A DNA stretch of 64,000 nt from Eledone cirrhosa (lineage: Eukaryota): NCBI GenBank assembly GCA_964016885.1, contig OZ024743.1, positions 266,972,001 through 267,036,000 of the forward strand, read 5' to 3'. Positions 1 through 64,000 of the stretch are shown piece by piece (within the stretch, counting starts at the first letter, position 1; every line of letters starts with the position of its first letter). The notes under the pieces were generated by a model. The model was not told the DNA's origin, made no database searches, and saw nothing but the letters and a program-made list of their open reading frames with translations. Position numbers and translations under genes: made by a program.

Positions 1-1924
1 CGCATGATGCTGAACGGCTGCGACAGGTGACCGTTCACCCTAACAACTGAGCAGATGTCGCTGTACATTGCTGCGATCCAACGCCTGAAAACGGGCCCGA
101 AACCGGCTGCCTCGAGGACCGCCGCCAGGTACCGATGGTCGACCCTATCGAATGCTTTGGATTGATCCAAGTTGATCAGGGCCCCACCCTTGCCATGTTC
201 CTTAACCACCCTCTCTATGATGTATCGCATGAGGTGGAGGTTGTAGTGTATGGATCTGTCCGGGATGGCGCATGTCTGCGCCTCTCCCACCAGACCCTTG
301 ACGACAAGCGCCAACCTCGTTGCTAACACCTTGGCCAAAATCTTGAACTCTGCGGTTAGCAGAGTTATGGGCCTGAAATTATCAATAACATCCCCATTGT
401 TCGGGTCTTTTCTCTGCAGCGCCACTGCTCCCCGTCTCACAAAACTAGGAATGCTCCCGTTCTGCTGCCAGTTGCAGTAGACGTCTGCCAATAGGTCACC
501 GAACAAGTCTGGCATAAATGCATAAATCTCGTAGGGCAGACCATCTAAACCTGGCGATTTACCTCTTGTGCAGTTAGCCATCGCTTCCCGTATTTCACTG
601 GCTGTTATTGGCTTTTCGCAACACTGTGCTGCGGTCGTCGAGAGCCGAGGCAGTCCGTCGAGGTATGCACTGAAGTCCATGTCCGGATCCGGGCCGCCGC
701 CGCTCCAGAACAGTTCAGCAAAGTGCTGCTGAAAAGCTTCACACATCCGCTCGGGTTCGAGCATCACGCACCCGTTTTGGTCAGACAAAGACCGAATTGT
801 GGCTACATTGCCACGTCGCGCCTCTGCCACCCGGGCCCTTTGGACGGCTTTTGTCCCCCCGTGTTTCAGAGCACGCGCTCTAGCTCTGACAACGCAGCCT
901 TCGTGTTTTGCGTTGAAGAATTGGTCCAGTGCCAATCTCGCCGCAAGCACGTCGGTTGCGATGCCTGTCCTAAACGCCTCTTCTAGCTTTCTGACTAGCT
1001 CTCCCTCTACTCTATTTTCCTCTATCACTACTCCTTTGCTAAACCTAATCGACTCTACTTTAATTGCCCTTGTCAGGGCGAACCACCAGCTGTTGTTGAC
1101 GACCGCTCCCGTCAACGCCCGCTTAACTAGTACGCTAATCCGGTCTCTGTAGGCCTTGCGCGCCGGGAAAGAAGCGTTCAGCTTCCAGTAACCAGACCCG
1201 TGTCTATGAAGTCTGTCTATGTCGATCTCACAGATCACAAATTTGTGGTCTGTGTAGTCGACTATTTTAAATTGTGGACAACTTATACTAGCCTTATCTA
1301 GTTCCCTGCAGAATACCCTATCTATATACGATCTGGATGACCCGATGCGGTTTGTCCATGTCCACATTGGCACATAAGGGGGATCCAGTCGATACCTGTC
1401 AGACAGTTCAAAATGTCTGAGCAGGTTGGTGAGGCTCTTGTACCCTCCTCCCCTATCCACTAGCCCCACACGATCCCAGCGTGCATCCAAGATACCGTTC
1501 CAGTCGCCCACTAACAGTAAAGAGCGGGACGTTCCAAGAAAGGTCTTTAGACGTCTGAAGAAATCTGGCCGTCCTGCCCCTGTTGGGGCGTAGACGGCTA
1601 CTAGCCTGAAAGCATTGCCTTCGCTGCCGGTCACGTCCAGCACCACCGACTTACCTTCTGGGTCCAGGAAGATGCCCCGTATCGCGAGATCCAAGCCTCT
1701 CCGAATAATGACGGCAACCCCTCCCCCGATCCTGGACGGCTGGGAGATGCGTATACATCGTAGCCGCCGAAGATCGGGGCGAAGGCCCGTGCCTCGGAGA
1801 TTCTGGTTTCCCTGATGGCCACCACATCTATGTTTAGTGACCTGAGGTCATTGAGCAGGTGACCATGCTTCCAAGATGACCCCAGGCCACGTGCATTTAT
1901 ACTGCTTATTCTGAGTACAGCCAT
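1..1924 (-). pseudogene. Tx1 ORF2 (apurinic-like endonuclease + start of reverse transcriptase), disrupted
   Basis: Starts MAVLRISSINARGLGSSWK...DVVAIRET; colinear with intact ORF2 at 57776; frameshift near 1720. Confidence 0.88.
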
Positions 1925-1956
1925 GTTGGATGAGAAACGGAGCAAATGAGAAAGGG

Positions 1957-3903
1957 TCACTTACCTTGTTCGTGTGGTGAAGGGACAGTAGAACCGTCCC
2001 TTTCGCTGGTCATGGGTGTTTCCAAGAGGATGTCAGTGTATATCTTCTTGGTAACCGTCCCTCTGAAGTCTCCAACTGCGTTGGGGAATTTTTATTTTAA
2101 AGGTTTGTATTGTTCTATTGAGATTTCGATGATGCTTATGTTTGTCGGGAGAGTTCTTGGTGTTGGTGGGGTGTAGTCATTTTTTTCCGTGATGACTGTG
2201 TGCTGCTTTATATATTTTATGAGTTCTTTTTTTGCTATGTTTATGGCTGTGTACCCTTTGGGGGGAGGGGTTATTTTGTTGCCGTTTTCTTCTGTTTGTG
2301 GTGGTGTTGCTGCAAGCTTCCTTGCTGCCATTACCCCTCTATGTATGCCTTCGCTTTTGGAGGGTGAATCTAAGGTTTGTTTTGTTTTTTGTTTTTTTGG
2401 CAGACTGTTTGCCACGTCACTCCCGCCTCAAACTCCATGTCGGATTCTGTGGCGTCTGGTAGGGGTATGTGCTCCACGGCTGTTGGTGGTGGTAGTGGAG
2501 CCCTCTTCGGCAATGTTGTTGCTGGTGTAGCTATTTCAAATGTAGCTATCGGTGTTGCCGCTACTGATGATGCTGCTTTAGTTCTCCGTGGCCTTGGTAC
2601 GGGTGCTACGGACGTTGCCCTCCTACTCACCGTGGAAGGGGCTTCTTCGTTTGTTGCCTGTCCTGCTCTTGGTAGCAGCGGACCAGGTATTGGAAGAAGA
2701 GGGGCCCTCTTCGGTGTCTTCTGCGAGCAAAAGGCCCTGAGGTGACCTTTCGACCCACAGAGATAACATTTTGGCCGTCTTCTTTCTACACTTATAGGGA
2801 GTTGGAGTCCTTCCTCAAAGTCTATGATATCGGGGATAGCCTCGATACATTCCTGGTCAGTTTGTATAAGCATTTGCATGCCTATACATGACCAGTACTC
2901 TCTCCCTATTATTTCTACTTGCAGCATGGTCGCCCTGTTCTCAATTCCAGCAAGGACAGACGCAGCCAGCCAAGGTATGGGCACGTCGGGTGCGACCTGG
3001 GTCACTTTGACCCTCACAATTTTCTGCCCGCAGTAGGAGGGCACCAAGACTAACTCCTCACTCTTTAGGGTTTCCAAAGTGTGAGACTTTGCTTCCTGGG
3101 GGGTGGCGAAAAGTACGTCTACTGTGGCGTACTTTCTGCCTCGGGTGATGTGGGTTTTGCGTGCCCAGACGCACCTCAAGGCCTTTTGGATTTGAGCCTC
3201 GATGTGAGATTTTGCTTACGGTGCGGTAAGTCACCGTCCGTAGCTGCTGGTCCTTGAAAAAATCGGGTGGAGGTTTCAGGGAAACTCTATTTGCGCTTCT
3301 TGTCACCATGACCCTTGCGACTGCCATCTCCTCCTCTGTGACTAACACTGTCTCGATATTTCAGGCGACACCTGCAAAAGAAGTGGTCCCTCCTTTTTCA
3401 GCAGCACCACTATTGCTGCCGCTACTGGTCTTACTGGTGGTGCTGAGGTCGCTATTACAGGTATCGGTGTCATTGTTGTTCTTTTCGCTGGTACTGTTGT
3501 TGGTGTTGTTTTCGTTGATACTGTTGCTGCTGTTACTGTTATTGTGGCTGTTGTTATTATTGTTGTTTTTGTTGATACTGTTCCTACTATTATTGTTGTT
3601 GTGGCTGTTGATATTGTCATTGTTATTGTCGTTCTCGACCTTACCGCTGTTATTTTTGTTATTGTCGTTCTCGACCTTACCACCGTTATTTTTGGTGTTG
3701 TTGGTGATGTTGTTGGTGTTATTGTTGGTCTTGTTTGTGTTAGAAATATTTGTTAATTTTAAATCTGTAACAATCTTTTTTTCTTTTGTAATATTTTCAT
3801 TTATATTTACCTCCGCTGGAACGCTGTCTTGTTGACATGCTGATAAAGTCTCCCTCTCTCTGTGTTGTCTGACAGCGCTCTCTCTCTTTTTTGTGTTATC
3901 CAT
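1957..3903 (-). pseudogene. Tx1 ORF1 (gag-like, N/S-rich N-terminus, CCHC zinc knuckle), frameshifted
   Basis: ORF-track pieces 3361..3933, 3058..3348, 2370..3179, 2092..2415 align in order with ORF1 of copy 2 (55639-57740). Confidence 0.85.
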
Positions 3904-4123
3904 GTTGAAATTTTTCAAAAAGTATTTTTTCACAAATACGAATACGACACCCCGTAAAGGGTGTCATATTGTTTACCAGTGAACCCCTGTATTAGGTGGG
4001 TCACTTCTTCTAAACTTTTATCAAATTTAAAACTTGAATAAAAGGTTTAGAACAGTTGAAAAAGTGGTAAAATGTTGAAAAAGACTGGAGGCGATAAGAA
4101 GCGTGGCTTCACCAACCAATAGA

Positions 4124-4145
4124 AATAATAATAATAATAATAATG

Positions 4146-4218
<73 letters not shown>
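4124..4218 (+). repeat. (AAT)n microsatellite linker / target site
   Basis: Direct reading; separates the Tx1 5' end from a 5'-truncated R4-A copy. Confidence 0.98.
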
Positions 4219-6543
4219 GGCAGGGTGGATTGAGACAGTACAGAGGGAGATCGGTGAGCAGGCACAGCAACAGACTGATTTGAGTATCACAGTTGAAACT
4301 CTTAAGGGGCAAGCCAAAAAACTAACCAACTGGAAGTCACCAGGCCCAGATGGTGTGCAGGGGTATTGGATTAAACATTTAACATCCCTCCACACGAAGC
4401 TGACGGCCATGTTCAATGACTGCTTGGTGTCGGGTGAGGTGCCAGAGTGGTTGACAAAAGGTACCACAGTTCTGATAATGAAAGACCGAATCAAGGGTAA
4501 TGATGTTATCAACTATAGACCTATCACATGTCTGCCCGTAATGTGGAAACTGTTGACGAGCATTGTGTCTGAGGAAATCTACCATCACCTCCACACAAAC
4601 AACTTGTTGCCGGACGAACAGAAAGGATGCCGAAAGAAGTCACGTAGTACAAAGGACCAGTTGCTTATTGATAAGATGGTAATGGGGAATTGCAGGAGGA
4701 GACACACTGATCTTGCCATGGGATGGATAGACTACAGAAAGGCATTTGACATGGTGCCTCATTCCTGGATCACCAAAAGCCTGGAGATCTTCAGGGTGGC
4801 AGATAACATCAGACAGTTGCTGGGCAGGAGTATGGGGTCCTGGGAGACAGAGTTGACATCAACTGGAGTATCCTTGGGAAGCGTGAAGATCAAGAGAGGT
4901 ATCTTCCAGGGAGAGAGCCTGTCCCCTCTGTTGTTTGTCCTTGCCCTGATGCCCTTGACCATTATGCTGCGAAAAGTGAGAGCAGGATACAAGTTGGGAA
5001 GGGGAGAGCTTACCATCAATCACCTCCTCTTCATGGACGATCTTAAGCTCTTCGGGAAAAGTGAGAAGGAGTTGGATGTGCTTGTTGACACTGTCCGTAT
5101 TTTCAGCAGTGATATATGTATGCAGTTTGGTATTGGTAAATGTGGAGTCATTGTGATGAGGAGGGGTAGGTTGAGCAGAAGGAACGGGATCCAGATACCA
5201 ACAGGTGAGATGATAAAGGAAATTGACTCTGAGGAAGGATACAAGTATTTGGGCGTTCTGGAGGCTGATGGCATGAAGAACAAAAAAATGAAGGAATTGT
5301 TAAGAACTGAATACATTCGGAGAGTAAGGAGCGTATTGAAGTCACATCTGAACAGCAGAAATGCCATAAGCGCAGTAAATTCCCGAGCTGTGTCTATTAT
5401 TAGGTACAGTGCGGGAATTCTGAGATGGAATGTTGCTGAACAAAAAGAAATGGATAGGAAGACTAGGAAGCTATTGACTATCTACAACATGTTCCACAAG
5501 AGGAGTGATGTCGATAGACTCTACCTAAGGAGATCTGAGGGTGGAAGAGGTCTTATCAGCATAGAGGACTGTGTTCAGATAGAGAAAAACAACCTATACA
5601 AATACGTGACCTATAGTAAGGAGCCAATGCTCAGAGCTGTACTGAAGGAGGGGACAGTAGGCCAGGGGATATCCAAGGAGGAAATAACATCAAGGAGGAA
5701 GAGCAGCCTTAAGGGAAAATCCCTTCATAGTACCTTCTTTGAGAAAACTGAATTTAGAGATCCACAGACATGGAACTGGTTGAGAAGAGGAGACCTCAAA
5801 AAGGCTACAGAAGGAATGCTAATGGCTGCGCAGGAGCAGGCCCTCAAAACGAAGTGGTTGAAGCACCATATCTACAAGGAGGAGGCTAGCCCACTGTGCA
5901 GGATCTGTGGAGAGAGAGAGGAGACTGTGGCTCACATTGTGTCCGAGTGTAAACACCTAGCCCAGACCCACTATAAGGGCTGGAGACACGATGTGATGGG
6001 CAGGGTGATCCACTGGCACCTGTGCAAAGTAAACAATCTACCACATTCTGAGAAATGGTATGAGCATAGGCCAGAGGCGGTGATGGAGAACAGTCAGGTG
6101 AAGGTGCTGTGGGATTTTAGGATACAGACGGACAAAAAACTGGAACACAATAGACCTGACCTGGTGGTTGTGGACAAAGAAAAAAGATCGTGCCTGATTG
6201 TGGATGTGGCCTGCCCGTTCGACACGAGAGTGCAATAGAAGGAGAGGGAGAAAATTAACCGATACCAGGACCTAAAGTGGGAGGTGAAAAGGATTTGGAA
6301 CTGCCATGGAGTCAAAGTGATCCCGATTGTCATAGGCGCACTGGGGACTATCTCCAAAGGTTTCCAGGGATGGTTAAAGAAAATCGGCCCCTTCACGCTT
6401 TTTGGAACGCTTCAAAAGGCATGCTTGCTTGGAACGGCAAGAACCCTCCGATACGTCCTGAATATCTGAGGCTGCAGGTAGTGGCTTGATATTCAATCCA
6501 ACGGACTTTCCGGTTAACCAACATCAATGACTGAGATTCAAGG
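4219..6543 (+). mobile_element. R4/Dong-clade (RLE) non-LTR retrotransposon family A1, 5'-truncated; one premature stop at 6236-6238
   Basis: RT motifs ([31 protein letters not shown]), CCHC CRICGEREETVAHIVSEC, RHD, PD-D endonuclease (RPDLVVVD..IVDVACP); true stop 6469; AAT tail. Confidence 0.95.
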
Positions 6544-6574
6544 AATAACAATAACAATAATAATAATAATAATA

Positions 6575-7219
6575 ACTCCAACCGAATACCTAAACAGGCA
6601 TGACAGAGCTGCACAATACATACATTGGATAATGTGTAAGCATTTTGACCTGCCCCATCGAAATAATTGGTGGGAGCATCAACCACCACCCATACTTGAA
6701 AAAGATCACATCTCAATCTTGTGGAACTTTAGCATCCAAACTGACCGAAAAATAGATGCAAATAGACCTGATATAATATTGAAGGACTTTCAAAGGAGGG
6801 TATGCCTGCTAATTGATATGTCTGTTCCAATAGACAAGAATGTATCTATAAAAACATTTGAAAAATTGAGCAAGTATAAGGACCTGGAGATAGAATTTGG
6901 AAAAATGTGGAAATTGAGAACTAAAACAATACCAGTGGTTGTAGGCGCTCTGGGAATGATACCTAAGGGGTCTAACGACTACTTATCGCAAATCCCAGGA
7001 AACCCGCGTATAGGAGAAATACAAAAGATAGTACTAATGGTAAATGCCCATATACTAAGGAAGATCCTGTCAATATAAGTACATCACAAGTCTAAACACT
7101 AAGGATGCATGTGTGAATATGTATGTTCTTTCTTGAACATGGCGGACCTTGTTGTCTCTTGAGGTCACTGGTTGTGACTTGGTGATAACTCGTATGAACA
7201 TAAAGCAAGATAAATGCAA
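6575..7219 (+). mobile_element. R4/Dong family B, heavily 5'-truncated (endonuclease domain + 3' UTR)
   Basis: RHD..., NRPDIILKD..LIDMSVP..KYKDL; nearly identical to 9617-10259; flanked by AAT repeats. Confidence 0.92.
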
Positions 7220-7243
7220 ATAATAATAATAATAATAATAATA

Positions 7244-10200
7244 AAACATTATCATCACAAACAAACTAAACATTACTGATTTAAATCATCTCTATTATGC
7301 ATCGGCTAAAGTCACCAATCACTTATGTGGAGTGAAGATGAAAATAACAAAGGAATTCCCATGAGAAATCTACTTGGTAAGAGAACATCAATCGCCAAAT
7401 AAACCTTCTCCGATCTGACATAGAAATGTTAACAAACTATAAAGTAGGTGAACATGTTAAACAAACTAAACTTAGAAAATTGAAAAAAAAGTACAGTATA
7501 AAATCAACATGTGACATAGACATGCTGATAGAAATAATCAAGCAAAAAGTGTCGGCCAAAGCTGCTCGTATAAGGCGCTTTGAAAAACGATCTAGATTCT
7601 ATAAGGACAATAATATGTTCAAAAACAACCAAAGAAACTTCTACAGAAAAATTGGTAAGTCAACAATAACTGCTAAATCAATACCACCCAAGGAGGAAGT
7701 GCAAGAATTCTGGGAAAAGATCTGGGCCGAAGAAAAAGTTCATAACATACATGCCCCATGGATAGACAGACAAATGAAAGATACAGCTCACCTTGAGGAA
7801 CAAACATGGGAAAAAATATAACAGTTGAACAGTTGCGCTTGGCTCTAAGAAAAACCAGCAAATGGAAATCCCCAGGAAAAGACAAAATAAAAAAACTTTT
7901 GGATAAATGACATCACAGAGTCTTATGAGCTGTTAGCCCAACTTTACAATGAAATAGTTAAGGAGCCAGAAAAGATACCATCATGGCTAGTTAACGGCAT
8001 TACATTCCTGCTTCCGAAGAATGATGAGACAAACAATCCCAAAAATTACAGACCGATAACTTGCTTGACCAAAATGTATAAAATTTTAACATCAGTCCTA
8101 ACTGAATACACATATGACCACCTGATAACAAATGACCTATTTCCCATTGAGCAGAAAGGGTGTAAACGAGGCTCATATGGCTGTAAGGATCAGCTTCTGG
8201 TTAACAAAATGATACTGGAAGATTGTCATAATAGACACAAAAATCTATCGATTGCTTGGATAGATTATAAAAAAGCATTCGATAGTTTGCCACACAGTTG
8301 GATTGAAAAATGTTTAGAGATTTTCAAAATATCCCCCGTTGTCAGGAGGTTTTTGTCATTCAGTATGAAGACATGGAAAACGACACTCCTTTTGAATAGT
8401 GAAACAAAATCACTGGAAGCTGGAGAAGTTAATATTAATTGTGGAATTGTTCAGGGTGACTCTTTATCACCGCTTTTATTCTGCATCGCACTTATACCAT
8501 TAAGTAAAATGCTCAATGAAACAAAACATGGATATAAAGTCTATGACAAAACCATTAATCACCTGTTCTACATGGATGACCTGAAACTATTTGCAAAATA
8601 TGATGAACAATTGTAAGGGCTATTATCCACTGTGAAGCAGTTCAGTGATGACATTAAAATGGAGTTTGGACTAGATAAATGCGCCAAAGCAACGTTCACC
8701 AGAGGAAAGCTGCTGAAGAGTTCAGACATTAATCTTGATCGGGGGAACGTGATAAGAGAACTTGATCAAGAAAAAACTTACAAATATCTAGGTTTTTGTG
8801 AAGGAGACGGAATCAAGCACTCGACAATGAGGGAAAGGATAAGGAAGGAATGTTACCGGAGAGTAAGAGCAATCTTAAGAACGGAATTGAATGCAAGGAA
8901 TAGGATCGATGCCATAAACACGCTTGCCATACCAGTAGTAACCTGCAGTTATAATGTCATCAACTGGTCAAGCACAGAGATCCGTAGGCTCGATACAAAA
9001 ATCAGAAAATTCTTAACCATGCACAGAATGCATCACCCTAAGGCAGATATAGATAGAATATATCTCCCTAGGAAAGAAGGAGGACGTGGGTTAATCTAGT
9101 TAGACATTGCGTTGAAAACTGCAACAATTGGATTATCTACATATCTAAGGGAATCACATGATTGGATGATCAAACTCGTTTTGAAACACGAAAGCATCAA
9201 AAGATCATATTCCATTACAAAAGATGCACAAAGATACAGTAATGGACTACATATTTCAGAAGTCCCATTTACTGCTGAAATGGAAAACACAGAAAAAGCA
9301 AAGCAGGTAAACGTAACTGCAAAGAAAGAACTGCTACAGAAACTGGCTAAGAAATGGCAAGAAAAGCCTCTGTATGGAAAATACCCAGAGCGAGGTAACA
9401 ATCCTGATGTTGACAAAACTTTAACCCATCAGTGGTTGGCATCCTCTGGACTGAAATCGGAGACTGAAGGACTGATTATATCGGCACAAGATCAGTGTCT
9501 GCCAACAAAAAATTACCAAGCCAACATAATAAAAAATGGGTGCAGCCCATTATGCCGTGTATGCAAAAAACAACCAGAGACCATTGACCATATAATTTCA
9601 ATGTGCAGTCCTATAGCTCCAACCGAATACCTAAACAGGCATGACAGAGCTGCACAATACATACATTGGATAATGTGTAAGCATTTTGACCTGCCCCATC
9701 AAAATAATTGGTGGGAGCATCAACCACCTCCCATACTTGAAAAAAGATCACATCTCAATCTTGTGGAACTTTAGCATCCAAACTGACCGAAAAATAGATG
9801 CAAATAGACCTGATATAATATTGAAGGACTTTCAAAGGAGGGTATGCCTGCTAATTGATATGTCTGTTCCAATAGACAAGAATGTATCTATAAAAACATT
9901 TGAAAAATTGAGCAAGTATAAGTTCCTGGAGATAGAAATTGGAAAAATGTGAAAATTGAGAACTAAAACATACCAGTGGTTGTAGGCGCTCTGGGAATGA
10001 TACCTAAGGGGTCTAACGACTACTTATCGCAAATCCCAGGAAACCCGCGTATAGGAGAAATACAAAAGATAGTACTAATGGGAACTGCCCATATACTAAG
10101 GAAGATCCTGTCAATATAAGTACATCACAAGTCTAAACACTAAGGATGCATGTGTGAATATGTATGTTCTTTCTTGAACATGGCGGACCTTGTTGTCTCT

Positions 10201-10259
10201 TGAGGTCACTGGTTGTGACTTGGTGATAACTCGTATAAACATAAAGCAAGATAAATGCA
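7244..10259 (+). mobile_element. R4/Dong family B, 5'-truncated, multiple stops/frameshifts
   Basis: Pieces 7426..7821, 8065..8616 (YMDD), 8632..9099, 9112..9774 (CRVCKKQPETIDHIISMC), 9686..9952; (TAA)n tail 10259-10330. Confidence 0.94.
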
Positions 10260-10288
10260 AATAATAATAATAATAATAATAATGATAA

Positions 10289-10330
<42 letters not shown>

Positions 10331-10446
10331 GAAAATATTGATGTTGATGATTTACTTTACCACTCAGTACTCTCAAGACGACAAATACATCCAGGAATAT
10401 ACTGCAATCAATGTAAATGGACACATTACTACACACACACACACAC

Positions 10447-10448
<2 letters not shown>

Positions 10449-10526
<78 letters not shown>
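10449..10526. repeat. (TA)n microsatellite (one of many in 10.4-27.6 kb, e.g. 15163-15199, 16420-16458, 17165-17280, 25139-25228, 27336-27453)
   Basis: Direct reading. Confidence 0.97.
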
Positions 10527-10529
<3 letters not shown>

Positions 10530-12099
10530 TACACGGTTATCTTGGTGTTCGAACAGATATATTCTAATAATGACCACGCTGCTGTATTTTTCATGATTGT
10601 ATGTTGAGCTCTCCGCTAAGTGTAACAATGGTATATAGAAAAGAAATCGTTTTTATTCTTGCATGAATGGGGAAACGATTTATTGCACAAAAATAATACT
10701 CTGCTGAAAATTCTTTAAATATTTCATACAGGTATATTTAAGTTTAGTGCAATGGAAGACGTATTGTGATGTAACGTAGTATTTAAAGGCTTATGTTCCG
10801 TAATGATGTATGAGATAACCTTTGGGAACCAGATAACGTTATTTCTCTTTATTATCTTTCACTTTTCAACTTTGTAGTTCATTATGCTGTGGTATGAATT
10901 GATGTTGTCATTGATCAATATCGCTGGAATTCTTGATTAACCATTAGAATCGATTAGCAGTTAGTATTTCACCGTATAATACACATCAGCGAAACTTTGT
11001 CCCGATAATTGAGTTTCTTATAAAGATCTGCATTGCTCTAGAAGCAAAAATCTGAGCAGAATCTGAAAATACAATTGCAGATTGCATTTGGAGGCTAAAG
11101 AGATGCCGTCCTAAGGCACTTATTTTAGCGCTCGTTAGTGAAACAGTCTTTAGTGAGTTTGTCAATACTCATCAACGTGAATGTTCGGTACTATCATGCA
11201 TGGATGGTTAGAACCTCGAGGAAGATTCAGGGGAAGTAGGGGTGTCATACTGTAGGATATAGACAGCACATCAAGGATAATAGTTAAGCTTTGATGCTAA
11301 TAATGGTCAGTAAATTTCGTTAGCCTATAGTCATAATTATTTCGAACATTGTGGCCTGATCAATCAAGAGATACCTTGGAAATCTTGTACTACGTTCGAT
11401 AAAACCCCTTGGGCTTTCGGTAATAACAGAATTATGCTTCCATTCATTGATATATATGTATATATCTGTGTGTGTGAAGAGTGTGTCTGTGTGTGTGTGT
11501 GTGTGTTTGTGTGTGTTCAGTACAGTAGGCATCCATATTTGTAGTATATAGTGCCATCTATTTACTATGGATTTTCAGTTGAATTTTGAGATGATTTCGT
11601 ACAAAGCATGTGTCTAACATATTACTTCTTTTGTGATTTCTCACCTTTATCTCAAAGTTTCCCTTACTGTTTAATATATTTCACAAAAGAGTTCGACGTA
11701 TCACCATTAAGTCATATATTTACTTCCCTTCATATTCACACACGCATGAATATATATATATATATATATATTAGAAAGTGAGGTTTTTTTTACAAAATGA
11801 AAAATAACCGAGGTGTCCTACACGAGTGAAAGTATAAAGAAAAAAAGATGAAATCGAAAATGCAACTGGAGTCTTATTTAAAAAATATATATATATATTT
11901 ATTTGGTTCCTTTACCGGTTTCGCAGTTCTTCTGCTTTTCAAAAGTAGAATTGAGATGGAGGGTCTGTGGTGTTTCTTGCTTTGGACACAGTTTATCAGG
12001 GGCATATTACCCAATGTTTCTCTAATTGTATAAGATAATGTTTTATGATTTAGCGGCGAAGTGGATGCTATTTATATCTAATTCAACGGCTACATACGA

Positions 12100-12270
12100 G
12101 CTTCTGCTTTGGCTATGTTCAACGTGTAGCATCTTTAAGTATCAGTGTAATATCTGATGAAGTCCTTCTATGGGCTCATCGATATGAAACGAATACTTAG
12201 AACGAGGTGTAGATTTAAGGGATAGCTCAACATTTTCCACGAGATGATGTGGCATTGTTTCTACCACTCC
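12100..12270 (+). pseudogene. U2: Degenerate U2 snRNA pseudogene
   Basis: gcttctgctttggctatgttcaacgtgtagcatctttaagtatcagtgtaatatctgat is colinear with the U2 5' end (GCTTCTCGGCCTTTTGGCTAAGATCAAGTGTAGTATCTGTTCTTATCAGTTTAATATCTGAT); 3' part ...ccacgagatgatgtggcattg also resembles U2; Sm site degenerate. Confidence 0.75.
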
Positions 12271-14016
12271 TTTTCACAACCGGTGTAGGTTTAAATTTCG
12301 ATGAAATGTAGAGTGTGTAATATGCCTTTGTGAGCTGCCCGACTAAATTGTCCTGCACTAAAATGCATATTGTTGAATCATCGATCATGATGTTCACGAG
12401 AAAGATGTACGTCTGCTTATACTACATGGTTTTTAGAGCATACTGAATTGAGACATCATAACGATCTGAATTGAAATGCTAGTCGCTGAAATTTTAGATT
12501 ATCGAATAAACTTGATTCCCAAGGTTACAAAAAAAAAAAAAACAATAAATAAATAAAGGTAGATATCTAACTCCCAGCTCAATGTTTCTTTGTTTTATGT
12601 TTATTCATTTATATTTCCAACTCTACGACAGGAAAATAGAAATTATCTATCACATTTACTCGAGGCCATGCTACCGACGTTTGCTTAATGATCTGGGTAT
12701 AATATTTTGCTCCATGAGATCAATATTAACCCTGAAGTTCATTCATGTTCACTGTCACATTCAAATATCTTTCTGTTGATTTTATATATGCGTCTACATT
12801 ATTTCAATAAGAATATTGAGCTACAGATGGAATTACAATATATTATTTTACTGTTTTAAACTTCTAAATTTGCTTTCCTTTCCAAACCATTCCTTGTCGT
12901 TATTCTCATTGTTGTTGCTACTGCACTTGTTTTTCATATTATCTTTAGTTTGGAAGAAATAGAGAATTGAAAGAGAGATGATATGGGGTGATGTAAAGTA
13001 AGAAAGAGACAAGGTGAAATAAAGAAGGGAAGTAATAAATTTTAATGAAGAATAAAATAGAAGGAAGGGGCTGTTTTAACCTCTCTAACTATATTCTTTC
13101 AGTCTTAATTTTGTTTGATATGTTGTCATTTCAGCAAAACTATACTACTACTCCTATTCATCGGTCTAACATGTCTAGATGTAAATGGTGTCTAGTTTGA
13201 AATAACATATAATGTATCAGCCGAAAATCTTTATAGTGAAGAGCTACTTTCCCTTACAGAATTGGGGGTAGGTAAATAATCAAATTGTATCAAATATCGT
13301 GTTAATCATGAATGTAATAGTGTAAACAATAACGTTTAATTGATATAAGCAACTGCATAATAACATCATTCTCTCTTTTCTCATATAGTCATACACACAT
13401 ACTTACATACTCCACCATATATATATATCGGCATCTTTATATGTTAGTGTAAACGGAAGTCATATAGAATATGTTCAAATAAAATAAATGCTGCTCTTCA
13501 AATAATGGAATTATAATTTCTAGTCGAAGCATGAAATATAGAATATCTGAAGGTAATTAATTGTTAACTATCTCAAATATAATATATATATATTTCAAGA
13601 AAGTAAAGCTTAGTCTGTCAAAGTTAATTTACAAGTTTTGGCGAAATTTAATCTTTGTTTGCAAATATGATCTATAAACATATTTGCCGTGTTATACTCT
13701 ACTCAACACTGCTTGTTTCGTTGACAAAGATTTGGAAAATAAATCTGACTTAACCATCCTAAATTCAATATTCTGCCGCACATGTCCTGTTTTTATTTCT
13801 CTTATTTCTATATTTGTCCAGAAACACAAAATGTGGTAAGCAAGTAATTACCATTTATAAAGTTGTTGCTAACTTAACTTGCTGTTATTATGCTAATCTG
13901 TGTAGAACTGGCTAGAAATCTACAACCAAATAATGTATTTCATCATCCCGGAAAACATGGTAGGAAAATAGATGCAACCTAACAAAATAAAGATGTTTTA
14001 ATATGTATATATTTAT

Positions 14017-14085
14017 GGGGTCGATAAAATAAAGTACCAGTAATGCACTGGGTAATTCTGGCCTTGTGCCTAACGTAGAAACAAT
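14017..14085 (+). mobile_element. SINE 3' fragment
   Basis: ggtcgataaaataaagtaccagtaat..actgggtaatt..ccttgtgcctaacgtagaaacaatt; near-identical to 40359-40425. Confidence 0.7.
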
Positions 14086-15160
14086 TAATATTTTAATCGA
14101 TTCCATTATTTCAATAATAATATGCATTTGTTTTAGTTGCATGGGGGTATCATTGTCTCTGATACTAGCGTCCAGGGACACGGCATCACACCCTTAGACT
14201 AAATGTTTCAGGGATTATCGGTGGTTAGGTGTGCAGATTTACGGTCTTTTCAGACACTCTTGTTTACGGATTGAGGCATTAAATGGTCCAATTTAAGTGT
14301 GAATATATATATATATATATATATGACGGTTTAACCATCGTCTAAGTGTGTATGGCCTATAACGTATGTTGTAGCTCTGGTTCGTCAGAATTATTGAGCG
14401 CTGGCCACACATCTCGGAAGTGTTTTTCGCTAATTCCAAAGCCGAAAAACGATTCTCGCTAATTTATATATATATATATATATATATATGTGTATGTGTG
14501 TGTGTGTATGTGTGTGTGTGTGCACCCGTGCGTGTGTGTGTGTATGTGTGTGTGTGTGCACCCGTGCGTGTGTGTATGTATGTTCTGTGTGTGCATTTGT
14601 AGTTACACAACAAAAGAACTATTGGAATTTTTGCTCTTTACCAAATTTAGAACCTTAGTGTGATTCTTCGTTTTACATTCAATCGATGCTCAGAGAATTA
14701 GAAACCGAGTCCATTTTTATTTATTTTGTCTACAAATATGGAGATCTGAGACAACAATATAAATAAATGAATTTTAGATTGTTTATTTAATTATTAAATA
14801 AACTGACTAAAAATGTTATACATATATATTGCCCATATTGAAATACAATTGTTAAATAACAACATTATTATTTAAGATACTGTCTGATGAAATTGCGTTA
14901 GTTGTTGGATGATGATTGATTTGTGTAACCATGGGAGTATGGAAATATGTTTAACGGCTGATTCTAACTAATATGACATCTGGCCTTCGCAATTTTTATT
15001 ATTGTACATCTACTCCATCATGGACTAACAGATCACATTTAGAAGGATACGCGTGTCGTTGAGTGCTTGAATATAAGTGCATCATGATCATCGTTTACTG
15101 ATTGTTGTGTTGCATACAACACAGCCCTGTTGTTCAACAATGTATACAAAATTATATATG

Positions 15161-15199
<39 letters not shown>

Positions 15200-15203
<4 letters not shown>

Positions 15204-16415
15204 AAGTAAGTCCTTCGTCAGTGGCCTTCCAACCGTCCTAGGCATTTCATCACATTAAAGGCCATATACCTCAGGTTGGTGCGAACAACGGATAAAAAAA
15301 GTCGTTGGGACACGTAAATAAAGGGGACGCTAGGGTGAACAAACAAAATGGTTTAAGCAACAGAAAGTGAGAAGAAAGAGACAAGTCCCAGATTTCTATG
15401 AATATAAACTCGGTGAAATCGTGAACGAGAGAATAAAGACCATCAAACCTGGTTGAAATGTGAGCAAGGAAGGAATTTCGCACAGGTCTAACAGGAGGAA
15501 GAAGGGGTCTGGTCTGCGAATTCGGTAAACATAAGTTCTGTGAAGTCGCAGACGAGAGAGAGAGAGAGAAAAAAAATTCATACCGGCTTGGCCAAGAGCG
15601 CGCGAGAAAAGAATTCGGACAGGTCAAACGGGAAGAAAGAGGAGGAGGAGGAGAGGTGGTGACAGAGAATGAGTGAGTGAAAGTTGAGGAAGAGGCTAAC
15701 AGATGAAATGCCTAGGACGGTTGGAAGGCCACTGACGAAGGACTTAATTTTTTATATGTAACCCATTTGCAACGCCGCAGCTCCATTATTATCATATTTA
15801 CACATACATTTTTTCCTCTGCTGCCACCCGTCTGTTTCGTTCTTTGTATCTTTACCCTTTCTAGCAGTCTCTCACTCTCTGTTAACCTCTTCCTCAGCTT
15901 TCACTCTCATTCTCTGTCACCACCTCTCCTCCTCCTCCTCTTTCTTCCCGTTTGACCTGTCCGAATTCTTTTCTCGCGCGTCCTTGGCCAAGCCGGTATG
16001 AATTTTTTTCTCCCTCTCCCTCTCGTCTGCGACTTCACAGAACCTATGTTTACCGAATTCGCAGACCAGACCCCTTCTTCCTCCCGTTAGACCTGTGCGA
16101 AATTCCTTCCTTGCTCACATTTCAACCAGGTTTGATGGTCTTTAGTCTCTCGTTCACGATTTCACCGAGTTTATATTCATAGAAATCTGGGACTTGTCTC
16201 TTTCTAATCACTTTCTGTTGCTTAAACCATTTTGTTTGTTCACCCTAGCGTCCCCTTTATTTACGTGTCCCAACGACTTTTTTTAGCCATTGTTCGCACC
16301 AACCTGAGGTATATGGCATTTAAAGTGATGAAATGCCTAGGACGGTTGGAAGGCCACTGACGAAGGACTTACTTTTTCATATGTAACCCATTTGCAACAT
16401 CGCAGCTCCATTATT

Positions 16416-16420
<5 letters not shown>
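15200..16420 (+). mobile_element. Non-coding Penelope-like insertion in (TA)n: inverted copy + 625-bp partial tandem unit + ~38-bp tail
   Basis: 15200-15703 is the reverse complement of 15878-16378; 15702-15797 directly repeated at 16327-16422; CTGACGAAG motif at 15732 and 16357. Confidence 0.75.
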
Positions 16421-16465
<45 letters not shown>

Positions 16466-16821
16466 TGAGTTATAAACTCGAAATAGTATTTTACAATTAA
16501 ATAGCTCAAAGACGGAAATATTTCCGAGCCGTATAATACAAATGAATATATGAGGGATGAACACCTATGCAATTATACATGTGTTTCAATTACGTATTAC
16601 TAAGTTAGCTAGGTTGAAAAATACTAATTTAACATAATATGGTTTGCTAGTCTCGATTTAAAATTATAAATCAATAAAAACAACATATATAAATATATAT
16701 ATATAAATATATAGTAATAATAATAAAGTTGAAGACTAAAATCCTCGAGAAGGATAAATATATATCAAATATATAAGAACTGTAGAGTAAATATTTATTA
16801 AAATAATAGATTAAAGTTTAG

Positions 16822-16874
16822 AAGTTTCAGAAGATCCCGTTAAGGATGAAAGCAGCGATTCTTTGCTTAAACTT
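16822..16874 (+). ncRNA. Type I hammerhead-ribozyme-like motif, probably inactive (U4>A)
   Basis: aagttt CAGAAGA tcccgttaaggat GAAA GCA..TGC TT aaactt: stems I, II and III plus core in correct order. Confidence 0.6.
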
Positions 16875-16884
16875 TAATCCGTTA

Positions 16885-16934
<50 letters not shown>

Positions 16935-16939
16935 AACAA

Positions 16940-17282
<343 letters not shown>

Positions 17283-17848
17283 CTTTGATAGATATCGGTA
17301 AATAAAAAATTAAGAAAAGCAGTGCTCGAAATGTCGGAAAACAGCTTATTTAGCGTAAACAAAGTTTCATATACTTAACATGCATGTGCTACCATTGGTT
17401 TCGAGGTCCAGTCATGGCCACCTCTGTATAGTAGAGTAGCCACTTTTAAACTAGCCCTTTTCAGTCACGTTTACAAAAATATGAAAAAAGGAAGTTGATG
17501 TTACTAGGCCACATCTCACTTCTAATAGTAGACATCTCTATTCCATGCGTGGTAGGCAGTCATGTACTGAAATCTGTTTGTATATCATTTAATCAAATTG
17601 TTGTTGTTAAAAAGGTAGGGGGAATAAAAGAAAATAATTCGGGCTTTATCAGGTAGATAATTTGATGTATGTAAACGTACACACACGGACACAGGTGATG
17701 AATAATTAAGAGTGATACATAGATAGACATAGATTTTCACGGACAGGTGTGCTTGCACATTGGACACAACTGTACAGGTAGCCATACATGCATCTCTGCA
17801 TACATATATATACAAGCACATATCATGAACATACTCAAACATACCCAA

Positions 17849-17902
<54 letters not shown>

Positions 17903-18036
17903 CTAGATATACATGACTTGCATGATCGCGAACATGAATATTCACTCCACATTTGTGTCATTATCGTGGCTTCACTAATTTTAAGGATTTGAGACGTAGG
18001 AGATTATCTATGTGCTTAGTGTGCTCGTTGAGGGTG

Positions 18037-18261
18037 CTAGGAGTATGTGTTGTCTTTTCCTTTGTGATATGGTTTATATGTGCCTGTTAGTAGGTCTGGG
18101 TTGACGTCGGTGAAATTTGAGCTAGTGGTCCGAAACATATCTGATTTTTCGGACCCATGGTTTTTACATATTCCTTTGTTATATTTCGAATACCTGATGA
18201 TATCACCGGATTCACATGGAACCCGGTCATTGAAATGATCATAGTATAATAAACCTTTCAA
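18037..18261 (-). pseudogene. Penelope-like element reverse transcriptase relic (thumb region)
   Basis: NFTDVNPDLLTGTYKPYHKGKD resembles the PLE motif NFLDV.L.L..G.YKPY.KP; next to (TA)n. Confidence 0.55.
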
Positions 18262-19323
18262 GGATTTACACCAGTCCAGCCTCCTGTTATTTTATTTTCA
18301 ATTAACTCCGTATTCGCACCACCAACTACACGAACGAAGACGGGTGAACTGCACTACGTTGAGTATTCTCGACAATATTACACCAAGATTGACCATACGG
18401 AATGACCAATTCTATCCAGTGGTGAACCAACAAACCTAAAGAAATATATATATATATATATACATACATATGTGTATATACCTGTTCATGTATGTAAATG
18501 TATGTAACGATCTCTTCCTCTATATTTCCATTCCTCCATCTGACTCTATCCCACCACAAACACAAACGCACACTCATTCACTGCGTCATTCTACTAGCGA
18601 TATAAACAAAAATAAATTGTAAAATAAAATTATTTAAATTTGAATGTTGTGAGCTTCATGAATATCTGCCTCTTTCTTATTTATTAATTTTTTCTTTAAT
18701 GTTGTGTTTATTTATATATTTACTCCAGTTTATTTCAATCTTCATGTACTAACTTATCTACACTTCCATAAAATGACAATCTCTTAGCTGAAACCGAATA
18801 GCCAAGCTTTTCTATTTCATAGGAAGACTCTCATGTATCTTTTAATGATGTTGGGTCTATCATAGAACGCATTATAAACTGAAGCATTGTGTTTAAGATT
18901 AAAACCCCCAACTTTCAGAAAACGTCTCCCAAATCCTATCTATTCGACAACAGGCCTTTAATAGAAGGTAGATATATAAAGATTACATCGGAAATTATAT
19001 TTGTGAGATACAAGTTGTCTGATTACTACATTTATTCATTATTGTTGTACATTGTGTACATTTATTCCTCACGTTGATTTTAATGATTTAAGAAAACATA
19101 ATGTGTTACGAAGAGAAAGAAAACAAAGCTACAGCATAGCAATGAGATATGTATACTGTAAGGGATTATATTTTATTGCAGTCGACTCAATATATTTCTT
19201 TAATTTTATGATACCGCATAGAAATATACACATAGATGTCTATGTGTAAGTCGCGTGATACCATAATTGATACCATATTATCTCTTAAATATAATTGTTA
19301 CTCTCTCTCTCTTACTCTCCCTC

Positions 19324-19374
<51 letters not shown>

Positions 19375-19381
19375 ATTTATA

Positions 19382-19432
<51 letters not shown>

Positions 19433-19819
19433 TTCACACGCCACACATATCTCTGCATATTAACTCTCTCTGCCTTTCTTTGTATGCCCACAAAATACAT
19501 CTATCCTACTAGTACGGTTAACATTTCAGCCATCCATTCCAACAAACTACCTATCCATCTTTAATCCAAGCATCTATCCATCTAGCTAACCAACCCGTTC
19601 CCCAGACAACTACACAACCGGGCTATCGTCGTTGCCACGAAAACGGTAGCTCATAATCCAGACAGTGAGCCAGTAAAAATAATCCTCCATTCAGCCAACC
19701 AGCACGTCAGACATCCAATCATCAGACAGCCAACCAGCCAAAAAGCGAACAAGCAGTCAGCCAGCCACTCATGTATATATATATATATTTATATATACAT
19801 ATATATAATCTAAATAACA

Positions 19820-19880
19820 TCAGAGTCGTTCGGAATGCAAGATGCTAAGCAGGGTTGGTCTGGTAAGTGAAGATGAACGA
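19820..19880 (+). pseudogene. Possible degenerate 5S rRNA-derived fragment
   Basis: gctaagcagggttggtctggtaagt resembles 5S GCTAAGCAGGGTCGGGCCTGGTTAGT; short match. Confidence 0.3.
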
Positions 19881-20250
19881 AGCAAATTACAGCTGCTCAG
19901 CGTTACTTGTCAAAATCCAAATGAACTTTTGGACTCTATTCTTCAGTCAATTTAACGTTTCTTCGCAGGGAATACATTACTAAATATATTTACCCCCGCA
20001 AGAAAAATAAGTACAGTTCGTTCGTGCTTCCTTATCTATTTTCTTAACTTTTATTCTTTTTCTTGTGTTTTTTCCTTTTTTCTTTTTTTTTTTTTACCAT
20101 ATTTTACTTATTGATATTAGTTTTGTTTCTTTTTATTCTCAGTTTTCTTTTATGATTGGAGTTAGAAAAGTGAGAGGATGATGACGAGTAGATTACAGTA
20201 GATGGGATAGACATAGATGGAGGAATGGCAATGTATATATACATATATAC

Positions 20251-20315
<65 letters not shown>

Positions 20316-21504
20316 GCGTATGTATGACAAAGACAGAAAGGGAAGGATTGATAGAGAGAGAGAGGGGGAGAGGGAGAGAGAGAGAGAGTGATGAGGAGGA
20401 AAAGAAAAGGGTAGGTCTAGGGAGGAAGTGGTGTCAAAATATCGAGTCGTTTGTTGGTTGGTGGTAGTGATGGATGGTAAGACGTTGCTTGCAAAGCAAG
20501 TGTAAATTATAGAATATTATACAAGTGAGAGTTAATATTATTGATTTCCCTCGCAAAGGCGGAAAGCCAAATCTTTTTGTTTTCTATTTCAAAATATTTA
20601 TAATCAATGTAATTGACCCCCAAAATATTACGGCTATATATATTTTCCATAGTGAAATGTAAAAATAAAATAAATAGAAATATAATGTATTAAAGGAAAA
20701 TATGACCAAAATTCGGACACAAAAGTTTATAAAAACGTTACAAATTGTTTTACTAAAATATTGATCTTATTCGTCCATATTCACACAAACGAGCAAACGT
20801 TTGACATGCTAGAACCAGATGCTACTTTTTTCCGAAGCCTGAGCTCGCTATTTTAAAAAATCACGACAACTTAGAAACTCTAACTCGATATTGCTCTAAA
20901 TAGACTTATGGTTTGAATGTCATTAATCTTTTGGATAAGCATGGACCCCCCACCTCCGCAGAGAAAATATGTATTCAGCTACCTACAATTGTGTATCAAC
21001 AGAACTCTCAGAACAATATTCAATACATTCACTTCAGGCAAAGCAGATATTACTATAACCTCATTATCCACAAATATTGTGCAGAGCTAACGCAGATAAC
21101 CATGTACTAATGTGCTGAAAAGGTGGTCAGTTTACCCACATAAGCAATGGCATCTAGCATGTGCTATATGTGTACATGTAATGATTGAAAAGACAATATT
21201 TCGATACTGTTGCACCAGTGAAAATTACAATGGATGTAAAGATGCATGTAAAATTCCATACCTTCTTCAAAATTCAAGTTATGTCGTATTTCGAATATGA
21301 GATCATCGTATCAGAGATTATCTTTCTTTACATCAAACAATTGATATACTAATGATGATATATTTGTTTTACTCAATGATATAATTATATCGCAATTTGT
21401 CAGTTTCAGACAATAAAAAAGGTGCTGCCCGGTCAAGTATTCTAGCATTTTTTGATTTCGTATATAGTCACAAAGCCAGTAATATTTTGGTAAATGCCAA
21501 GTTC

Positions 21505-21650
21505 ATTAAATCAACTCAAGTACTTGGCTAGTACTTTATTCTATCAATCGTGGTTGGATGAAAGGCAAATTTAACCTTGGTGAGATTTGAATTCAGAATG
21601 TAATGAGCCACAACAATGGCATTTTATCCGACGCGCTTTCAGTTCTGCAC
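21505..21650 (-). mobile_element. Degenerate tRNA-type SINE
   Basis: tactttatt...gatgaaaggcaaatttaacctt...gatttgaa is the reverse complement of the SINE core seen at 40336 and 63878. Confidence 0.55.
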
Positions 21651-22299
21651 ATCCACAATCCTACACTTGCATATCATAGATGATTTATGGTTTTCAATCA
21701 TTACATGTTGGAATGAAATGCAAATTTCGACTTGATGCGGATGAAATCCATGAAAAATCAAGTTAATTTTTCGTTTTTTAGGGAGTTTTTATGTGACATT
21801 TGGTAGCCCACGGAAATTAGAGATATCAGTGAGAATAATCTTCGTCTAGGACAGATTTTGTGAAGTATAAACATAGTTAGGGAGGGGAATGTATGAGGTG
21901 GTTCGTGTAAGGCTTGATGAGATGGGACACAATATGACTGGCGATGAACTAAAGGCGCATGTCAGGAATGCCTGTGGAGTGACAGATGACAAGACAACTC
22001 TGAATACCAGAGGTTACTGTAGTACAGTTACATAAGGAGGAGGTAATTAAATATTGGAAGGCAATTTAATCCCAGGCTCTAAAATTCATCCCTATTCAAT
22101 GTATTCTAATATATTAATTTAGGCACAATCTTTTCGTTGTAGGTATCAGTCAAGCCCATTTCCTGCTACTATATAACGACGAATAGAAAATTAAATCCTT
22201 GCAGGATGTAAAGAGTTTTAATGCAATGCTGCAAGATATTTTGCCAGTCACTATCAGTTCTTCCTCGTCTCAGCCATACGTCTTGAAATACATTAATAA

Positions 22300-23045
22300 C
22301 GGTTTCTAACTTTGGTAAAGGGCCGTAAAATTTGGGGAAGTGCTAAGTCGATTATATCGACTTCAGTACATTACTTTATTGACACTAGGCCGTGACCTAA
22401 TGCCGTAAATCATTTTACCCGACGCTGTAACGATTCTGCATATCTAATATAATTCTCTTCATCATTGACACAATACTTAGAATTTAGAGGAAGGTGGAAT
22501 TCCTTTGTATTAAACTCAGTAATTAACCGGTACTTTATTTTATCGAACGGGTAGTGACGAAATGCAACGTTGATCTGGGTGGGATTTGAACTTAGTAACT
22601 AAATACATGCAACACATTTTGTCCGGCGCTGGAACTATATTGCGAATATACAGCCATTGTCCTTCCTAATGTGATAATAATAATGATTTCTAGTTTAAGC
22701 ACATTGCTAATATTTTGGGGGAGAGGAAATTCGATAATATCGAATTCAATATTTGACTGGTACTGTGGAGAGATAACGGACACTTTGTTCATCCTGTAGG
22801 GAGTAAAGTAATCGCTTATTATGATATTATAGAATACTTAGCCTAAATATTTTCTTTCTTGAATAATGATTTATGACAGCTACATCGATTATATGGAGTT
22901 CATTATTCGATTGGTATTTACTGTATCGGACACGTAGAATCATGAATGTTAAAGGCAAACCTGGTGGATTGTGAAATTAGAATATAAAATGGCTTTACTA
23001 AATACCGCAAGGATTTTTGAGTATCAATCTAGCGATTGCGCCATC
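22300..23045 (-). mobile_element. Cluster of about three degenerate SINE copies (approx. 22300-22440, 22470-22650, 22880-23045)
   Basis: Repeated gtactttattttatcg / gggatttgaac / cattttgtccggcg motifs. Confidence 0.5.
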
Positions 23046-24384
23046 GACTGCTTTCTTTTTTTCAACATGATAATTGCTTAATGCAGTGTCGTAAATTTCA
23101 TGTTTTTATTTCAAGCGTTTTCGTAAAGTATGATGATGTTATTCCAGCCTGGATTTGAAGCAGCACAAATGGCTGCCCAAACCTACATCAGAAAATATCT
23201 GATTGGCACAATGCATCTGTTTGCCCTGGCATGATTATCTTCGTGGGAACAGAATCATTTATACAACCAAACCTGTTGTTACTATAGCTAATATTTACAA
23301 CGTAAACAATAAAATAACAGATTAAAAAAAATATACTGGTTAATTTATTCTTGAATTATTCGTTTGCTTTGCAAGGATGGGAGAGAAGTTCGAGCGCTTA
23401 TGACTTAATGTTTCATCAATTGTAGTATAAGTTTTTATTATAAATGATGGTACTGACTTGCTCTATAGAGTGATTTATAATGATATAGATCGGCGCCAAA
23501 AAATGAGATTAATTTGCTACTAATTATTATTATTATCAATATCTTTAATATAAGGGAGCTGATGGCAGAATTGTTACAACACTGGATAAAATGTGCTGCA
23601 ATAGTTAGTTACAATCCTTTGCGTACTAAGGTCTTCCCCCTGAACATTACTTGATAGTTAATCTAAATCCGTTGACAGGTTTAGCACCAACACTTGGTCG
23701 TTGAGTGCATTTAACTCTTGCATAATGCAAGCATTCAGTACAGGACTGCACCTTGATTTTATTTACACCTCACCTCTCTCCTCCCTCGCCCTCTTTCTCT
23801 GTAACTATCTGCCTATCTATTTATCTATCTTTCTACCAGCATTCATTGTGGCCCTAAAAGGGTTGTAGGCTTTATCATTTCATCCCTAATTAAACAGAAA
23901 CAAATGTAAAATTAGTAGAATAGCAATATACTATATAAGTACGAATATAAAACAGACAAACAGTTAACCTGTATGATGCTATTATTAACATAGCAAAGCA
24001 ATTAGACATGGACATTGAACAGCCGAGCAATAAACAGTCGAATATATGGATCGGATATAACGTCGAAATTCTGCAGGGACAATTTAGCTTGCTCGAAAGA
24101 AAACATTAAAAAATTAGATTACAAAGCTTGATCTCTGAGAAGCAATATATGTTGGAAATTATTGATCCACACTGTCATTCCTGCCCATAATATTTTACAT
24201 TTATCGTTTCAACAAACGATGCAACAAAACAGACATCATCGTATATTCCATAACATACAAACGAATTCTTTGCCATATATCTAAGGAAGAAAACACTGGA
24301 TATTCCATAACTAATAGTGAAGAATGAAAACACTTTTATTACAAATTATTTTAAAATTTTAAAACGAGGGGGGGAAAGGAAAGG

Positions 24385-24690
24385 GTTCGACAAGTAGTGT
24401 TCCGTTTATCTATCAACGCAACAGACTCCTCCTGAAATGTCGTGCACAGACAGTACCAATAACATAATTCACAGTGTGATTCAATGTGACACAGCGTGTG
24501 ACATAGCTATCCATTTTAAATAAAAGTATATCCCATACAACCGACTTACAATCAATTTCCGTCTATCCATTTTCGATCCTTGGACGTGGGTGTATTCTAA
24601 TCTATGTAAAATACAGCTTGCTCAACATTTCACGCGATGGGATCTGACCGGGGAGCTATGAAATGAACCTCTTAAACATTCGGACATGTT
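24385..24690 (-). mobile_element. Degenerate SINE-like element (second family)
   Basis: aatgtgacacagcgtgtgaca...tttccgtctatcc...cttgctcaa...cgcgatgggat layout recalled from cephalopod SINEs; not verified. Confidence 0.35.
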
Positions 24691-25133
24691 ATATCCAGTG
24701 CAAATGATAATACTCTTCAGAAAGATACATAAGTAAATATTTTTGTTGTTGACGAAATTATGAGGTATTAGTTGAAATAGAGAATCCCACCGAAACATTT
24801 TCATAGATCAGAAACTGAAAATATATCATATAAGACATATACGCAGCTTAATAATATACCATACGTTGGATTGGGTGACATGCTGCATGGGTGGCAAATG
24901 TAAACCAATAACGTATCTTCAAATATCATAATAGCTTACACCTTATAGATATATATATACACAGAGCAAATATTTGTTTTTACAGATACGCAAGGATAGA
25001 GGTGTAAAAACTAGGGTTTAAAATGAATACCAAATTATAAGTAAACACCTACACCATTATACAATATGTATATATATATATATATGTTTGTGTGTGTCTG
25101 TGCTTTTGTATTATATTATATTAGTCGATCGGC

Positions 25134-25231
<98 letters not shown>

Positions 25232-25763
25232 CTATATTTCTATTGGTTCTGCAACATAGCGTTATACACATGTATGTACGAGTTGAATATCGATTGGTTA
25301 AGAAAAGAATTTGAAAGATTATCACTATGTATATTTAAGGTTGAAACCAACGTCACACACCTCATCGCTCAACAGGTGTTAGGAAATAATCGACATTGCG
25401 TTGTTTCATGCTCGTTTGTGCTTATCGAGATAACATATCGTCCTATTTCTGCTGAGATTAAAATAAGCTAGAATCATAGATTTTTAGATTATGTATAAGA
25501 GCTAATGTAGTTCGTTTGCATACAGAGTGGGAGCGGACTCCGATTTAAAATGAAAAAGCTCATATCTATATGAATATAAGCGGTGTAACCGAGACTGCAC
25601 CATCATGTATTAATATATACAAGTGCTTAATTGTGCAGGCCTGTAAACATACCTGCAAATATGTATCACTCTGAAAATTAACATAAAAGATAAGCTTCTT
25701 TTAACCAAATTTCGTGAGGATGTGTATAGCTCTCAATCAACCACAAGGAAACATGTATTTGAT

Positions 25764-25799
<36 letters not shown>

Positions 25800-25803
<4 letters not shown>

Positions 25804-26306
25804 TTTGTATTTCTAAAGAAATACGGTTTTAGGAAGCTATAGCCATGCAAACACCGAGGCTAACGCCTTCTGGTGGTGTCAAGCAGAAGAAAGCGGGACA
25901 ACCGTCAGGCTTGACTGGCCTTCGTCAGGACAGTCCATCCGACCGCTTGCTACTGCTGGACTTGAAATCAGTCGAGAATATATAGTTTTCTCGTCTGTGT
26001 AAATGAAGTGATTAATCTTATTCGGATATGACTACATATTTTGGCTCAACCACCTCATTTACACAGACGAGAAAACTATATATTCTAGACTGTTTTCAAG
26101 TCCAGCAGTAGCAAGCGTGGGAGGGACCGTCCTGACGAAGGCCAATCAAGCCTGACGGTTGTCCCCCTGCTTCTGCTGGAAACCACCACAGGAGGTTACC
26201 CGGGTGCTTGCATAACTACGGCTTCCTAAAACCGTATTTCTTCAGAAATACGAAATTTCTATACATATTGTATAAAGCTATGCTTGAAGCGATATCTTAT
26301 TTCTCT
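25800..26306 (+). repeat. Imperfect ~210-bp-arm inverted repeat + tail in (TA)n
   Basis: 25800-26013 pairs with 26048-26258; 34-nt loop; tail to 26306; CTGACGAAGGC at 26132. Confidence 0.85.
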
Positions 26307-26322
26307 TATATATATATATATA

Positions 26323-26750
26323 TATATATTGGTAAACGGAATAGAAAATGCTGACAAATTGTTCACAGTTGAAAAATGGTTTAATTAGGAATAAAAGAGT
26401 ATTAGTGATTGTATGGGTTAGTATTCAGTTGTGGTTTTAAGTTTTTAAGTTTTTACCGGTTGCGCATTTCTAAATGCTTTTCAAAAATAATTTTGAGATA
26501 GAGTGTCCGTGCTGATCAGAGCAAACAGCACGGACACTCTATCTCAAAATTAATTTTGAAAAGCATTTAGAAATGCGCAACCGGTAAAAACTTAAAAACT
26601 TAAAACCACAACTGAATACTAACCCATACAATCACTAATACTCTTTTATTCCTAATTAAACCATTTTTCAACTGTGAACAATTTGTCAGCATTTTCTATT
26701 CCGTTTACCAATATATAATAACTTGTGTGTTACACCTCTATTCTTTTAAC
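26323..26750 (+). repeat. Near-perfect 192-bp-arm hairpin + 33-bp tail in (TA)n
   Basis: 26323-26514 pairs with 26526-26717 (one mismatch seen), 11-nt loop atcagagcaaa. Confidence 0.92.
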
Positions 26751-26770
26751 TATATATATATATATATATA

Positions 26771-26876
26771 TCCTGATGATTTCCTTGCACTGAAACAGTT
26801 CTATATTAAAAATGTATATTCTGTTAGGTATTGAGTACCTTACTTATTGTGGTTACCTCCGATTGAACCCGGGATA
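26771..26876 (+). ncRNA. Degenerate hammerhead-like motif with PLE-type 3' end, in (TA)n
   Basis: CTGATGA (26773) ... GAAACAG (26792) ... CTGTT (26821); downstream gtattgagtac shared with 17108. Confidence 0.5.
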
Positions 26877-26964
26877 CACACATATATATATATATATATA
26901 TCAAGGGCGGTGCCCCAGCATGACCGCAGCCGGATGGCTGGAACAGGTGAATGAATAATAGAGT

Positions 26965-27041
<77 letters not shown>

Positions 27042-27330
27042 TCTTGTTCGTCTCTTCAGGCTGACCAGAATCATGTTTATGTATATTTTAATGCCTGGTC
27101 CGTTTTTTCTGTGGAATTGTCTGCAAACGCATTCAGTTTCACTCACACACTTGTATATATAAACACATATCTATATATATATATATATATGTGTGTGTGT
27201 AGACAAATTAAACAGAAATAGCAAAGCAAAAAAGCAAAGGATGCAGTACAATGAAGATAGAATGAGAACCATGAAATAGAAATAGTTAGAGTAAGGAGAG
27301 GAATGAATGGATCAAAAGTGAAAAAAACAA

Positions 27331-27457
<127 letters not shown>

Positions 27458-27804
27458 TAACAACAAAGAGCGCTTAGAACATATACTGCCTATTTGATAA
27501 GTGGAGTGTTACACACTCCCAATTCTCTCCCTTATATATATATATATAAATGTTATTGTGCCTATCGTTTTTACCCGTTAAAACCGGGCATTAAGAACTA
27601 CTGGAGAATGAATTAAAAAAATATTGATTGTAAAGTTAGTGAATTACTGAAAGAAACATGGGTCATATTCTTCACATTCTGGCGAAAAGGGTAGAGCTAC
27701 TCTCATCAACAGGGTAAACGTTCCGGTTGAGAGCTACTCGGTTTTATGTATAATGTTTTCTAATAAAGGCAGCGGTTTTATGTATAATGTTTTCTAATAA
27801 AGGC

Positions 27805-28005
27805 ACCGGGCCAACAATATTGGATGTGCTCTGTCGGAAGTCGGTTAAATCAACCCAGGTACGTTATTAGTACTATATGTTATCGATGCTGTGAGGATGA
27901 AGGTCAAAATTAACCTTGGTGGGATTTGAGCCTAGAACCTTAAGTTACGTAACGATATACCTCCCAACATGTTGTCCATCGCTGTGCTAATACTGCTAAA
28001 CAACC
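27805..28005 (-). mobile_element. Degenerate tRNA-type SINE
   Basis: ggatgaaggtcaaaattaaccttggtgggatttgagc core motif on reverse strand. Confidence 0.55.
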
Positions 28006-30154
28006 GGTCTCTCGACATCAATAATACAGGTAGATATGCTATTACACCCAGTAAACCACAATTTCAACGGGTTTACAAAGTATAATGATTAGAAATGGTT
28101 TTACGGACGATAACGGAGAGACGAATATGATTAAAAGATGCATGTAGGGTTATGTAATCTTGAGAACCTTCATTGAGTAACGTATTGGGATATAATACCA
28201 AAATAAATAAATAAAAAAAATCAATTTAAAATGTTGAGAGGTTTAAATATTAAGAATAATGAAGATTGGTAAGATAATTTCTAAATATATATTTCATGTC
28301 ACGATTCCATAAAATATGGTAGATCATGATGTTAGGGAGGTTTTCTTATGTATTGCAAATACATGCGCAATCATTCGGAATATTTTTCTTTCGAAATACA
28401 CTCGCGCAGTAATATTCATAAGAGAGAAAGAAGACAAGTACGTATTACAAGGAAGACAAACTAAAAATGTGTTGATAAAAAAATGTAGACTTAAGCTTAA
28501 ATAACAGAATCATTGTTACATAATATAATATACGAAATGTATAGATATAGATATAAGACCGAGTCACTGATATTTGCAAGCTAGAAATAGGAACTGGGAA
28601 GAAACAACTTTAAATTCCGAGTCGTAATTGATTTGAAAACATATGTTTTACATAATACAACTACATCCTGGAAGAGCTTTTTTATCCATTGAAACTTACA
28701 GTTAAATACACGGTAACACAAATATTTATATTCACTTTTTTATTTATTTCATCGTGTATATATTTTCGTCTCACTTTCATCTACCTTCTCTCTGTTAAAT
28801 TTACACTGTAATTTGTCACTGACCTTCCTCAATTTCAAAGCTTTTTGTTTTTGGCACTTGCTCGAGTATTCACAATGGTATCATTTAATTTTCTAATGGT
28901 ATAATGAGGAGATATATGTCTATGGGGAACCCAATCGATAACACGTCACTGATTCGTATTGATATCCTGTCAATATTTCACTACAAAATGTCTACCAGCC
29001 ACTATTCGATGTTGTCATCTTTCTGTATCTGCTTTTTATATATCGTAGCTCTAGTTTATGAGCTGGGATGTTCCATAATATTTAGCTTTGTTCTTTTCAC
29101 GGAGCCTCGTAGTCATCCATATATGCGAGGCCCCCATTTTCACGGCACTGATTTTGTATAAAAGAAATTCAAATGCCGATAGAGCTTAGCACGAGTGGGG
29201 TGGAAAGAAAATCGGAAGGCCAATCTCTGCTCCAAAATAGCAATTTATTTCACATTTGAAGTCGAAGTGTTTGAACACAGATCACTTACAACTAGAAAAA
29301 AAAATACCAAGAGTTATTGAATCTAAATTTCTAACCACTTTTCCTATTCATCATCCTCAATCATGATATATTAGATAAATCTACATGACGAGCGGTCACA
29401 GAGGTGAAAGATGAAGATGTTTATTCTTATAAGAGTACCACTCCATTCGTACATGATGGTGAAGATGAAAGGTAGTTTGAGCAAAGTAGGCAGACGTTTT
29501 TAAGAGGATTAGAAAGCAAATAAAGAAAGAAAACAAATTTATCAGCTCTATCAACAATCTTCAGAAAGTAGTTTAATTAGTGCAATTTCTCAACATAAAC
29601 TGTAGGCAGAACCAGCAGTATTGGTTTGCTTAATAAAGTATGTGAATAGAAGGAGGTAAATTCACGTAATATGCTGATGCACGGTGAAGTTGGGGACTTT
29701 CTTTCTAACGAGAAATGAAGTAATTATGTCCAGGTGGCTATGTTTTTATAGATTAAACCTCAGAAAAATCTTACGCGGATCTCAGCAATGCCCTGGAAAT
29801 ATACACTTTATAATGGGCAAGGAGAAATGTGGAATTTTCTGACATTACCAAATTGTGGGCTTACACACATGTGTGAATGGGTGACTCTAAATAACTTTCA
29901 TGCTTATATTATATATGAACTTTATATATTTTTTATATATTTCATGGTTTATTGGGGCTTATCTCTCTATTGTATAGGGACTTTGCCACTACCCACGTAT
30001 ATACGTATGTAACTTTGTCTAGACCTACATTTATTGTAAACCTTATGTTTATAAGGTTTATTATGTTTACTCTATTCTATTTGCAAAGCCCTGTGTCTAG
30101 TAATCATCATCATCATCATCATCATCTTTATCGTTCACTTTATTATTGTTTTTT

Positions 30155-30189
30155 AGTCTCAGTCATTGATGTTAGTTAACTGGAAAGTT
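30155..30189 (-). mobile_element. R4 family A 3'-terminal stub (35 bp)
   Basis: agtctcagtcattgatgttagttaactggaaagtt matches family A2 3' ends (35865, 45021). Confidence 0.8.
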
Positions 30190-30190
30190 A

Positions 30191-30991
30191 TAATCTCTTT
30201 GGAAGGACTTTCGGGCCCGGGCCTATGGACAGCTTCCAGAAATCCCTGGCCTGGCAGTGCTACCGAGGAGCTTTGCCAATTCGGGATAAATTCTACAGGC
30301 ATGGAGGTGCCGTCAGCCCGGCATGTCCGAGATGCGCGCAGGGCGACGAAACAGTCCTGCACGCACTCGTCCAGTGTCCGAGCATTGCTGACTTGTGGGT
30401 TTATGTCGAACACCTGCTGTCGCGTGTAAGACGGATCCACCTATCAGCTGAGTCCATCGTGAGGATTGCCCCGCCCTGTTCCTTTAGCCGGGAAGGGTAG
30501 GCAGTTTTTATCTGTCAGGTGGCCATGGCGAAAGAGATAGTATGATGGACACGTTTGAAAGGGCTTAGGACGAGCATTTACCACTTCGGTGATGCCCTGA
30601 TTAACTTTTCCAAATTCCATTTGAAAAGGAAAATTAGGGTAGAGGGGGAAGTGCTCTCTTCCCAGCATTTTGTTGAAAGATGGGTGAAAGAGGCAAGAAT
30701 GTACCGAGTGAATGGGCCTACTCTGAGTATGTGTCTGTAAATTAAAGGTGCAAAACTGGGAGAGGGCATTTGCCCTGGTGGTCAGGGTCACTGTGGCTTT
30801 TTAATGGGCTTTCTCCACGAATGTCCTTCGGAGGTCTCCCCCCTATTGGCGAATGTTTTCTTTGTTCTATTATTATATACTCTGTTTCTTGTTTTTTTTA
30901 CACGCAGAAATGCCCTTTTGTACGGTCCTGTATTGCCTGTACTGTCCTTAATGTCTACTTTATGTAAACCCTTGTGTTTAATAAAGAAAGC
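30191..30991 (+). mobile_element. Tx1 family, 5'-truncated (ORF2 C-terminus with CPRC...H...C finger + 3' UTR, AATAAA, ATT tail)
   Basis: High similarity to 60645-61445. Confidence 0.93.
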
Positions 30992-31037
30992 ATTATTATT
31001 ATTATAATAATAATAATAATAATAATTATTATTATTA

Positions 31038-34000
31038 CAGTTGCATTTATCTTGCTTTATGTTCATACGAGTTATCACCAATTCACAAACAGTGACCTCA
31101 AGAGACCGCCATGTTGAAGAAAGAACATACATATACACACATGCATCTTTAGGTGTTTAGATTTGTGATGTACTTATATTGACAGAATCTTCTTTAGTAT
31201 ATGGGCAGTTCTCATTAGTACTATCTTTTATATTTCTCCTATACGCGGGTTTCCAGGGATTTGCGATAAGTAATCATTAGACCCCTAGAGCGACTACAAC
31301 TGCTGGTATTGTTTTAGTTCTCAATTTCCACGTTTTTCCAATTTCTATCTCCAGGTCCTTACACTTGCTCAATTTTTCAAATGTTTTTATAGATACATTC
31401 TTGTCTATTGGAACCGACATATCAATTAGCAGGGATACCCTCATTTTAAAATCCTTCAGTATTATATCATGTCTATTTGCATCTATTTGTCGGTCTGTTT
31501 GGATGCTAAAGTTCCACAAGATTGAGATGTGATCTTTTTCAAGTATGGGTGGTGGTTGAAGCTCCCACAATTCTTTTGATGGGGCAGGTCAAAATGCTTA
31601 CACATTATCCAATGTATGCATTGTGCAACTCTGTCATGCCTGTTTCGGTATTCTGTTGGAGCTATAGGAATGCACGTTGAAATTATATTATCAATGGTCT
31701 CTGGTTGTTTTTTACATACGCGGCATAATGGGTTGCATCCATTTTCTATTATGTTGGCTTGGTAATTCTTTGTTAGCAGACACTGATCTCGTGCTGATAT
31801 AATTAGCCCTTCAGTCTCCGATTTCAGTCCAGAGGATGCCAACCACTGATGTGTTAAAGTTTTGTCAACATCAGGATTGTTAGCTCTTTCTGGGTATTTT
31901 CCATAAATAGACTTTTCTTGCCATTTCTTAGCCAGTTTCTGTAGCAGTTCTTTCTTTGCAGTTACTTTTACCTGCATTGCTTTTTCTGTGTTTTTCATTT
32001 CAGCAGTAAATGGAACTTCTGAAATTTGTTGTCCATTACTGTATCTTTGTACATCTTTTGTAATGGAGTATGATCTTTTGATGCTTTCGTGTTTCAAAAC
32101 GAGTTTGATCATCCAATCATGTAATTCCCTTAGATATGTAGATAATCCAATTGTTGCAGTTTTCAACGCAATATCTAACTGGATTAACCCACGTCCTCCT
32201 TCTTTCCTAGGGAGATATATTCTATCTGTATCTGCCTTAGGGTGATGCGTTCTGTTCATGGTTAAGAATTTTCTAATTTTTGTAGATCTTGAACAGTTGA
32301 TGATATTGTAACTGTAGGTTACTACTGGTATGGCAAGCGTGTTTATGGCAACGATCTTATTCCTTGCATTCAATTCCGTTCTTAAGATTGCTCTTACTCT
32401 GCGGTAACATTCCTTCCTTATCCTTTCCCTCCTTGTCGAGTGCTTGATTCTGTCTCCTTCACAAACACCTAGATATTGGTAAGTTTTCTCTTTGTCAAGT
32501 TCTCTTATCACATTCCTCCGATCAAGATTAATGTCTGAACTTTTCAGCAGATTTCCTTTGGCGCATTTATCTAGTCCAAACTCCATTTTAATATTATCAC
32601 TGAACATTTTTTGCATGTAGAACAATTGATTACTGGTTTTGTCATAGACTTTATATCCATGTGTTGTTTCATTGAGCATTTTACTTAATGGTATAAGTGC
32701 GATGCAGAATAAAAGCTGTGATAAAGATTCACCCTGAAAAATTCCACAATTAATATTAACTTCTCCAGCTTCCAGTGATTCTTTTTCAATATTCAAAAGG
32801 AGTCTCGTTTTCCATGTCTTCATACTGAATGACATGAACTTCCTAACAACAGGAGATATTTTTAAAATCTTTAAATATTTTTCAATCCAACTGTTTGGCA
32901 AACTATCGAATGCTTTTTTGTAATCTATCCAAGCAATTGATATATTTTCATGTCTATTATGACAAACTTCCAGTATCCTTTTCTTAACCAAAAGCTGATC
33001 CTTACAGCCATATATGAGCCTCGTTTACACCCTTTCTGCTCATTGGGAAATAGATCATCTGTTATCAGGTGGTCATATGTATATTCAGTTAGGACTGATG
33101 TTTACATGTTATACGTTGTGGTCAAGCAAGTTATCGGTCTGTAATTTTTGGGATTGTTTGTCTCAGCATTCTTCGGTAGCAGGAATGTAATGCCGTTAAC
33201 TAGGCATGGTGGTATCTTTTCTGGCTCCTTAACCATTTCATTGTAAACGAAATGACATGAGACTCTGTGAAGACATTTATCCAAAAATTTGGTATTTTGT
33301 CTTTTCCTGGGGATTTCCATTTGCTGGTTTTTCTAAGAGCCAAATGCAACTTGTCAACTGTTATATTTTCCCATGCTTGTTCCTCAAGGTGGGTTGTATC
33401 TTTCATTTGTCTGTCTATCCATATTCATGGGGCATGTATATTATGATTTTTTTCTTCGGCCCAGATCTTTTCCCAGAATTCTTGCACTTCCTCCTTGGGT
33501 GGTATTGATTTAGCAGTTATTGTTGACTTGCCAATTTTTCTGTAGAAGTTTCTTTGGTTGTTTTTGAACATATTATTGTCCTTATAGAATCTAGATCGTT
33601 TTTCAAAGCGCCTTATACGAGCAGCTTTGGCCGACACATTTTGTTTGATTATTTCTATCAGCATGTCTATGTCACTTGTTGATTTAATACTGTATTTCCT
33701 TTTCAATTTTCTAAGTTTAGTTTGTTTAACATGTTCACTTACTTTGTAGTTTGTTAACATTTCTATAGTTAGATCGCAGAAGGTTTATTTAGCGATTGAT
33801 GTTCTCTTGCTAAGTATGTTTCTTGTGGGAATTCCTTTGTTTTTTTCATTTTAACTCCACATAAGTGAGTGGTGACTTTAGTCGATGCATAATAGAGATG
33901 GTTTAGATCAGTAATGTTTAGTTTGTTTGTGATGATAATGTTTTTGAGAATTATGTTAGTCTTGTGTATTATCTTTTGGTTCTGTGTGGAGTTCTGATTC

Positions 34001-34880
34001 TTAGGGAGAGAGTCTCGTTCCCCCATGTCAGATTCTTTCATTTTTATCCATTCGATCATAATTTCATTATTCAAGTTGGCAAGTTCATTCTCATTCATTT
34101 CTTTATCATTTACGATCTCATTGTTTTCATTTTGAGTTTCATCTTGAGCATGCACTCCCTCCACTTATTTTATCCTTTCATTAATTTGTTTGGCTGTCAG
34201 TGATTCCGCCTCAACCCTGGGATTCGAAGCGTTACAGTTTACCTCGTTTTCACTGACACATGTTTCATTTTCCCTTCGCAGACTTTATGCTAATTGCTTG
34301 ATTTGATCAATTTCTATGTCAGTTAGTAACTTTTTTTAACATATTTCTTCCTATATTTGCTAGTTCGTTACTGACAGTATAGCCTCTGTTTTCGGGATGT
34401 TTCTTTTTCCAGTTGATATATGTCTGTTCTGTATTCGACCTATATGATGGGTAGTACATGGCAGTGTAGAAAACCTCAAGTACTTCTTTATTCTATTCCC
34501 TTGACCATTTTTCTCTCTTTTTCTTTGGATTTCTTGGTGGTGAGCATGGAGGGCCAACAGTAGGAGTATTTCGGTTATGGGAGGTCTTCAGCTCCGAATT
34601 GATGGCAAGGTTTGAACCATTAGCTGATTTTTCGACCCCAGCCTGGATCCTCTATGAGGGACGCGGCCCTTTTTGACCCGGGTGACGGCCGATCCGGTAT
34701 GAGATTTTATCATTTGACATTGATTTTATTTTGTTGCGTTCTATCTTTAACCCCCAAGGCATAATGATTTCGTGTTACCGCTCATAGGATGAGTGTCAAC
34801 GAAAAATAGAGGGGTCGTCCTCCCACAGAGACACGGCTATTCCCCGCCGGCCGGCACCCCGGTATTTGTTGGTCACGGGC
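31038..34880 (-). mobile_element. R4/Dong family B, full-length but degenerate (catalytic YMDD lost by deletion)
   Basis: 5' UTR matches 55212-55371; ATG at 34720; pieces 33769..34164, 33425..33760, 31483..32991, 31277..31570. Confidence 0.92.
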
Positions 34881-34959
34881 TTTTCTTTTTTTTCTTTTTT
34901 AAATTGTTATTATCATGAGTGGTTCCTTAATGCGAGCACTGCGTCTTTAAGAATGATAT

Positions 34960-35825
34960 TATTATTAATAATATGATATACTTTTTGTTGAAGTTGCCTG
35001 TTGTTGTTGGCTATGTCGGTGCTGGTGGTGCTGGGGATTTTTCTATTGTTGGTGGGGAAGGGGGGAACCAGCAGTGCCATAGTCGTTGATGTTTGACATG
35101 GACACTAAGTCTGTCTATTTATATCTTTAGCTAGCCTCACCCTTGTCTAGTGATACCACCACCTTCCCCTTTCTTAAGTTAACAGAAGGTAGTGGGGTAG
35201 CAGTGATGGAGTGGTGGCTAGTTAGTGGGATAGTGGTACCAATAATAGAGAGGTGGCGGTGGTGACTGTAGTTATGGTGTTGTCGTTACTGAGTTCTGTT
35301 GAATAGACTTTAGTTAGTGTGTGTTTGTTTGATCTGTATATATATGCGGTGTGTCGCCTATGTTTAATATATATGTTGACATATTTCCTTAATATTTGAA
35401 TTAAAGATTTTAAGAAAACTTGAGATACTATAAGAGTAATTATTATTATTATTCTGGGAATCATTATTATTGTTAAAAGAAATCACTATTATTATTCTGG
35501 GATTGGTGGTAGTGGTGGTGAAATTGCCGTTATCTGGCTGTTGTATTTAGTGTACATAGGGTGGTGGTGGGATAGGTGGTGTATCTAGGTTGTGGCTGTG
35601 GTGAAATTGCTGTTATTTGGCTGTTCTACATAGTGTAGACAGAGGGGTTTTTCTTCCATTTATAACCATTTCCTTTTTTGAATATAAAATTTATAATACA
35701 AAATTGAATATTGAGCGATATGCCAGGATATTCTGGATACGCATTTTCGGAGATCTAAGCCTGGTGCCTTATGTCCCATTTGTACTAAGAATTGTTATAT
35801 CACAATTGTTTTAAATATGTTAAAA
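34960..35825 (-). mobile_element. Orphan family-A-like 5' region (no RT body)
   Basis: 35110-35825 shares blocks with the family A leader 44190-44920 (ttccatttata.ccatt, atttgtactaaga.ttgttat, gaaattgccgttatctggctgttg). Confidence 0.6.
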
Positions 35826-35859
35826 ATTATTATTAAAAATTATTATTATTATTATTATT

Positions 35860-36016
35860 CTTTCAGTCTCAGTCATTGATGTTAGTTAACTGGAAAGTTT
35901 GTTGAAATGAATATCAAGCCGCTACCTGCAGCCTCAGATATTCAGGACGTATCGGAGGGTTCTTGTTGTTACCAGCAAGAATGTCTTTTGAAGTGTTCCA
36001 AAAAGCGGGGCTGGAC
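35860..36016 (-). mobile_element. R4 family A2 3' stub (~155 bp)
   Basis: Matches 36049-36200; TTA repeats on both sides. Confidence 0.88.
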
Positions 36017-36048
36017 TTATTATTATTATTATTATTATTATTATTGTT

Positions 36049-39000
36049 CTTCGAGTCTCAGTCAATGATGTTATTTAACTGGAAGGTTTGTTGAAATGAA
36101 TATCAAGCCACTACCTGCAGCCTCAGATATTCAGGACGTATCGGAGAGTTCTTGGTGTTCCCAGCAAGCATGCCTTTTGAAGTGTTCCAAAAAGCGGGGC
36201 GGGACCAATTTTCTTTAACCATCCTTGGAAACTCTTTGAGATAGTACCTCGTGCGCCTATGACAATCGGGACCATTTTGACCTCATTGCAGTTCCAAATC
36301 ATTTATTACCTCCCACTTTAAGTCCTGGTATCGGTTAATTTTCTCCCTCTCCTTCTCTTTCACTCTCGTGTCGAATGGGCAGGCCACATCCACAATCAGG
36401 CACGATATTTTTCCCTTGTCCAAAACCACCAGGTCAGGTATATTGTGTTCCAGTTTCTTGTCCGTCTGTATCCTAAAATCCCACAGCACCTTCACCTTAT
36501 CGTTTTCCATCACCGACTCTGGCTTATGCTCATACCACTTCTCAGAATGTGGTAAATTGTTTACTTTGCATAGGTGCTAGTGGATCACCCTGCCCATCAC
36601 ATCATGACTCCAGCCTTTATAGTGAGTCTGGGCTAGGTGTTTATACTCGGATACAATTTTAGCCACAGTCTCCTCTCTCTCTCCACATATCCTACACAGT
36701 GGGCTAGCCTCCTCCTTGTAAATATGGTGTTTCAACCACTTCGTTTTGAGAGCCTCCTCTTGCGCAGCCATTAGCATTCCTTCTGTAGCTTTTTTAAGGT
36801 CTCCTCTTTTCAACTAGTTCCATGTCTGTGGATCTATAAATTCAGTTTTCTCAAAGAAGGGATTTTTCATGAAGGTTGCTCTTTCGTCTTGTTGTTATTT
36901 CCTCCTTGGACATCCCCTGGTCTATTGTCCTCTCCTTCAGTACAATTCTGGGTATTGGCTCCCTACTACAAGTCACGTATTTGTGTAGGTTGTTTTTCTC
37001 CATCTGAACACAGTCCTCTATGCTGATAAGACCTCTTCCACCATCAGATCTCCTTCAGTAGAGTCTATCGACATCACTCCTCTTGTGGAACATGTTGTAG
37101 ATAGTCAATAGCTTCCTAGTCTTCCTATCCATTTCTTTTTGTTCAGCAATATTCCATCTCAGAATTCCCGCACTGTACCTAATAATAGACACAGCTCGGG
37201 AATTTACCGCACTTATGGCATTCCTACTGTTCAGATGTGATTTTGATACGCTCCTTACTCTCCGAATGTATTCAGATCTTATCAATTCCTTCATTTATTT
37301 GTTCTTTGTGTCATCAGCCTCCAGAACACCTAAATATTTGTATCCCCCTTCAGTATCAATTTCATTTATCATCTCACCTATAGGTATCTGGATTCCGTTA
37401 CCACTGCTCAATTTACCCCTCTTCATCACAAGGACTCCACACTTACTAATACCAAATTGCTTACATATATCATTGCTGAAAATACGGACAGTGTCAACAA
37501 GTACATCCAACTCCTTCTCACTCTTCCCGAAGAGCTTTAGATCGTCCATGAAGAGGAGGTGATTGATGGTAACCTCTCCCTTTCCCAACTTGTATCCTGC
37601 TCTCACTTTTCGCAGTATAATGGTCTGGGGTATCAGGGCAAGGACAAACAACAGAGGGCACAAACTATCTCCCTGTAAGATCCTCACGCCTCCCAAGGAT
37701 TCTCCGCCTGATGTTAACTCTGTTTTCCAGGACTTCATACTTTTTCTCAACAACTGTCTGATGATATCTACCACACTGAAGATCTCTAGGCTTTTGGTTA
37801 TCCAAGAATTAGATACCATGTCGAATGCCTTTTTGTAGTCTATCCATCCCATGGCAAGACCAGTGTGTCTCCTCCTGCAAATCCTCATTACCACCTTATA
37901 AATAAGTAACTGATCATTTGTACCACGGGACTTCTTTCGGCATCTTTTCTGTTCGTCCGGTAACAAGTTGTTTATGTGGAGGTGATGTTAGATTTTCTCA
38001 GACACAATGCTTGTTAACAGTTTCCACATTACGGACAGACATGTGATAGGTCTATAGTTGGTAACATCATTACCCTTGGTTCGGTCTTTTATTACCAGAA
38101 CTGTGGTACCTTTTGTCAACCACTCTGGTACCTCACCTGAAATTAAGCAGTCATTGAACATGGTTGTCAGTTTCGGGGAGTGATTTTATATGTTTAATCC
38201 AATATTCCTGCACACCATCTGGGCCTGGTGATTTCCAGTTGGTTAGTTTTCTGGCCTGCCCCTTAAGAGTTTCAACTGTGATACTCAAATCAGTTTGTTG
38301 GTGTGCCTGTTCACTAATCTCCTTTTGTACTGTCTCAATCCACACTGCCTGATCAGTATGTTCAACATCCTGCTCCCATATTCCTCTCCAGAATGTCTTA
38401 GTTTGTTCCGCCTCAGGTATCAAGTCGTTGCCTCTTTCTTTCCCTTCAAGCTGTCCAATCAACATCTTCTGGCTGTTGTCAAACATGCGGTTCTGTCTAT
38501 ACTGACTGACTCTGCTCTCGTATCGCCTAATCTTTGCGCTCTTTGCTACAATGCGTTGCGTCAGTTCCTCTATGATAATATTTAGCTTTTTCCTCCTAGT
38601 TTTGTACTTTATTTCCAGTCTATGTTTAGTGTCTATGTTTTGTAGAGACCCATTCAGTAGGGACTCAAGCTTTCCAATGTCATTTCTCATTTCCCTGATT
38701 TGACCATTCAGTCGTTTCTTCCACCAAGTTCGGATCTTTCTTGTTTGTTGTTTCCTCACGCTTTTATACCCAGTAATTTCCTCACCGCATTTGCTGTTGC
38801 TTTGAGGATATTGTTCCACTGGTGAAGGTTCGTCGCATCAAGGTATTGGATGACTTTGTTTACCTTAGCTGTTGTTTCTTTTAACTTGTTCCTGTCTACA
38901 AATCCTAGGTTCATAGGTTTCCCAATATCATTGTTCATTTCATCTACCACTAAGTTTAGGATATCAACCAAATCTTGTCCTAGCCCGTCAGTATTCATTT

Positions 39001-40322
39001 CCTCAGTGGCCGTATCTTTGTTCCATGTATTATTTATTTCAGCATTCAGATCATTGTCTGCTTCGGATGCTTCCTCCGTTCTCTCAACCTCTTCTCCACC
39101 TTCATTTCCTACTGGATCGTTTGCCTGGCATACTCCACTCTCCATTTCCAACCTAATCTCTCTGCTCAGTTCCTCCAGTTCCAGCTCGCTTATCCACCCA
39201 TTCGTTCTTATTACCCGAGCCTGCCCAGCCAATTTTGTTCATCTAATTTAAATAGACCAATCTCGTTCCAGATGCTATGCATCCGTTTCCTATAACCTTT
39301 TTCCTTGGGGTTACTCTTCAGGTAACATTGCATAACAGTTCTATTCAATTCTTTTGTCCAGTTGGTTCTGATCGTTTTCCTTCTTCTTCTTCCCCCAACA
39401 ACAGCAGTATATGGATGACAGCTCGGTCAGGGAACACCTGCTGGGTGAGAGTCTGTCACATGACATTCCAGTCTCCACTTCACCGTTATTCGAACTGTTT
39501 AGGTTCGACATTTAAACACTCATATAGAGGATTGGTGAATGTATAGTTACATAACTACCGGTGATTTGATCACCCCCAGTGATTTGATCACCCCCGGTGA
39601 TTTTAGCGTGGCACTATCACGCTGTAGATGAACATAAATAAATAAACAAACAAATAGGTAAACACCTAAAAAAATAAGCATAAGTTTCATTGTATGTAAT
39701 GTTTGAATGTGTGACTTAGTATTTTTTTTCTTTTCTTTTTTTCTTTTCTTTAAGTTTTTCGTTGCTGCTGTGCTGTTTTGATTTTGATTTTTGATTTTTT
39801 GAATTTTTGACCGGGTCATCAAATCAGTCTATTTCTATCTGTTGATGCCTCCCTCACTTAGTGAGAATACTACGATACCTCTGTCTTAACAGGAGGTAGT
39901 GGGAGAGAATAGCGGCGGTAGCGATAATGAGGCAGTGGTGGTGGTGATGTGATCGTAGTACTGTAGTGATGGTGTTGTAGTTGAAGTAGAAATAGAAGTT
40001 GGAGCAACTTGGCTAGATTTGTTGGTGTGGTAGTGGTGATGGTGGTGGTGGTGGTGTTGGTAGTGAAATTATTTGTCTGTCTGTCCACGTAGCCATTTTC
40101 CTATTTTTGACTATAACATTTCTGATCCAAAATTAAATATTAAATATTGGGGCCCTATGCCGTAATATGATGCGTTGTCGCTTGCTGAGAGGGAAAAACT
40201 GTAATCTTATGTTTCATTTGTAATAAGAATTATTCTATCACAGTTGTTTTAAATATGTAAAAATCGAAAAACTTACGAGAGCGATTTCATAACGGTATAT
40301 CCACCATGTGCGTTTTCTTCAC
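36049..40322 (-). mobile_element. R4/Dong family A2, full-length, degenerate
   Basis: Pieces 38756..39232, 38151..38819, 37295..37966 (FMDD), 37055..37294, 36577..36813, 36283..36513; 5' terminus similar to 51320-51365. Confidence 0.92.
39547..39690 (-). CDS. Putative hydrophobic uORF peptide of family A2 (47 aa)
   Basis: MKLMLIFLGVYLFVCLFIYVHLQRDSAT...VVM*, frame conserved with 43841-43993 and 50040-50174. Confidence 0.5.
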   Translation of the reverse strand: MKLMLIFLGVYLFVCLFIYVHLQRDSATLKSPGVIKSLGVIKSPVVM

Positions 40323-40335
40323 TATTATTATTATT

Positions 40336-40425
40336 AACTTTGCCTTTCATGCTTACGTGGTCGATAAAATAAAGTACCAGTAATACACTGGGTAATTGCT
40401 GGTCTTGTGCCTAACGTAGAAACAA
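40336..40425 (+). mobile_element. SINE 3' half with ATT tail inside the (TTA)n array
   Basis: actttgcctttcat...gtcgataaaataaagtaccag...aacaattattatt. Confidence 0.75.
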
Positions 40426-40464
40426 TTATTATTATTATTATAATTATTATTATTATTATTATTA

Positions 40465-43400
40465 CTTGAATCTCAGTCATTGATGTTAGTTAACTGGAAA
40501 GTCCGTTGGAATGAATATCAAGCCACTACCTGCAGCCTCAGATATTCAGGACGTATCGGAGGGTTCTTGCTGTTCCCAGCAAGCATGCCTTTTGAAGCGT
40601 TCCAAAAAGCGTGAAGGGGCCGATTTTCTTTAACCATCCCTGGAAACTTTTGGAGATAGTCCCCAGTGCGCCTATGACAATCGGGATCACTTTGACTTCA
40701 TGGCAGTTCCAAATCCTTTTTACCTCCCACTTTAAGTCCTGGTATCGGTTAATTTTCTCCCTCTCCTTCTCTTGCACTCTCGTGTCGAATGGGCAGGCCA
40801 CATCCACAATCAGACACGATCTTTTTTCTTTGTCCACAACCACCAGGTCAGGTCTATTGTGTTCCAGTTTCTTGTCCGCCTGTATCCTAAAATCCCACAG
40901 CACCTTCAGCTGATCATTCTCCATCAACGCCTCTGGCTTATGCTCATACCATTTCTCAGAATGTGGTAAATGTTTTACTTTGCACAGGTGCCAGTGGATC
41001 ACCCTGCCCATCACATCATGTCTCCAGCTATTATAGTGGGTCTGGGCTAGGTGTTTACACTCGGTAACAATGTGAGCCACAGTCTCCTCTCTCCACAGAT
41101 CCTGCACAGTGGGCTAGCCTCCTCCTTGTAAATATGGTGTTTCAATCACTTCGTTTTGAGGGCCTGCTCCTGCGCAGCCATTAACATTCCTTCTGTAGCC
41201 TTTTTAAGGTCTCCTTTTCTCAACCAGTTCCATGTCTGTGGATCTCTAAATTCAGTTTTCTCAAAGAAGGTACTATGAAAGGATTTTTCCTGAAGGCTGC
41301 TCTTTCTCCTTGTTGTTATTTCCTCCTTGGACATCCCCTGGTCTATTGTCCTCTCCTTCAGTACAATTCTGAGTATTGGCTCCCTACTACCAGTCACGTA
41401 TTTGTGTAGGTTGTTTTTCTCCATCTGAACACAGTCCTCTATGCTGATAAGACCTCTTCCACCATCAGATCTCCTTCAGTAGAGTATATCGACATCACTC
41501 CTCTTGTGGAACATGTTGTAGATAGTCAATAGCTTCCTAGTCTTCCTATCCATTTCTTTTTGTTCAGCAACATTCCATCTCAGAATTCCCGCACTGTACC
41601 TAATAATAGACACAGCTCGGAAATTTACTGCGCTTATGGCATTTCTGCTGTTCAGATGTGACTTCAATACGCTCCTTACTCTCCGAATGTATTCAGTTCT
41701 TAACAATTCCTTCATTTTTTTGTTCTTTATGCCATCAGCCTCCAGAACGCCCAAATACTTGTATCCTTCCTCAGAGTCAATTTCTTTTATCATCTCACCT
41801 GTTGGTATCTGGATTCCGTTACTTCTGCTCAACCTACCCCTCCTCATCACAATGACTCCACACTTACTAATACCAAACTGCATACATATATCACTGCTGA
41901 AAATACGGACAGAGTCAACAAGCACATCCAACTCCTTTTCACTCTTCCCGAAGAGCTTAAGATCGTCTATGAAGAGGAGGTGATTGATGGTAAGCCCTCC
42001 CTTTCCCAACCCGTATCCTGCTCTCACTTTTCACAGTACACTGGTCGGGGGCATCAGGGCAAGGACAAACAACAGAGGGGACAGACTATCTCCCTGGAAG
42101 ATACCTCTCTTGATCTTCACGCTTCCCAAGGATACTCCAGTTGATGTCAACTATGTTTCCCAGTACCTCATACTCCTGCCCAGCAACTGTCTGATGTTAT
42201 CTGCCACCTTGAAGATCTCCAGACTTTTGGTGATCCAAGAATGAGGCACCATGTCAAATGCCTTTCTGTAGTCTATCCATCCCATGGCAAGATCAGTGTG
42301 TCTCCTCCTGCAATTCCCCATTACCATCTTATCAATAAGTAACTGGTCCTTTATACCACGTGACTTCTTTCGGCATCCTTTCTGTTCGTCCGGTAACAAG
42401 TTGTTTGTGTGGAGGTGATGGTAGATTTCCTCAGACACAATGCTCGTCAACAGTTTCCACATTACGGACAGACATGTGATAGGTCTATAGTTGGTAACAC
42501 CATTACCCTTGATTTCCAGTTGGTTAGTTTTTTGGCCTGCCCCTTAAGAGTTTCAACTGTGATACTCAAATCAGTTTGTTGGTGTGCCTGCTCACCGATC
42601 TCCCTCTGTACTGTCTCAATCCACCCTGCCTGGTCATTATGCCTAACATCCTGCTCCCATATTCCTCTCCAGAATGTTTTAGTTTGTTCCGCCCCAGGGA
42701 TCAAGTCGTTGCCTCTTTTTTTCCCCTCAAGCTGTCCAAACACCATCTTCTGGTTGTTGTCGAACATGCGGTTCTGTTTATACTGACTGACTCTGTTCTC
42801 GTATCGCCTGATTTTTGCACTATTTGCTACAATGCGTTGCTTCAGTTCCTCTATGATAATATTTAGCTTTTTCTTCCTAGTTTTGTACTTTATTTCCAGT
42901 CTATTTTTAGTGCCTATGTTTTTTAGTGTCCCATTCAGTAGTGACTCAAGCTTTCCAATGTCATTTCTCATTTCCCTGATTTGACCATTCAGTCGTTTCT
43001 TCCACCAAGGCTCTGATCTTTCTTGTTTGTTGTTTCCTCTCGCTATTATACCAAATAGTTTCCTCACCGTATTTGCTGTTGCTTTGAGGATATTGTTGCA
43101 CTGGTGAAGGCTCCTTGCCTCAAGGTATGGGATGACTTTGTTTACCTTAGCTGTGGTTTCTTTTAACTTGTTCCTGTCTACAAATCTTAGGTTCATAGGT
43201 CTCCCACTATCATTGTTCAATTCATCTACCACTAAATTTAGGATGTCAACTGAATCTTGTCCTATCCCGTCAGCATTCATCTCCTCAGTGGACGTATCTC
43301 TGTTCCAGGTATTATTTATCTCAGTATTCAGATCATTGTCTGCTTCGGGTGGTTCCTCCGTTCTCGCGACCTCCTCACCTTCATTTCCCACTGGCTCGTT

Positions 43401-44942
43401 TGCCTGGCATACTCCACTCTCCATCTCCAAGCTAATCTCTCTGCTCAGTTCCTCCAGTTCCAGCTCGCTTATCCACCCATTAGTTCTTATTACCCGAGCC
43501 TGCCCGGACAATTTTTGTTCATCTAATTTAAATAGACCAATCTCGTTCCAGATGTTATGCATCCGTCTCCTATAGTCCCTCTCCTTGGGGTTACTTTTCA
43601 GGTAACATTGCATAACAGTTCTATTCAATTCTTTCGTCCAGTTGGTTCTGGTCCCTTTCCTTCTTCTTCTTCCTCCGACACCAGCAGTATTTGCTTGACA
43701 GCCAGGTTCCTGCTGCTGAGCCAGGGTGCACCTGTTGGGTGAGAGTCTGTCACATGACGTTCTAGTCTCCATTTCACCGTTATTCGAACTGTTTAGGTTC
43801 GATATTTAAACACTCTTATCGAGGATTGGCGAATGTATGGTTACATAACCATCTGTGGATTCACCATCTCCGGTGGTTGTGCCGCTCCACTTGGCACTTG
43901 TGTGGCATTATCACCACGCTGTACACGAACACAAATAAACAAACAAACACACAGGCAGAAAAAACCCCAAAAATGAATAAGCATAAGTTTCATTGTAATG
44001 TAGTGTTCGAATGTCTGACTTAGTTTTTCCCTTCTCTTCCCTCTCCGTCCGCTTGTTTCTCTCTTCATTCTTATTTTCTTTACGTTTTTTTTTTGTTTTT
44101 GTTTTTCTCTGTTTGTTTTTCTCTTTCTTTGCTGTTGTTGCTGTGCTGCTTTGGTTTTGATGTTTGTTTTTTCTTTTTTCTTTTGAGTCTATCTATATAT
44201 TTTGATGCCTTCCTCTTTTTTAGTAGGAATTCTATAATGTGGTGGCAGCAACTAGCAGGAAGCAATGGGAGATAATAGCGGCGGTAGCGATACTGGTGGT
44301 AATGTCGATACTGAGGCAGTGGTGGTGATGTGATCGTATTACTGTAGTGATGGTGTTGTAGCGGTGGTAGCAATGAAGGAGTGGTGGCGGCGGTGATGGG
44401 ATAGTGGTAGTAATGATGGATGGGCGGCGTTTTCGTTACTGATGTCCGTTCGGTGAATCTATGGGGTTAGTCGCGTATATGTGTTGACATAAATTCCCTT
44501 AATGTTGGAATTAAACATTTTGTTAAAACTTGGGACAATAATAATAGTATTTATTATTATCATTATTATGTTGAGATTGGTTGTGGTGGTGGTGAAATTG
44601 CCGTTATCTGGCTGTTGTGTTTAGTGTACACAGAGAGGTGATGGGGTAGGTGGTGTATCTAGTTTCTGGTGTTGGTGAGATTGGTGTTGTTTGGCTGTTC
44701 TATATAGTGTAGACAGAGGAGGGGGGGGGGTTCTTCTTCTTCCATTTATAGCCATTTTCTTTTTTGAATATACAATGTACAATACAAAGTTGAATATTTG
44801 AATATTTGAGCCTTATAACAATATATTTTGGGTCCGAATTTTTTTGGGGCTCAAGCCGGATGCTTTACGTAGCATTTGTACTAAGAGTTGTTATTTCACA
44901 AATGATTTAAATATGTTAAACATTCAAAACTTACGGTAGCGA

Positions 44943-44943
<1 letters not shown>
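40465..44943 (-). mobile_element. R4/Dong family A, near full-length A1/A2 mosaic with internal deletion near 42510
   Basis: ORF start 43772 (METRTSCDRL.., WTKELNRTVMQCY); pieces 42462..43772, 42151..42462, 41476..42027, 41146..41424, 40538..41107. Confidence 0.93.
43841..43993 (-). CDS. Putative hydrophobic uORF peptide of family A (50 aa)
   Basis: MKLMLIHFWGFFCLCVCLFICVRVQRGDNATQ...MVM*. Confidence 0.5.
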   Translation of the reverse strand: MKLMLIHFWGFFCLCVCLFICVRVQRGDNATQVPSGAAQPPEMVNPQMVM

Positions 44944-45019
<76 letters not shown>

Positions 45020-46508
45020 GAGTCTCAGTCATTGATGTTAGTTAACTGGAAAGTTTGTTGAAATGAATATCAAGCCACTACCTGCAGCCTCAGATATTCA
45101 GGACGTATCGGAGAGTTCTTGCTGTTCCCAGCAAGCATGCCTTTTGAAGTGTTCCAAAAAACGGGGCGGGGCCAATTTTCTTTACCCATCCCTGGATACT
45201 TTTTGAGATATTAACTAGTGTGTCTATGACAATCGGGACCACTTTGACTTCATGGCAGTTCCAAATCCTTTATTCCTCCCACTTTAAGTCCTGGTATCGG
45301 TTAATTTTCTCCCTCTCCTTCTCTTGCACTCTCGTGTCGAATGGGCAGGCCGCATCCACAATCAGGCCCGATCTTTTTTCCTTGTCCAAAACCAATAGTT
45401 CAGGTCTATTGTGTTCCAGTTTCTTGTCCGTCTGTATCATAAAATCCCACAGCACCTTCATCTGATCGTTTTCTATCACCGACTCTGGCTTATGCTCATA
45501 CCACTTCTCAGAATGTGGTAAATTGTTTACTTTGCATAGGTGCCAGTGGATCACTCTGCCCATCACATTATGTCTCCAGCCTTTATAGTGAGTCTTGGCG
45601 AGGTGTTTATACTCGGATACAATGTGAGCCACAGTCTCCCCTCTCTCTCTCCACAGATCCTGCACAGTGGGCTAGCCTCCTCCTTGTAAATGTGGTGTTT
45701 CAACCACTTCGTTTTGAGGGCCTGCTCCTGCGCAGCCATTAACATTCCTTCTGTAGCCTTTTTAAGGTCTCCTCTTTTTAACCAGTTCCATGTCCGCAGA
45801 TCTCTAAATTCAGTTTTCTCAAAGAAGGTACTATGAAGGGATTTTTCAGGAAGGTTGCTCTTTCCTCTTGTTGTTATTTCCTCCATGGACATCGCCTGGT
45901 CTATTGTCCTCTCTTTCAGTACAATTCTGAGTATTGGCTCCCTACTGTCAGTATTTGTGTATGTTCTTTTTCTCCATCTGAACACAGACCTCCATACTGA
46001 TAAGACATCTTCCACCTTCCGATCTCCTTAAGTAGAGTCTATCGACATCACTCCTCTTGTGGAACATGTTGTAGATACTCAATAGCTTCCTAGTCTTCCT
46101 ATCCATTTATTTTTGTTCAGCAACATTCCATTTCATAATTCCAGCACTGTACCTAATAATAGACACAGCTCGGGAATTCACTGCACTTATGACATTCCTA
46201 CTATTTTGATGTGAATTTAAATCGCTCCTTACTCTCCTTATGTACTCAGATCTTATAAATTTCTTCATTTTTTTCTTCTTGATGTCATCTGCCTCCAGAA
46301 CACCTAAATATTTGTATTCTTCTTCAGTGTCAATTTCATTTATCATCTCACCTGTTGGTACCTGGGCTCCGTTGCTTCTGCTCAATTTACCCCCTCTTCA
46401 TCCCTAGGACTACACACTTATTAATACCAAATTGCATACATATATCATTGATGAAAATACGGACAGTGTCAACAAGTACATCCAACGCCTTCTCACTCTT
46501 CTCAAAGA

Positions 46509-46509
<1 letters not shown>
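45020..46509 (-). mobile_element. R4/Dong family A2, 5'-truncated, degenerate
   Basis: Pieces 46107..46385, 45563..46015, 45270..45665; TTA repeats on both sides. Confidence 0.9.
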
Positions 46510-46541
<32 letters not shown>

Positions 46542-46627
46542 GTTATTGTTATTCCTTGAATCTCAGTCATTGATGTTGGTTAACTGGAAAGTCCATTGGA
46601 TTGAATATCAAGCCACTACCTGCAGCC

Positions 46628-49600
46628 TCAGATATTCAGGACGTATCGGAGGGTTCTTGCCGTTCCAAGCAAGCATGCCTTTTGAAGCGTTCCAAAAAGC
46701 GTGAAGGGGCCGATTTTCTTTAACCATCCCTGGAAACCTTTGGAGATAGTCCCCAGTGCGCCTATGACAATCGGGATCACTTTGACTTCATGGCAGTTCC
46801 AAATCCTTTTCACCTCCCACTTTAGGTCCTGGTATCGGTTAATTTTCTCCCTCTCCTTCTCTTGCACTCTCGTGTCGAACGGGCAGGCCACATCCACAAT
46901 CAGGCACGATCTTTTTTCTTTGTCCACAACCACCAGGTCAGGTCTATTGTGTTCCAGTTTTTTGTCCGTCTGTATCCTAAAATCCCACAGCACCTTCACC
47001 TGACTGTTCTCCATCACCGCCTCTGGCCTATGCTCATACCATTTGTCAGAATGTGGTAGATTGTTTACTTTGCACAGGTGCCAGTGGATCACCCTGCCCA
47101 TCACATCGTGTCTCCAGCCCTTATAGTGGGTCTGGGCTAGGTGTTTACACTCGGACACAATGTGAGCCACAGTCTCCTCTCTCTCTCCACAGATCCTGCA
47201 CAGTGGGCTAGCCTCCTCCTTGTAGATATAGTGCTTCAACCACTTCGTTTTGGGGGCCTGCTCCTGCGCAGCCTTTAGCATTCCTTCTGTAGCCTTTTTG
47301 AGGTCTCCTCTTCTCAACCAGTTCCATGTCTGTGGATCTCTAAATTCTTTCTCCTTGATGTTATTTCCTCCTTGGATATCCCCTGGCCTACTGTCCCCTC
47401 CTTCAGTACAGCTCTGAGCATTGGCTCCTTACTATAGGTCACGTATTTGTATAGGTTGTTTTTCTCCATCTGAACACAGTCCTCTATGCTGATAAGACCT
47501 CTTCCACCCTCAGATCTCCTTAGGTAGAGTCTATCGACATCACTCCTCTTGTGGAACATGTTGTAGATAGTCAATAGCTTCCTAGTCTTCCTATCCATTT
47601 CTTTTTGTTCAGCAACATTCCATCTCAGAATTCCCGCACTGTACCTAATAATAGACACAGCTCGGGAATTTACTGCGCTTATGGCATTTCTGCTGTTCAG
47701 ATGTGACTTCAATACGCTCCTTACTCTCCGAATGTATTCAGTTCTTAACAATTCCTTCATTTTTTTGTTCTTTATGCCATCAGCCTCCAGAACGCCCAAA
47801 TACTTGTATCCTTCCTCAGAGTCAATTTCCTTTATCATCTCACCTGTTGGTATCTGGATCCCGTTACTTCTGCTCAACCTACCCCTCCTCATCACAATGA
47901 CTCCACATTTACCAATACCAAACTGCATACATATATCACTGCTGAAAATACGGACAGTGTCAACAAGCACATCCAACTCCTTCTCACTTTTCCCGAAGAG
48001 CTTAAGATCGTCCATGAAGAGGAGGTGATTGATGGTAAGCTCTCCCCTTCCCAACTTGTATCCTGCTCTCACTTTTCGCAGCATAATGGTCAAGGGCATC
48101 AGGGCAAGGACAAACAACAGAGGGGACAGGCTATCTCCCTGGAAGATACCTCTCTTGATCTTCACGCTTCCCAAGGATACTCCAGTTGATGTCAACTCTG
48201 TCTTCCAGGACCCCATACTCCTGCCCAGCAACTGTCTGATGTTATCTGCCACCCTGAAGATCTCCAGGCTTTTGGTGATCCAGGAATGAGGCACCATGTC
48301 AAATGCCTTTCTGTAGTCTATCCATCCCATGGCAAGATCAGTGTGTCTCCTCCTGCAATTCCCCATTACCATCTTATCAATAAGCAACTGGTCCTTTGTA
48401 CCACGTGACTTCTTTCGGCATCCTTTCTGTTCGTCCGGCAACAAGTTGTTTGTGTGGAGGTGATGGTAGATTTCCTCAGACACAATGCTCGTCAACAGTT
48501 TCCACATTACGGGCAGACATGTGATAGGTCTATAGTTGGTAACATCATTACCCTTGATTCGGTCTTTCATTATCAGAACTGTGGTACCTTTTGTCAACCA
48601 CTCTGGCACCTCACCCGACACCAAGCAGTCATTGAACATGGCCGTCAGCTTCGGGTGGAGGGATGTTAAATGTTTAATCCAATACCCCTGCACACCATCT
48701 GGGCCTGGTGATTTCCAGTTGGTTAGTTTTTTGGCTTGCCCCTTAAGAGTTTCAACTGTGATACTCAAATCAGTCTGTTGCTGTGCCTGCTCACCGATCT
48801 CCCTCTGTACTGTCTCAATCCACCCTGCCTGGGCATTGTGTCTAACATCCTGCTCCCATATTCCTCTCCAGAATGTTTTAGCTTGTTCCGCCCCAGGGAT
48901 CAAGTCGTTGCCTCTTTCTTTCCCCTCAAGCTGTCCAAACAGCATCTTCTGGTTGTTGTCGAACATGCGGTTCTGTTTATACTGACTGACTCTGTTCTCG
49001 TATCGCCTGATTTTGGCACTCTTTGCTACAATGCGTTGCTTCAATTCCTCTATGATAATATTTAGCTTTTTACTCCTAGTTTTGTATTTTATTTCCAGTC
49101 TATTTTTAGTGCCTATGTTTTTTAGTGTCCCATTCAGTAGTGACTCAAGCTTTCCTATGTCATTTCTCATTTCCCCGATTTGCCCACTCAGTCGCTTCTT
49201 CCACCACGGCTCTGCTCTTTCTTGTCTGTTGTTTCCTCTCGCTTTTATACCAAGTAGTTTCCTCACCGTATTTGCTGTTGCTTTGAGGATATTGTTGCAC
49301 TGGTGAAGACTCCTCGCCTCAAGGTATGGGATGACTTTGTTTACCTTAGCTGTTGTTTCTTTTAACTTTTTCCTGTCTACAAATCTTAGGTTCATAGGTC
49401 TCCCACTATCATTGTTCAACTCATCTACCACTAAATTTAGGATGTCAACCGAATCTTGTCCTAGCCCGTCAGCATTCATCTCCTCAGTGGCCGTATCTCT
49501 GTTCCAGGTATTATTTATCTCAGTATTCAGATCATTGTCTGCTTCGGGTGGTTCCTCCGTTCTCATTACCTCCTCACCTTCATTTCCCGCCGGCTCGCTT

Positions 49601-49971
49601 GTCTGGCATACTACACCCGCCATCTCCAAGCCATTCTCTCTGCTCAGTTCCTCCAGTTCCAGCTCGCTTATCCACCCATTAGTTCTTATTACCCGAGCCT
49701 GCCCGGCCAATTTTTGTTCATCTAATTTAAATAAACCAATCTCGTTCCAGATGTTATGCATCCGTCTCCTGTAGCCCCTCTCCTTGGGGTTACTTTTCAG
49801 GTAGCATTGCATAACAGTTCTATTCAATTCTTTCGTCCAGTTGGTTCTGGCCCCTTTCCTTCTTCTTCTTCCTCCAACATCAGCAGTATTTGGTTGACAG
49901 TCAGGTTCCTGCTGCTGAGCCAGGGGGCACCTGTTGGGTGAGAGTCTGTCACATGACGTTCTAGTCTCCAT
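46628..49971 (-). pseudogene. Family A1 RT-RLE polyprotein, broken only by a ~49-bp deletion at ~47347
   Basis: 885-aa ORF 47314..49971 (RT with FMDD) + 229-aa ORF 46628..47317 (CCHC, RHD, PD-D nuclease); comparison with 5701-5751 shows the deletion. Confidence 0.93.
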
Positions 49972-50039
49972 TTCACCGTTATTCGAACTGTTTATGTTCG
50001 ATATTTAAACACTCTTATCGAGGATTGGCGAATGTATGT

Positions 50040-50174
50040 TTACATAGCCATCTGTAGATCCGCCATCCCACTTGGCCCTTGTGTGGCATTATCACCACGC
50101 TGTATACGGACACACATAAACAAACAAACACACGGGCAGAAAGGGCCCCAAAAATGAATAAGCATAAGTTTCAT
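50040..50174 (-). CDS. Putative hydrophobic uORF peptide of family A1 (44 aa)
   Basis: MKLMLIHFWGPFCPCVCLFMCVRIQRGDNATQGPSGMADLQMAM*, ends 68 nt before the RT ATG. Confidence 0.5.
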   Translation of the reverse strand: MKLMLIHFWGPFCPCVCLFMCVRIQRGDNATQGPSGMADLQMAM

Positions 50175-50544
50175 TGTAATGTAGTATTCGAATGTCTGAC
50201 TTAGTTTTTGTTTTTTAAGTTTTACTTTTTCCCCCCTCTTCTCTGTCCGTCCGCCTGCTTCTCTCTTCATTCTTATTTTCTTTACGTTTTTGGGGTTTCT
50301 TTTTTTGTTTTTGTTTTTCTCTGTTTGTTTTTCTCGTTTTTTGCTGTTGTTGCTGTGCTGCTTTTGTTGTTTGTTTTTTCTTTTTTCTTTTGAGTCTATC
50401 TATATATTTTGATGCCTTCCTCTTTGTTAGTAGTAGGAATTCTATAATGTGGAAGTGGCAGCCAGCAGAGACTGGCGGCGTTGGCGATACTGAGACAGTG
50501 GTGGTGGTGATGTCGATACCGAGGCAGTGGTGGCGGTGATGCGA

Positions 50545-51199
50545 CCGTATTACTGTAGTGATGGTGCTGTAGCGGTGGCAGCAGCAGTGAAGGAGTCAAG
50601 GGGTGGTGGCGGCGGTGATGGGATAGTGGTGGTAATGATGGCCGTAGTGAGCGGTGGCGGTGAAGGTGAAAATGCTGTTGTGTTTAGTGTACACATATGA
50701 TGGGGTGGGTGGTGTATCTAGTTTCTGGTGTTGGTGAGTTTCGCTGTCCTATATAGTGTAGCCAGAGGAGAGGAGGGGGGGGGGGTCTTCTTCTTCCATT
50801 TATAGCCATTTTATTTTTTTGGGATATACAGTGTACAATACAAAGTTGAATATTTGAATATTTGAGCCGTATTACTGTAGTGATGGTGCTGTAGCGGTGG
50901 CAGCAGCAGTGAAGGAGTCAAGGGGTGGTGGCGGCGGTGATGGGATAGTGGTGGTAATGATGGCCGTAGTGAGCGGTGGCGGTGAAGGTGAAAATGCTGT
51001 TGTGTTTAGTGTACACAGATGATGGGGTGGGTGGTGTATCTAGTTTCTGGTGTTGGTGAGTTTAGCTGTCCTATATAGTGTAGCCAGAGGAGAGGAGGGG
51101 GGGGGGTTCTTCTTCTTCCATTTATAGCCATTTTTTTTTTTTTTTTTTTTTGGGATATACAGTGTACAATACAAAGTTGAATATTTGAATATTTGAGCC
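50545..51199. repeat. ~322-bp tandem duplication within the family A1 leader
   Basis: ccgtattactgtagtgatggtgctg... starts at 50545 and again at 50867. Confidence 0.92.
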
Positions 51200-51374
51200 T
51201 TATAACAATATATTTTGGGTCCGAATTTTTTTGGGGCTCAAGCCGGGTGCTTTACGTAGCATTTGTACTAAGAGTTGTTATTTCACAAATGATTTAAATA
51301 TGTTAAAAATTCAAAACTTACGGGAGCGATTTCATGACCTCCGTCACCTCGTGCGTCTTCTTCCCTTATTATTA

Positions 51375-51428
<54 letters not shown>

Positions 51429-51429
<1 letters not shown>

Positions 51430-54400
51430 AGTTGCATTTATCGTGCTTTATGTTCATACGAGTTATCACCAAGTCACAACCAGTGACCTCAAGAGACAAC
51501 AAAGTCCGCCATGTTCAAGACAGAACATACATACTCACACATGCATCTTTAGTGTTTAGACTTGTGATGTACTTATATTGACAGATTCTTCCTTAGTATA
51601 TGGGCAGTTCCTATTAGTACTATCTTTTGTATTTCTCCTATACGCGGGTTTCCTGGGATTTGCGATAAGTAATCATTAGACCCCTTAGGTATCATTCCCA
51701 GAGCGCCTACAACCACTGGTATTGTTTTAGTTCTGAATTTCCACATTTTTCCAATTTCTATCTCCAGGTCCTTATACTTGCTCAATTTTTCAAATGTTTT
51801 TATAGATACATTCTTGTCTATTGGAACGGACATATCAATTAGCAGGCATACCCTCCTTTTAAAGTCCTTCAATATTATATCAGGTCTATTTGCATCTATT
51901 TTTCGGTCTGTTTGGATGCTAAAGTTCTACAAGATTGAGATGTGATCTTTTTCAAGTATGGGAGGTGGTTGATGCTCCCACCAATTCTTTTGATGGGGCA
52001 GGTCAAAATGCTTACACATTATCCAATGTATGTATTGTGCAGCTCTGTCATGCCTGTTTAGGTATTCGGTTGGAGCTATAGGACTGCACATTGAAATTAT
52101 ATGGTCAATGGTCTCTGGTTGTTTTTCGCATACACGGCATAATGGGCTGCATTCATTTTTTATTATGTTGGCTTGGTAATTTTTTGTTGGCAGACACTGA
52201 TCTTGTGCTGAAATAATCAGTCCTTCAGTCTCCGATTTCAGTCCAGAGGATGCCAACCACTGATGGGTTAAAGTTTTGTCAACATCAGGATTGTTAGCTC
52301 GCTCTGGGTATTTTCCATACAGAGGCTTTTCTTGCCATTTCTTAGCCAGTTTCTGTAGCAGTTCTTTCTTTGTAGTTACTTTTACCTGCTTTGCTTTTTC
52401 TGTGTTTTCCATTTCAGCAGTAAATGGGACTTCTGAAATTTGTAGTCCTTTACTGTATCTTTGTGCATCTTTTGTAATGGAATATGATCTTTTGATGCTT
52501 TCGTGTTTCAAAACGAGTTTGATCATCCAATCATGTGATTCCCTTAGATATGTAGATAATCCAATTGTTGCAGTTTTTAACGCAATGTCCAACTGGATTA
52601 ACCCACGTCCTCCTTCTTTCCTAGGGAGATATATTCTCTCTATATCTGCCTTAGGGTGATGCATTCTGTGTATGGTTAAGAATTTTCAAATTTTTGTATC
52701 GAGCCTACGGATCTCTGTGCTTGACCAGTTGATGACATTGTAACTGTAGGTTACTACTGGTATGGCAAGTGTGTTTATGGCATCGATCCTATTCCTTGCA
52801 TTCAATTCCGTTCTTAAGATCGCTCTGACTCTGCGGTAACATTCCTTCCTTATCCTTTCCCTCATTGTCGAGTGCTTGATTCCGTCTCCTTCACAAACAC
52901 CTAGATATTTGCAAGTTTTTTCTTGATCAAGTTCTCTTATCACGTTCCCCCGATCAAGATTAATGTCTGAACTCTTCAGTAGCTTTCCTCTGGTGAACGT
53001 TGCTTTGGCGCATTTACCTAGTCCAAACTCCATTTTAATGTCATCACTGAACTGCTCCACAGCCCTTGCAATTGTTCATAATTTTTTGAAAATAGTTTCA
53101 GGTCATCCATGTAGAATAAGTGATTAATGGTTTTGCCATAGACTTTATATCCATGTTTTGTTTCATTGAGCATTTTACTTAATGGTATAAGTGCGATGCA
53201 GAATAAAAGCGGTGATAAAGAGTCACCCTGAAAAATTCCACAATTAATATTAACTTCTCCAGCTTCCAGTGATTTTGTTTCACTATTCAAAAGGAGTGTC
53301 GTTTTCCATGTCTTCATACTGAATGACAAAAACCTCCTGAAAACGGGGGATATTTTGAAAATCTCTAAACATTTTTCAATCCAACTGTGGCAAACTATCG
53401 AATGCTTTTTTTATAATCTATCCAAGTAATCGATAGATTTTTGTGTCTATTATGACAATCTTCCAGTATCATTTTGTTAACCGAAAGCTGATCCTTACAG
53501 CCATATCAGCCTCGTTTACACCTTTTCTGCTCAATGGGAAATAGGTCATTTGTTATCAGGTGGTCATATGTGTATTTAGTTAGGAGTGATGTTAAAATTT
53601 TATACATTGTGGTCAAGCAAGTTATCGGTCTGTAATTTTTGGGATTGTTTGTCTCATCATTCTTCGGAAGCAGGAATGTAATGCCGTTAAATAGGCATGG
53701 TGGTATCTTTACTGGCTCCTTAACTATTTCATTGAAAAGTTGGGCTAACAGCTCATGAGACTCTGTGAAGGCATTTATCCAAAAGTTTTGCATTTTGTCT
53801 TTTCCTGGGGATTTCCATTTGCTGGTTTTTCTTAGAGCCAAGCGCACATGTTCAACTGTTATATTTTCCCATATTCGTTCCTCAAGGTGAGCTGTATCTT
53901 TCATTTGTCTGTCTATCCATGGGGCATGTATGTTATGAACTTTTTCTTCGGCCCAGATCTTTTCCCAGAATTCTTGCACTTCCTCCTTGGGTGGTATTGA
54001 TTTAGCAGTTATTGTTGACTTACCAATTTTTCTGTAGAAGTTTCTTTGGTTGTTTTTGAACATATTATTGTCCTTATAGAATCTAGATCGTTTTTCAAAG
54101 CGCCTTATACGAGCAGCTTTGGCCGACACTTTTTGCTTGATTATTTCTATCAGCATGTCTATGTCACTTGTTGATTTTATACTGTACTTTCTTTTCAATT
54201 TTCTAAGTTTAGTTTGTTTAACATGTTCACCTTCTTTATAGTTTGTTAAAATTTCTATGTCAGATGGGAGAAGGTTTATTTGGCGATTGATGTTCTCTTG
54301 CCAAGTAGATTTCTTGTGGGAATTCCTTTGTTTTTACATCTTCACTCCACATAAGTGAGTGGTGACTTAGGGCGATGCATAATAGAGATAATTTAAATCA

Positions 54401-55371
54401 GTAATGTTTAGTTTGTTTGTGATGATAATGTTTTTGAGAATTATGTTAGTCTTGTGTATTATCTTTTGGTTCTGTTTGGAGTTCTGGATCCTAGGGAGGG
54501 TGTCTCGTTGCCCCATGTCAGATTCTTTCATTTTCATCCATTCGATCATAATTTCATCCTTCAAGTTGGCAAGTTCATTCTCATTCATTTCTTTATCATT
54601 TACGATCTCATTATTTTCATTTGGAGTTTCATCCTGAGCATGCACTCCCTCCACTTTTTCGATCCTTTCTTTAATTTGTTCTGTTGCCAGTGATTCCGCC
54701 CCAAACCCGGGATTCGAAGTGTTACAATTTACCTCGTTTTCACTGACACATGTTTCATTTTCCCTTCGCTGACTTTGTGCTAATAGCTTGATCTGATCAA
54801 TTTCTATATCAGTTAGTAACTTTTTTCTTACAATATTTCTTCGTATATTTGCTAGTTTGTTACTGTCAATGTAGCCTTGTTTTCGGGATGTTTCTTTTTC
54901 CAGTTGATATATGTCTGTTCTGTATTCGATGTATTTGATGGGTAGTATATGGCAGTGTAGAAAGCCTCAAGGACTTCTTTATTATCTTCCCTTGACCATT
55001 TTTCCCTCTTTTTCTTTGGATTTCTTGGTGGTGAGCATGGAGGGCTAACAGTAGGAGTATTCCGGTTATGGGAGGTCCCCAGCTCCGAAGTGATGGGAAG
55101 CTTTGAACCATTAGCTGATTTTTCGACCCCAGCCTGGTTCCTCTCTGAGGGATGCGGCCCTTTTTTACCCGGGTGACGGCCGATCCGGTATGAGATTTTA
55201 TCATTAGACATTTACTTTATTTTGTCGCGTTTTATCCTCCTCCGCCAAGGGGTAATCATTTCGTGTTACCACTTCTAGAACGAGTGTCAACCAAGACTAG
55301 AGGGGCCGTTATCCCTTAGAGACACGGCTATTTCCCGCCGGCCGCCATCCCGGTATTTCTTGGTCACGGGG
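51429..55371 (-). mobile_element. R4/Dong family B, full-length with frameshifts
   Basis: ATG 55211 (MSNDKISY.., KWSREDNKEVLEAFY); pieces down to 51573 include YMDD, CCHC and PD-D nuclease; (TTA)n both sides. Confidence 0.95.
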
Positions 55372-55420
<49 letters not shown>

Positions 55421-55638
55421 GAATGCTATGGTTGACGGAGGCTCGGCTCTGTAAGGTACTGTAAATTTTGAACGCTTTAACAATTGTAAATTGTTTAAAA
55501 CTTAGACCAACTTGTAGACAAAAACACCCTCCTCCTCGTGAGAGGGGTCTTTCTGCCCGTTATTTAGCCCTTCGGGGTTAAATAACTGCTTATTGGGGGT
55601 TTGTAGCCAATATTTATTTTAAACAAAAAAAAAACAAC

Positions 55639-57740
55639 ATGGCTACGAAAAAGAATTTGCATAGGTCACTCCCACTCATTCCGTCTTCTTCTTCCTCAAT
55701 CGTCACTACAGCACAGAGAAGATTGTCTCTCTCCCTCCCTTCTTTAAATGTGCCTCTCTCCCTCCCTTCTCTTTCGCAAGTGACGAAAGTAAAGAAAAGT
55801 CTCGTGCAAAGCATGCAAGGTTTCTCCACGACGACGACGACAGCGACGAAGCAGGTGTGCGGGAAATACGAAAACCCAATTCATTCGTCTGACGTCAGGA
55901 ATAATAGCAGTAGCAGCCGTAATAACAACAGCAACAGTGACAATGAAAACAACAGTAGCAGCCGCAACAGCATCACCAGCAGCATAAACAACAACAGCAT
56001 TAGCAGCAGCAACACCAACAACAACCACAGCAACAGCGGCGAAGGCAGTAGTCGTAGTACCTGCTGCAACAACAAAAGTAACAGCAGCTCTGACGACAAC
56101 AACAACAACAGCAGCAAAGAAAAACCAATCTCATTTGCAGGTATTGCAAAAAACTTGGAAACAATCCTGATAACAAATGAGGAATTAGAGGAAGCGAAGA
56201 AGATGGTGACAAAGAATGGACACCGAGCAATCTGCAAGGCAGCGGAAAATTTTTTCGAAACCCAACAGCACTGTACGGTCACGTACCGTACAGTAAGTAC
56301 AAAATCCCGTAGGGTGGAAAGAGCCACAGAGGCCCAAATACAAAAAGCATTGGGGTCTGTGTGGCAGCGGAAAACGCACATTACCCGAGGCAAAAAATAT
56401 GCCACCGTAGACGTACTTTTTGCCACAACCCAGGAGGCAAAGGCCCAATCCGTAGTGACCCTAAGGAGCGAGGAAATGGTGTTGGTGCCCTCCTACTGCG
56501 GGCAAAAAATCGTGAGGGTCAAACTGACCCACGTCCCCCCCGGAATGGCCCCTTCTTGGCTGGCCGCCTAGTCCTCGTCGGAATCGAGGACAAAACAACT
56601 GTACTGCAAGTACAGAAAAAAGTAAGAGAAGATTGTGTCGGCACCTCCATTGAGATGCTAATCCAAACCAACCAGGAGTGCATCGAAGCTATCCCGGATG
56701 TGATAGACTTCGATAACGGCACTCACCTGCCCATAAGTGTTGAGGGCAAACGCCCGAAATGCTTTCGCTGTGGATCGAAGACTCACCTCAGGGCCTTCTG
56801 CAACGAGAGACCCTGAGAAAGGAGAAAACCCCCCTCCTTCCGAAACCGGCTCCACGGCTACCAGCAAAAGGACAAGCGGCAACCAGGAACGATAGGTCCG
56901 TGGCACCCATACCCACGCCACGGAAATCAAAAACAGCAGCAGCAGTGGAAATATTAACAACAAAAAGAGCAATACCAAATGCAGCTGCAACAGAGACTCC
57001 AGTGCAAACATCACCAACAACAACAAGTGAAAGAGTGGAGCTGGTACCCCTCCCCGACCTCACAGAATCAGACATCGAGTGTGAGGTGGGAGAGGGATGG
57101 CAAAAGGTCGTAAGAAGACACAAACGCAGAAGCAGCGCATCGTCGCCTTTGAAAAGGGAGGAAAGAAATGAGAAAAGGGTAAAGTCTACTGCAAAGAGAC
57201 CCACAGCAGCAACACCACCAACACCATCACCACCCACACTAGCACCACCATCACCACCGGCGACAATCCCACCGCCAACAACACCTTCAACACCACCACC
57301 ACAAGCACCAACATCGCAAACACAACAACAAAACACACACATCCAGCAACAACGACATGAAAATAGCAGAACCACACCTCCACCCCCAGAAAAACAAATG
57401 CACGGCAATAAATACACACAACAAGAAACTAATGACTTACATAATTGAACACACAGACATTTCACAACAGGACTACATAATACCAGCACCAATCAAAACG
57501 CCAACTAACATAAGACTGCTAAAAATAGCACAGAAACAATACACAAACATTAAAACGAAATTCCCCAACGCAGTTGGTGATTTCAGGGACCTAGGAGGAA
57601 CCATCAATCGAAGAGTATATTCAGACATACTCTTAGAAGAGCCGACGACCAGCCGAAGGGACGATTCAACGGTCCCTTCACCAGACGATCAACTGAAAAG
57701 GGATGTAAAAACCATCCCTCCTCTACCAAAAGTACGGTAA
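55639..57740 (+). pseudogene. Tx1 ORF1 (CCHC knuckle CFRCGSKTHLRAFC), frameshifted
   Basis: Pieces 55639..56571, 56361..56816, 56759..57448, 57357..57740 colinear with copy 1. Confidence 0.85.
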
Positions 57741-57775
57741 GTGGTCTTTCCCATCTTTTCCACTCTATTTTAAAC

Positions 57776-60700
57776 ATGACCTCACTCAGAATAGGCAGCA
57801 TAAATGCGCGTGGCTTGGGGTCGTCATGGAAGCAGCGTCACCTGCTCAACGACCTCAGGTCACTAAACATAGATGTAGTGGCCATCAGCGAGACCAGAAT
57901 CTCCGAAGCACGGGCCTTCGCACCGATCTTCGGCGGCTACGATGTGTACGCATCTCCCAGCCGTCCTGGATCGGGTGGAGGAGTTGCTGTGCTTTTTCGG
58001 AGAGGTTTGGATCTCGCCATACGGGCCATCTTCCTGGACCCAGAGGGTAAGTTGCTGGTGCTGGACGTGACCAGCGGAGACGGCCAAGCTTTCAGGCTAG
58101 TGGCCGTCTATGCCCCGACAGGAGCAGGGCGGCCTGATTTCTTCCGGCGTCTGGAGACCTTTCTTGGAACGTCCCGCTCTTTAGTGTTAGTGGGCGACTG
58201 GAACGGGATCTTAGATGCACGCTGGGACTGTGTGGGATTAGCGGATATGGGTGGAGGGTGCAAGAGCCTCACTAACCTGCTCAGGCGTTTTGAACTGTCT
58301 GACAGGTACCGATTGGATTTCCCGTATGTGCCAATGTGGACTTGGACAAACCGCATAGGGTCATCCAGATCATATCTAGATAGAGTATTTTGTAGGGAAA
58401 TAGATAGGTCTAGCATAGGCTGTCCACAATTCAAGATAGTCAGCTACACGGACCACAAATTCGTGATCTGTGTGCTTGACTTAGATAGGTTTCATAGACG
58501 AGGACCCGGCTACTGGAAGCTAAACGCGTCCTTACCAGCGCGCAAGGCCTACAGAGACCGGATTAGCGAACTAGTTAAGCGGGCGTTGACGGGGGCCATC
58601 GTCAACAACAAGTGGTGGTTTGCTCTGAAAAGAGCGATTAGATTAGAATCGATTAGGTTTAGTAAGGCTTTAGCAATAGAGAAAAATAGAGCAGAGGGAG
58701 AACTAGTTAGAAAATTAGACGAGGCGCTTAGCAAAGGCATTGCGACCGACGTGCTTGCGGCGAAATTGGCCCTTGACCAATTCTTCAATGCAAAGCACGA
58801 AGGCTGCGTTGTCAGAGCAAGGGTGCGTGCTCTCAGACACGAGGGGACGAAAGCCGTTCAATGGGCCCGAGTGGCGGAGGCGCGTCGTGGCAACAAAGCC
58901 ACGATCCGGTATTTGGTGGACCACGACGGGCGCATGCTACTCGATCCCGGGCAAATGTGTGAAGCTTTTCAGCGACACTTCGCTCAGCTGTTCGGGGGCA
59001 GCGGGGGGCCGGGTAGAGGCATGGACTTTAGTGTCTACCTCGACGGACTGCCGCGGCTCTCGGCCACTGAGGCGAAGTGTTGCGAAAAGCCGATAACAGC
59101 CGCTGAAGTAAGGGAAGCAATGACTGGCTGCACAAGGGGTAAATCGCCTGGTTTGGATGGTCTGCCCTATGAACTTTACGTACAGATGCCAGACTGGTTC
59201 GGAGGCCTCTTGGCGGACGTCTACTGCAACTGGCAACAGAACGGGAGAATTCCCAGTTCTGTGAGCCGAGGAGCGGTGGCACTGCTGAGAAAGGATCCGA
59301 ACAAGGGGGATAACATAGACAATTTCCGGCCCTTAACTCTGCTAAACACAGAGTTCAAGATTTTGGCCAAGGTGCTAGCAAAGAGGTTGGCGCTTGTCGT
59401 TGGTGGTCTGGTGGGAGAGGCGCAGACATGCGCCATTCCCGACAGATCCATACACGACAACCTCCACCTCATGCGATACATCATAGAGAGGGTAGCTAAG
59501 GAACCTGGCACGGGTGGGTCCTTGATCAATTTAGATCAGTCGAAAGCTTTCGATAGGGTCGACCATCGTTACCTAGCGGCAGTCCTGAGGGCGGCTGGCT
59601 TTGGGCCCGTCTTCAGAGGCTGGATCGCTGCCATGCACAGCGACATCTGCTCTGTGGTGAGAGGAAACGGTCACCTGTCGGAACCGTTCAACATCATGCG
59701 CTCTGTCCGCCAAGGATGTCCCCTCTCGTCCCTCTTGTACGTATTGACTCTCGAGCCATTACTGCACAAACTGGACACGTTCAGGGGAGTCCCGCGCGAA
59801 CTAGGATGCGGAAGATCCGTGTCAGCATATGCGGACGATGTCACCGTAGTGGTGTCGAACGCCAAACACATCGAGGCGATCGGCACTACACTAAGAGAAT
59901 ACGAAGCGGTGACAGGAGCAATGATCAACCAGGAAAAGTCAGTGGGCCTGCAGCTCGGCACCTGGAAAGGCAGGTCCATGCCGTCCAACAGTGTCGTCGG
60001 GCGCTGGACGGACGGACCGGTTAAATTGCTAGGGGTCTGGTTCGGTCCGGACCTCCAGACGGACAAAAACTGGGACGAGGTGACGAGCAGGGTGCCTTCT
60101 CTCACCCAGAAATGGGCGGAGAGGAAGCTATCCCTGAAAGATCGAGCGGAGGTGGCTAACGCGTACATCGCGTCTGTCATCTGCTACCGCCTAACCGTCG
60201 TACCTTCTCCTAAGCCCCGCCTGACTGCGCTGGAGCGTTTGCTCTTCCGCTTTTTGTGGAAGGGACGTGCTCCGATGGTCAGGCGATCCATCTGTTGTCA
60301 ACACCCGCTACGTGGAGGGCTGGGCATGCCGTGGCTGATGATGCGCATGCACGCGCTCAGGCTACGACATCTCCACCTCTTCCTCGACGGTGATCAGGTG
60401 TGGTCGCCGTTTGCTAGACGCGTTTTTCCCCAGCTCGTTTCCTTGACGGAGCTGCAGTCCTGGGTCAAGCGAAGACCGAGAGGGAGCGCCTGGAGACTGG
60501 AATGTCTTCAGGCGCTCACAGCCCTCGACCAATCGGGCAATGTGATCGGTGGAAACTCTACCTCGGCGTTCTATAGAGGATTAGTGGAGGGGAAGAGCGA
60601 CGACGTACTTGGGGAAACTCTAGGCGTCGACGAAAATCAACTAGCCAATCTCTTCGGAAGAACTTTCGGGCCAGGGCCTATGGACAACTTCCAGAAATCT

Positions 60701-61195
60701 CTGGCCTGGCAGTGCTACCGAGGAGCCTTGCCAGTTCGGGATAAACTCTATAGGCATGGAGGTGCCGACAGCCGGGCATGTCCGAGATGCGTGCAGGGCG
60801 ACGAAACCGTCCTGCACGCACTCGTCCAGTGTCCGAAAATTGCTGACTTGTGGGTTTATGTCGAACACCTGCTGTCGCGTTTAGGACGGATCCGGCTATC
60901 ATCTGAGTCCATCGTGAGGATTGCCCCGCCCTCCTCCTTTAGCCGGGAAGGGCAGGCAGTTTTTATCTGCCTGGTGGCCATGGTGAAAGAGATAGTATGG
61001 TGGACACGTTTGAAAGGGCTGAAGACGAGCACTTACCTCTTCGGTGATGCTCTGATTGACTTTTTCAATTTTCATTTGAAAAGGAAAATCAGAGTAGAGA
61101 GGGAAGTGCTCTCTTCCCAGCATTTTGTTGAAAGATGGGTGAGAGAAGCAAGAATGGCCCGAGTGAATGGGCCTACTCTGAGTATATATCTGTAA
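57776..61195 (+). CDS. Tx1 ORF2: APE endonuclease + reverse transcriptase + C-terminal Cys/His finger, 1139 aa, intact
   Basis: SINARGL, ISET, VYAP, GDWN, YLDR, TDH (APE); PGLDG, FRPLTLLN, DQSKAFD, RQGCPLS, YADD (RT); CPRC...H...C. Confidence 0.97.
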   Translation: MTSLRIGSINARGLGSSWKQRHLLNDLRSLNIDVVAISETRISEARAFAPIFGGYDVYASPSRPGSGGGVAVLFRRGLDLAIRAIFLDPEGKLLVLDVTSGDGQAFRLVAVYAPTGAGRPDFFRRLETFLGTSRSLVLVGDWNGILDARWDCVGLADMGGGCKSLTNLLRRFELSDRYRLDFPYVPMWTWTNRIGSSRSYLDRVFCREIDRSSIGCPQFKIVSYTDHKFVICVLDLDRFHRRGPGYWKLNASLPARKAYRDRISELVKRALTGAIVNNKWWFALKRAIRLESIRFSKALAIEKNRAEGELVRKLDEALSKGIATDVLAAKLALDQFFNAKHEGCVVRARVRALRHEGTKAVQWARVAEARRGNKATIRYLVDHDGRMLLDPGQMCEAFQRHFAQLFGGSGGPGRGMDFSVYLDGLPRLSATEAKCCEKPITAAEVREAMTGCTRGKSPGLDGLPYELYVQMPDWFGGLLADVYCNWQQNGRIPSSVSRGAVALLRKDPNKGDNIDNFRPLTLLNTEFKILAKVLAKRLALVVGGLVGEAQTCAIPDRSIHDNLHLMRYIIERVAKEPGTGGSLINLDQSKAFDRVDHRYLAAVLRAAGFGPVFRGWIAAMHSDICSVVRGNGHLSEPFNIMRSVRQGCPLSSLLYVLTLEPLLHKLDTFRGVPRELGCGRSVSAYADDVTVVVSNAKHIEAIGTTLREYEAVTGAMINQEKSVGLQLGTWKGRSMPSNSVVGRWTDGPVKLLGVWFGPDLQTDKNWDEVTSRVPSLTQKWAERKLSLKDRAEVANAYIASVICYRLTVVPSPKPRLTALERLLFRFLWKGRAPMVRRSICCQHPLRGGLGMPWLMMRMHALRLRHLHLFLDGDQVWSPFARRVFPQLVSLTELQSWVKRRPRGSAWRLECLQALTALDQSGNVIGGNSTSAFYRGLVEGKSDDVLGETLGVDENQLANLFGRTFGPGPMDNFQKSLAWQCYRGALPVRDKLYRHGGADSRACPRCVQGDETVLHALVQCPKIADLWVYVEHLLSRLGRIRLSSESIVRIAPPSSFSREGQAVFICLVAMVKEIVWWTRLKGLKTSTYLFGDALIDFFNFHLKRKIRVEREVLSSQHFVERWVREARMARVNGPTLSIYL

Positions 61196-61443
61196 ATTAA
61201 AGGTGGAAAACTGGGAGAGGGCACTTGCCTTGGTGGTCAGGATCATTGTGGCTTTTTACTGGGCTTTCTCCACAAATGTCCCTCCGAAGTCTGCCCCCTA
61301 TTGGGGAATTTTTCATTGTTATTTTTTGTTACATCCTCTGTTTTTGTTTTTTACACGCAGAAATGCCCATTTGTACCGTCCTGCTTTGTCCTGCACTGTC
61401 CTTAATGTCTACTTTATGTAAACCCTTGTGGTTAATAAAGAAA

Positions 61444-61484
<41 letters not shown>

Positions 61485-61493
61485 GTTGTTATT

Positions 61494-62573
61494 CCTTGAA
61501 TCTCAGTCATTGATGTTGGTTAACTGGAAAGTCCGTTGGATTGAATATCAAGCCACTACCTGCAGCCTCAGATATTCAGGACGTATCGGAGGTTTCTTGC
61601 TGTTCCAAGCAAGCATGCCTTTTGAAGCGTTCCAAAAAGCGTGAAGGGGCCGATTTTCTTTAACCATCCCTGGAAACTTTTGGAGATAGTCCCCAGTGCG
61701 CCTATGACAATCGGGATCACTTTGACTTCATGGCAGTTCCAAATCCTTTTCACCTCCCACTTTAGGTCCTGGTATCGGTTAATTTTCTCCCTCTCCTTCT
61801 CTTGCACTCTCGTGTCGAACGGGCAGGCCACATCCACAATCAGGCACGATCTTTTTTCTTTGTCCACAACCACCAGGTCAGGTTTATTGTGTTCCAGTTT
61901 TTTGTCCGTCTGTATCCTAAAATCCCACAGCACCTTCACCTGATTGTTCTCCATCACCGCCTCTGGCCTATGCTCATACCATTTCTCAGAATGTGGTAAA
62001 TTGTTTACTTTGCACAGGTGCCAGTGGATCACCCTGCCCATCACATCGTGTCTCCAACCCTTATAGTGGGTCTGGGCTAGGTGTTTACACTCGGACACAA
62101 TGTGAGCCACAGTCTCCTCTCTCTCTCCACAGATCCTGCACAGTGGGCTAACCTCCTCCTTGTAGATATGGTGCTTCAACCACTTCGTTTTGAGGGCCTG
62201 CTCCTGCGCAGCCATTAGCATTCCTTCTGTAGCCTTTTTGAGGTCTCCTCTTCTCAACCAGTTCCATGTCTGTGGATCTCTAAATTCAGTTTTCTCAAAG
62301 AAGGTACTATGAAGGGATTTTCCCTTAAGGCTGCTCTTCCTCTTTGATGTTATTTCCTCCTTGGACATCCCCTGGCCTACTGTCCCCCCCTTCAGTACAG
62401 TTCTGAGCATTGGCTCCTTACTATAGGTCACGTATTTGTCTAGATTGTTTTTCTCCATCTGAACACAGTCCTCTATGCTGATAAGACCTCTTCCACCCTC
62501 AGATCTCCTTAGGTAGAGTCTATCGACATCACTCCTCTTGTGGAACATGTTGTAGATAGTCAATAGCTTCCTA
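61494..62573 (-). mobile_element. R4/Dong family A1, 5'-truncated (open 331-aa C-terminal frame)
   Basis: 61568..62563 encodes CCHC + RLE; TTA repeats both sides. Confidence 0.94.
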
Positions 62574-62576
62574 ATT

Positions 62577-62607
<31 letters not shown>

Positions 62608-62779
62608 TTGTTTTTATTATTATTATTATTTCTATTATGTTCCACCATTTTTATCTGAGACTATTTTATCTCAAACCATTTTATCTGAGACATTAACATT
62701 AAATACATGCTAAAAATACACTAGTGAATATTCTCAGGAAATAGTAACTTATAAACAAAAATGGCCTTGTTACGAGTTA

Positions 62780-63210
62780 GACAACATCACAATCATCGTT
62801 ATCATCAACATCATGTTTTTGTTATCATCATAAACATCATCATCACCCTCATCATTATCATCACCATCATCACTATCTTCATTCTCATCATCATCATGAA
62901 ATCATCATCACCATTATTATCATCGTCATCTTTTTTATCAACATCATCACCAGCAACACTGGGACCACCACCAGAAGCACTGGGACCACCACCAATAAAA
63001 GAACCACCACCAACACTAGAACCACCACCCTCACTACTCTCATCATCATCATCATTTCCATCATCATCTTAATCATTGACCTCCCCCACTACAACCGCCA
63101 TCACCCAAACCTATATACCACCATCTACCTATATACAATACAACAACAATAACAGTACTACTATTAATAATCCTTATTATCATCAGCATCATGAACATCA
63201 TCTTCATAAT
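62780..63210. repeat. (CAT)n/(ACC)n low-complexity tract with short GGACCACCACCA-type repeats
   Basis: Direct reading. Confidence 0.8.
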
Positions 63211-63461
63211 TATTTCTGTGTCTATTATTTTTTTTTTGTAACGTTATTGCTAGCAATCTTAATTTGAAATTGAGTTAAACCGACATTGTTGAACTTCTGA
63301 CAGTTTTGACCTTCCAAAGAAATAATTCATATTGCAATTTTACTCTTATTTTGCTCGACATAAAACAAATCAAAACCTCGACGTCTATGTGTAATTTAGC
63401 TTTTGGTTTAATCATAAATAAAAAGACTACACCACTCCAAGATATCAACTGATAAACTCTC

Positions 63462-63492
<31 letters not shown>

Positions 63493-63877
63493 GTGACAGA
63501 GAGTGTCATTCAGACTAAATATAGAGAGAGAGATATAGACAATTTAAAGATATACATACATAGATATATTCAATTCACAAACTCATTGCATGTAGACATA
63601 ATAGATGAAGCTTATGATAGACAGCAAGAAAGAAAAAAAGCAGGTTAGTTTCGTTAACCTGTGGATTTCCTGGTCGACACTTACGTAACGCATTTCTGTC
63701 AGCACCTTGTAACTATTTTTTCGATTGTTTGTATTTCTGCCGGTTGTACAAGTCGCCTTCTTTGAAATTACAGATATACTTATGTGTATAATTTAATTCA
63801 ACCCCAACACATTCACTATTAATATCGAGGTTAGTACATGAATTAAGTTCATCTTCGTTCGTTACGTGTGATTTATT

Positions 63878-64000
63878 GGCAGTGTCGTTAGAGCATAGGA
63901 GTAAACGCCTAGTGGTCTTTGCTGTGGCTCTCTGATGCCCGAGTTCAACTTCTAGTGTGGTGAAATTTTTCTTTCAGTCATTCGAGGTAGACAAAATAAA
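63878..64000 (+). mobile_element. tRNA-type SINE 5' part (runs off window)
   Basis: A-box-like tggcagtgtcgttag, B-box-like gagttcaact, then tttcagtcattcgaggtagacaaaataaa core. Confidence 0.55.

Follow-up and report, generated by a model that had tools for sequence, protein, structure and literature searches.

The window that we analysed, i.e. the whole stretch of 64,000 nt from Eledone cirrhosa (assembly GCA_964016885.1, contig OZ024743.1, positions 266,972,001-267,036,000, forward strand), holds two arrays of retrotransposon pieces and a number of dispersed SINE-like copies. Elements were mapped within the 64-kb window by self-BLAST, family BLAST and a read-out of the junctions. The right array (30155-62630; 32,476 bp) comprises 13 pieces, namely eight of Dong family A, two of Dong family B, two of Tx1 type and one SINE-like piece; by the BLAST-based boundaries 31,902 bp are attributable to elements, and the 11 linkers, in which (TTA)n joins the pieces, sum to 491 bp or 1.5% of the array. 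The left array (1-10330) shows the pattern mirrored, with (TAA)n on the plus strand. The features are as follows.

1..4123, minus: Tx1-type LINE of the left subfamily, 5' end at 4123, ORF2 cut by the window edge, 95-bp (TTA)n 5' flank
4219..6540, plus: 5'-truncated Dong family A piece, bordered left and right by (TAA)n (BLAST, junctions)
6576..7220, plus: Dong family B, 5'-truncated (BLAST, junctions)
7245..10260, plus: Dong family B, 5'-truncated, tail reaching 10330 (BLAST, junctions)
14012..14083, plus: dispersed SINE-like piece, Tx1-like 3' end, short ATT-like tail, AT-rich non-TTA 5' flank
22292..22779, minus: three SINE-like copies, head-to-tail, joined via short ATT-type tails
30155..30190, minus: family A 3' stub of 36 bp (BLAST, junctions)
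30192..30991, plus: Tx1-type LINE, 5'-truncated, 800 bp, 90% identical to the full copy
30992..31037, unstranded: linker of an ATT run, an inverted (TAA)7 block and a TTA run
31038..34882, minus: nearly complete Dong family B copy with disrupted frames, T/A-rich and not TAA at its 5' flank
34883..34967, unstranded: 85-bp stretch without element assignment, closing with (TTA)3
34968..35826, minus: family A 5'-only piece, no ORF, no 3' end (homology to A1 over 35189-35828)
35858..36016, minus: family A 3' stub of 159 bp (BLAST, junctions)
36046..40324, minus: older full-length copy of family A (A0) with disrupted frames
40337..40424, plus: SINE-like piece, 5'-truncated, (TTA)4 5' flank, ATT tail, Tx1 polarity
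40465..44944, minus: family A full-length copy A1, internal deletion of ~150 bp at 42510
45020..46509, minus: family A, 5'-truncated (BLAST, junctions)
46554..51365, minus: family A full-length copy A2 (domain and motif reading)
51429..55373, minus: full-length copy of family B (B2) with disrupted frames and an RLE motif
55374..55420, unstranded: pure (TTA)n, 47 bp, between the B2 and Tx1 5' ends (head-to-head)
55421..61445, plus: Tx1-type LINE, full length (Pfam, motif reading, junctions)
61495..62574, minus: 5'-truncated family A piece in tail-to-tail arrangement with Tx1, imperfect (TTA)n running to 62630

A preliminary description of this DNA had reported a mixed 32-kb array on the right, the same rule mirrored on the left and no element inserted inside the coding region of another, and all three statements are borne out by the map: short deletions account for the breaks at 42510, 47346, 32605 and 53052, and the ORFs of no element are interrupted by another. 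The separation of the pieces mostly by (TTA)n linkers, as was also stated, is qualified at the 5' joint of the truncated Tx1 copy, at the B copy ending at 34882, at the stub ending at 30190 and in the linker 30992-31037 with its inverted (TAA)7. The SINE-like piece at 40337..40424 was absent from that description. The 5'-only family A piece at 34968-35826 implies that deletion or rearrangement also hit the array, and an old nesting of B and Tx1 inside one A copy may have existed in this region. A telomeric array was rejected, as host-like DNA flanks both sides and no telomere-type repeat was seen, with no TTAGG-type array among the 150 listed of the 165 tandem-repeat rows of the window.

Elements of the R4 clade have a single ORF with RT, a C-terminal CCHC motif and a PD-(D/E)xK endonuclease, and no APE; Dong is placed in this clade and in the RLE class. 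The Dong families at this locus show the same feature set (single ORF, RT, CCHC, PD-(D/E)xK, no APE) and, by domain layout, appear to belong to the clade. In the frames of both families Pfam detects RVT_1 and no Exo_endo_phos, a reading of the A2 and B2 sequences yields CxxC-x8-H-x4-C, RHD and RPD...D...K, and in a PDB sequence search with the Dong-type protein R2 proteins (1e-24) rank ahead of L1 (1e-12). The search for R4/Dong-type homologs returned 1,592 matches; none of the 120 listed bears an informative name. Copy A2 retains an 896-aa open frame with RT, a 48-bp deletion at 47346 placing CCHC and PD-(D/E)xK in another frame, and its 5' region bears a 322-bp duplication. At the 5' junctions, 11 of the 13 Dong pieces abut (TAA)n of at least three units, six different 5' truncation points included; the exceptions are the B copy at 34882, which is T/A-rich there, and the 36-bp stub at 30190, which joins Tx1 directly. 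The Dong target is (TAA)n on the sense strand. Three young family A copies (98-99% alike) have an identical imperfect repeat 3' of the element end, which indicates that the tails are element-borne and supports the regeneration of the target by tails.

Tx1-clade elements, which belong to the L1 group, have two ORFs, with CCHC in ORF1 and APE, RT and a zinc finger in ORF2, and by layout the Tx1-type elements described here likewise appear to belong with them; a homolog search for them gave 37 entries. In the full-length copy the ORF1 frames are broken, with a CCHC knuckle, and ORF2 (57776-61195) is open and carries APE (encoded by 57776-58480), RT and zf-RVT, matched in Pfam as Exo_endo_phos, RVT_1 and zf-RVT; among solved structures L1 ORF2p is the best match (4e-49), with R2 at 5e-21. 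The left and right copies are 81% identical in nucleotides over the ORF2 region and 69% over part of ORF1, i.e. they represent two subfamilies, which share CxxC-x4-H-x4-C in ORF1 and an endonuclease loop segment, WTWTNRIGSSRSY, that differs from that of non-ATT relatives. Both full-length copies have a (TTA)n 5' flank (47 and 95 bp), and at the 5' junction of the truncated copy (30192) only 2-4 bases resemble the repeat. Two of the Tx1 5' junctions contain 1-5 additional bases, so that the register of second-strand synthesis is not fixed. Both 3' ends consist of AATAAA plus 6 nt followed by the ATT repeat, without poly(A). Pfam, motifs and solved-structure matches thus agree on the assignment of RLE-type and APE-type domains that had been proposed, and the junctions uphold the proposals that Dong inserts at TAA, that (TTA)n precedes the Tx1 5' end (at the full-length copies) and that tails regenerate the target.

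Beyond the window, part of the Tx1 copy was recovered in 10 of the 16 listed sequencing runs (six studies), and runs X5 and X1 are rich in the family and in relatives of it (the contigs of the four runs examined comprise 61,621, 79,427, 10,898 and 40 records); the mapping of run contigs left out the repeat ends 55400-55427 and 61433-61466, and the 24 loose contig ends listed (10,845 more exist) all fall away from the element ends. The genome, viral and metagenome collections yielded no close copies, the 80 loci from 90 matches being distant relatives.

The third component is a dispersed ATT-tailed family, which from its look we take to be a SINE. Of the 22 nt that close the Tx1 element, 16 are matched by its 3' ends (column majority of six ends; a short match, seen post hoc), as compared with 4-7 of 22 for Dong ends. 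When the five anchor columns are removed the agreement is 11/17 (p=1.6e-3); individual copies score 12-16 of 22, which shuffles can attain (at least 15 in 3 of ~5,700 shuffled positions). In the 64-kb window ARAGORN predicts 0 genes and Rfam gives no tRNA match. An ATT-type 5' flank is present in three of the seven SINE-like pieces of the window, four having no clear one, and two pieces follow the ATT-type tail of another SINE. Given a dispersed family with a Tx1 3' end and an ATT tail and so few ATT-type 5' flanks, ATT is probably both tail and target, and polarity may stem from the pairing of tail and primer and not from the endonuclease alone.

Orientation is where the two LINE classes diverge. 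In the right array the minus strand carries all ten Dong pieces (two-sided chance 0.002), and both Tx1-type pieces and the SINE-like piece lie on the plus strand; in the left array Tx1 is on the minus strand and the plus strand holds the three Dong pieces, so that over both arrays 13/13 Dong pieces are opposite in orientation to 3/3 Tx1 copies. The opposite polarity stated in the preliminary description is upheld; its strictness comes, on the Tx1 side, from three copies of three (chance 0.125).

We favour, as the more probable account, a pile-up of Dong, Tx1 and SINE-like pieces on one TTA/TAA microsatellite, with polarity likely arising from the pairing of each repeat-ended RNA with its strand. 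The strand-nicking steps are inferred from the standard model of target-primed reverse transcription, onto which the observed layout, polarity, junctions and element-borne tails are laid. The Dong RLE would first nick the (TTA)n strand, where the (UAA)n end of the Dong RNA would pair, and the Tx1 APE would make its first cut in the (TAA)n strand, at a TpA step, where the (AUU)n-ended RNA would pair. The repeat left on both sides of each insertion would offer new targets to both clades, so that the locus could grow over a long time, as copies that are 90-99% alike suggest. The same machinery probably moves the ATT-tailed SINE, seeding short ATT tracts elsewhere. The preference of Tx1 for (TTA)n would then be real but leaky, with nicking at TpA and pairing of the tail acting together and no strict lock. 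Speaking for this account are the Dong polarity and junctions, the (TTA)n flanks of both full-length Tx1 copies in an array with so little linker, the repeat tail common to three young A copies, the signs of separate insertion, the linkers after AATAAA in sister Tx1 arrays, the 3' likeness of Tx1 and SINE, the polarity of the array SINE and the TRAS/SART precedent; against it stand the number of Tx1 copies (three), one of which has no real (TTA)n, the choice of the window for its TTA arrays, the four of seven SINE-like pieces without a clear ATT-type flank, the relatives without ATT, the shortness and post hoc nature of the SINE-Tx1 match and the unfixed second-strand register. In an extended form, which we put forward tentatively, a (TTA)n-targeting Tx1 and its abundant partner SINE would lay ATT tracts genome-wide, and Dong, with the other class of endonuclease, would colonise the opposite strand and add TAA tails, each making the landing site of the other until mixed arrays of tens of kb result.

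Specificity could instead be strict and set by the endonuclease, the Tx1 family being to (TTA)n what Kibi and Koshi are to their own repeats, with both repeat and strand picked by its APE alone. We regard this as rather unlikely, in spite of the long (TTA)n 5' flanks of two divergent subfamilies, of their common loop segment unlike that of non-ATT relatives, of the altered targets obtained by endonuclease swaps in SART/TRAS (PMC7265360) and of the frequency with which Tx1 families target microsatellites (PMC4494074), because the truncated Tx1 copy has no tract and the SINE-like family, whose 3' end is that of Tx1, occurs dispersed, with four of seven pieces lacking an ATT-type 5' flank. The latter argument is softened by SINEs moved by Tx1-Mar, which likewise show a weaker preference (PMC4494074). 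A Tx1 family has been considered target-specific if one sequence type makes up >20% of its genome-wide flanks (PMC4494074); here (TTA)n flanks two of three copies, in a window that was chosen for its TTA arrays. At the other extreme ATT would be only a tail, a case that had been named as refuting a (TTA)n target and that the dispersed SINE-like family with its Tx1 3' end and ATT tail keeps partly alive: Tx1 and SINE would insert unselectively at AT-rich sites, Dong would later enter their (ATT)n tails and be forced into the opposite orientation, and the (TTA)n 5' of Tx1 would be due to chance or RNA-borne. Such a scheme accounts for both tail-to-tail joints (30992, 61446), for the SINE at 14012 with its non-TTA flank and short ATT-like tail and for the near lack of 5' repeat at the truncated Tx1, and short tandem repeats end other LINEs too (PMC3747384). 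Yet it leaves unexplained why (TTA)n tracts of 47 and 95 bp precede the full-length copies of two subfamilies, and why (TTA)4 precedes the truncated SINE at 40337, where linkers are so scarce, and we judge it improbable.

If the array had grown by tandem duplication of a few insertions, or were mis-assembled, the common orientation would be uninformative. Some copies are indeed 98-99% alike, the 5'-only piece and the 322-bp internal duplication attest to local rearrangement, and no sequencing-run contig spans the entire mapped stretch. However, all 5' truncation points differ, and the absence of any recurring neighbour pair together with identities of 90-99% (a divergence of up to 10%) argues for separate insertions; as junctions do not recur, tandem duplication was rejected, and we give this family of explanations hardly any credence.

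What would be new here is a (TTA)n-specific Tx1, proposed from three copies; that Dong targets TAA is already known. If the pile-up account is right, (TTA)n joins the known Tx1 targets, the common SINE-like family gains a candidate partner LINE, and the growth of local LINE hotspots in the Eledone cirrhosa genome without hitting genes is explained. It would also provide a natural pair of RLE and APE enzymes reading opposite strands of one trinucleotide repeat, by which the shares of the endonuclease and of RNA tail-pairing in microsatellite targeting and polarity become testable. No precedent for an RLE-plus-APE pair on TTA was found in the literature searched; each ingredient has its precedents (Dong on TAA, microsatellite-specific Tx1, TRAS/SART), which limits the surprise.

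Dong of silkworm, mosquito and snail targets TAA, in a review that groups Dong with APE elements (PMC3812793), and in Octopus vulgaris Dong-R4 is abundant and recently active, with 1,129 recent insertions (PMC13282606). The families described here resemble Dong, DongAg and DongBg in their single ORF with RT, CCHC and PD-(D/E)xK and in their insertion at (TAA)n with a fixed polarity; the difference is that here a pile-up of two families extends over 32 kb, in which an APE element and a SINE are joined through the same linkers. Kibi, Koshi and the crocodilian Tx1 elements are, like our Tx1, two-ORF APE elements with a microsatellite flank and a fixed polarity, whereas their targets are (TC)n, (TTC)n, (TTCC)n and (TTTC)n (PMC4494074); the flanks found here, being (TTA)n, are not those of the Kibi/Koshi lineage. 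An ATT-targeting Tx1 may already be listed, the comparison being with the targets named in the text of PMC4494074.

The closest Tx1 relatives with DNA context form head-to-tail arrays in a single genome (G001, loci L081-L118 and L123; 40-43% aa identity over the whole ORF2). As here, these elements end at AATAAA without poly(A) and pile up at one site; in contrast, each array has all its copies in a single orientation and short linkers of its own that are not repetitive, and the endonuclease loop is two residues longer (three main-lineage copies). ATT/TAA occurs at 0/38 of their junctions (locus L112, which has no anchor, left out), so conservation of the target does not extend over the lineage, and a lineage-wide ATT target was rejected. 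In the sister Tx1 arrays the array-specific linkers follow AATAAA, and at one array end (L138) the linker continues into flank DNA, as expected if this lineage ends in target-like sequence.

Crocodilian SINEU, whose mobility has been ascribed to the Tx1 machinery, shares the Tx1 target more loosely (13-90% by family) and forms tandems; its link to Tx1-Mar was drawn from shared targets and 5' heads (PMC4494074), whereas the hint here is a shared 22-nt 3' end and the ATT tail. The precedent for opposite use of one repeat is TRAS/SART of Bombyx mori, where two LINE families occupy one repeat in opposite orientations via nicks on opposite strands and TRAS1 nicks at a T-A step (PMC7265360). The likeness lies in two families on one repeat with opposite orientation; the differences are that TRAS and SART are both R1-clade APE elements on telomeric TTAGG, whereas here an RLE and an APE element meet on a trinucleotide microsatellite that is internal, and their tails are repeats and not poly(A).

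The window consists of animal DNA, probably octopus-like to judge by its repeat content, that is rich in (AT)n and contains two GC-richer blocks, 1-10330 and 30155-62630. By self-BLAST, BLAST with reference copies and a read-out of junctions, the latter was resolved into an array of 13 pieces that cover 31,902 of its 32,476 bp and derive from two Dong-type LINE families (A and B), a Tx1-type LINE and a short ATT-tailed, SINE-like repeat:

30155-62630, minus strand: eight family A pieces (three near full length, two longer 5'-truncated, two short 3' stubs, one 5' region only)
30155-62630, minus strand: two family B pieces
30192-30991, plus strand: Tx1-type piece, truncated
55421-61445, plus strand: Tx1-type piece, full-length
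40337-40424, plus strand: SINE-like piece, 88 bp
1-4123, minus strand: Tx1-type copy of the left block
1-10330, plus strand: three Dong pieces of the left block

The opposed orientations reported in the preliminary description were confirmed for the right array, where the ten Dong pieces without exception occupy the minus strand (two-sided chance 0.002) and the two Tx1 pieces the plus strand, and so was the mirrored arrangement of the left block. The right-array linkers (n = 11) measure 12-75 bp each and sum to 491 bp, i.e. 1.5% of the array. Breaks within copies are short deletions and not nested elements (self-BLAST, family BLAST), and the earlier statement that no element had entered another's coding region is upheld. 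A common imperfect repeat follows three young family A copies (3' ends at 6540, 46554 and 61495), which indicates that the element carries at least part of each linker and supports the proposal that tails regenerate the target and the array thereby feeds itself. Layout, polarity and element-borne tails are established. The 5'-only family A piece, found at 34883-35826 together with 85 bp of unassigned sequence that terminate in (TTA)3, shows later rearrangement of the right array and may form a single disrupted copy with the 36-bp family A stub at 30155. Inverted TAA blocks within two linkers, namely (TAA)7 in 30992-31037 and a block in the TTA linker 40426-40464, are possibly hairpin or template-switch products.

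Families A and B encode an RT followed by a CCHC knuckle, an RHD and a PD-(D/E)xK motif, an order that we take to be the R4/Dong layout; no APE was found in the frames examined for domains and motifs, and R2 proteins were the best solved matches. The placement of Dong in TAA repeats was borne out at 11 of 13 5' junctions in both arrays, which abut (TAA)≥3 and include six different truncation points; the flank is absent from a family B junction (34882) and from the family A stub (30190). Insertion of Dong on TAA is described in the consulted part of PMC3812793. The 5' region of the full-length family A copy at 46554-51365 (minus) carries a 322-bp tandem duplication (50545-51203).

In the Tx1-type element, ORF1, which carries a CCHC knuckle, is broken and ORF2 is open over 1,139 aa (counting from the initial Met); ORF2 encodes APE, RT and zf-RVT, and L1 ORF2p is the best solved match. 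Part of the element is present in 10 of the 16 sequencing runs listed; contigs of four out of four runs differ from the window by single-base indels in ORF1 (56569, 56807, 57379), consistent with the broken ORF1 and open ORF2 of this copy. No close copies emerged from scans of public sequence collections. Both available 3' ends read AATAAA plus 6 nt and then an ATT repeat, without poly(A), and both junctions begin at ATT, so that under the TPRT model the first nick would fall on the (TAA)n strand, at a TpA step.

More distant relatives (40-43% identity over the whole ORF2) form head-to-tail arrays on animal-like contigs of G001, a genome bin listed as bacterial. These contigs (C3-C19; loci L081-L118, L123) hold dozens of copies with a period of ~6.4-6.8 kb and ORF2 open in most; they represent contaminating host DNA, and the array system is itself striking. 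The anchor motif was present in 38 of the 39 loci inspected, and in all 38 the sequence following AATAAA lacked ATT/TAA and poly(A). Each array has its own short linkers, and in one case the linker at an array end extends into flanking DNA. From these junctions, the Tx1 lineage tends toward target-like ends and pile-up, with (TTA)n not its general target. In the same bin, a truncated Dong-like piece (L139) adjoins a TTA run with the polarity seen in the window.

The SINE-like piece, so named from the look of its family, has the Tx1 orientation, with (TTA)4 upstream and an ATT tail downstream, and matches a copy at 14012-14083 and at least five further pieces in the spacer between the blocks; no tRNA head was detected in the window (ARAGORN, Rfam). 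Three copies stand head-to-tail at 22292-22779 (minus) with short ATT-type tails at the joints. ATT-type sequence adjoins the 5' end of three of the seven pieces, and the other four lack a clear flank of this type. Aligned on the Tx1 end, six 3' ends of the family fall into register; by column majority they agree with it at 16 of the last 22 nt, whereas Dong ends agree at only 4-7 of 22; without five anchor columns the match, which was spotted post hoc, is 11/17 (p = 1.6e-3). The top two of 866 candidate sites in the spacer are ends of this family, at scores that shuffles occasionally reach. Judged by these sequences, the family is a putative Tx1 partner; were it moved by the Tx1 machinery, ATT would be both an RNA-borne tail and a favoured target. 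Elsewhere between the blocks lie a degenerate full-length U2 snRNA match without an adjoining LINE (12094-12282, plus; Rfam 48.2 bits, gathering 46), a ~500-bp inverted duplication of 96% identity with a short third copy, flanked by (AT)n runs (15196-16422), another inverted-repeat element (~25800-26260) and, read by eye, near-perfect fold-back palindromes beside (AT)n runs (~16972-17088, ~26325-26716).

The interpretation offered earlier is partly supported. We favour, with somewhat better than even confidence, a reading in which opposite-strand nicking and RNA-tail pairing fix polarity, insertions add targets, and the Tx1 preference is real, if leaky. The nicked strand would be (TTA)n for Dong and (TAA)n for Tx1, the repeat end of each RNA would pair with the primer and so fix polarity, and every insertion would add repeat and hence targets for both; the nick positions, the pairing and a genome-wide Tx1 preference are what we infer. 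That the array is a duplication or artefact is scarcely credible: truncation points are all distinct and neighbour pairs never repeated, with identities over the last 640 nt of 90-99% (A) and 94-99% (B), and of 91% between the two right Tx1 copies (junction read-out).

Strict, endonuclease-set Tx1 specificity is rather unlikely. The proposed (TTA)n-specific family gains from the (TTA)n at the 5' ends of both full-length copies (47 and 95 bp), but at the 5' junction of the truncated copy 2-4 bases resemble the repeat. These full-length copies represent two subfamilies (81% identity over the ORF2 region, BLAST), alignable from a few bases beyond the repeat and sharing an endonuclease loop segment. 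Tx1 orientation concerns three copies only (chance 0.125), in a window picked for such arrays. ATT as a mere tail, later exploited by Dong, seems improbable. Beyond the favoured reading of opposite-strand nicking, cross-feeding among Tx1, its SINE and Dong is a tentative possibility.

Abundant Dong-R4 and L1-Tx1 elements are described for octopus in PMC13282606, PMC8967140 and PMC9115989, whose consulted portions make no mention of insertion targets or mixed arrays. Neither a (TTA)n-targeting Tx1 nor an RLE-APE pair on one microsatellite appeared in a full-text literature search, whose scope left aside most subscription papers and Repbase. In the part consulted of PMC4494074, Tx1 targets are (TC)n, (TTC)n, (TTCC)n and (TTTC)n; the paper also sets a 20% criterion for target-specific families (over 20% of flanks across the genome of one sequence type) and treats SINEU, SINEs attributed to Tx1 mobilisation. 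A precedent is provided by TRAS and SART, which, according to the portion seen of PMC7265360, insert in opposite directions within one repeat: there as here two kinds of LINE share a single repeat in opposed orientation, here Dong and Tx1 on TTA/TAA.
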